A stretch of 64,000 nt of DNA, from assembly GCA_004431415.1 (NCBI GenBank), contig QPMI01000527.1, forward strand, positions 124,001 to 188,000. The letters are read 5' to 3'. Positions 1 to 64,000 of this stretch are shown here, piece after piece; positions within the stretch are counted from its first letter, which is position 1, and each line of letters opens with the position of its first letter. The DNA comes from Cyanophora paradoxa CCMP329. Taxonomy: Eukaryota > Plantae > Glaucophyta. The notes beneath the pieces were generated by a model. That model did no database searches. It was given only the letters and a program-made list of their open reading frames with translations, and was not told the DNA's origin. Made by a program: the position numbers and the translations under genes.

Positions 1-3000
1 GTGATCGGGAAGCTCTTCTCGGCGGACACGCTCCTCGGCGTCTTCCCCGTCCCCATCGACTCCCAGGTCCGAAGGGGGCGGACAGGCGAACACATAAGGA
101 CGGGAACAAGATCGGGCGTACAATAGGGCCTCCAATGAGCCTCTTATAGAAGCTGTCCTCCCCGCCACCATTCCTTCTCGCCTCCCCCGCCTCCACTCCC
201 TCCTAACCTCCTAACCCCCCGGCCCCGCGCAGACGCTCCTGGCCTCGATGGAGACGCTGGAGTCGACGGGGGTCGTGGAGCGCGTGCCCGCGGCGCTCAC
301 CCTCGCCAACATGCGCTCCGCCTTCTCCGCCCTCGACTCCCTCCAGTGGACCTTCGCCTCCAACATGGTCCGCTTCTCAACTAGCTAGCTTCTTGAATCT
401 ATATCTATTATTGTTGTTAGATCTCTTATTATTGTTAGTGGACCTTCGCCTCGAACATGGTCCCCGCGCCCCGCCCCCCTCTCTTATGAGATCTCTTACT
501 GTTAGATCTCTTACTTAGCTAACTAAGTAACCTGCTAGATCTTAGATCTTAGATCTTACTCAGATCTTCTTAGAGCTCTTATTACTGTTAGATCTCCCTC
601 CAGTGGACCTTCGCCTCCAACATGGTCCGCTTCTCAACTAGCTAGCTTCTTAGATCTCTTAGACTAACTTCTTAGATCTCGTATTGTTAGATCTGCTTTT
701 CCCTCTTCCTTGCTGTTGCTTATCTGAGTAAACTGACCCGCTACCTCAGGTCCACGAGGTGGCCCTCTCGCTCCTCACGTGCGCCATCCTCCCCTCCGCC
801 CCCTCTCCTCCCCGCCTCACGCGCGCCCCTCCCTGCCCGCAGGTACGCGTCGCGGTGCGAGATGCACAAGCGGATCGGGGAGTACCTCGAGGAACACTTC
901 AAGGGCGCCCCCGGTGCGCCAGGGAGGGAGCGGGGCAGCGCGTCCCAGCGCTTAGCAGCACTCTCCACGCCCTGCGCCAGGCGGCCCAGCCTGATAGACC
1001 CCCTAGCTCCAAGCACAGCAGCGCATTGCAGCGCGCCCGCGCTAGGGAAACAAACAGACTCGATTCCTACATCTTCCTAGCTCCACCACGCCCCCACTGC
1101 CCCTCTTACTCGTCCCAGCGCTTAGCAGCGCTCTCTGCGCGCCTTAAAGCGCCAGGCGGCCCAGCCTGCTAGACCTCCTAGCTCCAAGCAGAGCTTCGCG
1201 TTGCAGCCCGCCCGCTAGCGTCACCTCCCCACGACCTCAAATCCCCCCCTGCCCCCCTTTCTCAACTCCTCCCTCCTCTCCCCCCCCCCCCCCCCCCCCC
1301 CCCCCCAAGACGCGAGCGACCTAGACCCCCTAGCTCCAAGCAGAGCAGCGCGCCCGCGCAAGGGAAGCAGACTCGACTCCTGCATCCTCCTAGCTCCACC
1401 ACGCACCCACTGTCCCTCTTGCTCTTTCTCACTCGCCCGCTTTCCCCCCAGACGCGACGATGACGCTGGCGGACTACGTGGTCCTCTCCACGCACTTCGC
1501 CGAGGCCGGCGACTCCCCCGACGTCCTCGAGAAGGTCCCCCGCTTCCCTCCCTTCCTCCTCTCTCCCCTCACTGACTTCGCCCCTTCGGAAGGCCGTCTC
1601 CTACTCCCTCCGCGCCGGCTCCCTCGCCGAGAACAAGGTGCGGAGAAGCCCGACGAGCCTAGCTAGGCTTAGTACCTGAGCACTCTCCTCACCTTGCCTT
1701 TCTCACGCGCCCGCCCCCGCCCCCGCCCCCCCGCGCAGTTCTCGAACCAGGAGGCGTGCACGTTCTACCTGACGGCACTGCACCTCTGCGAGAAGCTCGG
1801 GGAGGCCCGCTCGCCCCGCGTCGCCCAGCTCTACCGCCGCCTCGGCGACGTCCAGGTCCGAGCCCGGCCGCTTTAAGCAGAATTACGTTTAGTTAGGTAG
1901 AAAGAAGAGCGCGCGAGCGAGCGGGGCCGCCGCTGCCTGCGCCTCGCCTGCCGGAGGCTTCTAGCTTACGAGTGGATTCTAAATTAGTAAGACCGATGAG
2001 CCATGAGCTAAGCTAGTTAGTTAGCTAGAATCGCATTTCGTAAGCTCACATCATCTCGCCCCGTGCGCAGTTCGTGCTGAACGACGTGGCGGCGGCGATC
2101 GCCTCCTTCGAGAAGTGCTTCGACCTCCTCGGCTTCCAGGTGAGAGGAAGAAGAAGGGAAGAAGAAGAAGACTCTCTAGGGAGAGCAATCTCTAGGGAGA
2201 GCAAGCGAGCTGTGCTCAGCTCTGGAGGGGGAGCTAGCTAGCTAGCGAGCTAGCTAGCTAGCTGGGAGGCGCCGGCTTGGCTCGCGTTTCCCGCCGGCTC
2301 GGCTCACGCCCCCTCTTCAGGTGCCGTCCTCCGGGGTGGGCCTCGCGGCGCGCATCTTCCGCGAGATCGTCGCCCAGGCCCGCAACCGCATCCGCAAGTC
2401 CGGCGTGCGTTGCTTGTTCGAACGGCTCTGTCGTGCGCCGAGGCCGACGCGCGCGCACCCCGCAGGCTCTGTACCGGAGGCTCGCGCAGCCGCCCCCCGC
2501 GGTGCCGCACGGCGGGACGGGCACGCACCGGCGCTCGCAGGGCCTCATCCCCAACTCGACGTCCAGCGCCCAGCTCAACTCGCCCGCCGGCGGCGCCGGC
2601 GTGGGCGGCGAGGGCGGCAGCGTCCCCCACACGGCCCACGGGACGCCGCGCACGCCCGGCGCGGGCGGCGCCGGCGCCGGCGGAGGCGGCGCGAGCGAGC
2701 GGCCGCGGTCGTTCGGGCCGGCCGTGCCCGGCCTGCCCGCGCCCCCCGCGGACCCCAACGCCGTCTCCAGCGCTCGCCCGCTCCGCGACATGGCCCGCAT
2801 CCTCTCCAAACTCTACCAGGTCCCTTTCTTTTAAGCTTCTTATGTAATCTATCCTTAAGCTTCTTGTGTAATCTATCTTAAGCTTCTCATGTAATCTATC
2901 TTTAAGCTTCTTATGTAATTTATCGTAAGCTTCTCATGTAACCTATCCTCAAGTTTCTCATGTAATCTATCTTTAAGCTCTACCAGATCCTCCCTCTCTC

Positions 3001-5626
3001 TCATTCCTCCTCTTCCTCCTCTAACTCTTCGCCCCTCTCTCAGGCCTACTTCCACGAGCGGACGCCGCTGAAGGGCGTGTACGTCGCCCTCTTCCTCCTC
3101 AACCGCGCCGAGGAGACGGGCGACTGCGCCCTCGCCGCCCTCCCCACCGCCCTCACGGTCCGCCCCGCCCCGCCCGCCCCGCCCCGTACTAGACCGTCTT
3201 TTAGACCGCACCGCCCCCCCCGTACGCTCACCGCTCCGCTCTGCCCCGCCCCGCCGCGCATCCCGTGCGGTATCCGCGGCTTAGATCTATGGCGGTATCG
3301 GCTAGGATCCTAAGAATCTTCTGCACCCCGCCCCGCCCGCCCCGCCCCGCCCCGCCCCGCTGTGCCTGACAACGCCGGCCCTGCCCCCCGCGCGCGCAGT
3401 GCCTGACGTGCCTGGTGAGCGGGATGGCGAGGCAGGCGCGCGAGTACTGCGCCCTCACCCTCCAGCTCTGCAACTACGTCGACGACCGGCCTTTGGTCGC
3501 CCAGGTCCGTAACGGAACAGCAGGAGCAGAGCATAGCACAGCGGAGCATAGCATAGCGGAGCATAGCATAGCGGAGCATAGCATAGCGGAGCGGCGGCCT
3601 GACCGGCCTTGGTTCGCTCGCGCAGGCGTACGCGTACCTGGCGTGGTACTTCGCGGTGACGGGCCAGTGGGGCGAGGCGGACGAGTCGATCCGCGCCGCC
3701 GTCGCCATCTTCGAGGAGCACGGGGACGGCAAGGAGAGCATGCAGCTGCTCTCGGCCCTCGCCGGCGTCGGCCACCTCTCCCGCATGCAGCAGGTGCGGG
3801 GCTAGCATAGCAGAAGAGGCCAGAAGCTTATGCTAGAAGAAGCTGACGCCCCGGGCGGCAGGCGCGCCCCGCCGAGGTCCTCGCGACGGTCCGGCAGCTG
3901 CGGGACGCGGCGGAGAGCATCGGCGACGTGGCGACGCGCTCCTTCGCGGTGGCGTGGGAGGCCGTGCTCCTCCTGCAGGCGGCCGAGCCCCGTGCCGCGC
4001 TGGACGTGCTCGTGGGCAGCCAGCCGCGGCGGGCCTTGGGCCTCGACGAGAAGGACGCGGCGCCCTCGCCGCCGGCGCCGGCGCCCTCCGTCGGCACGCA
4101 GTCGCGCCGCGCCATCGGCGCCGTCGACGCGTACGCCGGCGGCCGCTCGGCGCGATTCCCGCGGGGCCCGTGGGCGGGCCCGTCGCCGCGGCGGCCGCCG
4201 CCGTCGCCGAGGCGGAGGAGGACGCGGACGGCGGGCCCGGGGTCGACGTCTCCGAGTCGGCGCCGGAGGGCCAGGCCTACCGCCGCGAGGTCGGCTGGTG
4301 CGCCCTGGTCGCCGTCCTCACGGCCCTGGGCGACGTCCCGCACGCCCTCGCGCACGCCCGGAGCCTCGCGGAGCTGGCGGGGACCGGAGCCCCCGCCGGG
4401 CTCTCCTGGGAAGCCGCCGTCGTCCTGACGGCGGCCGCCGACGCCATCTGCGACCTCATCGACGCCGTCCGCGCCTCCCCGGCCGTCGCCGCCGCCGCGG
4501 CGGCCGCGGCTGCAGCCTCCGCGGCCTCCCCGACGCCCCCGCCCCGCACCACCTCCTCCTCCTCGACCTCCCCGGAGCCCCGACCCGACCCCGTCCGCCC
4601 CGCCGCCTCCGCCCCCGCCTCCGCCATGGCCCTCGGCATGGGGGCCATCAACAGCCGGCCGCCCCCGTCCGCCCTGCCCCTCCCCTCCCCGCCCCCGCCG
4701 GCGGCGCCCCCGGCGCCCTCGGCGGCGGCCGCCGCCTCGACGGTGGCGATGCTGGTGCGGGCCCTGCAGGCGGTCGGCCGCATGATCGACCGCATGGTGG
4801 CGACGACGGGCAAGGGCTCCTCGGTCCTGCGGCCCCGCGCCCTCCTCGTCAAGGGCCAGCTCGCCTGGGCCGCCGGCGACGCGCGCGCGGCGGCGCTGCA
4901 CTGGACCGACGCGGCGGAGCTCGCCTCGCGGCTGCTGATGCCCGAGGACCTCGCCCTCGCCTACTTCCACCTGGCGCGGCGGGCGGGGACCTCGGACGGG
5001 CCCCTGACCGCCATCCGCGCCGACCGCGCCCGGCGGCTCTTCGCAGCCACCGGCAACTCTTGGTGCGCGTTCCTTGGACATGGGAAGTGTGAGGTGGACC
5101 GTGTGCGTGGCTGACCACTCCCGCGCGCAGGCTCTTCGGTCGGGCGATGACGGAGGTCCACGTGGTGACGCCCTCTGCGGCCCGCGCGGCCGCCCAGGCC
5201 CGCGAGGCGAGGCAGGCGGCCGCCGCCGCCGCTGCCGCCGCCGCCGCCTCCGCCCCCGCCGCGTCGTCGTCGGCGGCGTCCGCGAGCCCGCAGCGGCAGC
5301 CGCGGGCCTCGGCCAACATGTCGCCCCCGCCCCACCCGGCGGCCGCCGCCTCGTCCTCCTCGCCGCCGCCGGCCCCGCAGGCGCCGGCCTCGCCGGCGGG
5401 CAGCGGCAGCAGCTCCGTGGCGACCTCTGCCGCCCGGAGCCGGGCCGCCTGGGGCTCGCCGGCCCCGGGCCCCAACCCGGCCCCGGCCTCCCTGGACCCG
5501 GGGCCCCCGCCCGTCCTCTCCGCCCCCGTCTCCCAGTCCGGCTCCGCCCTCTCCGACGGCTCGGCCCAGGGGGCCCCGCCCCCGCCCGAGCCGGCGCCGG
5601 CCCCCGCCGTCCAGATGCGCCCCTAG
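1..5626 (+). CDS. 3' part of a multi-exon STAND-NTPase / soluble adenylyl cyclase (ADCY10-like) gene: winged-helix and TPR region plus Ala/Pro/Ser-rich tail (copy 1; the 5' part lies upstream of the window)
   Basis: About 15 exons with GT..AG borders splice to VIGKLFSADTLL..WTFASNMVHEVALSLLTYASRCEMHKRIGEYLEEHF..LSTHFAEAGD..EKAVSYSLRAGSLAENKFSNQEACTFYLTALHL, which matches the pattern after the AAA domain in cyclase/LuxR-type STAND proteins. Stop TAG at 5624-5626. One missing G in a G-run at ~4165 relative to copy 3. The cyclase domain itself is not in the window. Confidence 0.7.
346..660 (+). repeat. Threefold repeat of an exon end and splice donor (GTGGACCTTCGCCTCCAACATG|GTCC) inside an intron, with AGATCT-rich filler
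   Basis: Copies at ~346, ~438 and ~603. The first and third share a further ~25 bp (GCTTCTCAACTAGCTAGCTTCTT). Confidence 0.85.
2832..2980 (+). repeat. Intronic minisatellite, about 6 copies of a 23-24 bp unit (TAAGCTTCT(T)ATGTAATCTATC)
   Basis: Tandem units read directly. The paralogous intron at ~32286 has one unit. Confidence 0.85.
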
Positions 5627-6006
5627 GCCTGACTAGCTCTCGCCCCTATAGCTAGCTGCGGCTTTTTTAGTATGCCTGTACATGTGTAAATGTGAGCGCG
5701 GCTCAGCGTCGGGGTACAGAGCGACCGAATTCGGGTACTAGCGCGGTCGATCGCGAGCGGGGTACAGAAAGGTAGACATCGATGTCAACAACCTGTACCC
5801 CCCTGCGCGCGGCACACGACGTCGACGCAGCCGCGCGCGGCGCCGGCGAAATGCTGGCGCGCGCCGTGGCCATGCACGGACGAATTCGAAGCTTGAGACA
5901 CCGCGAGGGATACAGAGCGACAGGTGGTGGGTATGGCATTTAAATTTAAATTTCGATTTCGAACTACGTATACGTATTCAACGATCAATTTGCAATGCTG
6001 GATCAA

Positions 6007-6364
6007 TTTTGTCCTCCGCTTCTTAGTGATGTATACGTAATTCCTCTAGCTTCGATATTGATGGTATCTCTAGCTCTGGCTCTTCTTCGTGTCAGTCATC
6101 CTCTGTCCCTATATAGCTAGATCTGCTCGATTTATCGTCTCTTCAAATTCTCGATATCGATCTGTCTCGAGCTCTGTGTCTTTTCTTTTTTATTGTCGAT
6201 TAATATTTTGGCTCTTTGTCTTATCTTTCTTTGTGCTCTTGTCTTAGTTATTTTGCTTTTTTGTCTTTATAATTATGCCCCCTGGGCAGCCCCCGCAGTG
6301 CTGGTGACAGCCTGGTGTCTAGACTCTAGAGACGTCGACTGTGGCCGGTAATTCACCAAAAAAA
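6007..6364 (+). mobile_element. LINE family A 3' fragment with poly(A) and 13-bp TSD
   Basis: Matches the reverse complement of 13389-13690 and ends GGCCGGTAATTCACC(A)n. TSD AATGCTGGATCAA at 5994-6006 and 6365-6377. Confidence 0.9.
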
Positions 6365-6529
6365 AATGCTGGATCAAATTGTAAGCATCACCTGTACCCC
6401 CTCGAGGCAGCTTGCACTTGCGGTGGACTGCCTCGTTCGGGTGCGGGCGAAGCTTGAAGTACGTGAGCGCTAGCTAGCAAGCAGAATTCGTACGCTCGCC
6501 TAGGCCGTTTCGACGTCGACTCGGCGAGG

Positions 6530-9500
6530 ATGTCCGGGATAGGCCGCGGGCGCGGCCGGTCGGCGCGTCCTGGTGCGTCGCGCGCGCTCCGATTCTCGCC
6601 CTCGAAGTCCCGCGCGTCGCTGACCGCGACCGGCTCTCCAGCTGGATGCATATGGCTCCCGAGTGAAATGGATGCGACGTCAGTTGCAACGCCGACGTCA
6701 ACCGCCTCGGCAGTTACCTTTGTCCCGTATGGAAGCGGTGCGTAGACCTCACTATTAGGCTAGGACGCTCCCAGCTGCCGGACGCTGTCGCGCTCATGCA
6801 TCCGCAGGCTCTGCCTCGCCGATGGCCGCCGCCGTGGCCAGCGACGACCGCGTGCCGCTTCTCGCCGCAGCGCAGAGCACTTCGCCATCCAGCGCTGAGC
6901 TGGCGCCGGCCTCGGCGCCCGAACGGAAGGCCGCCTCTAGCACAGCGCCCGCGTCCGCCGCGGCTTCACTTGGAGCTGGAGCGGCTGGCGAGGCAGCCGG
7001 GGCCGGAGCCGCCGGAGTCGGCCATCTGCAGCCGGCTGGCTCTGCTAGCGCGGCGTCGCCCGGGGTCGAGCAGTGGTTCCATGCGGCTACTACGGGGGAC
7101 GTCAACGTGCTTCGGTGCCGCCCCCCGCCCCCCCCCCCTTCTCGTACCCCCCTGCCACGCCTGCGAGGGGCCCAGATCTAAATCCCCCGTCTTCCATCCA
7201 CCGCGCTATTTCCTTTCTCCCTCCGCGCTCCACCGCCCCCCCCCCCCCCCCCCTTCCCTCCGCTCCCCCCCCTCCGCCCCCACACACACACATCCTACCC
7301 CTTCCCTCTCCCACTCCCACCATCCCCAACCCCCACCCCACCCCAGTTTACCCCCACCTTCCACTCCACCCCCCTCCCTCCCTCCCCCTTCCGCCCCCCC
7401 CCCCCCCCCCCCCCCCGCCGCCCCCGCCGCCCTCGTACATTGGATCGAATGGCCTCGCAGGGCGATGCTGGAAGGAGGCCAGCCGGTCGATTCAACGAAC
7501 AAGGAAGGCCTCACCGCGCTCTACATCGCATGCGAGAACGGCCACGAGGCCGCAGCGCGGCTCCTCCTCGAGCGTGGCGCAGACTCGATGCTGCCTTGCG
7601 GCGATAGGGGCAGGCTCCCGATTCACGCCGGAGCCGCTGGCGAGCACGAGCCCATCGTGAGGTGCCCTGCAGGAATCCTGCATCATCCTTGTCAAGTGCA
7701 AACTGCCCTGCAGGCTTCTGCTGGGGCGCGGGATGCCTGTGGATGCGAAGACCAAACGAGGGGCTACGGTACTCTACATTGCATGCCAGGAAGGTCGGGA
7801 GGCTGTGGCGCGGCTCCTGCTCGAGCGCGGGGCGGACCCCGCGCTGTGTGATGAAAGAGGCTGGCACCCCCTCCACGCCGCTGCAGACTCCGGGCGCACG
7901 GCCATTGTCAAGTGCGGCGGGCCCCGTTCTGCTTTCCGCTGTCGGACTGCATGTGATCAGGTGCCGGCTGCAGGCTTCTGCTGGAGAGGGGGGCGCCGGT
8001 GGATGCGAAGAACAACTATGCTGTCACCGCTCTGTATTTAGCAGCTCAGAACAGTGACGTGGACGTCACACGGCTCCTGCTCGAGCACGGGGCGGACCCC
8101 GCGCTGTGTGACGAAAGAGGCTGGCACCCCCTCCACGCCGCTGCAGGGAACGGACATGGGGCCATTGTCAAGTGCGGCGGGCCAGGCTTTCTGCTGTCAG
8201 TCCGCGCGTGATCTCATTCCTCGGTCGCAGGCTTCTGCTGGAGCGCGGGGCGCCAGTGGATGCGAAGACCAACAGTGGGCGCACGGCGCTCCACATGGCA
8301 TGCACGCTGGGCCATGTGGACGTCGCACGGCTCCTGCTCGAGCACGGGGCAGACCCGTCGCTGCCCGACGAAGATGGCCAGCACCCCCTCCACGCCGCTG
8401 CAGGGAACGGACATGGGGCCATTGTCAAGTGCGGCGGGCCGTGCTTTTTGCTTTCAGTCCACACTTGCTCTCATTCCCCGACCGCAGGATTCTGCTGGAG
8501 CGCGGGGCGCCTGTGGATTCAAAAGACAAAGAAGGTGGCACTGCGCTTTTCATGGCAAGCGTAATGGGCGATGAGGACATCGCACGAATCCTGCTCGAAC
8601 ATGGAGCGGACACCATGCTCTCATGTGACGCTGAAAGTGACCCTGAAAATTGCGATCTGCTGCCCATTCATGCAGCATCCTTGGCCACGAAGAACATATC
8701 TCTCGTGAAGTTTGTACCAGATTTAAACCTGCATCCACCCAGCAATTATCTTAATGAGCCCTCTGCAGGCTTCTCCTCGAACGTGGAAACCCTGCAGCTG
8801 TAACGGCTGCCTGCACTCTCAACTCGAGAAAAGGGACGACGTTATTGCACATTGCCGCCTGTCAAGGATATGTTGATATCATTCGGTAAATGGCTGCGGC
8901 AGCCCATCGGGTGTCTGGCCACGGCAGCCTTGATGACTCAGTGATCTGGGGGTGGTGTGCATGCAGATTGTGTCTGGAGCACGGGGCAGTGCTGGAAGCG
9001 GAAAATGATCGCGGCTGGACACCGCTAATGGACGCCATCTGGGCGGGGGAGGCGCCAGTGGCACGCTCTCTTCTGGAGGCGGGCGCTGCGTGGGACACGG
9101 AGGACAAGGAGGGAGTGACAGCTCTAGAGCTCGCCCTCCGTTGGCGGCAAGGCGCCTTCCTCAACCCCTTCCTCGACTGTCCGCGCGTCTTGTTCACCGC
9201 AGCCAAGCTTGCATCTATTTGCGAGCAAATCATTGCCGCTGTCGGAGCTGAGTGTAATCCTGCCGCTGTCGTTGCCAAGTTTCCCTCGCACAAGCTCCAC
9301 TGTGCCCTCCACCTCGCCCGGCTTCTCGAGGTCCGGCGACCCCCGGGCTCGTCCCATTCATGCTTTTATTTCTTTTTATACATCACGCGCGTACGTATCG
9401 CAGAGAGCGGCCAAGGCAAACCCCGACCAGGCTTCTGTCATCCTTGAACACCGCGATGAAGCCATCAACGTCGCTTACCAGGTGACTTGCTTGTTCATTT

Positions 9501-12500
9501 CGTCTGGTCGGCTTAAGTTGATTTCGTCTGGTCACTGATTGTGATTTCTTTGTTTAGCTTCTGGATGCTATGGGAAGGAAGTTTGGAGAGCGCTTGCAGA
9601 GGCGAGCGAGGAATGACAGTGCTCAGGTTACTTGGATGGGCCTCATGAGGAGCCTTGCGTGCGTCCCTTTGCCAATTGCAAAGCATGCTAACGATTGGGA
9701 CTGCACAGAGAAGAGACAGAAGACAAGAAGTTGGAGGAGCGCCTACGTGATTGTGTAGAGCTCACGGCAGATGACCCGCTCGACACGTGGCATGCGAACC
9801 AGGTGCTTCTCGCTTCACCTGGTACGATTAATTTCCTCGCTGACTCTCACTACAGTTGAAGAACGCAAACTGGAGGAGCATATTTTCTTCCACTTTTGAA
9901 TGGGCCACTGATCAGTGGGGGCCTATCGCAGACTCTGTCGAAGTACGTGTCTTTTCTGTCCAGCGCGTGTCTTGCAGGACAGAATGGTGGCGCATGCAGG
10001 CTCTGGAGAAGAGCCTGCCCGGTGTCGGGAGTCCACTTGACATCGCCATCGAGCTGGATTTGTACCCTTTCTTTGTACGCCTGATCCCCCGCTTGCTCCT
10101 TTATTCTCCCAATATTAATGTATTCTGGGGACCCTCGCAGGGCCATCCGTTCGTCCATCGCTACATACAGCGCATCTCTGAGAGTGCATCGGATATGCAG
10201 GTCAGCGGAATTCACCTCGTCTCATCCAATTCAAGACGTCATGCAAACGCAGGCGGTTTCACTTCTTCCCAGCGCCCTCGTCTCGCTTGCCAAAAAGCTG
10301 CCATCGTGGCTGCGGGATGCCGGAAAACAAGGCAAGAGCGAGGAAAAGGACGGCGAGAGTGAGGAGAGCGCTGGGGAAGACAAACAACCAAACGAGGGGG
10401 AGCTCTGGTGGGAGACTCCAGGGCACCCCCTCAACAGCTGGAAAGGCAAATTCGCGGCCGACTTGACTACATACCTCATTTTTCTCGTCCTCATTGCGCT
10501 TGGTGCGCATTTACCACATGCACCCTTTCCCTATGAGTTGGGTGCAGCTGCAGCTGCAACTAAAAGCATGGTAACATGTACAGCTGTGTGGAGCGGGCGC
10601 GTGTTTGGGGAGCATGGTCATGGCCGGCCTTCAGTTCTAGGTCTCCTCGCCCTTCAGTCTCTCTGCATGCTTCTGCGGGAGTACTACCAGGCGCGTCCTG
10701 CATACTTGGCCTTCCTTATAATTACAGATTACGAATTCGAAATGAGCAACCTCAGGCGCGGGAGGAGGGGATCCGAGACTACTTTGGAGACGTCTTCAAT
10801 CTGTTTGACCTCGCCCTCTTCATTGCCACGCCGCTCTTCGCCATTCTAGGAATCATAACAGAGGCAATCTCTAGATCTGTACTTGATTAACTGCGGCGTC
10901 AGTCGTGTTGACTTCGACATCTGCACATGTACAGGCGGTCCCCGCTTTCGCATACCTGGGCGACAATATGATACCTGCTCTTGCCCTAAGTGCGACCGTA
11001 CATGCACATAGCAGCTGTTTTCTTCACATGACTGATTGACCGCCACACAGTCTTCATTCCGGCTTCTCTTCGCCTTCTCGAGTTTGGATACATCAGCCCC
11101 ATGCTAGGTCTGCCATCCGATCAGCTCAGCGCTAAAAGCTCAGCTCTAATCACATCCACCAGGCCCCATGCTCGTCGTTTTTGGTCGCGTGCGTTCACTG
11201 GTTGCTCAGCACCTCTCTCATGTAAATTTAATGCCAGATGGCGCAAAATGTTCTCTCGGTTCTCATCGTCTTCCTTCTCGTTTTTGCGTCATTTCTGTTC
11301 GCCCTGTGGGGCTGGTCTGCCTCCATCCTTGGCCGCGCAAGCGACGGCGAACCGCCGATTACCTTCCTCGAAACGGCGTGCGTCGGAGTTAGCCTAGAGA
11401 GCTGCCAGAAATTGTTTTTCGCAATATATAAATAACTCTGCGCCTCAGCGGATCTCTCTACTTTGGTTTCCTGGGAGAGAGCGACTACGACCTGATGCGA
11501 TCCCGCATCCCTCTCGTTGGTCCGGCAGTTTTGCTGTTTCCTGCCGAGGTCTCTGCATCGAATTCGAAGCATTTAACCTGCGCAGGCTCTGCATTCTTCT
11601 CCATCTACCAGATTATTACGGTGAGTGCTGAGAAATGATTTCCACTGCGCTATGCCGAATTAGCTGAAGGGGTCGAGGCCAGGTCATCCTGCTTCTCAAC
11701 GTGCTCACCGGTCTCTTCAGGTGCGCGTAGAAAGGCGCCTTTGTAACCCGTTCTTTTGCACTTACGCTGCGGCTCTCAGCTTCTCCTTCACCGACGTTTT
11801 CGAGAACGCGCAACACGTGTATGCATTTGGCAGAGCGAAGGTGCTCGAAATAATCCTATCTAGCTGCAAAAGCTGCGCATTTCGAATTCAACATCTCCTG
11901 CAGATTATTCTCCGGTACCACCGGATGGGCCGCCGCCTGGTGGCACCGCTGAATGTGGTTTGGCTGCTGCTGAGCCCCGCGCCCCGCCTCGCCGCCGCGG
12001 TTATCAATGTAATCTCGGCCGTGTTCTTCCTCCCCTTCCTAGCTGTCGCCCTCGGCCTCTCGCACCTGTCCCGCCTCGTCGAAAACCTCTTCGGAACTCC
12101 GGCGGAGAAGAAGAAGCAGCAGGAGGCGGCTTCCGCTCAATCGGGAGCCCTAGAGGCTTGGCTGAAGGCCATCGAAACCCACCGGAAGGCGCGGCTCGCG
12201 GACGCTGCCAAGGAGCAGCCTGATGCGCCCCTGGAGCTGAAGCTCAAGTTCCCCCTCGCGTACGACGAGGCCAACGAGAAGCCGGACCCGGTGCCCCCCG
12301 GCCCCCTCAAGGTGCGAGCCTCTACACCTCCGGTCGATATCTTCGAAGAGCTTTCGGAGTCGAATTTAAGCTTGTTCATTATAATATAGATATCGATAGA
12401 CAATCGTATAACAACGAGTCTCTTTCCAATCTATATGAACCTGTCCGATAATCTAGATCTGAGATTGTCCATAGCTATATAGTAACAAACAATTCAAACA

Positions 12501-12726
12501 GGTGGCGCACACGGCGGAGAACGTGCCGCGCAACCTGGAGACCATTCACGAGCGCACCGAAAAGCTGGAGGCGGGCCAGGCGAAGCTAGAGGAGAAGATC
12601 GACGCTGGCCAGGCGAAGCTCGAGGAGAAGTTCGAGGCCTCGCTGGCGGAGGTGAAGGCGGTGCTCGCGGAGCTGAAAGCCGCCATCACGGCCCCTGCCG
12701 CCCGCCGCAGCCTCTTCGAGTTCTGA
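6530..12726 (+). CDS. Ankyrin-repeat TRP-like cation channel, copy A (apparently full length, >25 exons)
   Basis: Exon 1 MSGIGRGRGRSARP splices in frame to GSASPMAAA. Ankyrin exons follow (GLTALYIACENGHEAAARLLLERGAD etc.). The TM region includes YFGDVFNLFDL, SLRLLEFGYISPMLGPMLVVFGRMAQNVLSVLIVF, pore helix GSLYFGFLGESDY, S6 VILLLNVLTGLFS, TRP-box-like VFENAQHVYAFGRAKII and LVAPLN. A C-terminal coiled coil ends ARRSLFEF* at 12726. Confidence 0.85.
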
Positions 12727-14079
12727 GACCCTGCTTCACGATCACGACGGCTGGCCGCCGGGCAGCTCGGCCTCCTCGATAGTGCACGCACAGCGCAGCC
12801 AGCACTGCTCGCATCCAGCAGATCTAGGACACCTAGGCCTGACGAGACAGCGTGTTTTGATTCCCGTCTAGCAGTTTTCGCATCTAATGATCGTCCCGAT
12901 TTGGTTAGTCGTTCATCTAATTCACGGTTGCCATCATCTCTAGGTTTGCACGTTTATATAATTAGATTCATGACCGTCGGACAGCGCAGCGAGCTGTGTT
13001 TCGATCCACGGCCAACTGTCACGTAAACGTAGTATTGCGGTTTATAAAATCGAACCTCTGACTCGCATCCAGTTATCAATTTTATATATGCATGTAGGTG
13101 TTGCATCATCAACTGGCTGCATGATCAAATTAAAAGAACCTCTAGATCTGACTCGACATGTAGGCTCATGATCATCTCTCGTCATCATGCATGTAGGTGC
13201 TGAAAGTACCGATTTTGTGCTTTTTCTTGAACGCGAAGTAGATGCAATAGATGCACGAGTGCTGTGCATCTTGGTGTGTGCTCGCCGAGTCGGAAGGCCC
13301 TGAGGTGTAGGCAGTGATCGATATCTGGAACTTCGGGATCTTGGGAATGCATTGCAATTAATATTAATATTGATATTGCAATTGCGCATTTTTTTTTTGG
13401 TGAATTACCGGCCACAGTCTCTAGACACCAGCACTGCGGGGGCTGCCCAGGGGGCCTAAAGACAAAAAAGCAAAATAACTAAGACAAGAGCACGAAGAAA
13501 GATAAGACAAAGAGCCAAAATCGACAATAAAAAAGAAAAGACACAGAGCTCGAGACAGATCGAGAAGAGACGAGAAATCGAGCAGATCTAGGGACAGAGG
13601 ATGACTGACACGAAGAAGAGCCAGAGCTAGAGATACCATCAATTGCAATATCGGAAGGAATTACATCACTAAGAAGCGGAGGACAAATTTGAGAAAGATA
13701 AATAACAGGAAGCAGACAAGTAAGAGGAACAACAAGACGACGCGGAGGCGGAGGCGAAGCAGGACGACGCGAAAGGGCAGAGCTACGGCACAAGGTCGAG
13801 GAGGACACAGGAGGCGGAGCAGGCGGATCAAGAGCAGGCAAAAGGACAGTCAAAGGAATCACTAAAGCCGACCGGGGTCGAGACGGGCAGTCGAACTGCA
13901 AACGACGGCGAACAACAGGTCGAGCACGAGGACTATAGCTAGTATTGAAACTAACTCTAGCATCAACACTACGATCAGAATCCGAACTAGACCGAACTAA
14001 ACTATAAGGCGAAGTACGCCGGCGCCGGCGGGATACGACCAGCGAAGCAGAAGACGAAGGCAAAGGCGGCGGTCCGGTA

Positions 14080-17000
14080 TCAAGAACAAAGGCCGGAGGG
14101 TCCGGCCCGGCAAACCGCCGGAGGGAAGTAGAAGGAGACGTAGGCTCGGCAAGCCGGCGACGGGTACGACCACGAGTCCGGGAGGAGATCGGGGAAGCCG
14201 GTCCCGGAGCTGAGGGCCCAGGAGCAGAGCCAGGAGAAGGTAAGCCCGGCGAGAAATCTGACCCGGAGCCGGAACCCAGCGAACGACGACGACGAAGAGG
14301 CCCCGAGGAGCCACGATGGGGGAGCTACCGAGCAAAGTACTGACAGCCGGCGCCGAACACGGCGGCGGAGGTACCCCACAGACAGTGGCAGGCGGAGAGT
14401 CCAGGGTCGATCGAGAGATCCGCCGACGGGAACGCGGCGGAGGCCTACGAGGCGGAAGAGGCGAGGAGGGAGCCGAGGAAGGGTCGGATCCGGAGGCAGG
14501 GGAAGGGCCGCGAGCAGGTGACGGGGATCGCTGCCGGCGCCGAAGAGAGGGCAGCGAAGCAGGAGAAAGGTCAGGTGGCGCCGGATCAGATGACACGGGG
14601 TCATGGGCGGCGCAGAGAGAGACGAGCTCGAGGGCGCAAGGGCCCGACGAGGGCGCCGGCGGCGAATCTCACGAGCGCCAGGAAGCGGGATAGGACCCGC
14701 AGATGGGACCCGAGGCGCCGAAGGGGGAGCAGGGAGCCGGAATGACGGGGAGACCGAAAAGAGGACAGTCTCGCCAACACTCGGAAGCGGGGCAGAGGCC
14801 GAGGACCCGGAGCTCGAGGGGGGGAGGGAGGGCGGAGGAGGAGAGAGAAGGCGGCTATTCGAAGGGTATGGAGAATCGAGAGCGGAGGCGAGGGAGGCCG
14901 AAGTGATGGCGAGCTCTGGAGGCGAGGGGGCCTGCAAGCGGACCCGGGAAAGTGGATGCAGACGCAAAGAGACCGGGGACGTAGTGGCGGGAGGGGCATG
15001 CAAAAAGATAGTGCCGCCCGGCGTCACAGTTGCAGAAGCGGGGGCAAGAAGGATGGGCTGAAGAGGGGGCTGAACCAGGAGGACGTCAGAAAGAGGGCCA
15101 CGCGGGGGCGGAAGTGGAGGAGCAAGGGGAAGAGGTAAGAAGGGGTACGGAGCTGCAAGATGACCAGGGACCTGCCGGGGAACAGGCAAGTGAAGAGGCC
15201 CCGTGACAGCAAGTTGTAAGGAGGGAGGAGGTAGAGGCGGGGCCAGCGGGCCAAGGAGCACAGGGATCGGGACCGCAGGGAATGGGGGAAAAGGAGCGTC
15301 GAGAGGGGCAGCGAGAGCAGGAATAGGAACGGGCCCAAGGGTCACTACAGGGGCCAGAGCAGGAGGGGACGGCGCAGGAGGCGGGCGACCACCAGGGATC
15401 CCCAACGGGACATTCCCACGAACGGCGAACTCCGCAGGATTCCGGAGGACAGAATCGATGTCACGCGAAGAGACGAGGTTGTCAGCACCGCCCGAAGAAG
15501 GAGGGTCGGGCGAGTCAGAATCAGAGCTTGAACTAGAATGATGAGAACCGGCACCAGACTCAGCATCCGAGGCATCCTGATCATCAGCGTCAGCAACAGC
15601 CAAGCGAGCGCGCCGCTCCTCCAACAAGGCCGAAGCCTGCGGAAGAGTGAACTCTAGGTACGACATATTTCTGTCCCAGGCGGCAACAAGCGCGGCGCGG
15701 TTGTAAGAAGGTGCATCAATGTCAACCTCCTCAAGATCGCACCGAGCGCGAGCAACCTGTTGGATGGAAAATACGCCAGCAAGGATCGCTCCAAGTGAGC
15801 GAAGGCAGAAGGCGGGGTTAACTTTACTGCGCAAAATGGGCCCAGATAAATCCGGAACCGAGAGGATGTGGAAGAGAGAGAGGTCAGGCACTGCGACCTC
15901 TTCACGCTCCTCCGGTGGAAGAGTAGAAGCCCAGAAATTCAGGCGCTCACGAATGAAATCCCAGAACGAACGAGAAAGCGGGCACTCAGAGAAAACGTGC
16001 GCGTGAGAGCGAGCAGATCCGTCATTACAAACCCGACAGAAACGACGGCGAGGCGACTGTTGTTCGCCCAAACGATACAATTTGAAATGCAAACGGTAAA
16101 GAGCATCGATCCAAAGCATCGGGAAACACTGAAGGACGACAAGATGAGGAAGACGGGACGGAGACAAGGCGCCGGGAAACCCCCACTTAGCATCGGGCAT
16201 CTGAGCGTGGCTGGACACATCGCGAAGCCGCTGGACCTCAAGGCAGTAGAAGCGACGAACAGATGAGAGGCGGAGAGGGAGCATACGAGCAAATGTGAAC
16301 GCAAGATTATCAAGAGAAAGAAAGGCAGAGGGGCCTGCTCCTAGAATAAAAAGACCGGGCAGGGTTCCGCGACGTAGAGAGAGAAAGACAGCGCTAAAGC
16401 AAACGTGCAGCGGAAGCAAACGAGACAGAATTGAATTAGAGGATAGGCCCACAGGGTGGGAAGCCGCAGGGCGGCAAGGAACACGCGGCACGTAATCCAG
16501 CACCCGTGGAATTATCTGGTTATCGCGAACGGGGAAGGCGACAAGAGTACCGCTCGGGCCCCGAAGGAGAGCAACCGAGGCGTCCGGTCCAGACCACCAG
16601 AGATGCTGAGGTGGCGGGGCAGGGGCCTCAAGGACCTGGCGCCATGCTGCCGGGAGCGCGGAGCACAGACGAGGGAAAAAGGAATGGAGGGCGGACGAGG
16701 CAGCTGCTGGAGCCCGAAACCCCCGGGTGGTACAATCCCAGATATCGCAGACTCGCAGCAAGCCAGACCGTGCACAACGACTCCAGTCGACCTTGGCACC
16801 CGGAGCATCGAACAGGGGATTAAAGAAAAGAGGTTGGGATAAAACTTCGAGCGAGGTATGAGGCTGACACACGCCCTGGCGCTGAGACCACTCCGAGAAA
16901 GCCTGCTTCCAAATAGAAGGCAAGTCAAGACCGTCAAGTGGGAGACGAAGCGAGATAAGGGCGGGGCCGTAGGAAAAGGGCGCCAGCTGAGCGTCCAGTT

Positions 17001-19824
17001 TGCTCAAGAGGTACTCCTTCCAAGGAGCCGAGCAGGACGGGTCGGCCAACAAGGCCACCCACTTCATTTTTAGCGACAGAGAAAAAGCACGAATATCAGG
17101 GCAGTTAAGACCACCTTGACGCCACGGCAGAGGAGAAATATACTTCGAAAGTTGCCCGCTCACGCCGGCGAAAGAACGAAGCTTGTCTTGCCACGCAGAA
17201 TACTGGGCATCAGGGGGGTCAAGCAAATACAGAGCATAATGAAGGGATCCAATAAAGACTGTCCATGCAAGAAGCACGCCGGAGCGCATCGGCATGTGAT
17301 AGGTTTTCGCTTGCTGCACACGGATATCAAGAGCAGCATTTTTCTTACGCCAGAAGCGAGACAGATCGGGCTCAAGCGGAAAGCCCAGGTACTTGCGGAT
17401 TTTCTCAGCGGGAGGGAGATCCGTCACCTGGAGGCGCCGCCAGGGACAGTCCTCGACGCTAGGCCACGCGTCCGCAGGAATATCGCGGAGCGGAAGAAGG
17501 TTAGATTTGTCGAGATTAATAAGGGCGCCAGACAGCCGGCAATATTTATCAAAGCACTCTTTCCAAAAGGGTAGCTCGGCAAAAGAAGAGATTAAAGGAA
17601 CAGTATCGTCCGCGAACTGGAGTACCTTACATAGGGAGTTAGGAGAAAGGCGGACACCACGTATACGCACGTCAGCATTAATCAAAAGGGCTAAAAGGTG
17701 CGTGCACAAATTATACAAATAGGGAGATAGCTATAGGGGGCCACCCTGACGCACTCCGCATCGAATGGGGAAAGGGGCCGAGGTCCAGCCGTTAATGTGA
17801 ACAGAACCCTGCAGATCAGAGTAAAGTAAGCGAACCCACTTGATAAACTGAGATCCGAAGCCGAACTGTTCAAGCGACCAAAAAAGGAAGCTCCAGTTAA
17901 CGCGGTCATAAGCTTTTGAAAAATCGAGAAATCCGAAGCAAAGTTGTTCAAGCTCAGGATTACCGCCCTCGTAATGCATTAATAGATAAACGAGCATGAC
18001 CTGGTGCACTGCGGAGCGACGATGAATAAAGCCGGATTGAAAGCGGGATACAAGGCCAGGCATGAGTGGTGTTAAACGGTTGGAAAGGGCGCGTTCAACT
18101 GCACGCTCCTCAACATTAGATAGAGAGATTGGGCGGCGATTCGCAATCAAAGTAGGGTCCGTTGACGGCTTCGTTATAGGAGTAATAAGGACGTGCCGCA
18201 AGGACTCAGAAGCCTGACCGGACTCATACATAGCACTGAGATAAGCACAGAAGTCGGGGCCAATCTCATCAAAAAAGCGAACGTAAAATTCAGCAGGGAG
18301 GCCATCGACGCCAGGAGACTTGGCGCCGCCAGACATCTCCTTAAAAGCGCGAAGCAGCTCTCCAGGCGATAGGTCAGAGTCAAGATCCGCAGACTCAGTA
18401 GGGAGCAGGCGGTGGGGGGAATAGAGAGGGGCAACGCCAGTCCGCTCAGCCAGCGACTGATCAACCGCGGCCTGAGCTGCGGCACCGTCATATAGATGAG
18501 CGTAATAGGCAGAAGAAATCTCAAGCAAAGTACAGGGGTCGTCCGACGCGGCCTCCGGGCCTTCGGAGTCCGGGGCCCGAAGCCCTTCGGTAAACCGTGC
18601 ATGCGAATCCGGCAAATAGTGTTCAAAAAAGGCTTTACTAGATCGACCATCTTGCGCCGCGGCGAAACGAATTTCGTTGCGCGAATGTTGTCTGGCATAG
18701 TCAGACACAAGCGAATTTAACGTACGCATCATGGAGGTGCGCAGTGAGCGGAAAGCGATATCGTTAATAGAACCAGCGGCGTGGCGACGGATGAGAGCTT
18801 CGAGAGCTCGAACAGAAGAGACGTAGGCGTCCTTCTGCCTGCGCTTCTCATCAAGCTCCCAGGCCCGTACGCGACGCTGGAGCTCTGATTTGAGGGCGTC
18901 CCATCGGCGGACGCGATCAGTAACCAAGGGCCACTCAGCACGCCAGTCACGAATTACAGCAGAAATGAGATCAGCATACTCAGGCCGTTTGCCATACGCC
19001 GCCCAGTTCATGCGCCAGCGACCGGGGCCGCGGCGCGAAATCCCTGGAGCTTTAAGCGTGAGAAAAATGCCAATATGATCAGAATTGCGCGGCTCGCCGA
19101 CAGCAGAATAAGCCGTCCACGGACGTAGCGAGACGGCCCAATCGCGGAGGGAGGACGAGAGGAAAAAATAATCGAGACGGGACTCAATCGATCCCCCATC
19201 CGGCCGCGGCCGGCTCCAAGTTTTAAAACAAGCTCTAGCGCGAGGCCCGGCGTCAAAAAGGCCATAACGAGCCCGGATCAACTCGAAGGCATCAGGGGGA
19301 AGGGTTCCGCGACTAGGGCCAGGAGCATCGGAGGGCAGCTCGTGGAAATTTAAATCTCCTCCTAAAATGAGACGGCCATCGAAGGGAACCACGGATTCAA
19401 GAGTATATAGAAGAGTGTCATAGAAGCCGCGACGCTCGGAATCATCAGTAGGAGCATATACATTGCACAAATAAATGGGACCGAATTTGGTCTCGAATAA
19501 GAAAAGCTGCAGTCGAGGACTATCAACCGGAGTCAACAGTCGAATCGAAAAAGGGGAATCGCCAGGAAAGAGAGTGGCGACCCCCTGAGTAGCTTGACCG
19601 CTAGGGTTATGAGACCAAAACGAAGGGGTCGATCCCCAAGCACGCGCAAGGCGTTTAGATAGAGAAGGAGAAGAAACATGAGTCTCCTGCAAGCACACAA
19701 CCGAATGCCTCGCGCTGTCGCGGAGGCAATCAAAAAGAAAAGAGCGATAAGATTTACCTAACACATCATTAAAAGCTCGATCTAATTTGCCTGCTACGTT
19801 GAGAGAAAGAAATCTAAACGTCAT
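14080..19824 (-). pseudogene. LINE A ORF2: AP-endonuclease, reverse transcriptase, CCHC zinc finger and long Pro/Ser tail; interrupted by an in-frame TAG at 17731-17733
   Basis: APE motifs SLNVAG, CLQETH, NVYAP, GGDLN, SRLDYFF, SDH. RT motifs KSPGVDG, RPISL, DFSKAYDRV, GVRQGGPL*LSPY, QFADD, KYLG. Finger CRVC..HVFSECP. The tail continues in shifted frames to ~13479. Confidence 0.92.
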
Positions 19825-20392
19825 TTACGGGGGGTGGTGCAGCTCGAGGGCCCGAGCCCGGGAGCTGGAGGAGAAAACGAGGGTCGGGGACGAGGGGAGG
19901 GCCGAAGGAGGAGCCCCGCCGCGAAACGCAGCGGGAATCGACAGGGGCCCGGAGCACCTCACACCTGCCCCGAGGTGGACGCAGCGGCAGTCTGCACGAT
20001 CGAGAAAGAGGAGAATGAGCTCGAGAAGCGGATCGATTGCGAGTGGCGGCCTATGAGGCCGGAAAGACCCAGGGGGCCATCTATAGCTAAAAGTGCTGAA
20101 GCGAACCTGCAGAGCGAGCTGCAGGTCTTCCGCCCACGGAAAGACGATGTCGAAGTTGAGGGGGTCGTTCGCCTTGGGCACGATGGCACTGGGGCCGGTC
20201 TGGTCGGTCCAGTTCGGGCCGCTGTAATGCTCGACGGACTGCGACTGGCCGTTGACTGTGACGCCCTTGCGCGTATGCGGGGCGTGCTCGGAGTGCTGCG
20301 CGCTGTTGCAGCCCCTCCGATTGCAGAACGCCCAGCTGCCGCTGACCTGAACGATCTCGTTGCCGAACTGATGAGAGAAGGGCAGGCGAGCC
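19825..20392 (-). CDS. LINE A ORF1, C-terminal part
   Basis: Open frame from the element's 5' end to a TAA that abuts the ORF2 ATG. Contains a Cys/His cluster CNRRGCNSAQHSEH (knuckle-like). Confidence 0.6.
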
Positions 20393-20801
20393 TGCAATTG
20401 CGCATGCGCATGAGCGTCGCGATCGGATATGGCCCTGTACCCGCGCGGCCTGCAGCTGCATGCGCAAGGCACGCGCGCGTACGGGCCCATACACAAGCAT
20501 GCCGGGGATATAACCTCTACCCCGCCTGGCGACTTGCGCTGCCGCCCGCCGCACCTCCGCCCCGCCCGGCGAGCCGCGCCTCCGCGCCTCCGCCACGCCC
20601 ATCGAGCCGCGCCGCCGGCAAGCCGCGCCGCCCGCCGCGCCTCCGTCCCGCACGGTCGTGCGCGCCGCCCGACGCGGCCCCGAGGCCTCACGGCCCTCTC
20701 GCCGCGCGCCTCGGCCGAGCCGGCCCCACGCGTCCTCGCCGCCCGCCACGCCTCCGCCCCGCCGGGCCGCCTCGCGCGCTTCACAAGTCTTGCAGCCGCC
20801 C

Positions 20802-22672
20802 TCACGCGTCCTCGCCGCGGATCGTGCGGCGGAGCTGCGGTCGCCCGCCCCGCCGGTTAGGGGAGGACGGGGATCGAGCCCGTCGGCGGGCAGAGGGGCG
20901 GGAGCAACAGAATACCCCACGGGCGGATGCGGCGGGCTCCGTCAGGCGCTGTCCGCGGGGGAGTGAAGCGTGCCTTGGGTTGGACGGTCGTGCGGCTGCG
21001 GCGGGTCGCCATGAGAGTGGCCCCCTCAAAGGCCTGGATGAGGTGCATCTCAGCCAGCGCAGGTCCATCTGCCAGCGCAGGTCCTCGCACGTGAAGCCGG
21101 CCTCGCGCCAGCTCCTTGACCTGCGGCCCGCGCGCCCCCGTCGGCCTCGCCTCCCGCGCCTCCCGCGCGGCCGCCCCGGGCGGGCGCCAGGCGCACCAGG
21201 CGACCAAAGGAGCGCGTAGACGATGAGGGGACTGAAGGTCTTCCGGCAGGGGACTGAAGGGACCGGCGCAGGGGGTCTTCCCGCCCCGCGCGGCCGCCCA
21301 GGGCGGGCGCACCAGGCGAACAAAGGGCGCGTAGGCGAGCGAGGGGGGGATCGAAGGTCTTCTGGTGCCTGCGGATCCGAGGGAGCGCGGGACCCGGTCG
21401 GGGACAAGGGGGACGAGGACAGGCGCTCATTGCCTCGAGAGAGGGCGGCGGGGCGGACCTCGCGGAGGGCGACCGTCCGTCCCTCGGCCCCGGCACGGCG
21501 CATGCGGCGCTCAGTCGCGGAGCCGGCGAGGCCCAGCGGGGAAATCGGGGCGGCGCACCGAGGCGGTACCTGCGGGCGGGCGCGCGGGGCGTGCGGAGGT
21601 AAGGCGGTGGCCCAGTGGGGGAGAGAGCGGGGGCGGGGGGGCGATCTCGCGCTTCCGGTGCACCTGTGCGGCCTCTTGACGCCCCCGGCGGGGCCCGGCG
21701 GGGGGGATCTGGGGGGGATCTGGGGGGGGTCTGCGGGCGGGCGCGCGGGGCGTGCGGAGATAAGGCGGTGGGGGAGAGAGAGGGGGCGGGGGAACGGCCT
21801 CTTGACGCCCCCGGCGGCGGGGGCGCTCTTCCGCGCGGCCTTGGTCGCCAGGCGCCTCTTCAGTGCCTCGCCCCCAGTCGACCTCGTTGCCGTCTGCTGC
21901 TGGCGCCGCTCCCGACCTCGCCTGCGGGAGCCTGTGTTTCAGCGTCGGCCGGCGGGGGGAAGGGACGGGAGGGGGGTCGCGCGAAGCGCCTCACCGAGGA
22001 GCGGCGAGGGGGGGAGGAGGGCGATTCGGGGGTAGAAAAGAAGGGGCGGGGGCGCCGAGGGCAGGCCCGGGGCGTCCCCACCCCCCGGGGACGAAGCGGG
22101 AGGGAGGCGGGCGGCCGGAGAGCGGCGCGGCACGCCTCCGCGACCCGACCCCTCGGATCCTCCAGGCGATCGTCCCCTCTCGCGAGCGTCGGATCGACGA
22201 CGGCCTGCAGGCCGGGTGAGGAAAATCAAACAATCCGCCCTAGCGGCCCGCGGGCGCACCGGCCGACGGCGGGACCTCGTCCGGCCGATCAGGCTCGTCT
22301 TCCCGGTTCGTTTAAAAAGAAGCTCGAGCCGAAGTGGCGCCCTTAGGGGGGGTACGTGCACACCAGCGCCGCACCTCACCTTCGAATCACGACCCCGTTG
22401 TCGCTTCCCCCCACCAAATCGACCCCCGGGAAATCGATTGGCGGGGTCGGCGGGGGGCGTAGAGGGGGTACTGGAGCGCCAGGGAGGGGTCGGGGGGTCG
22501 ATGGCGGCGGAACCTGGCCAAACCCGAGTCAACCGCAGCCTATGGCTGTTGGGAGACGATGGGGAGGGGTGTGGGCGCACTCTGCCGCTCCGGCGCCGAG
22601 CGAGATGCGTTCGAACGGCCCCGGGTCGCTGCCGCGCGGCTTCTGCCGACCGTAGCGCGCGCCAGAGGCCAT
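20802..22672 (-). pseudogene. Divergent histone H3-family gene (H3-like tail, CenH3-like fold, N-terminal extension), degenerate copy 1
   Basis: Minus-strand exons translate to QTATRSTGGEALKRRLATKAARKSAPAAGGVKRP, TVALRE, IRRHQKTF..YAPFVRL, VKELAR..EDLRWQ, AEMHLIQAFEGATLMATRRSRTTVQPK and LRRTIRGEDA*, collinear with H3. Indels and damaged splice sites are present. Putative ATG at 22672. Confidence 0.8.
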
Positions 22673-23094
22673 CTGCGCACACTACGATCGTACGGAGAGC
22701 GTTTTCCCGCGCGGGGCGGGCGGGAACTCGGTGCGTTCGCAGGACGAGCCGGCGACCGCGCGGCGGCTCGAGGAGCGAGCGGCGAGCGCGGACCGATCGG
22801 GCATAGAGCGAGAGCCGAAAAGGCCACTAGAACCGCAAAGGCCCGATCCGCCAGGCGTGCGACGCGACGACCATTTGCCGGGGCCTGTGACGAAGAGCCC
22901 ACGCTCAGCTTTTCATCAAGCGAAGAGTGCGAGCGGCGCACCTGCGACGGCGTCTGGCTGCGTTCTGTAGGACCAGGAATGCTGGTCGCCTCTCAAGGCT
23001 CAAGGCTCAAGGTTCAAGCCTTAAGCCAAATTGGGGGTACAAGGACTCAAAGGCGCGCGGGCTCTGCTGCATGGCTACAAAGCTTCCGTGAACG

Positions 23095-25274
23095 ATGTCG
23101 TTCCCCTCGCGGAAGGAGAATCGGGCCCGCTTTGAACAGCCGGCGGCGGCCGCGGCAGGCGAAGCGCCTGCAGCCGCGCAACTTGCGGGCGTGTTCGATG
23201 CCCTCCCGACACGGTGGCGAGCAACGCGTTCGAGTCGCTCGGGCCGCGTGCGATGTGGCCCCTGCGCGGCGTGTGCAGGTCCGCCCCCGCGCTCCTCGTC
23301 GAATTCGTTGCTGAGGCCGCCGGGTCGCAGGCGTTGGCGGCGGGTGATCGAGGAGACGGACTGGTCGAGCATTGAGCTGCGGACGGACGAGGAAAAGTCG
23401 GCTGGCTCGGCGCCGTCGAGACACGGCGTCGCCACGGCGCTCGTGGAGGAGCGGAAGCTACGGCTCGGCGACGGCGCGAGCGTCTCGTTCGGGGCCGGCG
23501 GCGAGAGGTGGATGCGGCCTGCGGGCTCCTCGCGTCCCTCGTCCGCAGCGGCGGCGGCGGCGGCGGCGGCGGAGCGGCGCCGGCGCAGCCGCGGGAGGTG
23601 GTTTTCGGCGTCCTCGGATCCGAGGACGGGGACGAGGAAGACGGCTGCGGCGAGGACTTCCTGAGGCGCTTCGTGCTCGGAGCGCTGCGGGCGCTGCGGC
23701 CGCCGGGGGGCGCCCCCAGCCTCCTCGAGGGGCTCCTCCTTTGCCTCAAGAATCGGGTCGCCGCTGGACTACGCCGGATGGAGATACGGCCGCCGAGCTG
23801 CGGGCCGCCCTCTCTCCGTTCGGCGAGCTCCGCTCCCTGACGCTCTGCTTCTGAGCCCGCGACAGCGGAGTCCCGCCGGAGGCCGCGGCCGCCGCCGCCG
23901 CCGCCTGCCCGCTCCTCCGCTCCCTGAGCTTCCGCCCCGACCTCGCTTCGGAGTCGGCGGCGCTGGCGGCGCTCGCGCCCCTCGCGCGCCTCGAGCGGCC
24001 CGCGCCGCTCTTCGGCGCCGCGCGCGCGGACCACTGCCTCGCGGGAGACGCCTCCTGGGGCGGCCTCGGGGCGATCGCGGAGGGCCCCGCCGGCAGGAGC
24101 CTCCGCAGCCTCTGCAGCTGCCTCCTCGACGAGACGAGGAGCTGGCCCGCTGGTGCGCGGCCCTCTCACTCTCGCTCCCTCCGATCCGCCTCCTCTTCTT
24201 CTTCTTGAAGGCCTTCCCTCAGGTCGGATGCCTTCCCGAGGCCCTCGGGCATCGTTGCCCCCCGCTTCTGCCACTTCAGGAGAGCGGAGCCCTCCGAGGC
24301 GGCCGTCCGCGCGCTGGCGCGCCTGCCGAGGCTGGAGCGACGGGAGCCGCTGGGGGTGCGAACGCGACCCCGGGCCCGCCCGCGCCCGCGCCCGCGCCCG
24401 CCTGGCCTCACCGCCCTCCGGCTCGCAGCTGATTCTGAACGAACCGCGTGTCGCCGGGGACCGCCCGCGCCCTCGGCGGCGCCGCGCGCCTGCGCGGGCT
24501 CCGCCTCCGCCTCGAGGACGGCGGCCTCGCCGCGGGCGCGGCGCCCTCGGCGCCGTCGGCGGGGCGCTCCCGGCCCCGCCCTGCCCCTCCAGCCTCACGG
24601 TCGAGCTCTACGGTACGCCCGCCCGCTGCGCCGGATCGGATCTGATCTGATCTGATCTGATCCGTCTGATCTGACCCCCTTCGCGCAGCTACGAGCACGA
24701 GCCCGAGGGACGTCGCTGCCCTTCTCTCCGGCGCCGGCGCCCGGCGCCCGGCGGGCCCTCGCCGAGCTCGACGCGGTCCTCCGGCGGCCCCTCTCCGGGG
24801 CCGAGGCGGGGGCGCTCGCCGCCCTCCCCGGGGGCCCTCCGCCGCCTCCTCCTCTCCGCTCAGCTCGAGCCCAGCGCCGCCCTCCGGCCCTACGAGGTGC
24901 CCCGAACCCGCCCCGCCCGACCAGCCCCGCCCCTCTCGCCCCCCCACCCGCCCCGCCCCCCCCCCCCCCCCCCCCGCCCGCCCGCCCTCTCGCCCCCGCC
25001 ACCCCGCCCCGCCCCGCCCCGCCCCGCCCCTCCCGCCCCCCAACAGATCCTGGCGCGCCTGGGTCCCGAGGCCTCCATCGAAGTCGACCTCGCGCTCGCG
25101 GGCGGCGCTCTGCCGCGGGCGGGGCTCGCGGGGCCGCGGGCCCTACCCCTGACCGTCCCGCTACCGCTCCCCCCACCAGGCCAACTCGCGGGCCGCCGGC
25201 CGCGGTCGACGCGCTCCTCGAGGGGCGCCGGCCCTACCCTGACCGCCTCGCTACCTCTTCCCCCCCTCCCCTAG
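23095..25274 (+). pseudogene. F-box / LRR-like gene, degenerate copy 1
   Basis: FDALP..LGPRAMWPLRGVCR|RWRRVI F-box-like motif split by an intron, then LRSL-type repeats (ACPLLRSLSF, GPAGRSLRSL). Frameshifts and stops; ends in a poly-C tract. Confidence 0.6.
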
Positions 25275-25472
25275 GCCTCCTTTCCCCCCCCTCCCCCTCC
25301 TCGCGCTATCTTCCCCTTCCCTCGCTACCTCCCCCGCTTCCCCGCAACCCCCCCCCCCTCCCCCCCCCGTTTCCCCCAAGCCTCTCACTCCCAGCCCGCC
25401 CCCGCCCCCGCCCCGCGGCGGCCGCGTACCCCCCCTCCCCCCCCTTTTCCCCCAAGCCTCCCGCCCCCGCCA

Positions 25473-26572
25473 TCGACGCGCACGCCGGCGGCCGCTCGGC
25501 GCGATTCCCGCGGGGCCCGAGCCCCGGCCCGACCCCGTCCGCCCGCCGCCTCCGCCCCCGCCTCCGCCATGGCCCTCGGCATGGGCGCCATCAACAGCCG
25601 TCCGCCCCCGCCCGCCCCGCCCCCTCCCCGCCCCCTCCCCGCCGGCGGCGCCCCCGGCGCCCTCGGCGGCGGCCGCCGCCTCGACCGTGGCGATGCTGGT
25701 GCGGGCGCTGCAGGCGGTCGGCCGCATGATCGACCGCATGGTCGCCACGACGGGCAAGGGCTCCTCGGTCCTGCGGCCCCGCGCCCTCCTCGTCAAGGGC
25801 CAGCTGGCCTGGGCCGCCGGCGACGCGCGCGCCGCGGCGCTGCACTGGACGGACGCGGCGGAGCTCGCCTCGCGGCTGCTGATGCCCGAGGACCTCGCTC
25901 TCGCCTACTTCCACCTGGCGCGGCGGGCGGGGACCTCGGACGGGCCCCGGACCGCCATCCGCGCCGACCGCGCCCGGCGGCTCTTCGCAGCCACAGGCAA
26001 CTCCTGGTGCGCTTGAGTTTGACGTGGAAAGTGTGAGAAGGAGCCCGCGAGCCGCTGACCTCGCCCGCGCGCAGGCTCTTCGGTCGGGCGATGGCGGAGA
26101 TCCACGTGGTGACGCCCTCTGCGGCCCGCGCGGCCGCCCAGGCCCGCGAGGCGCGGCAGGCGGCAGCGGCCGCCGCTGCCGCCGCTGCCGCCTCCGCCCC
26201 GCCGCGTCGTCGTCGGCGGCGTCGGCGAGCCCGCAGCGGCAGCCGCGGGCCTCGGCCAACATGTCGCCCCCTCCCCATCCGGCGGCGGCCGCCGCTTCGT
26301 CCTCCTCGCCGCCGCCGGCCCCGCAGGCGCCGGCCTCGCCGGCGGGCAGCGGCAGCAGCTCCGTGGCGACCTCTGCCGCACGCAGCCGGGCCGCCTGGGG
26401 CTCGCCGGCCCCGGGCCCCAACCCGGCCCCGGCCTCCCTGGACCCCGGGCCCCCGCCCGCCCTCTCCGCCCCCGTCTCCCAGTCCGGCTCCGCCCTCTCC
26501 GACGGCTCCGCCCAGGGGCCCCCGCCCCCGCCCGAGCCGGCCCCGGCGCCCCCCGTCCAGATGCGCCCCTAG
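25473..26572 (+). pseudogene. ADCY10-like/TPR gene 3' fragment (copy 2: part of the penultimate exon and the last exon, with an internal deletion)
   Basis: Near-identical to 4124-4169 joined to 4575-5626. Ends VQMRP*. Confidence 0.85.
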
Positions 26573-26954
26573 GCCTGACTAGCTCTCGCCCCTAGCTGCG
26601 GTTTTTTAAAATATGCTTGTACATGTGTATATGCGAGGGCGGCTTTTCAGCGTCGGGGTACAGAGCGACGCGGTCGATCGCGAGCGGGGTACAGTAAGGT
26701 CGCGAACTCGAAGCGCTAGCTTGAGACATCGCGATCGCGGGGGATACGTACAGATCTAGAGCACGCGTACGTATACAACGAAATCAAATTGTGATCATCA
26801 CCTGTACCCCCTCGAGCTCGAGGCAGCTTAGCTTGCGGACCCGGGACCGGGACTCCCGCGCGCGGCCGCCGACGAAGCTTGAAGCACGCGATCGCTAGCA
26901 ACAGTCAGCAGCAGCAGACTTCGTACGCTCGCGTAGGTCGTTTCGACGTCGAGG

Positions 26955-29900
26955 ATGTCGGGGATAGGCCGCGGGCGCGGCCGGATTAGTGGAGTGGAGA
27001 TTGGATTTCGTATTCTCCAGCTGATCTCCCGGGACCCCCCCCTCCACTAGTGGTCGGCGCGTCCTGGTGCGTTGCACGCGCTCCGATTCTCGCCCTCGAC
27101 GTCCTGCGCGTCGTTGACCGCGACCGGCTCTCCAGCTGGATGGCTCTCGAGTGCGATGGACGCGTCGTCGACGTCAACCGCTTCGGCAGTTACCTTCGTC
27201 CCGTATGGGAGCGGTGCTCAGACCTCCAAGAATCCCCTAGGACGCGTCCAGCTGCGCGCCGCGCTCATGCATCCGCAGGGTCTGCCTCGCCGATGGCCGG
27301 CGCCGGCGCCGTGGCCAGCGACGGCGACGACCGCGTCCCGCTCCTCGCCGCAGCGCAGAGCGCTTCGCCGTCCAGCGCTGATCATGAGCTAGCTCTGGCG
27401 CCGGCCTCGGCGCCCGACGGGAAGGCCGCCTACGTATACAGCATGCGCACAGCGCCAGCACCCGCGGCGCCGGCCGCGGCCGCAGCGGCTTCACCTGGAG
27501 CCGGCGCCGGCCCGGCTGCAGCAGGAGTCGCCGGTGTCGGCCAGCTGCAGCCGGCTGGCGCTGACAGCGCGGCGTCGCCCCGGGTCGAGCCGTGGTTCCA
27601 TGCGGCTGCGACGGGGGACGTCAACGTGCTTCGGTGCCGCCCCCCCCCCCCCCCCGCCCCCCCCCTCCCCCGTGCCACGGTGCCCTCCTGCCACGCCTGC
27701 GAGGGGCCCAGATCTAGACCCCCCGCCTCAGGGCCTTGCATCCACCGCCCTATTTACTTTCTCCCTCCGCGCTACAGCCCCCCCCCCCCCCCCCCCCCCC
27801 CCCCACCCCCACCCCCACCCCACCCCATCCACCCACCCACACAGACACACACACCACGCACATCACATCCTACCCCCTTCCCCCCCCCCCCCCACCCCCT
27901 CCGCGCTCCCCTGCCCCCCCCCCCCCCCCCCCCCCCCCCCGCTTTCCCATCCACCCCACCCCCACCCCCTTACCCCACCCCACCCCCACCTTCCACCCCC
28001 CCCCCCCCCTCCGTCCCTCGCCCCCCGCCCCCCACCCCCGCCCACTCCGAACTTTGGATCAAATATTGATGGCCTCGCAGGGCGATGCTGGAAGGAGGCC
28101 GGCCGGTCGATTCAACGAACAAGGAAGGCCTCACAGCGCTCTACATTGCATGCGAGAAGGGCCACGAATCCGCAGCACGGCTCCTCCTCGAGCGCGGCGC
28201 AGACTCTATGCTGCCTTGCGGCGAAAGGGGCAGGCTCCCGATTCACGCGGGAGCCGCTTCTGGGCATGAGCCCATTGTGAGGTGCCCTGCAGGAACCCTG
28301 CATCATCCTTGCCAGCTGCAAACAGCCCTGCAGGCTTCTACTGGGGCGCGGGATGCCTGTGGATGCGAAGACCGAACATGGAGCTACGGTACTCTACATT
28401 GCATGCCAGGAAGGTCGGGAGGCCATGGCAGGGCTCCTGCTCGAGCACGGAGCGGACCCCGAGCTGTGCGACGAAGATGGCTGGCACCCCCTCCACGCCG
28501 CTGCAAGCAAGGGGCACGGGGCCGTTGTCATGTGCGTCGAGCCCGGCCCTGCTTTCCGCCGTCGGACTGCATGTGATCTCGTCACGGCGTGTGCCGGCTG
28601 CAGGCTTCTGCTGGAGCGGGGGGCGCCAGTGGATGCGAAGACCAACGATGCTTTCACTGCGCTCTATTTTGCAGCCGCAAAAGGTCACGTGGACGTCGCG
28701 CGGCTCCTGCTTGAGCGCGGAGCGGATCCATCGCTCCCGTGTGGCCCCAACGGCTGGCAGCCACTCCACAAAGCTGCAGAGAATGTGCACGGAGCTGTCG
28801 TCAAGTGCGACGGGCCGGGCTCTGTACATGTTTTTCGCCGCCGAACTGCATGCATATGTGATCTCGTGTGCCGGCTGCAGGCTTCTGCTGGAGCGGGGGG
28901 CGCCAGTGGATGCAAAGATTAACAAGGGTTTCACTGCGCTCTTCATTGCAGGCGGGATGGGTCATTTGGACGTCGCGCAGCTCCTGCTCGAGCGCGGAGC
29001 GGACCCCGTGCTCCCTTGCGGCCCCAGCGGCTGGCAGCCCCTCCACGCCGCTGCCAGGAAGGGGCAAGGAGCCGTTGTCAAGTGCGGCGGGCCCGGCCCT
29101 GCTTACCGCTGTCGGACTGCATGTAATCTCGTGTGCCGGCCACAGGTTTCTGCTGGAGCGCGGGGCGCCGGTGGATGCGAAGACCGAAGATGGGCGTACG
29201 GCACTCTACACTGCGTGCCAGGAAGGTTGCGAGGCGGTTGCAAGGCTCATGCTTGAGCGCGGAGCGGACCCATCGCTCCCGTGTGGCCCCAACGGCTGGC
29301 AGCCACTCCACACCGCTGCATTGAATGGACATGGAGCCGTTGTCAAGTGCGGCGGTCCCGGCCCGGTTTCCGCCATTGGACTGCATGTGATCTCTTGTGC
29401 CGGCTGCAGGCTTCTGCTGGAATTCCGGGTGCTGGTGGATGCGAAGAGCAAGACTTGTTACACTGCGCTCTGCCTGGCAGCGGGAAACGGGCACGTGGAC
29501 GCTGTGCGGCTCTTGCTCGAGCACGGTGCGGACCCCATGATTTCTTGCGGCCCCGACGGCATTCAGCCTCTCCACATCGCTGCAATGAACGGGCACGGAG
29601 CCATTGTCAAGTGCGGAGGGCCCTGCCCTGCTTTCCGCCATCAGACCGCATGTAATATCGTGTGTCGACTGCAGGCTTCTGCTGGAGCAGGAGGCGCCGG
29701 TGGATGCAAAGTGCAATAACGGTCTCACTGCGCTCTTCAATGCAGCTAAGAACGGTCACGTGGATATCGCGCGGCTCCTGCTCGAGCGCGGCGCGGACCC
29801 CGCACTCCCGTGTGGCCCCAATGGCCATCACCCCCTCCACATCGCTACAAGCAACGGACACGTCATCATCGTTAAGTGCGGCGGGCCCAGCTCTGCTTTC

Positions 29901-30408
29901 CGCCGTCGGACTGCATGTGATCTCCTGTGCCGGCTGCAGGCTCCTGCTGGAGCGGGGGGCGCTACTTAATGCGAAGACCAAGTCTTAATCCACAGCGCTC
30001 CGCATCGCAGCCCTTATGGGTTACGTGGACTTGGCGCGGCTCTTGCTCGAGCACGGAGCGGACTCTTCCCTACCTAGCGGCTTTGATGGCTCGCAGCCCC
30101 TTCACACCGCTGCAAACAACGGGCACGGAGCCGTTGTCAAGTGCGGCTTTTGAGGGCTCGTGGGGACTGTTTTTGCTTTCTAACTGCGTGATCGTGTTCT
30201 CTGACCACAGGCTTCTGCTGGATTATGGGGCGCCGGTGAATGCAAAGTCCAGATATGGTTTCATGGCGCTCATTTCGGCGTCCTGTTCTGGTCATGAGGC
30301 CGTGGCACGGCTTCTGCTCGCGCACGGCGCGGATCCCAATCTGGCGGACAGCGAAAACATGCTGCCCATCCATGCAGCTGCATATTCCGGGAGCGTAGCT
30401 CTGTTGAA
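26955..30408 (+). pseudogene. Ankyrin-TRP gene copy B, truncated after the ankyrin cassettes and fused through a hybrid intron to ADCY10-like copy 3
   Basis: Nine ankyrin cassette exons. About 65-bp insert in exon 1. In-frame TAA at 29986-29988. Homology to the TRP gene ends at ~30461. Confidence 0.85.
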
Positions 30409-30533
30409 GTACGTATTATTGAGCCATTTCCACATCCATCCAGGTACCTGATAAGCTCGCTCCCCGCCCCTCTCGCCCCGCCCCTCCCCGCCTCTCTCCT
30501 CCCCGCCTCACGCGCGCCCCTCCCCGCCCGCAG

Positions 30534-33500
30534 GTACGCGTCGCGGTGCGAGATGCACAAGCGGATCGGGGAGTACCTCGAGGAGCACTTCAAGGGCGCC
30601 CCCGGTGCGCCTGTGAGGGAGGGGGGGGGGGGGGGGGGGGGGGCAGCGTGCCCCAGCGCTTAGCAGCGCGCTCCACGCCCTGCGCCACGCGGCCCAGCCT
30701 ACTAGACACCCTAGCTCCAAGCAGGGCTTCGCGTTGCAGCGCGCCCGCCGGCTCCGGCTCCGGCGCCAGGGAGCGGAGCAGCGCATAGCAGCGCGCCCGC
30801 CCAGCGCGCATAGCAGCCCCATAGCTCCACCCGCTTAGCTCCACGCCTCCACCGCCCCTCTTACTCTCTCTCTCGCTCACTCGCCCGCTTCCCCCCTCAG
30901 ACGCGACGATGACGCTGGCGGACTACGTCGTCCTCTCCACGCACTTCGCCGAGGCCGGCGACTCCCCCGACGTCCTCGAGAAGGCCGTCTCCTACTCCCT
31001 CCGCGCCGGCTCCCTCGCCGAGAACAAGGTGCGGGGAAGCCCGACGAGCCTAGCGAGCTAGCCTTCTCTAGCAAGCTGTTCTTCTTAGTGCCTGAGTATT
31101 CTGCTCACCTCCGCGAGCCTAATTCTCTTCGTCGCCGGCAGTTCTCGAACCAGGAGGCGTGCACGTTCTACCTGACGGCGCTGCACCTCTGCGAGAAGCT
31201 CGGCGAGGCCCGCTCGCCCCGCGTCGCCCAGCTCTACCGCCGCCTCGGCGACGTCCAGGTCCGAGCGAGCCCGACCGCTTTAAGAAGAATTACGTTTGGT
31301 TAGTTAGAAAACAAAAGCGATGAGCCATGAGCTAGTTTGTTAGTTAGCGATTAGCGAACTTAGGGGGTTGGTTCCAAGCGCGCGCCGCGCCGCCGCCTCG
31401 CCTGTCTGCCGGAGGCTTTTAGCTTACTTAAGAGATGGTTGGAATCGCGTCTCGTGAGATAACTTAACCGTTTTGTCGCGCAGTTCGTGCTGAACGACGT
31501 GGCGGCGGCGATCGCCTCCTTCGAGAAGTGCTTCGACCTCCTCGGCTTCCAGGTGCGAACAAGGGAAGAAGAAGAAGACTCTCTAGGGAGAGCGAGCGAG
31601 CTAGCTAAGAGAGCGAGCTAGCTAGCTGACGGAGAAGGGAGCCCAAGAGAGCACCCGTGTCCGCCGGCGCCGGCTCACGTCCCTCCTTCAGGTGCCGTCC
31701 TCCGGTGTGGGCCTCGCGGCGCGCATCTTCCGCGAGATCGTCGCCCAGGCCCGCAACCGAATCCGCAAGTCCGGCGTGCGCGACCCGCTAGGCTGGGCTT
31801 TGCTCTGCCGAGGAGGCTAGACTGGGCTAGGCTTAGCCTAAGCCCAGCCTAGCTTCGGTTCTGCTCTGTGCCGAGGGGGCCGACGCGGGGTCCGTGCCGC
31901 GCGCGCGCAGGCTCTGTACCGGAGGCTCGCGCAGCCGCCGCCGGCGGTGCCGCACGGCGGGACGGGCACGCACCGGCGCTCGCAGGGCCTCATCCCCAAC
32001 TCGACGTCCAGCGCCCAGCTCAACTCGCCGGCCGGCGGCGCCGGAGTGGGCGGCGAGGGCGGGAGCGTCCCCCACACGGCCCACGGGACGCCGCGGACGC
32101 CCGGCGGCGCGGGCGGCGCCGGTGCTGGCGGCGGCGGCGGCGCGAGCGAGCGGCCGCGGTCGTTCGGGCCGGCCGTGCCCGGCCTCCCCGCGCCCCCCGT
32201 GGACCCCAACGCCGTCTCCAGCGCCCGCCCCCTCCGGGACATGGCCCGCATCCTCTCCAAGCTCTACCAGGTGCCATCTTATCTCTAAGCTCTTTATGTA
32301 ACCTATTCTTATTGTTCTTCTTATCTCAGGCCTACTTCCACGAGCGGACGCCGCTGAAGGGCGTCTACGTCGCCCTCTTCCTCCTCAACCGCGCCGAGGA
32401 GACCGGTGACTGCGCCCTCGCCGCCCTCCCCACCGCCCTCACGGTCCGCTCCGCTCGCTCCGCTCTGCCCCGCCCCGCTCCGCTCCGTACTAGACCGTCT
32501 TTTAGACCGCACCGCCCCCCCGCCCCCGCACCGCTACGCTCCGCCCCGCCGCGCGCCGCGCGGTATCCGCGGCTATGATCTATCATAGCAGACCGGATCC
32601 TAGCGTAGATCTAAGGCGGTATCGGCCAGGATCATAAGATACTTCTACCCCCCGCCCCGCCCGCCCCGCCCCGCCCCGCCCCGCCGTGCCTGACAGCGCC
32701 GGCCCCGCCCCCCGCGCAGTGCCTGACGTGCCTGGTGAGCGGGATGGCGAGGCAGGCGCGCGAGTACTGCGCGTTGACCCTCCAGCTCTGCAACTACGTT
32801 GACGACCGGCCCTTTGTCGCCCAGGTCCGTAACAGAACAACGGAGCAGAGCAGAGCATAGCATAGCAGAGCAGAGCGGAGCGGAGCGGAGCGGCGGCCTG
32901 ACCGGCCTTGGTTCGATCGCGCAGGCGTACGCGTACCTGGCGTGGTACTTCGCGGTGACGGGCCAGTGGGGCGAGGCGGACGAGTCGATCCGCGCCGCCG
33001 TTGCCATCTTCGAGGAGCACGGGGACGGCAAGGAGAGCATGCAGCTCCTCTCGGCCCTCGCCGGCGTCGGCCACCTCTCCCGCATGCAGCAGGTGCGGGG
33101 AAGCTAGAAGAAGAGGCTGGAAGCCAGAAGCTCGCTCACTTTAGAAGAAGCTAGAAGCTAGAAGCTCTCCGCTCTCCGCCCTCGCCGGCCATTAAATCTC
33201 TCCCCCTTCCGCTGCCCTCTCCTCACTCGCTCACCGTCCACGCGGCAGGCGCGCCCGGCCGAGGTCCTCGCGACGGTGCGGCAGCTGCGGGACGCGGCGG
33301 AGAGCATCGACGACGTCGCGACGCGCTCCTTCGCGGTGGCGTGGGAGGCCGTGCTCCTGCTGCAGGCGGCCGAGCCGCGCGCCGCGCTGGACGTGCTCGT
33401 GGGCAGCCAGCCGCGGCGCGCCCTTGGCCTTGACGAGAAGGACGCGGCGCCCTCGCCGCCGGCGCCGGCGCCCTCCGTCGGCACGCAGTCGCGCCGCGCC

Positions 33501-35015
33501 ATCGGCGCCGTCGACGCGTACGCCGGCGGCCGCTCGGCGCGATTCCCGCGGGGGCCAGTGGGCGGGCCCGTGGCGGCGGCCGCCGCCGCCGTCGCCGAGG
33601 CCGAGGAGGACGCGGACGGGGGGCCCGGCGTCGACGTCTCCGAGTCGGCGCCGGAGGGCCAGGCCTACCGCCGCGAGGTCGGCTGGTGCGCCCTGGTCGC
33701 CGTCCTCACGGCCCTGGGCGACGTCCCGCACGCCCTCGCGCACGCCCGGAGCCTGGCGGAGCTGGCGGGGACCGGAGCCCCCGCCGGGCTCTCCTGGGAG
33801 GCCGCCGTCGTCCTGACGGCGGCCGCCGACGCCATCTGCGACCTCATCGACGCCGTCCGCGCCTCGCCGGCCGTCGCAGCGGCCGCGGCTGCAGCCTCCG
33901 CGGCCTCCCCGACGCCCCCGCCCCGCACCACCTCCTCCTCCTCGACTTCCCCCGAGCCCCGGCCCGACCCCGTCCGCCCCGCCGCCTCCGCCCCTGCCTC
34001 CGCCATGGCCCTCGGCATGGGCGCCATCAACAGCCGTCCGCCCCCGCCCGCCCTGCCCCCTCCCCCTCCCCCGCCCCCGCCGGCGGCGCCCCCGGCGCCC
34101 TCGGCGGCGGCCGCCGCCTCGACCGTGGCGATGCTGGTGCGGGCGCTGCAGGCGGTCGGCCGCATGATCGACCGCATGGTCGCGACGACGGGCAAGGGAT
34201 CCTCCGTCCTGCGGCCCCGGGCGCTCCTCGTCAAGGGCCAGCTGGCCTGGGCCGCCGGCGACGCGCGCGCGGCGGCGCTGCACTGGACGGACGCGGCGGA
34301 GCTCGCCTCGCGGCTGCTGATGCCGGAGGACCTGGCCCTCGCCTACTTCCACCTGGCGCGCCGGGCGGGGACCTCGGACGGGCCCCTCACCGCCATCCGC
34401 GCCGACCGCGCCCGGCGGCTCTTCGCGGCCACCGGCAACCGTTGAACACCTGGTGCGCTTTACTTGAAAATGGGAGGTGTGAGGGGGACCGTGTGCGTGG
34501 CTGACCGCTCCCGCGCGCAGGCTCTTCGGTCGGGCGATGACGGAGATCCACGTGGTCACGCCCTCGGCGGCCCGCGCGGCCGCCCAGGCCCGCGAGGCGC
34601 GGCAGGCGGCGGCCGCCGCCGCTGCCGCCGCCGCCGCCTCCGCCCCGCCGCGTCGTCGTCGGCGGCGTCCGCGAGCCCGCAGCGGCAGCCGCGGGCCTCG
34701 GCCAACATGTCGCCCCCTCCCCACCCGGCGGCCGCCGCCTCGTCCTCCTCGCCGCCGCCGGCCCCGCAGGCGCCGGCCTCGCCGGCGGGCAGCGGCAGCA
34801 GCTCCGTGGCGACCTCTGCCGCCCGCAGCCGGGCCGCCTGGGGCTCGCCGGCCCCGGGCCCCAACCCGGCCCCGGCCTCGCTGGACCCGGGGCCCCCGCC
34901 CGTCCTCTCCGCCCCCGTCTCCCAGTCCGGCTCCGCCCTCTCCGACGGCTCGGCCCAGGGGCCCCCGCCCCCGCCCGAGCCGGCCCTGGCGCCCGCCGTC
35001 CAGATGCGCCCCTAG
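30534..35015 (+). pseudogene. ADCY10-like/TPR gene 3' part (copy 3)
   Basis: Exons near-identical to 843-5626. An 8-bp insertion at ~34440 creates a TGA. No 5' exons of its own. Confidence 0.85.
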
Positions 35016-35351
35016 GCCTGACTAGCTCGCCCCTAGCTGCGGCTTTTTGAAGTATGCTTGTACATGTGTATATGCGAGGGCGGATTTTCAGCGTCGGGGT
35101 ACAGAGCGTCCGAAGTCGGGGTAATATATATATATATAGCGGTCATCGCAAGGTGTACATAAAGGTACTCATGATCAGTACTAGTAAAATGGCACGTCAT
35201 GATCACCGGCGAGTCGGCGGCGACTCACGTACCGCACGTGCACGTGCACGTGGCCATGCGCCAGTGCTGCTGGCAGTGCAGCGCTAGCGCCAGCTGCGCC
35301 ACTGGCTGCCAGTGGCTGATATATACCGTGTTACACTATATTAAGGTACTC

Positions 35352-36600
35352 TTTTTTTTTGGTGAATTACCGGCCACAGTCTCTAGACACCAGCACTGCG
35401 GGGGCTGCCCAGGGGGCATAAAGACAAAAAAGCAAAATAACTAAGACAAGAGCACGAAGAAAGATAAGACAAAGAGCCAAAATCGACAATAATAAAGAAA
35501 AGACACAGAGCTCGAGACAGATCGAGAAGAGACGATAAAGCGAGCAGATCGAGGGACAGAGGAGGACTGACACGAAGAAGAGCCAGAGCTAGAGATACCA
35601 TCAAGATCGGAAGGAATTACATCACTAAGAAGCGGAGGACAAAATTGAGAAAGATAAATAACAGGAAGCAGACAAGTAAGAGGAACAACAAGACGACGTG
35701 GAGGCGGAGGCGAAGCAGGACGATGCGAAAGGGCAGAGCTACGGCACGAGGTCGACGAGGACACAGGAGGCGGAGCAGGCGGATCAAGAGCAGGCAAAAG
35801 GACAGTCAAAGGAATCACTAAAGCCGGCCGGGGTCGAGGCGGGCAGTCGAACTGCAAACGACGGCGAACAACAGGTCGAGCACGAGGACTATAGCTAGTA
35901 TTGAAACTAACTCTAGCATCAACACTACGATCAGAATCCGAACTGGACCGAACTAAACTATAAGACGAAGTACGCCGGCGCCGGCGGGATACGACCAGCG
36001 AAGCAGAAGACGAAAGCAAAGGCGGCAGTCCGGTATCAAGAACAAAGGCCGGAGGGTCCGGCCCGGCAAACCGCCGGAGGGAAGTAGAAGGAGACGCAGG
36101 CTCGGCAAGCCGGCGACGGGTACGACCACGAGTCCGAGAGGAGATCGGGGAATTGAGGGCCCAGGAGCAGAGCCAGGAGAAGGTAAGCCCGGCGAAAAAT
36201 CTGACCCGGAGCCGGAACCCAGCGAACGACGACGACGAAGAGGCCCCCGAGGAGCCACGACGGGGGAGCTACCGAGCAAAGTACTGACAGCCGGCGCCGA
36301 ACATGGCGGCGCGGCGGAGGTACCCCGCAGATAGTGGCTGGCGGATCCGGAGAGTCCAGGGTCGATCGAGAGATCCGCCGACGGGAACGCGGCGGAGGCC
36401 TACGAGACGGAAGAGGCGAGGAGGGAGCCGAGGAAGGGTCGGATCCGGAGGCAGGGGAAGGGCCGCGAGCAGGTGACGGGGATCGCTGCCGGCGCCGAAG
36501 AGAGGGCAGCGAAGCAGGAGAAAGGTCGGGTGGCGCCGGATCAGATCTAGATGACACGGGAGTCATGGGCGGCGCAAAGAGAGACGAGCTCGAGGGCGCA
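35352..36600 (-). mobile_element. LINE family A 3' fragment (~1.25 kb) with 13-bp TSD
   Basis: Near-identical to 13389-14638. TSD TATTAAGGTACTC at 35339-35351 and 36601-36613. Confidence 0.93.
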
Positions 36601-36612
36601 TATTAAGGTACT

Positions 36613-36992
36613 CACTTTATTATGTCATCCCCAAATTATGTCGCCTTGGACGGGACATAACGACATAATTTGGTACCGTCATATATAGTAGGGGCCTGTA
36701 GGGCACGCTCAGTGGTACCCCACCAGATTTCAAAAAAAGTTTACCGTCCCATACAATTTTTTTTTGGTGAATTACCGGCCACAGCCTCTAGTCTACTCCA
36801 GCACTGTGGGGGCGTATATATACAGGCAAGGTGGGGCATGATCGATCGGAATTATGTGGAACGGGCGGGATTCGAAGGCGTGATTCTCATCGCAGGGCGA
36901 TTCGAAAAGTTCATGACGACATAATTTGGGGATGTCATATTTCGCATATAGAGAATTTAAAACGACATAAATTTGACCGTCATATTATTGTG
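36613..36992. mobile_element. Probable MITE-like element with internal inverted repeats; boundaries uncertain
   Basis: 23-bp inverted repeat TATGTCATCCCCAAATTATGTCG (36621-36643 / 36917-36939, 1 mismatch), several CGACATAA(T) motifs, CAC...GTG possible ends. No convincing TSD. Confidence 0.45.
36757..36813 (-). mobile_element. Very short LINE A 3' end
   Basis: Poly(T)-GGTGAATTACCGGCCACAG..CCAGCACTG, as at 13389. Confidence 0.8.
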
Positions 36993-37025
36993 TTTTACGT
37001 TACCTGCAGCCTGCCAGGCTGCAGG

Positions 37026-37715
37026 CAGTGTTGTCAACATGATGCACAGATCATGATCGCGACATCATGATGGGACGTAAATTTCGCATCATGATGACCT
37101 CGGATTATGATGATCGTCATCATGATGTGAGGGGGGGTACCTATACGGCACACGAATCGCGTATTTCTGGCCGCCTGCGCTATTTCAAAGGTCTCATGTA
37201 CGATCTTAACAGCTAACAGACGCTGTAGCAGCAGTTTAGAGCATGGTTGGAGCGATTCGGACAATGTTGAAAGGCTGCTGGACTCAGCAGCTGGAGTGCT
37301 GGGGGGGTACAGTGGGCCCTACCCTTAGTCGCTGGTGATGCAAGATCGCCCAGATTTGCACTTTGAGAAGGGTGCGGAGACGCTTAACACATCTCCTAAA
37401 ACACACAATAGACTATCTTAAGACTTAAGGAGGCTGATCAACTGCTCCTCTGCCTAAAACATCTTGGGGAGAAGGGGTTGTGTGCCTCTTTTGGGCCAAC
37501 CCTGAGCCTAATATCTATCCGGACTGGTCAGGGATGAGTTAGAAACACGACATAATGCATAGGAAGCGCAGCAGAGAGCCCCCGTAGCGAAACAAGCGTA
37601 GAAAATGCCGGGCAAACGATGATGATGGCGGGAAGACATCATGATCGATCATGATCCATCATTATCACCGCATCATGATGCGTGACCGGTCGTGTGCATC
37701 ATGTTGACAACACTG
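37026..37715. mobile_element. Non-autonomous hAT-type DNA transposon (690 bp)
   Basis: Perfect 23-bp TIR CAGTGTTGTCAACATGATGCACA (37026-37048 / 37693-37715). 8-bp TSD GCTGCAGG (37018-37025 / 37716-37723). Subterminal CATCATGATG palindromes. Confidence 0.9.
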
Positions 37716-37874
37716 GCTGCAGGCTGCAGCCTGCAGCTGCGGTCAAAAGTTCGCTGCAACGTTCACAGCTCGTTTTTTTTGTATTTCGACCAAACATGGC
37801 GAATATACGGTTAAAATTCGAATTCCCCGCGGGAGGCCACAACTTTACGAATTCCCCGAAGTTAAAATACGGTT

Positions 37875-40800
37875 ACGAGGCCACATCGAGGCGGGAGTTT
37901 TTCACTCATTATTTCGGAACTGCTGAGCAGGAGACCGGATGTGAGAATAAACTCCGGCCGGCCAACACCCCGGATCCCTCTTATGCTTCTGATAATCCCT
38001 TTGTGCTTATGACGTTGTCGGCAGCTCATTTCGCTGATTTATACGATGGTCAGCAAGCTCAAAGTGTGGTGGCGGCGCATCGTGATGAACGGGCTGAATG
38101 TGCGTCACTGTATGCGCCTTATAAACTCATTCCGCGGGAGGCCGTGGATCTCGATACCCCACTGGCCGCCTATGAATTGTTGCAATCGTTTAAGGATATA
38201 TCTGGGCTTAGAAAATCCCCTGGACTTGATGGTTTAGTACCTGAATTTTATAGTACTTTCTGGGGCGACATTGGTCCAGATTTTATGGAATACCTTAAGG
38301 CTATGCATAATCGGAAGGCGGCCCCTGGCTCGCTACGAGATATCCTCATTGTCCCAATTCCGAAACCTGGTACGGATGCGACTTTGGTCACTAACCGTCG
38401 GCCTATCGCTCTATCGAATGTAGAGGAGCGAGCAGTCGAGCGGGCATTATCTAACCGCTTGACCCCTATCATGCCCCGCTTAATATCAAAATATCAGTCG
38501 GGTTTTATCACCAAACGTTCTGCGGTGCATCAATTTATGCTCGTATATTTATTGATGTATTATGAGGGGATAATCCCGATCTCGAGGAACTTTGTTTGGG
38601 GTTCCTTGATTTCTCCAAAGCCTATGATCGGGTGAATTGGGAGTTTCTTTTCTGGACCTTGAATCAATATGGATTTGGGTCATACTTTACTGACTGGGTC
38701 CGTCTTTTGTATTCTGATCTGTCGGGGATGATCCATATTAATGGCTGGACAACGCCTCGGTTTCCCATCCGGTGCGGAGTCCGGCAGGGTGGTCCTCTAT
38801 CGCCATATCTATATAATTTGTGTGCGCATCTATTAATCATGTTAATCGATACTGAACCCCGTATACGCGGGGTGCAAATTTCTGGGCGGTCCATATGCAA
38901 GGTCCTCCAGTTTGCTGATGATACTGTTCCCCTTATTGCCTCCTTTGCGGAATTCCCCATTTGGGACGCTCTCATTAAGAAATTTCAACGGTTAACAGGG
39001 GCGAAAATTAATCTCGAAAAATCGCATATACTACCCATGCACTCAAATTTATCTCTTCCACCTGATTGTCCTTTTGAGCGTATGAAGGTTGATCCTTCTG
39101 AGATTTCCGCAGATGCCAAGATCGCCAAATATCTCGGGTTCCCTCTGGAGCTAGTGCATGACCGGTTTTGGAATAAAAAGACTGCTGCTCTCGTTCTGCG
39201 CGCACAGTCAGTTAACCGGAATCGGATGCCTCTACGCTCTGGTGTTTTACTTGCGTGGGCTGCTATTGTGGGATCACTACATTATCCGCTGTATATTTTA
39301 GAACCGGGAGGTGATCGTTATAAAGCTTGGAGTAATTTAATCCGCAACTTTTCGGGTGTACGCGGCTCCGTATCTACATATGTTACGGCGCTTCCGTTTA
39401 AAGACGGTGGATTAAATTGCCCAGATATTGTTACGTTTTCGCTGGCTTTAAAATCTAAATGGCTTGCCTTCCTTAACGACCCGGCCTGTTCAGCTCCTTG
39501 GAAGGAATATATTCAATACCAAATAGACCGTCAGTTGGCTCCATTCTCTTATGCTAATGTCATTTTGGGGCTTGATGTGTCTGCCATCTTGCCAAGATTG
39601 CATTTGCCACCGCTTTGGCAGATGCTGTTTGAGGCGTGGCGAGATCGTCAAGCCGTTGCATCTCCTACAACCGTGCATCAAATTTTGACCCAGCCTATTT
39701 TTCTTAATCCTTTATATGTTCTTCCTAGTGACATTGCAGCACAGACACATACTGAGTTTGCGAGAGCCGGTGTACAGCGCGTCGCTGACATTTGGGATGT
39801 ACAGTTGCACCGATTTCGTGCTCCCCCTGCAATGCTAGTTGATTATACTGCTGCCTTTGATCAAATTTGTCGTGCCCTGCCATCCAGTTGGCTTACAACG
39901 CTTACTGCTAATGCCGTACCGGAACGTTTCTTATGGTATAAATCGAAAGATGATAAATATGTGTATCTGAGGGGTCCCTCGGGCTTTTTTGTGGCCTTCC
40001 CTCTTTTTGAAGGTGAGATTGTCCCACGGGTGTTGGATTTCGTCCCGTGGCCCCGTGGCCGCCCTCCAGATCCGCTCTTGTACCCTGGCGTACCAGCTGG
40101 CCTCTTGCCGCTTCATGTGCTCTCCTCCCAGTATTTTATTTCTTTGCGCAGAGGTTCGCGTCCAATTCTGGTTTCGCTTGGCACGGGTTCGACAGCTACG
40201 CTTTCCTACAGCAATTTTGCTTTCACATTCGATAAGATGCTCACGCTTCAGGGCTTTTCTGTTCGGCGCTTTTACCAGCTCGAGGTACAGCGACTGTGGC
40301 GGGTGCGGAGTAGGGCTAAGATGCCTTCAGAACACTGGGGTCTGGATCTCCCTCTTAATCGCGTGTCTCAGCTCGTCGCCCTTCGTGCCTTTCCTATGCT
40401 GTGGCTCGATGTCCTCTTCCGTCTCCGATATAAGGCTTTCCCATCTTTACAACGGCCGCCGGTCGCGGCTATTTTCTGCCGCGCTTGTAATGATGGGCAG
40501 CATCGTTCAGTGCGGCACGTTTTCTTTGATTGCCCTGTGGTGCAGGGTTTTTGGCGGGCCATGCATGCTGAGCTCACATCCTTAGCAGAGGCTTTGCCCG
40601 AGGACGTGCAGCCCTCTTTACCATTGCCTCCTATTACGTTCTCCGCTATTCTAGATCCACAAGTTCCCGGTGTTGCGGGGACATTGATCACATCTTCTGT
40701 GGATGCCGATTTCTGTGTTCGGTATCTCGGTTATATTTTGGCGGGCATTTACGCAATTTTTCAGCTGTCCCGTGCATATCTCTCACCCGATAATTTACTT

Positions 40801-42755
40801 GCTGAGCGGGTACCAGTGTACTCCGTTAATGCTCTGCTAAACCTGTGGAAACGTTTTCTGGATATTCTCGAGATTACGTTGCCTCCTGCTGTCGAGCGCA
40901 TTGAGCTTCTTCGTTTACGGCATTTAGGGGAGGGCTCTGATTACGATGGTTCAAACCCTGAGTCACGTGACCGCCCTAGCCCCCCTCAATCTATTTTTGA
41001 TGCGAGCTTCTTTTCTGTGCGCGGAGCTATCCCTCTACAGCGCTCGGGCCCCCCAGCAGTCGCGGTCCCGGGCCCCCCTGCAGTCGCTACCCCTAGGCCT
41101 GCTGCTACAGTTAATGGCGTCGGCGTGAATCCTCAAGTTCAGCACATTGCGAGGCCATCTGCTAGCGCTGATACAGCTTCGGTCCCGGCTCCCTCGAGTT
41201 CTCGTTTGAGCTCGTCTGCCGATGCTAGCGCTAGCGCCGCTTCTGCCTCCACATTAATATGCCCTATTTGTGGGAAGAACTTTCAGTCTTCTGCTGATCG
41301 TGACCGTCATGTTCGGGCTGATAAACATCCTGCTAACGCCCGTGGCGTTCGCCGACCTCGAACCCCTCTAGTTCAGAGAATCCTCCAGATCCTGTGCCTC
41401 CTGCCCAGCGCCCCCGCCTCCAGTCTCCGGATCCGGCACCCCCAGTGCTTGCTCCAGCTCCTGCAGCTGCGGCTACATATGCCGAGCCCCGTCAGCCTGT
41501 TCCGACTTTGCGACGGATTCGCTCCCCTGCACCCTCACCGTCGCCACCTGCTCAGCGGCTCCGTACTTCCCTGCCCCCCCTAGTCCTTCTCTGATACCTT
41601 CCGTTTCACGAATCCGCCGCCCCGGTCTCCGTCGAATTCAACCTTGCCTCCCGATGCCGATCCGTCCCCTGTCCATGTGTCTCGGCGCCTGCGGCTTTCC
41701 TCTCCTGTACCTTCGGCTTCCCCTCTGGCTGTCCCGCCAGATCCACCTCGCCCGCCGGTTCCTGCATGGCCCCCTTTGATTCATGATAGTCTTGTATCAA
41801 TCTTCGCTTCACCTCAACTTAGTTTACCCTCAGTTGTTTTGCCGTCACCTCCATCAGATGCTTCATCGATGTTAGTTAGGAGCACTGGCCCCCTCCACCT
41901 TCCAGTTCCTCGTGTATTCCATGCCTTCCCTGTACCTTTGATTCCGTTCCCTTTGTCGTTAGCTCTGCCTCTTCCTCCTCCATCTCTCACTGTTAGCCCT
42001 CAGGCAGTTCCGCCTCTTTATCTTCAGCGACCGTCAGACCGTATAGTTTTTGGCAGCGAGTATTTTGTGTATGGTGACGTTCCTCGTGTGTACCCTTCTC
42101 TCTCTTCTACTTCGCTATATTTGCCTCTCCCGCCTGGTTCAGCCCCATCGTCTGCCTTCCCTGTCACTACTGGCTTGCGTTTCGCCCCTCCTCTTATACT
42201 GCCGATTCCGAGTCTGCACCCGAGCTCTGCCCCTTTCCTCGTGTCGTCCCCAGTTCCTCAGATTAGTCTTCAGCCGTCCATTGTTTTACCAACTCTACAA
42301 TCTCGATTCCGTTTAGACACTCCGCCAGCTTCGACTTTCCCCTCTAGTGGTGTCCTACGTTTCGCCTCTCCTACTGTTCTACCGCCTTTGCCTCCTGCGA
42401 CTACGTCTTCTAGTTCTGCTGTTAGCTCTGTCTTGTCGTCTTCGTCTAGATCTTCGTCTTCGACTGTAGTTCCTCGTGCTCGTTCTCCTTATTTGCTGCG
42501 TCCCCGTGCTCCTCGTCGTTCTAGTGTGACTAGTACTTCTGCATCGACGCCCTTGAGCTCTTCTACTCCTTCTCCTCGTGCTCGTTCTCCTTATCTTTTG
42601 CGTTCTTCTGATCGTGTCCCTTCTCGTGATCCCTCTTGATTCTGTATATATTTTGTGCTAGTTTACTGTATCTTTGATTTGTGATTGCTTTGTTGTCTTT
42701 AATATCACTACCTACGGGGGGTTCGCCCCACCGTAGTCTCTCAAAAAAAAAAAAA
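37875..42755 (+). mobile_element. Non-LTR retrotransposon, L1/Tx1-like, family B; 5'-truncated (lacks ORF1 and endonuclease)
   Basis: RT motifs KSPGLDG, RPIAL, DFSKAYDRV, GVRQGGPLSPY, QFADD, KYLG. CCHC finger CRAC..HVFFDCP. Protein collinear with LINE A but DNA diverged. Frameshift in a G-run at ~38570. Tail ORF to 42639; poly(A) at 42743-42755. 5' boundary approximate. Confidence 0.92.
42712..42736 (+). other. 3'-terminal RNA stem-loop of LINE B (10-bp stem, 1-nt bulge, UUCG loop)
   Basis: CTACGG GGGG TTCG CCCC A CCGTAG, 6 nt before the poly(A). Confidence 0.7.
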
Positions 42756-43078
42756 CGGGTATTTGGAATTCCCCTGCTAAGGCTAGTGCAATCTACTAGC
42801 CTACAAGATGTAGCTTGAAGCACTAGCCGGCTAGCTTCGGGTGAAAAGTTATCGCGATCGCCGGCTACCCTTGCCCATACAACGGGCATGTCGAGTCGAT
42901 TAGGAAAAAAAACGAGCTGTGGTTAACTTGCCGCTGCAAGCCTGCAATTGCAAGTTTGCCAAGTTTGCAACTTGCCAAGTTGAAGCCGGTCAAAAGTTCG
43001 CTGCAAGCCGGTCGACCGGCGACGTCAAAAGTTCGGTGCAAGCCGTTATATAATTAAGGTTTGCTGCAAGAAGCTGAA

Positions 43079-43178
43079 TTTGCTTTTTTGTCTTTATGCC
43101 CCCTGGGCAGCCTAGCCGGGGCTAGCCCCTGCAGTGCTGGTGTCTAGAGACTGTGGCCGGTAATTCACCAAAAAAAAA
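43079..43178 (+). mobile_element. Short LINE A 3' end
   Basis: TTTGCTTTTTTGTCTTTATGCCCCC...GGCCGGTAATTCACC(A)9, with a palindromic insertion at ~43113. Confidence 0.85.
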
Positions 43179-43725
43179 GAATTGACTCCGAATTCGAAGT
43201 TGACAGGCTAGCGCTCTAGCCTCTAGATCTTGAGCTTGAGGCTTGAGCTAGAGCTCAACGAGCTTGATGATCTTGAATGAGCTTGACGTCGAGTTGACGT
43301 CGACGAGCTGTGTGAGCTGTATACATATGCATGTGGCTCGATCATGAAAAACATTGCATCATGATAATCATGAATCATGATCATGATCTGATGACCTGCA
43401 GCTGTACCCCCTGGCTCAAGGCTGCAGCCTGCAGGCTGCACAGCCTGCACTGCGGCAGGCTGCAGCCAGGCTGCAGCCGGGACGACGGTCTAGAATCTCT
43501 ACTAGGGCTAGATCCTGAGATCTGCCGCAGTGCGGCCATCTAGAATCTAGATCTGCCGGGCGTACGCCGCGGTACGCGTGCGGTCGCAGATCTACCTAGA
43601 CGAAGCTCGAAGCAGTCGACGTCAGCATTCTGAAGCTCGAAGCACGTGCAGCCAGCACTCCCCGTTTCCGCGTCGTCAGCAGCAGCAGCAGCCAGGCAGC
43701 AGCAGACGTCGTTTCACCGTCGAGG

Positions 43726-46700
43726 ATGTCCGGGATAGGCCGCGGGCGCGGCCGCTCGGCGCGTCCTGGTGCGTCGCTCGCGCTCCGATTCTCGCCCTAT
43801 AGCTAGCTATAGGCCTTGAATTCGCGTCGCTGACCGCGACCGGCGCTCCACTGGGCCAGCTGGCCATGGATGGCTTCCGAGTGCGATGGATGCGACCCCT
43901 GCGGCGGTTACCTTTGTCCCGTATGGGAGCGGTGCGCAGACCTTCAAGAATCCACTAGCTATAGGACGCTTCCAGCTGCCGCGCTCATGCATCCGCAGGC
44001 TCTGCCTCGTCGATGGCCGGCGCCATCGCCAGCGACGTCGACGACCGCGTCCCGCTTCTCGCCGCAGCGCAGAGCACTTCGACGATCAGCACTGAGCTAG
44101 CGCCGGCCTCGGCGCCCGAACGGGAGGTCGCCGCCAGCACAGACCCAGCGCCCGCAGCGCCGGCCGCGGCCTCGGCTGACTCGCATGGGACTGGCGCGGC
44201 TGGCGAGGCAGCTGGCCATGGGGCCGGAGCCGCCGGTGTCGGCCAGCTGCAGCCTGCCAGCGCTGCTAGCGCGGCGTCGCCCGGGGTCGAGCCGTGGTTC
44301 CATGTAGCTGCGACGGGGGACGTCGACGTGCTTCGGTGCGCCTTTCCCCCCCCCCCCTCTCCCCTCCCCCCCCCCCCCTCCCCCTCCCTCCACTCCCCTT
44401 CAATCCCTCCCCCATTCCCCACCCGCATCCGGCCGATCCCTCGCTTCCTTCACCCCCTTGGTACTTTTGATCGAAGGGACTCAACCCCCAATCCCCCGCC
44501 CCCCCTCTAAAACCGCCCCCCGCCCCTCCCCCCCCCCTCGCCCCCCCCCTCCCCTCCCCCTCGTACTTTGGATCGAAGGGCCGGCGCCTCGCAGGGCGAT
44601 GCTGGAAGGAGGCCGGCCGGTCGATTCAACGAACAAGGAAGGCCTCACTGCGCTCTACATCGCATGCAACAACGGCCACGAGGCCGCAGCGCGGCTCCTG
44701 CTCGAGCGCGGTGCAGACTCGATGCTGCCATGTGGCGAAATGGGCGGGCTCCCAATTCACGCGGGAGCTGCTGGCGGGCACGAGCCCATCGTGAGGTGCC
44801 CTTCAGGAATCCTGCATCATCTTTGCCAGCTGCAAACAGCCCTGCAGGCTTTTCCTGGGGCGCGGGGTGCCTGTGGATGTGAAGACCAAACGAGGGGCTA
44901 CGGTACTCTACATTGCATGCCAGGAAGGTCGCGAGGCCGTGGTGCGGCTCCTGCTCGAGCGCGGGGCGGACCCCTTGCTGTGCGACGACTACGGCTGGCG
45001 CCCCCTCCAAGTCGCTGTTGTTTACGAGCATATGGCGATTGTCAAGTGCGGCGGACCATGCTTTAATTTCCGCCATCAGACTTCACGTGACCCCATATGC
45101 ACGCCCGGTCCGCAGGCTCCTGCTCGAGCGCGGCGTGGATCCCAGTCTGGCAGACAGCAACAATCAGCTGCCCATTCATGCAGCTGCCGAATCCGGGAAC
45201 ATACCTCTCTTCAAGTTCGTTCTATTAAACCGCATTCACCTGTTTATACATATATACCACGTGCACCGTGATAATTATAGGCTCGCTGCAGGCTTTTTCT
45301 GGAACTCGGGAACCCCGTAACAGCAACCTGCACGCGCTTCGATATTAAAGGAACGACTGTGTTGCACGTTGGTGCCTTCCGTGGATTTGTGGATATCATC
45401 CGGCGCGTTACCAGATGAAGTTTTTCTATTTGCAAGTCTTTTGAGCCATCACCATCGCGTGATCTGAGCGCGGTGCAGATTGAGCTTGCAGCACGGGGCA
45501 GCGCTGGAAGCGATTGATGGACGCGGCTGGACACCGCTTATGGTTGCCTGCCAGTCGGGGGAGGCGGCGGCGGCGCGCTCTCTTCTGGAGGCGGGCGCTG
45601 AGTGGGACACGGAGGACAAAGAGGGAGTGACAGCACTAGAGCTCGCCCTCCGCTGGCGGCAAGGCGCCCTCCTCAATCCTTTCCTCGACTGTCCGCGCGT
45701 CCTCTTCACCTCGAGTAAACTTGCTGATATATGTGGGCGAATCGTTGATGCTGTTGCTGCTGAGTGCAATCCTGCCGCTGTCGTGGCCAAGTTTCCCGCG
45801 CACAAACTCCACTGTGCCCTTCATCTTGCCCGTCTTCTCGAGGTCCGTGATCCTCGGGCCGGGCCCGGCCGGCCCGTCCCATTCATTTTTTGACTTCGTT
45901 TCGAATTCTCCCGCCTGTCCCGGGGCCGTTCCGGGCAACGCAGAGGGCGGCCAAGGCAAACCCCGACCAGACTTCACTTATTCTTGAACACCGTGACGAA
46001 GCCATCGATGTTGCGTATCAGGTAGATTTCTCCCAGACCGTCATCTCGCCGACTCAGAGACACTTGTGCAGCTGCTGGATGCTATGGGGAGGAAATTTGG
46101 AGAGCGCCTGCAAAGGCGAGCAAGAAATGACGGTCTTGCGGTCACTTGGATAGGTGCCATGAGAAGGCTTGGGTGCGTCACATCGCCTCGCACGCTATAT
46201 ATATGTGCCTGTTTTGAATGGTTCTGATAACAAACCTGCGCAGGATGGAGACAGAAGACAAGAGGCTGGAGGAACGGCTACGGGATTGCGTCGAGCTCAC
46301 GGCAGATGACCCACTCGACACGTGGCACGCGAAGCAGGCGCGTTTAATTTGATATGATAATGAACACGTTGCAGTGCACCTGCAGCTGTACATGTGGTCT
46401 AACACCTTCTGCTCGCCCTCGATGCAGTTATACAAGAGATGTTACGAGCTCGAGCAAAACAATAAGAATAGCGCCATCGATGCAGGTATACTAGAGTTGT
46501 TTTGGACTGCTTGTGATCAGTTGGTGCCCATCGCCGACTCAGTCGAAGTGCGTGACACACCACCCTGCATCTGTCATGTCGTCGAGACCCCACTCAATGG
46601 CGCATGCAGGCTCTTGAACTTTGCCTGCCCGGTGTCGGGAGCCCACTCGACATAGCCATTGAACTGGATTTGTACCCGTTCTTTGTGCGCCTACCGACCC

Positions 46701-49520
46701 TCTTGCTCCTCACTCCTCGCATGCTGCTAGAAGCTTTGTTTTTATCCCAAACCTTTCGAAATGTTCCTACATCTGATCGCTAATGTTCCTACATCCTCGC
46801 CTGCGCAGGGCCATCCTTTTGTCCATCGCTACATTCAGCGCATCTCTGAGAGCGCATCAGATATGCAGGTCAGCACGAACGCCTTCTCTAGATCTCATCC
46901 AACCTAGCCATGGCCAGAGCACCTCATATGCATATGCATGTGTACATGCATGTACACATGCGCAGGCAATTGTATAAGAATTTTCTCACCCGTTTCAGGA
47001 CCTCACTTTTTTCATGTGCAGGCGGCTTCACTTCTTCCCAGCGCCCTCGTGTCGCTTGCTGAGAAGTTGTTGTTACGCGGTGCCGAAAAAGACGGCAAGA
47101 GCGAGGGAAAGGACGGCAAGAGCGAAGATGATGCTGGGACAGGTGAGGATGATGCTGGGGGAAATAAGCAGCCAATTGCAAGCGAGGGGACGTTCAATCA
47201 AACGAGCGAGGGAGAGCTCTGGTGGGAGTCTCCCGGGCACCCCCTCAACAGCTGGAAGGGAAAGTTCGCGGCGGATTTGACTACGTACCTTATTTTCCTA
47301 TTCCTCACGGCTCTCGGTACCGTCCTTTTACCCCCACTGCAATCCGCTTTGTGCAACGTCAGCTAACCACAGCCAGCTGTGTGGAGTGTGAACGCATACG
47401 TGCTTGGGGAGCTTGGCCACGGGCGACCGCAACCTTCAGTTCTGGCCCTCCTCGCCATTCAGTCTCTCTGTATGCTTCTGCACGAGTACTACCAGGCACG
47501 TCCGTAGGCCTTTTTGTCTGGCCTACCAAACTCTCGTTCTAATAAAGCGCGATGTTTCATCAGGCGCGGGTGGAAGGGTTCCGAGACTTCCTGGGAGACG
47601 TCTTCAATCTCTTTGACCTCGCCCTCTTTATCACCACGCCGCTCCTCGCGATTGTCGGAATCATTGCAGAGGTACTGATGGAGTTTCTCCCTTATCAACC
47701 GTGGTTTCAGCCGCTTTGACTTCAGTTCAGGCGGTACCCGGTTGTGCTCACTATGCCGACTATGTAGTTCCTGTCCTTTCTCTAAGTGCGACCTTACACC
47801 GACATTAATATTTACACAGCAGCTGTTCACTTGACTGACACCGCCGTGCAGTTTTCATTCCGGCTTCTCTTCGCCTTCTCGAGTTTGGGTACATCAGCTC
47901 CATGCTAGGTCTGCCATCATGCTAGGTTTTGGTTTTAAGCTCAAAACCAGCTCTCATCACTTCGAACAGGCCCCATGCTCGTTGTTTTCGGTCGCGTGCG
48001 TTTCTTAGCTTGTGGCTCCGAGGCTCTGCAACCCTCTCTTGATCTCTTGAACGCCAGATGGCGCAAAATGTTCTCTCGGTCCTCATCGTCTTTCTTCTCG
48101 TTTTCGCGTCCTTCGTGTTCGCCCTCTGGGGCTGGTCGGCCTCCATCCTTGGCCGCGCCAGCGACGGCGAACCGCCGATCACCTTGGCCGAAACTGCGTG
48201 CGCTCATGATCGGTCCTTAATATATAGCTACATATACCGCAGGCTCTCAGATCTTTCATGCGCTAAGCAACCCTTTCCTGCACCTCAGCGGATCTCTCTA
48301 CTTTGGTTTCCTGGGGGAGAGCGACTACGATCTGATGCGCTCCCGCGTCCCAATTGTTGGTCGGCTGTTTGCTGATTTTTGTCGGGCCGGGCCATGGGTT
48401 CAAATATGATCGATATCCCTCCACAGGCTCGGCATTTTTCTCGATCTACCAGATTATTACGGTGCGTCATGATCACTGACTCGAAGCACTATACACGTCA
48501 TGATCAACTGCAAGCCACTAACGTGTCGAGGCCATTGCCAGGTCATCCTGCTCCTGAACGTGCTCACCGGTCTCTTCAGGTGCGTGCGAAGAACCGCCTG
48601 CGCGCCCTGTTCATTTATTCACATTTATTCGTACTAACAATCCGGTCCGGATCCCAGCTTCTCTTTCACCGACATTTTTGAGAACGCGCGACACGTGTAT
48701 GCATTCGGCAGAGCGAAGGTGCCCCTGCTCCCTTTAATTTTGAAGCCCGCCGCCCTCAAAATCTTAAAAATTCAGATATCTGCAGCTTTTCGCCGCCGAA
48801 ATTGACCTGGCGGCAGATTATTCTCCGGTACCACCGGATGGGCCGCCATCTAGTGGCGCCGCTGAATGTAGTCTGGCTGCTGCTTAGCCCCGCGCCCCGC
48901 CTCGCCGCCGCGGTTATCAACGTGGTATCGGCTGTGTTCTTCCTCCCCTTCCTCGCCGTCGCACTCGGCCTCTCGTACCTGTCCCGCCTCGTCGAAAACC
49001 TCTTCGGAACTCCGGCGGACAAGAAGAAGCAGCAGGAGGCCGCCGCCCAGTCTGGAGCCCTGGAGGCATGGCTGAAGGCCATCGAAACCCACCGGAAGGC
49101 GCGGCTCGCGGACGCTGCCAAGGAGAAGACCGATGCTCCCTTAGAGCTGAAGCTCAAGTACCCCCTCGCGTACGACGAGGCCAACGAGAAGCCGGACCCT
49201 GTGCCCCCCGGCCCCCTCAAGGTGCGAGCCTCTACACCCCCGAACGATATGTATCTTCAGCTTTCTGAGTCAAATCGATCGAGCAGGTGGCGCACACGGC
49301 GGACAATATGCCGCGCAACCTGGAGACCATCCACGAGCGCACCGAGAAGCTGGAGGCAAGCCAGGCGGAGCTGAAGGAGAAACTGGAGGAGAAGATGGAC
49401 GCGTCGCTTGCAGAGCTGAAGGCCGGCCAGGCGAAGCTCGAGGCGTCGCTGGCGGAGGTGAAGGCGGCGCTCGCGGCGCTCGCCGCCCCCGCCGCCCGCC
49501 GCAGCCTCTTCGAGTTCTGA
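43726..49520 (+). CDS. Ankyrin-repeat TRP-like cation channel, copy C (apparently full length, short ankyrin array)
   Basis: Exon-by-exon paralog of copy A with three cassette exons. Same TM, pore, TRP-box and coiled-coil exons. Ends ARRSLFEF* at 49520. Confidence 0.85.
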
Positions 49521-50389
49521 GCAGCTGCTTCATGATCACGACGGCCGGCAGCACAGCCTCCTCGATAGCGCACGCACAGCGCAGCCAGCACTGCTCGCAT
49601 CCAGCAGATCTAGATAGAATAACTTATCCCCTAGGCCTGACGAGACAGCGTGTGTTTTGATTCCCGTCTAGCAGTTTTCGCATCCGATGATCGTCCATAT
49701 TGCTTAGTTGTTCATCCAATTCAGGGTTTCCAACAGCGATCGCGCGACTGGAATCGTTCTATCGTTCTATAGCTAGGTTTGCGCGTTTAGATTCATGATC
49801 ATGACAGCGCAGGCAGCAGTGTTTCGATCCACGGCCAGCTGTCACGTATAAGTAGTATTGCGGTTTATAAAATCGAACCTCTAGATCTGACTCCCATCCA
49901 GTTATCAATTTTATATGATCATCATCTCTCGTGATCTCGACATGAAGGCTCATGATCATCTCTCGTCATCATGCATGTAGGTGCTGAAAGTACCGATTTT
50001 GTGCTTTTTCTTGAACGCGAAGTAGATGCAATATACAGATGCACGAGTGCTGTGCATCTTGGTGTGTGCTCGCCGAGTCGGAAGGTGTAGTCAGCGATCG
50101 ATATCTGGAACTTCGGGATCTTGGGACTCCGGGAATGCATTGCAATTAATATTGATATTGCAATTGCGCATGCACATGAGCGTCGCGATCGGATATGGCC
50201 CTGCACCCGCGCGGCCTGCAGCTGCATGCACATGGCACGGGCCCATACACTGCATGTGATGCGTACGTATACGCATATGCGCTGCTATATCCCCGGCTCG
50301 AGCTCCAACTCGCGGCCATGATCATGATCATCATTTATTCAAATACAGCTCTGGCATGCTTACGTTAAATCTATAAGATAATCTATAGT

Positions 50390-50520
50390 CTCGCGCCGCC
50401 GCCCGCCGCGCCTCCGCCGCGCCCGGCGAGCCGCGCCGCCGCCCGCCGCGCCTCCGCCCCGCCCGGCGAGCCGCGCCGCCGCCCGCCGCGCCTCCGCCCC
50501 GCCCGGCGAGCCGCGCCGCT
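50390..50520. repeat. GC-rich tandem repeat, about 3 units of ~39 bp (GCCGCGCCGCCGCCCGCCGCGCCTCCGCCCCGCCCGGCGA)
   Basis: Tandem units read directly; related units at 20540-20770 and 50890-51240. Confidence 0.7.
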
Positions 50521-50624
50521 GGCAAGCCGCTCCGCCCGTCGAACCTCCATTCCGCGCGGTCGCGCGCGCCGCCCGCCGCGGCCCGGAGCCCGCCGCGGCC
50601 CGGAGGCCTCGCGCCGAGCCCGCC

Positions 50625-53076
50625 CCACGCGCCCTCGCCGCGGATCGTGCGGCGGAGCTGCGGTCGCCCGCCCCGCCGGTCAGGGGAGGACGGGGATCGA
50701 GCCCGCCCGGCGGGCAGAGGCCTAGGGGCGGGGGCACCTGAATATCCTGCGCGCGGATGCGGCGGGCGGCGTCAGCCGCCGTCCGCGGGGGAAGGGGCGT
50801 GCCCTGGGCTGGACGGTCGTGCGGCTGCGGTGGATCGCCACGAGGTTGGACCCCACAAAGGTCTGGACCAGGTGCATCTCGGCCGCCTCGCGCCTCCGCC
50901 GCCGCCCGCCGCGGCCGAGCCGCGCCGCCGCCCGCCGCGCCTCCGCCCGCCCAGCAAGTCGCGCCGCCGCCGGCCGAGCCTCCCGCCCCGCCCGGCAAGC
51001 CGCGCAACCGCCCGGCCCGCCCGTCGGGCCTCGCCGCCGGCGAGCCGCGCCGCCGAAAGGCCTCGCCGCCCGCCGCGCCTCCGCCCCGTCCGGCGAGCTG
51101 CGCCGCCGCCCGCCGCGCCTCCGTCCCGCGCGGTCGCCCGCGCCGCCCGCCGCGGCCCTGAGGCCTCGCGGCCCGCGCCAGCCCGCCCCACGCGTCCTCG
51201 CCACCCGCCACGCCTCCGCCCGCCGGGCCGCCTCGCGCGCCTCACAAGTCTTGCAGCCGAGCCGGCCCCACGCGTCCTCGCCGCGGATCGCGCGGCGGAG
51301 CTGCGGTCGCCCGCCAAGCCGGTCAGGGGAGGACGGGGATCGAGCCCGCCCGGCGGGCAGAGGCCTAGAGGCGGGGGCACCTGAATATCCTGCGCGCGGA
51401 TGCGGCGGGCGGCGTCAGCCGCCGGCTCGTGCGCGCGCGAACGCGGGGGAGGGAAGCGTGCCTTGGGCTGGATGGCCGTGCGGCTGTGTTGGATCGCCAT
51501 GAGGTTGGCCCCCTCAAAGGTCCTGGTCGGGTGCATCTCGGCCGCCTCGCGCAGCGCCTCGATCGCCTCCTTTTGCCAGCGCAGGTCCTCGCAGGCGAAG
51601 CCGGCCTCGCGCCGGCGCTTGGACTCGTCCCGAGCCAGCTCCTTGACCTGCGCCCCGCCCGCCCCCGTCGGCCTTGCCTCCCGCCCCGTCCCGCGCGGCC
51701 GCCCGGGCGGGCGCACCGGGCGATCGAAGGGCGCGTAGGCGCTGGTGCTTGTGGTGCTTGTCGGGAGCAAGGGAGGCGAGGGGATTGAAGGTCTTCTGGT
51801 GCCTGCGGATCTGAGGGAGCGCGGGACCGGTCGGGGACGAAGGAGGCGAATGGGATGAGGACGGGCGCTGGTTGTCTCAAGAGAGGGCGCCGGGGCGGAC
51901 CTCGCTGAGGGCGACCGTTCGTCCCTGGGCCCGGGCCCGGCGCACGCAGCGCTCAGCCGCGGAGCCGGCGGGGTCAGGCGGGGGGGGTCGGAGTGGCGCA
52001 CCCGGGCGGTGCCTGCGGGCGGGCGCGCGGGGCGTGCGGGGGTTAGGCGGTGCAGGACAGAGAGAGGGGGCGGGGGGACGGCGGGGCCCGGCGGGGGGAT
52101 CGGGGCGGCGCACCGACGGGCGGAGCCCGCGGCGTAAGGCGTTGCGGGAAAGAGGGGGCGGGGGGGCGCGCTCGCGCTTCCGGCGGACCTGTGCGGCCTC
52201 TTCAATGCCCCCGGCGGCGGGGGCGCTCTTCCGCGCGGCCTTGGTCGCCCGGCGCCTCCTCGGCGCCTTGCCCCCGGTCGACCTCTTTGCCGTCTGCTAC
52301 CGCCGCTGCCGCCGCTGCTCCCGACCTCGCCTGCGGGAGCCTGTATTTCAGCGTCGGCCGGCGGGGAAAAGGGAGGGGAGGGGGTTCGCGCGAAGCGCCT
52401 CACCGGGGAGCGGCCGGGGGGGCGAAGGATTCGGGGGTAGAAAAGAAGGGGCGGGGGCGCCGAGGGCGGGCCCCGGGCGGCCCACCCTCCGGGGACGAAG
52501 CGGGAGGGGGGCGGGCGGCCGGAGGACGGCGCGGGACACCCCCGCGGCCCGACCCTCGGATCCTCCAGGCGATCGCCCCCTCTCGCGAGCGTCGGATCGA
52601 CGGCGGCCTGCATGCCGGGTGAGGAGAATCAAACAATCGACCCTAGCGGCCCATATGGGCGCACCGGCCGACGGCGGGACCTCGTCCGGCCGATCGGGCT
52701 CGTCCTCGCGGTTCGTTTAGAATAAAGATCGGGCCGAAGTGGCGCCCTAAGGGGGGGTACGTGCACACCAGCGCCGCACCTCACCTTCGATTCAGGACCC
52801 CGTTGTCGCTTCTCCCCGCCAAATCGACCCCGGGGAATCGATTGGCGGGGTCGGCGGGGGGCGTAGAGGGGGTACTGGAGCGCCAGGTAGGGGTCGGGGA
52901 TTTGATGGCGGCGGAACCTTGTCAAACCCGAGTCAACCGCAGCCTATGGGTGTTGGGAGACGATGGGGAGGGGTTTGAGCGCACTCTGCCGCTCCGGCGC
53001 CGAGCGACATGCTTTCGAACGACCCGAGGTTGCTGCCGCGCGGCTTCTGCCGACCGTAGCGCGCCCCAGAGGCCAT
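50625..53076 (-). pseudogene. Divergent histone H3-family gene, degenerate copy 2, with its last exons duplicated
   Basis: QTAKRSTGGKAPRRRRATKAARKSAPAAGG..KRPHR, TVALSE, IRRHQKTFNPL..YAPFDR, VKELARDESKRRREAGFACEDLRWQKEAIEALREAAEMHPTRTFEGANLMAIQHSRTAIQPK, 9-nt exon DIQ (51381-51389), LRRAIRGEDA. A second copy of the C-terminal exons lies at 50625-50895. Confidence 0.82.
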
Positions 53077-53471
53077 CTGTGCACCCTAAGATCGTACGGA
53101 GAGCGTTTGCCCGCGCGGGGCGGGCGGGAACTCCGTGCGTTCGCAGGATGCGCCAGCGACCGCGCGGCGGCTCGAGGAGCGAGCGGCGAACGCGGACCGA
53201 TCGGGCATGGAATGAGAGCCGCAAACGCCACTAGACTCGTTCCCGATCCGCCAGGCGTGCAACCTGTGACGAAGAGCCCACGTCAGCTTTTCATCGAGCG
53301 AAGCGCGCGAGCGGCGCACCTGCGACGACGTCTGGCTGCGGGCTGTAGGACCGGGAATGCTGGTCGCCTCTCAAGGCTCAAGCCTCAAGGCTCAAACCTC
53401 AAGCCAACTTGGGGGTACAAGGACTCAAAGGCGCGCGGCTCTGCTGCATGGCTACGACGCTTCCGTGAACG

Positions 53472-55430
53472 ATGTCGTCCTCTCGCGTGCGGAGAAGCGG
53501 GCTCGTGTCGATGAGGCAGCGGCGGCCGCGGCCGGCGACTCGAGGCAGGCGGCAGCGGAGGCGACGCGCCCGCAGCCGCGCAAATTGCGGGCGTGTTCGA
53601 TGCGCTGCCGGACGCGGTGGCGAGCAACGCGTTCGAGTCGCTCGGGCCGCGTGCGATGTGGCCCCTGCGCGGCGTGTGCAGGTCCGCCCCCGCGCTCCTG
53701 ATCGAATTCGTTGCCGAGGCCGCCGGGTCGCAGGCGGTGGCGGCGGGTGATCGAGGAGACGGAGTGGTCAAGCTTTGAGCTGCGGACGGACGAGGAGAAG
53801 TCGGCTGGCTCGGCGCCGTCGAGCCACGACGCCGCCACGGCGCTCGTGGAGAAGCGGAAGCTGCGGCTCGGCGACGGCGCGAGCGTCTCGCTCGGGGCCG
53901 GCTAGCGCGAGGTGGAGGCGGCCTGCGGGCTCCTCGCGTCCATCGTCCGCAGCGGCGGCGGCGGCGGCGGCGGCGGCGGAGCGGCGCCTGCAGCTGCGCA
54001 GCCGCGGGAGGTGGTCTTCGCGATCCTCGGATCCGAGGACGAGGACGAGGAAGACGGCTGCGGCGAGGGCTTCCTGAGGTGCTTCGTGCTCGGAGCGCTG
54101 CGGGCGCTGCGGCCGCCGGGGGGCGCCCCCGGCCGCCTCGAGGGGCTCCACCTTTGCCTCAAGAATCGGGTCTACGCGCAGACCCGCGGCCGGATGGACG
54201 TGCCGCTGCCGCCGGGAGACGAGCTGCGGGCCGCCCTCTCCCCGTTCGGCGAGCTCCGCTCCCTGACGCGCTACTTCCAAGCCCACGACAGTGGAGCCAC
54301 GCCGGAGGCCGCGGCGGCGGCCGCCGCCGCCTGCCCGCTCCCCCGCTCCCTCAGCTTCCGCCCCGACCTCGCTTCGGAGTCGGCGGCGCTGGCGGCGCTC
54401 GCGCCCCTCGCGCGCCTCGAGCGGCCCGCGCCGCTCTTCGGCGCCGCGCGCTCGGACCTCTGCCTCGCGGCGGACGCCTCCGGGGGCGGCTTCGGGCCGA
54501 TCGCGGGGGGCCCCGCCGGCCGGAGCCTCCGCAGCCTCTGCCTCCTCGACGAGGAGCTGGTCCGCTCGCTGGTGCGCGGCCCTCTCGCTCTCACTCCCTC
54601 CGATCCGCCTCATTCTTCTTGAAGTCCTTCCCGCAGGTCGGATGCCTTCCCGAGGCCCTCGGGCATCGCCGCCCCCCGCTTCTACCGCCTCAGGAGAGCG
54701 GATCCCTCCGAGGCCGCCGTCCGCGCGCTGGCGTGCCTGCCGAGGCTGGAGCGACTGGAGCCGCTGGGGGTACGCGTGCGACCCCGGCCCGCGCCCGCGC
54801 CCGCCTCGCCTCGCCTCGCCTCACCGCCCTCCGGCTCGCAGCTGATTCTGAACCGCGTGCCGCTGGAGACCGCCCGCCCGCGCCCTCGGTGGCGCCGCGG
54901 GCCTGCGCGGGCTCCCCCTCCGCCTCGAGGACGGCGGCCTCGCCGCGAGCGCGGCCGCCCGGCCCGGCCTCTCCGGTGCTCTACGAGCTCTACGGTGCGC
55001 CCACCCGCTGCGCCGGATCGGATGTGATCTGATCTGATCCATCTAATCCATCTGATCCGACCCCCTAGGGAGGGGGGACGTCGTCGCCCTCCCCTCCGGC
55101 GCCGGCGCCCGGCGGGCCCTCGCCGAGCTCGACGCGGTCCTCCGGCGGCCCCTCTCCGGGGCCGAGGCGGGGGCGGCCGCCGCCCTCCCCGGGGGCCCCC
55201 CGCCGCCTCCTCCTCTCCGCTCGGCTCGAGCCCAGCGCCGCCCTCCGACCCTACGAGGTGCCCCGCACCCGCCCCGCCCGCCCCTCCCGCCCCTGAGCTT
55301 CTTCTTTCCCCACAGATTCTGGCTTCCTAACAGATTCTGGCGCGCCTGTGTCCCGAGGTCGCCATCAAAGTCGAGCTCGCGTGCGGCGGGGCGCAGGCCC
55401 TACCCTGACCGCCGAGCTACCTCTTCCCCC
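53472..55430 (+). pseudogene. F-box / LRR-like gene, degenerate copy 2
   Basis: FDALPDAVASNAFESLGPRAMWPLRGVCR|RWRRVIEETEW. Stop at 53903-53905. ELRAALSPFGELRSL and GPAGRSLRSL repeats. Paralog of 23095-25274. Confidence 0.62.
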
Positions 55431-55689
55431 CAGGCCTTCTTCTCTCTCCCAACCCCCCTCCCCCCCTCCTCGCGCACTACCTTCCCCCCTCCCCTCCCCC
55501 TCGTGCTTTCTTCCCCTTCCCCCTCGCTACCTCCCCGGCTTCCCCTCAACCCCCCCTTCGCCCCCCCCCCCCCCCCCCCCGTCTTCTTTCCCTCCCAACC
55601 CTCCCACCCCAACCCCGACCCTGCCCCCCCCCCCCCCACCCACCCCCCACCCCCCCACCCCCCTCCCCCACCGGCGCCGGTCGCGGCGG

Positions 55690-56553
55690 AGCGACGACGG
55701 GCAAGTCGCCACATGGTCTCCTCCGCCACGCATGGTCGCCAGGGCTCCTCGGTCCTGCGGCCCCGGGCGCTCCTCGTCAAGGGCCAGCTGGCCTGGGCCG
55801 CCGGCGACGCCCGCGCGGCGGCGCTGCACTGGACGGACGCGGCGGAGCTCGCCTCGCGGCTGCTGATGCCGGAGGACCTCGCCCTCGCCTACTTCCACCT
55901 GGCGCGGCGGGCGGGGACCTCGGACGGGCCCCTCACCGCCATCCGTGCCGACCGCGCCCGGCGGCTCTTCGCGGCCACCGGCAACTCCTGGTGCGCTCCG
56001 CTGGGACATGGGAAGTGAGAGATAGAGAACGCGGCTGACCGCTCCCGCTTGCAGGCTCTTCGGTCGGGCGATGACGGAGATCCACGTGGTCACGCCCTCG
56101 GCGGCCCGCGCGGCCGCCCAGGCCCGCGAGGCGCGGCAGGCGGCCGCCGCCGCCGCCGCTGCCGCCGCCGCCGCCTCCGCCCCCGCCGCGTCGTCGTCGG
56201 CGGCGTCTGCGAGTCCGCAGCGGCAGCCGCGGGCCTCGGCCAACATGTCGCCCCCTCCCCACCCGGCGGCGGCCGCCTCGTCCTCCTCGCCGCCGCCGGC
56301 CCCGCAGGCGCCGGCCTCGCCGGCGGGCAGCGGCAGCAGCTCCGTGGCGACCTCGGCCGCCCGCAGCCGGGCCGCCTGGGGCTCGCCGGCCCCGGGCCCC
56401 AACCCGGCCCCGGCCTCTCTGGACCCCGGGCCCCCGGCCGTCCTCTCCGCCCCCGTCTCCCAGTCCGGCTCCGCCCTCTCCGACGGCTCGGCCCAGGGGC
56501 CCCCGCCCCCGCCCGAGCCGGCCCCGGCGCCCGCCGTCCAGATGCGCTCCTGA
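55690..56553 (+). pseudogene. ADCY10-like/TPR gene 3' fragment (copy 4)
   Basis: Near-identical to ~4800-5626. Ends VQMRS*. Confidence 0.85.
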
Positions 56554-56792
56554 CTAGCTCGCCGGGCCGGGCCTCGCCCCTAACGCTAGCTGCGCATGCT
56601 GCTTTTAGATTATGCCTGTACATGTGTATATGCGAGTAGGAGCGCCTTCAGCGTCGGGGTGCGAGCAGCCTCGAGCTCGAGCTCGGAGCAGCCTCCGAGC
56701 AGGCCCTAGCACGTAATTCCGGTCGACCTACAGGCTATAGCTCGTCGAGCAGGGTACCGGTCAAACGGCACATGGCAATATTAATTTTATAT

Positions 56793-57199
56793 GTTATTTT
56801 GCTTTTTTGTCTTTATGCCCCCTGGGCAGCCCCCGCAGTGCTGCCACTGTGCTGGTGTCTAGAGACTGTGGGCCTGTGGCCGGTAATTCACCAAAAAAAA
56901 TTAATTTTGTCCTCCGCTTCTTAGTGATGTAATTCCTTCCGATATTGATGGTATCTCTAGCTCTGGCTCTTCTTCGTGTCAGTCATCCTCTGTCCCTAGA
57001 TCTGCTCGATTTCTCGTCTCTTCTCGATCTGTCTCGAGCTCTGTGTCTTTCCTTTTTTATTGTCGATTTTGGCTCTTTGTCTTATCTTTCTTCGTGCTCT
57101 TGTCTTAGTTATTTTGCTTTTTTGTCTTTATGCCCCCTGGGCAGCCCCCCGCGCGCAGTGCTGGTGTCTAGAGACTGTGGCCGGTAATTCACCAAAAAA
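56793..57199 (+). mobile_element. Two tandem LINE A 3' fragments (56793-56900 and 56903-57199)
   Basis: Each ends GGCCGGTAATTCACC(A)n. The second starts at the same point as the 6007 fragment. Confidence 0.88.
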
Positions 57200-57506
57200 C
57201 AAAACTGCATCATGATCATCATCATGATCACCTGCAGCTGTACCCCCTCGCGGATCCAGCATCATCCAGGCTGCAGCTGCAGCCTGCAGCCTGCAGCCTG
57301 CGGAGCTCGAGCCAGCAGCCGCGCCAGTCTCGCCGGCGAGAGTCGCCGCCAGACTGCCAGAGGCTGCATCTGCAGTCTAGTCTAGATCTAGATCTGCAGC
57401 TGCCGGCGACTCGGTCTGCCGCGCGCGCTCTGTGAGCGAATTCGAATAGCCAGCAGCTGCAGCGCCACACGCTCGCCGACGCCGTTTCCTCGTCGACTCG
57501 GCGAGG

Positions 57507-60500
57507 ATGTCCGGGATAGGCCGCGGGCGCGGCCGGTCGGCGCGTCCTGGTGCGCCGCGCGCGCTCCGATTCTCGCCCTCGAAGTCCCGGCCCGCGCGTC
57601 GCTGACCGCGACCGGCTCTCCAGCTGCAGCTGGATGGCTTCCGAGTGCGATGGATGCGACCCCTGCGGCGGTAACCTTCGTCCCGTATGGGAGCGGTGCG
57701 CAGACCTACAAGGACCCACTAGGACGCTCCCAGCTGCAGCTGCCGGACGCTGGTCGGCGCCGGCCTCGCTCATGCATCCGCAGGTTCTGCCTCGCCGATG
57801 GCCGCCGCCGCGGCCGGCGACGTCGACGACCGCGTCCCGCTCCTCGCCGCGGCGCAGAGCACGTCGCCGTCCAGCGCTGAGCTGGCGCCGGCCTCGGCTC
57901 CCGAACGAAAAGCCGCCTCCAGCACAGCTCCAGCGCCCACAGCGCCGGCCGCGGCCGCGGCCGCTTCCCTTGGAGCTGGCACGGCTGGCGCGGCTGCAGC
58001 CGGAGCCGCCGGCGTCGGCCAGCTGCAGCCTGCCAGCGCTGCTAGCGCGGCGTCGCCCGGGGTCGAGCCATGGATCCATGCCGCTGCGACGGGGGACGTC
58101 AACGTGCTTCGGTGCGCTTCCTCCCCCTCCCCTCCATCCCCCCCGCCATACCCCCCCCTCCCCCTCATCGATATTGCCACATGTACAACCCCCCCCTCCC
58201 CCCCCCTCCTTCCCCCCTCCCCAATATTTTGGACGTCAACGACCTTAAGTGCGCCGCCCCCCCCTCCCCCCCTCCTCCCCCCCTCCCCCCTCCTCCACCC
58301 CCTCCCTACCCCCTCCCCTGCCGCCGCTCGCCCCCCCCTCCTCCTCCTCCCCCCCCCCACCCCCCCACCCCCACCCTTCCCACATTGCACTTTGGATCGA
58401 AGGGCCTCGCAGGGCGATGCTGCAGGGAGGCCGGCCGGTCGACGTCGATTCAAAGAACGAAGAAGGCCTCACCGCGCTCTACATCGCATGCGAGAACGGC
58501 CACGAGGCCGCAGCGCGGCTCCTGCTCGAGCGCGGCGCGGATTCGATGCGGCCTTGCGGCGAAAGGGGCAGGCTCCCAATTCACGCGGGAGCCGCTGGCG
58601 GGCACGAGCACATCGTGAGGTGCCCTGCAGGAATCCTGCATCATCCTTGCCAACCAAACACCCCTGCAGGCTTCTGCTAGGGCGCGGGATTCCTGTGGAT
58701 GTGAAGTCCAGACGAGGGGCTACGGTCTTTTACATTGCATGCCAGGAAGGCCGCGAGGCCATGGCGCGGCTCCTGCTCGAGCGCGGAGCGGATACCTCGC
58801 TGGTGGACGAAAAAGGCTGGCACCCCCTCCACATCGCTTCAAACAACGGGCACGGAGCAGTTGTCAGGTGCGGCGGGCCCGGCTTTGCTTTCCACCGTCG
58901 GACTGCATGCGATCTCGTGCGCCGGCTGCAGGCTGCTGCTGGAGCGGGGGGCGCCGGTAAATGCAAAGGACAAGAACAATTTCACACCACTCTTTTGTGC
59001 AGCCGAGATGGGTCACGTGGATGCCGTGCAGCTCCTGCTCGAGCGCGGAGCAGACCCTGCGCTCCCGTGCGGTCCCAACGGCTTCCACCCCCTCCACATT
59101 GCTTCAAACAACGGGCACGGAGCCGTTGTCAGGTGCGGCGGGCCCGGCCCTGCTTTCCACCGTCGGACTGCATGCGATCTCGTGCGCCGGCTGCAGGCTG
59201 CTGCTGGAGCGGGGGGCGCCGGTAAATGCAAAGGACAAGAACAATTTCACACCACTCTTTTGTGCAGCCGAGATGGGTCACGTGGACGCCGCGCGGCTCC
59301 TGCTCGAGCGCGGAGCAGACCCTGCGCTCCCGTGCGGCCCCAGCGGCTCGCAGCCCCATCATGTTGCTGCAATGAATGGACACGGAGCAGTTGTCAGGTG
59401 CGGCGGGCCCGGCCCTGCTTTCCACCGTCGGACTGCATGCGATCTCGTGCGCCGGCTGCAGACTGCTGCTGGAGCGCGGGGCGCCGGTGGATGCAAAGGA
59501 CAAGAGCGGTCTCACTGCGCTCTCTTTTGCAGCCCGCAACGGTCACGTGGACGTCGCGCGGCTCCTGCTCGAGCGCGGAGCGGATCCTGCGCTCCCGTGC
59601 GGTCCCAGCAGCTTGCAGCCCCTTCGCATTGCTGCAATGAATGGACACGGAGCTGTTGTCAGGTGTGGCGGGCCCGGCCCTGCTTTCCACCGTCGGACTG
59701 CATGCGATCTCGTGTGCCGGCTGCAGGCTGCTGCTGGAGTGCGGGGCGCCGGTGGATGCGAAGTGCGAGAGCGGTCTCACTGCGCTCTCTTATACAGCCC
59801 AGAACGGTCACGTGGACGTCGCGCGGCTCCTGCTCGAGCGCGGAGCAGACCCTGAGCTCCCGTGCGGTTCCAGGGGCATTCAAGCACTTCACATCGCTGC
59901 TGAGTTGGGGAACGGAGCCTTTGTCAAGTGCGGCAATCGAGAGCTCCGGGGGACTGTTTTTGCTTTCTGACTGCACGATTGTGTGCTCCGACCGCAGGCT
60001 TTTGCTGGATCATGGGTCACCGGTGAATGCAAAGACCAACACAGGTTCCACGGCACTCTCTTCTGCGTCCCGTTATGGTCATGAGGCCGTGGCACGGCTC
60101 CTGCTTGAGCGCGGCGCGGACCCCAGTCTGGACGACAACGAAAACAGGCTGCCCATTCATGCAGCTGTCGTATCCGGGAACATGCCTCTCTTCAAGTACG
60201 TATTATTGATAAGCCTCTGAGCCGTGGCCGCATCCATCCAGATACCTGACAAGCTCGCTGCAGACTCTTCCTCGAACTCGGGAACCCGTGACGGCAACCT
60301 GCGACAAAGGGAAAACGATATTGCACATTGCCGCCATATATGGTTGCGTTGATATAATCAGGTGCCCGATCATGATGATGACTGTGCATATGCTAGCGCT
60401 CTCACGTTTGCTTGAGCTGAATTGTTGGTGCAGATTAATATTGAGCCTGCAGCAAGGGGCAGAGCTGGAAGCGGTAGATGAACGTGGTTTCACACCGCTT

Positions 60501-62927
60501 ATGACGGCCTGCTGGTCGGGCAGGCGCAAGCGACGCGCTGTTTTCTGGAAGCGGGCGCTGCGTGGGACAAAGAGGACAAAGAGGGAGTGACAGCTCTAGA
60601 GCTCGCCCTGCGGTGGCGGCAAGGCGCCCTCCTCGACCCTTTCCTCGAGTGTCCGCGCGTCTTGTTCACCGCAGCCAAGCTTGCTACTATTTGCGGGCAA
60701 ATCGTAGACGCTGTCGCTGCTGAGTGTAATCCTGCCGCTGTCGTGGCCAAGTTTCCTGCCACAAGCTCCACTGTGCCCTCCACCTGGCCCGTCTTCTCGA
60801 GGTCAGGCGACCCCGATATGTTAGTCTCACTCTGCATGAACATAACATGCCGTGCAGAGAGCGGCCAAGGCAAACCCTGACCAGGCTTCTCTTATCCTTG
60901 AATGCCGCGACAGCGCCATTGATGTCACCTACCAGGTAACGTTCTTGCCTATCGCTAGCGCTATAGCGCTAGCGTTGATGCAACCGTCCATGCTAACCCT
61001 TCTAGATCTGTGATTTTGACGTTTGCCACGCAGCTGCTGGATGCTGTGGGAAGATTATTTCGAGAACGCGTGCAAAGGCGAGCAACGAGTCTTGAGGGCG
61101 ATTCCGTCACGTGGGTAGTCGCCATGGCAAGGATTGCGCACGGGTGCGTCACGTTTCCGCACACCCATGTACAAGCTCAAGCTTGCCTGGTTCGAGCAGT
61201 TCTGATAATACGAACGCACAGAGCGGAGACCGAAGCAAGTCTACGCGAATGTGTGAAGCTTACGGCAGACGATCCGCTCGACATATGGCATGCGAATCAG
61301 GTACGTTGCAATTGCGCCTCCCCTGTACCTGTATAGTACCTTCCGTGTTTAAACTTGCGTGTTCTCCAGTTGTACAAGCTCAAGAGTAAGAAGAGCGACT
61401 GCGATAGCGCTCTTTCCGCCGCATATGATCAACAGGGACCCATTGCCGACTCTGTTGAGGTGGGCGGTGCCCGCGCTTCTGCCTTCCGCCTGTTTTGTCG
61501 CCTATATGTGTGTGGGCATGCAGGCCCTAGAGCTTTGCCTGCCCGGTGTCGGCAGCCCTCTCGACATGGCTATTGAGCTGGATTTGTACCCGTTCTTTGT
61601 ACGCCCCATGTCCCACTTGCTCCTCGCTCCTCACATGCTGTCCCAAACCCCAAACTCCGCTGTATCCTCGCAGGGCCACCCGTTCGTCCATCGCTACATA
61701 CAGCGCGTCTCTGAGAGCGCATCAGATCTTCAGGTCAGCATGATCGCTTTATCTCATCCAATTTAGGACCTTATGCATATGCAGGCGGTTTCACTTCTTC
61801 CCAGCGCCCTCGTGTCCCTTGCTCAGAAGGTGCTGTCACGGGATGCCGAAAAAGAAGGCAAGAGCGAGGGAAAGGACGGCAAGAGTGAGAAGAGCGCTTG
61901 GGAAGACAAGCAAACGAGCGAGGGAGAGCTCTGGTGGGAGACCCCGGGACACCCCCTCAACAGCTGGAAGGGAAAGTTCGCTGCGGACTTGATTACCTAT
62001 TTTATATTCCTCTTCCTCATTGCCCTCGGTATTGTCCTTTTCTTCCTTCAGCCGTGTGTGTAGCTACAGCTAACCGCAGCCAGCTGTGTCGAGCGTGCTC
62101 GGGGAGCATGGGCGGCCCCGGCCTTCCGTTTTGGCCCTCCTCGCCATTCAGCCCCTTTGCATGCTTCTTCGGGAGTACTACCAGGTGCGTCTTTTTAAAC
62201 ATGCCTGCCTTCCTTTCTTTGAAACCAGTTTGCCTCAGGCGCGAGAGGAAGGCTTCCGGGAGTACTTTGGAGACATCTTCAATCTCCTCGACATCGCCCT
62301 CTTCGTTGCCACACCGCTACTCGCCATTCTTGGGATCATTGCAGAGGCAATACTCTAACTCTTCTCTTTTCTTAAATACATAACCGTATACGTGTGCGTG
62401 GTTCAAGCAGTGTTAACTTCAACATCCGTGCAGGCAATCCCGGCTTGCGCTCGCTACGCCGACAACGTAATTCCTGTTCTAGCCTAGGTGCGGCCCGAAG
62501 TACACAGCATTCGCATCAGTGGCGCGCAGATTGACTAGTACTGCCGATCAGTTTTTATACCGGCTTCTCTTCGCCTTCTCGAGTTTGGGTACATCAGCCC
62601 CATGCTAGGTTTGTCATCGACATCCCCATGGCCAGCATCTTTTCTGAGCTAAAACCTTCTCTGCTCACACCAAAACAGGCCCCATGCTCGTCGTTTTCGG
62701 TCGCGTGCGTTTCCCAGCTTGTGACTGCGATGCTCTGTAACCCTCAGCAATTAATAAATCTTATACTTTTTCACGTGCGAATGTCAGATGGCGCAAAATG
62801 TTCTCTCGGTCCTCATCGTCTTCCTTCTCGTTTTTGCATCCTTCGTGTTCGCCCTCTGGGGCTGGTCGGCTTCCGTCCTTGGCCGCGCCAGCGATGGCGA
62901 ACCGCCAATCACCTTGGCCGAAACTGC
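57507..62927 (+). pseudogene. Ankyrin-TRP gene copy D, seven cassette exons, truncated just before the pore-helix exon
   Basis: Paralog of A and C up to EPPITLAETA. Homology is lost at ~62955. Single-base losses in homopolymers at ~60520 and ~60760. Confidence 0.8.
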
Positions 62928-63086
62928 GTGAGTTCATGCTTAGTCTGGTCCTTTATGTGGCCGCCGCCGAGTCTGGAGCCTAAGCATGAACTCACGCAGT
63001 CGGCGGCCAGTCTGTGAGCACTCGGCCGGCGCCCGCCCCCTGTTGACAGCTCGAGCTCGCCGTCGTGACAATCGTTTTCCCTCAGA

Positions 63087-63755
63087 TCAACTGCACCTTC
63101 AGCCCGGCACAGACGGGCATCCCGCTCATGGCGCCCCTCGCGAATATATCCGTCGTCGTCCGCGGGATGCCAGGCTCTGCCGCCTGGATGCCCGACGCGC
63201 CCGCGATCGGAGATCTCTTCCTCATTTCGCACGTGGCGCCGATGATCACGACCGGCGGCTACATGCTCGCCGTGTACTCGACGGGGTTCAACGACACCGT
63301 CTTCGAGGACGCCGCGTCAACGGAGCTCTACGTTACGAACTCGGTGATCGGAGAGGCGTATCCAGACATCGGCCCCATGACGGGCGGCACGCGCGTGACT
63401 CTCACAGGGACGGCCCTGCCTCCGAACACTGGGGCGAAACTCGAGGCGCGCGTCTGCAACTCGCCTGCAGTCGTCTGGTCGCTGTGCGTTTCTCGCGTTG
63501 AGGCATATTAGGTTTGTGTATCAATCGCGCTCGTGCAGGACTGCAACGCGAGCCGTCATCGTCGCGCCCCCTGCGGTCAGCAGCAGAGCCTTGAATGAAA
63601 CAGGGATAGGGAATACGTATACAGGTAACGGAACTGCAGCAAACGCCACTTCGGCTGCTGGTCAACCGTCGAATTCCACCGCGAGATCAAGCAACCCGTC
63701 GACGCTCGCCCCCGTCGGTCTCGCGTACTGCGACATAGAGCTCTCCGTCGGGGCG
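63087..63755 (+). CDS. Exons of an IPT/TIG-domain, probably extracellular protein (partial)
   Basis: YPDIGPMTGGTRVTLTGTAL fits the IPT/TIG consensus. Several N-x-S/T sites. Intron-like breaks at ~63450-63538 and after ~63755. Confidence 0.6.
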
Positions 63756-64000
63756 TGCTGGCTGGCGTCTGGCCCTCCAGCTTCAGGTCTGCCTAGCGGG
63801 CGCATCTTTATCTAGTCGCAGTAATCTCGCGTCTTACAACCGACCGACGAACAGGTACAATGCGCCACCTGTCGCGCACATTTTGCCTCTCCCCGCGCGC
63901 ATGGCGCTGCCCATCGCGAGTCTGGAGTTGAGCGCTTTCCTCTCCTTCGGTGCGACGAATGCTTATTATATTGGTGTCGCTCGATGTATAGACGCGACCG

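Follow-up and report, generated by a model that had tools for sequence, protein, structure and literature searches.

Composition of the window

The window, by which we mean the whole stretch of 64,000 nucleotides from Cyanophora paradoxa analysed in this study, is eukaryotic DNA with 63% G+C and is built of segmental duplications. It contains four ankyrin-gene paralogs and the spacers upstream of them; LINEs are represented by two families and by several truncated ends. The short palindromic insertions that are the subject of this study, referred to as scars, are concentrated in the spacers. An Rfam search gave no match. Protein searches for further DNA of this genome or its relatives returned only LINE proteins of 26-30% identity; a 190-aa ORF had no match, and no encoding contig was found. 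The segment 5400-7000 is present in twenty public runs (2012 and 2024), and contigs of four short-read runs, three from 2024 and one from 2012, were compared over 5300-7000.

Two classes of inverted-triplet insertion

The initial annotation had described 6-bp insertions by which a triplet X becomes X-rc(X)-X, where rc(X) is the reverse complement of X. All 15 of the 9-mers listed there were recovered at their positions, and counting against a Markov background in this window showed a clear excess of the form. A total of 311 X-rc(X)-X 9-mers with X of 3 bp were found, against 36-90 expected under global Markov models of order 1-5 and 51 under a local 2-kb order-2 model. When GC-only triplets were dropped, 214 were counted and 13.7 expected. 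Other word lengths gave no comparable count (617 vs 531 expected for length 2, 23 vs 6 for length 4, and 2 vs 1 for length 5). The negative control consisted of 96 unrelated metagenome loci (551 kb), in which 199 copies of the form were found with 158 expected, the surplus being TA microsatellites. These loci are chance matches obtained when metagenomes were scanned for the 17-bp terminal repeat described below, and L053, labelled as gut metagenome, was excluded from them; none of the 97 chance matches of that scan follows the element ends past 24 nt. Period-4 AGCT arrays are also present in the window (e.g. at 2232) and differ from the X-rc(X)-X form.

Clean indels between paralogs show two size maxima, at 6 bp with 39 records and at 8 bp with 14, and a single record at 7 bp. 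The inverted-triplet form dominates the 6-bp indels among the window paralogs: 25 of the 39 are perfect (null 2.8%) and 31 have at most one mismatch (null 13.5%), although a few records duplicate an event already counted, and the perfect ones correspond to about 22 distinct events. The 6-bp class is thus real as first described, but a companion class of 8 bp had been overlooked. It has the form X-C-rc(X)-G-X, which is perfect in nine of the 14 eight-base indels (null 0.24%), and its short allele is X alone. Two examples are as follows.

28580..28590: +8 scar CGT-C-ACG-G-CGT, clean paralog indel
34437..34447: +8 scar AAC-C-GTT-G-AAC, clean paralog indel

In the perfect indels of both sizes (25/39 and 9/14), the insert contains an inverted copy of the adjacent flank, which is the hallmark of P nucleotides. 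Indels of 12-21 bp could mostly not be resolved into scars, three of the nine twelve-base indels being resolvable (null 1.3%). One-sided +7 forms are rare, with one clean indel plus the insertion at 6321, suggesting either that the two ends act together or that the +6 and +8 scars derive from two elements.

The X-C-rc(X)-G-X form occurs 21 times in the window with 1.3 expected, a count that other letter pairs in the two spacer positions do not approach. The C is always on the 5' side and the G always on the 3' side, whichever strand is read. Matching C and G flanks were found in 4 of the 21 cases, which equals the level expected from flank bias, so the letters are not copied from the flank. 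A hAT geometry with a 5-bp TSD was rejected for this class, since under it every case should have C and G flanks. Both classes share a target bias, with C at -1 and G at +1 (43% vs 29%; p ~1e-7 and 0.04). The non-templated C and G suggest an element that makes a 3-bp TSD and has C...G ends, and we infer that the fixed letters are the first base of such an element, left at each hairpin tip.

Short-read support and polarity

The scars found within LINE copies are listed below.

5995..6377, + strand: 5'-truncated LINE 3' end with poly(A) and a 12-bp TSD (5995-6006, 6366-6377); private scars at 6031, 6109 (+6 plus TA), 6142 (decayed at CpG), 6153, 6199, 6267, 6321 (+7, one C kept) and 6331
13640..13648: +6 scar found only in the long LINE copy, at its 3' end
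17728..17736, - strand: +6 scar changing CTA to CTA-TAG-CTA, a stop in a conserved reverse-transcriptase motif of the long LINE
36342..36551: two +6 scars, at 36343 and 36543, by which a truncated LINE copy differs from the long one

The LINE copy at 6003-6365 carries eight scar-type insertions and 5 substitutions, and its 12-bp TSD is intact, while its sister copies have 0, 0 and 1 insertions. The insertions previously noted in this copy are real, but the earlier count of five or six was too low. Eight insertions in a copy with an intact TSD, next to so few in its sisters, denote a process that is fast and very local. Two further insertions in this LINE end, at 6046 and 6307, are unexplained.

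Since the assembly of C. paradoxa was published as long-read based (PMC6704402) and two-way paralog pairs alone give no polarity, the longer alleles might be assembly artefacts, or the shorter ones deletions from a longer ancestral allele. However, short-read contigs carry the scarred alleles exactly, with neither difference nor gap: 5619-6032 and 6615-7000 in all four runs, 6339-6543 in at least three, and 6082-6183 in one run, where the scarred contig has single-copy depth. Far deeper contigs, which represent other copies in the genome, do not have the inserted letters at 6031, 6109, 6142, 6199 and 6267. The comparison of four copies of the LINE 3' end further revealed that only one copy has the longer alleles. 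At 17728 the scarred motif reads GGPL*LSP, whereas it is intact as GGPLSP in the second LINE of the window and as GCPLSP in four outside proteins; as five other proteins keep the motif that the scar disrupts, the polarity is established as insertion. The LINE copies, the deep contigs and the reverse-transcriptase motif all make the long allele the derived one. Artefact and deletion are refuted for the tested sites, and we give this explanation virtually no weight. The excess of the form, its presence in short reads and the derived state of the long allele, the three points on which the initial annotation had staked its claim, all held.

Distribution of the scars

Scars are clustered in the following regions.

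5590..6800: scar-dense spacer upstream of an ankyrin gene, ~16 per kb and ~11% of bases, including 5646, 6646 and a +8 scar at 6517
12751..13365: cluster of +8 scars (12753, 12972, 13282, 13295), together with +6 scars arrayed in register at 13357
26560..27500: scar-dense spacer and 5' end of the second ankyrin paralog, with 26712, 26811-26814, 27296 and double scars at 27382 and 27434
35000..35350: densest cluster, ~29 per kb; scars are arrayed in register at 35235
42925..44000: scar-dense spacer beside the candidate element and upstream of the third ankyrin paralog, with +8 scars at 42972, 43447, 43523 and 43848
49500..50350: scar-dense spacer, ~19 per kb, with +8 scars at 49682, 50070 and 50124
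56560..57830: scar-dense spacer and 5' end of the fourth ankyrin paralog, with 57232, 57621, 57731 and a +8 scar at 57494

In spacers upstream of genes the density is 13-29 scars per kb, whereas LINE bodies and ankyrin arrays have 0-1.7 per kb. Scars make up about 10-20% of the bases immediately upstream of ankyrin genes, and they are near-absent from intact LINEs. The deficit in coding arrays may be partly due to selection, and that in LINE bodies may reflect young or methylated DNA; repeats in C. paradoxa carry CpG methylation (PMC12344493). In-frame scars persist in the 5' ends of ankyrin paralogs, and the scar at 57818 adds two codons to the predicted first exon of the fourth one. A total of 12 in-register arrays of at least two events (15 and 18 bp) were found in the window, some of which are GC-only or TA runs.

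Micro inverted triplications could also arise by replication template switching or by fold-back of Okazaki flaps. Such events have the identical DUP/INV/DUP topology with no need for a transposon, and a few longer irregular inverted insertions, at 6307 and at a site to the right of 42924, are in their favour. Yet the unit here is fixed at 3, the C and G are non-templated, and gene-proximal spacers exceed LINE bodies in scar density by more than tenfold. The broad lengths, spacers and fully templated bases that define small inverted triplications were not found in the scars, and we consider this origin quite unlikely.

A candidate source element

One resident element has features that correspond to the scars.

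37758..42927: candidate source element of 5,158 bp (37764-42921), given with its flanks

It has perfect 17-bp terminal inverted repeats starting with CACAG and a 3-bp TSD, GTT (37761-37763, 42922-42924), so that the direct-repeat unit of the scars equals its TSD length. AAC flanks it on both sides; the empty site thus reads AAC-GTT-AAC, and the element sits on the middle triplet of a scar. Such a middle-triplet position is taken by chance at ~0.5% of window positions and at 1.4% of those in the neighbouring spacer. The CAC(T/A)(A/G) terminal repeats and 2-3-bp TSD of CMC/En-Spm (CACTA) elements are both found here; as for subterminal repeat arrays, only a few two-copy repeats of 9-12 bp lie near the left end. 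The interior is mostly a LINE-like insert, and the ORFs there encode reverse transcriptase or have no assignment. The long ORFs tested across the window are LINE, ankyrin or unassigned, and a transposase was not found. The element is therefore non-autonomous at best, and the CMC/En-Spm assignment of the culprit, made from the ends and TSD only, is putative. No site with all three states (empty, element and scar) was found among the window paralogs or in the contigs over 5300-7000.

Other elements lie nearby. A second, decayed CACTA-like element at 35334-36992 is split by a LINE and has subterminal repeats and a TSD of tta/ttt. A 307-bp inverted repeat (36627-36933) more probably represents the interior of a larger element of the CACTA-like type. 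The motif CTGTACCCC, considered as an element end, is a feature of the duplicated upstream regions. A hAT-like MITE at 37026-37715 with an 8-bp TSD sits within a period-7 CTGCAG array. The right part of this array is exactly the +14 product of hAT geometry under the same repair rule, which is suggestive, but +7 scars or slippage also parse the array.

Proposed mechanism

We regard it as probable that the scars are excision footprints of cut-and-paste transposons with a 3-bp TSD and C...G ends, most likely CACAG/CACTA-ended (CMC/EnSpm-like), formed via flank hairpins that are rejoined across the TSD. Insertion would first duplicate the triplet X, as seen for one element. The shape of the scars suggests that, on excision, the non-transferred strand is nicked by the transposase and both flanks are closed into hairpins. 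If the nick falls at the element border, an even palindrome would result, whereas a nick one base inside would keep the element's terminal C at the tip. A host nuclease would then open both hairpins at least 3 nt past the tip, leaving 3' tails that end with rc(X) and X. Pairing of these tails over 3 bp, followed by fill-in, would yield X-rc(X)-X (+6) or X-C-rc(X)-G-X (+8), and pairing in the alternative register would restore X invisibly. The product would thus be fixed by microhomology, not by precise opening. Opening exactly 3 nt off-centre, as first envisaged, appears unnecessary, because any opening of at least 3 nt would expose the same 3-bp microhomology. Repeated insertion and excision in gene-proximal DNA would produce stacked and nested scars, and re-insertion in register followed by excision would produce the 15- and 18-bp arrays; such arrays are present, as this predicts.

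The hairpin-footprint reading of the initial annotation gains support from the non-templated C and G and from the C...G-ended element with a 3-bp TSD that lies in a scar, but hAT geometry misfits. A hAT footprint was rejected for both classes: the +6 scars are even-centred, the flanks of the +8 scars match in 4/21, and a nick at the element end or one base inside it is needed. The link between element and scar is inferred from this correspondence. In support of excision, the unit is fixed at 3 and no comparable class exists at other lengths; the target bias common to both classes and the clustering upstream of genes also favour it. Several observations count against it, among them that neither a three-state site nor a transposase was found in the material covered above, and that plant CACTA footprints look different (see below). 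A single element was found in a single scar, and that element is still in place. Eight insertion-excision cycles per 300 bp within <2% divergence amount to a very high rate. The scarcity of +7 forms means that +6 and +8 are not independent end-by-end variation.

The very high local rate and uniform product would also be in line with an element-independent nick-and-hairpin mutator, that is, a host or domesticated enzyme making cuts with a 3-nt stagger in open chromatin, followed by filling, hairpin formation, opening and rejoining to give +6. Elements with a 3-bp TSD are few relative to the ~220 scars, and the window is without a transposase. However, such a mutator leaves the fixed C and G in the +8 scars without an origin, and these scars have the target bias of the +6 scars; a matching element sits in a scar; and extra unobserved steps would be required. 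We find it unlikely. Equally doubtful is the broader proposal that the +6 scars are written by a dedicated nick-hairpin-anneal process, for example by a domesticated CACTA-type transposase, aimed at gene-proximal DNA, which would be a programmed-looking mutator rivalling point mutation and adding codon pairs to gene 5' ends.

If excision footprints are the correct reading, excision scars would be a main source of mutation beside genes, accounting for about a tenth of gene-proximal spacer DNA. They would outnumber substitutions in one young repeat copy, place in-frame codon pairs in gene 5' ends and have put a stop into a LINE. The scar shapes predict that a CACTA-type transposase cuts with a flank hairpin and a nick at 0 or +1, and the uniform product suggests that end repair is dominated by microhomology annealing. 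Since scars are recognisable without the element, they would form a genome-wide record of past insertion sites, and the 6- and 8-bp indel class can be used for ordering the histories of paralogs and repeats.

Comparison with known systems

The initial annotation knew of no fixed footprint of such density, and none is described in the literature searched, within whose reach the older footprint papers (Volvox Jordan, Ascot-1, yeast hairpin repair) did not fall. The main text of the C. paradoxa genome paper mentions neither palindromes nor CACTA elements (PMC6704402).

Small inverted triplications and short template switches share the duplicate-invert-duplicate topology with the scars (PMC13334657, PMC5453318). 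The former are FEN1-linked, with a median of 148/160/148 bp, duplications from 7 bp to >10 kb, and spacers (PMC13334657). In contrast to the scars, these events are variable, much larger, spaced and replication-linked, and have no fixed unit or added bases.

Transib elements have a TSD of 5 bp and Muta1 one of 8-9 bp, both longer than the unit here. Flank hairpins opened by host nucleases are established for hAT, Transib, RAG and MULE (PMC5499845). For RAG, Transib and MULE, a hairpin that includes both full flank strands would give even palindromes as in the +6 scars. On the other hand, excision of Muta1 in yeast is >90% precise, and a fixed X-rc(X)-X product is undescribed for RAG, Transib and MULE (PMC5499845). 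TSD microhomology is known to guide the repair of excision sites (PMC4561436).

CACTA/En-Spm (CMC) elements resemble the present system in their CAC...GTG ends and 3-bp TSD. These agree with the element at 37764-42921 and with the fixed letters C and G in the +8 scars. Their published footprints in plants differ in being short and variable, of 3-5 bp (10.64898/2026.08.24.746626; PMC6379663). No report of such footprints making up a tenth of spacer DNA, or of hairpin chemistry for CACTA transposases, was found in the literature searched.

The footprints of Ac/Ds (hAT) are likewise palindromic, flank-copied insertions at vacated sites, explained by flank hairpins and microhomology joining (PMC5873905). 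Each palindrome has the complement of one flanking base at its centre, and the footprints are heterogeneous, with 28 types in 128 clones (PMC5873905). In contrast, the scars here are even-centred in the +6 class and carry presumed element-end bases in the +8 class, with a 3-bp unit instead of the 8-bp TSD of hAT and with one dominant product. The scars work like known hairpin footprints, yet they are not hAT footprints.

Insertions at the CACAG element and other transposons

Comparison with two sister repeats shows that the site of the CACAG element, a transposon with 17-bp terminal inverted repeats, holds at 42925-42945 an inverted insertion that is older and longer, centred on a C and with an arm of ~7 bp. 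This suggests that three events are nested at a single spot. Three further insertions were delimited:

35334-36992, remains of a decayed CACTA-like element, its two ends matching at 8/10, with subterminal repeats of ATTATGTCG in inverted orientation and TSD tta/ttt
35352-36600, 5'-truncated LINE with a 12-bp TSD, splitting the CACTA-like element
37026-37715 (region 37018-37737), hAT-like MITE, 23-bp terminal repeats starting CAGTGTTG, 8-bp TSD GCTGCAGG

The hAT-like MITE is surrounded by a period-7 CTGCAG array, and the +14 footprint of hAT geometry, the product predicted for an 8-bp TSD, fits its right flank exactly, which is suggestive. Arrays resembling it were found at 43420-43475 and 57267-57300. 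Self-complementary units of a form other than 3-bp make up the period-4 AGCT arrays at 2231-2263 and 31616 and the period-5 GATCT arrays (24634).

Other insertion forms

A recurrent +8 variant, X-TA-rc(X)-X with X ending in A (CTA, TTA), is present at 6109, 12954, 43046 and 12472, and is probably the +6 scar X-rc(X)-X with TA slippage. Insertions of 5 and 11 bp (6046 and 6307; 56830-56850) contain partial inverted copies and match neither the +6 nor the +8 scar class.

Ankyrin genes and upstream spacers

Scars are almost absent from the ankyrin genes, which consist of tandem units of ~260 bp, each apparently an exon plus an intron:

7710-8518, ankyrin gene
28328-30147, ankyrin gene
58815-59877, ankyrin gene

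The duplicated upstream spacers contain the motif CTGTACCCC in both orientations, with 10 exact copies (5711-5801, 6392, 26655-26810, 35096, 43402, 57238), and it possibly has a regulatory role.

LINEs

13390-19824, (-), long LINE, endonuclease and reverse transcriptase
37960-42755, LINE of a second family, lying within the CACAG element

No TSD of at least 7 bp was found for the second LINE, and its reading frame, running back, traverses the left end of the CACAG element. The frame of the long LINE is stopped by a single scar and is open apart from that; its nearest database relatives share only 26-30% identity.
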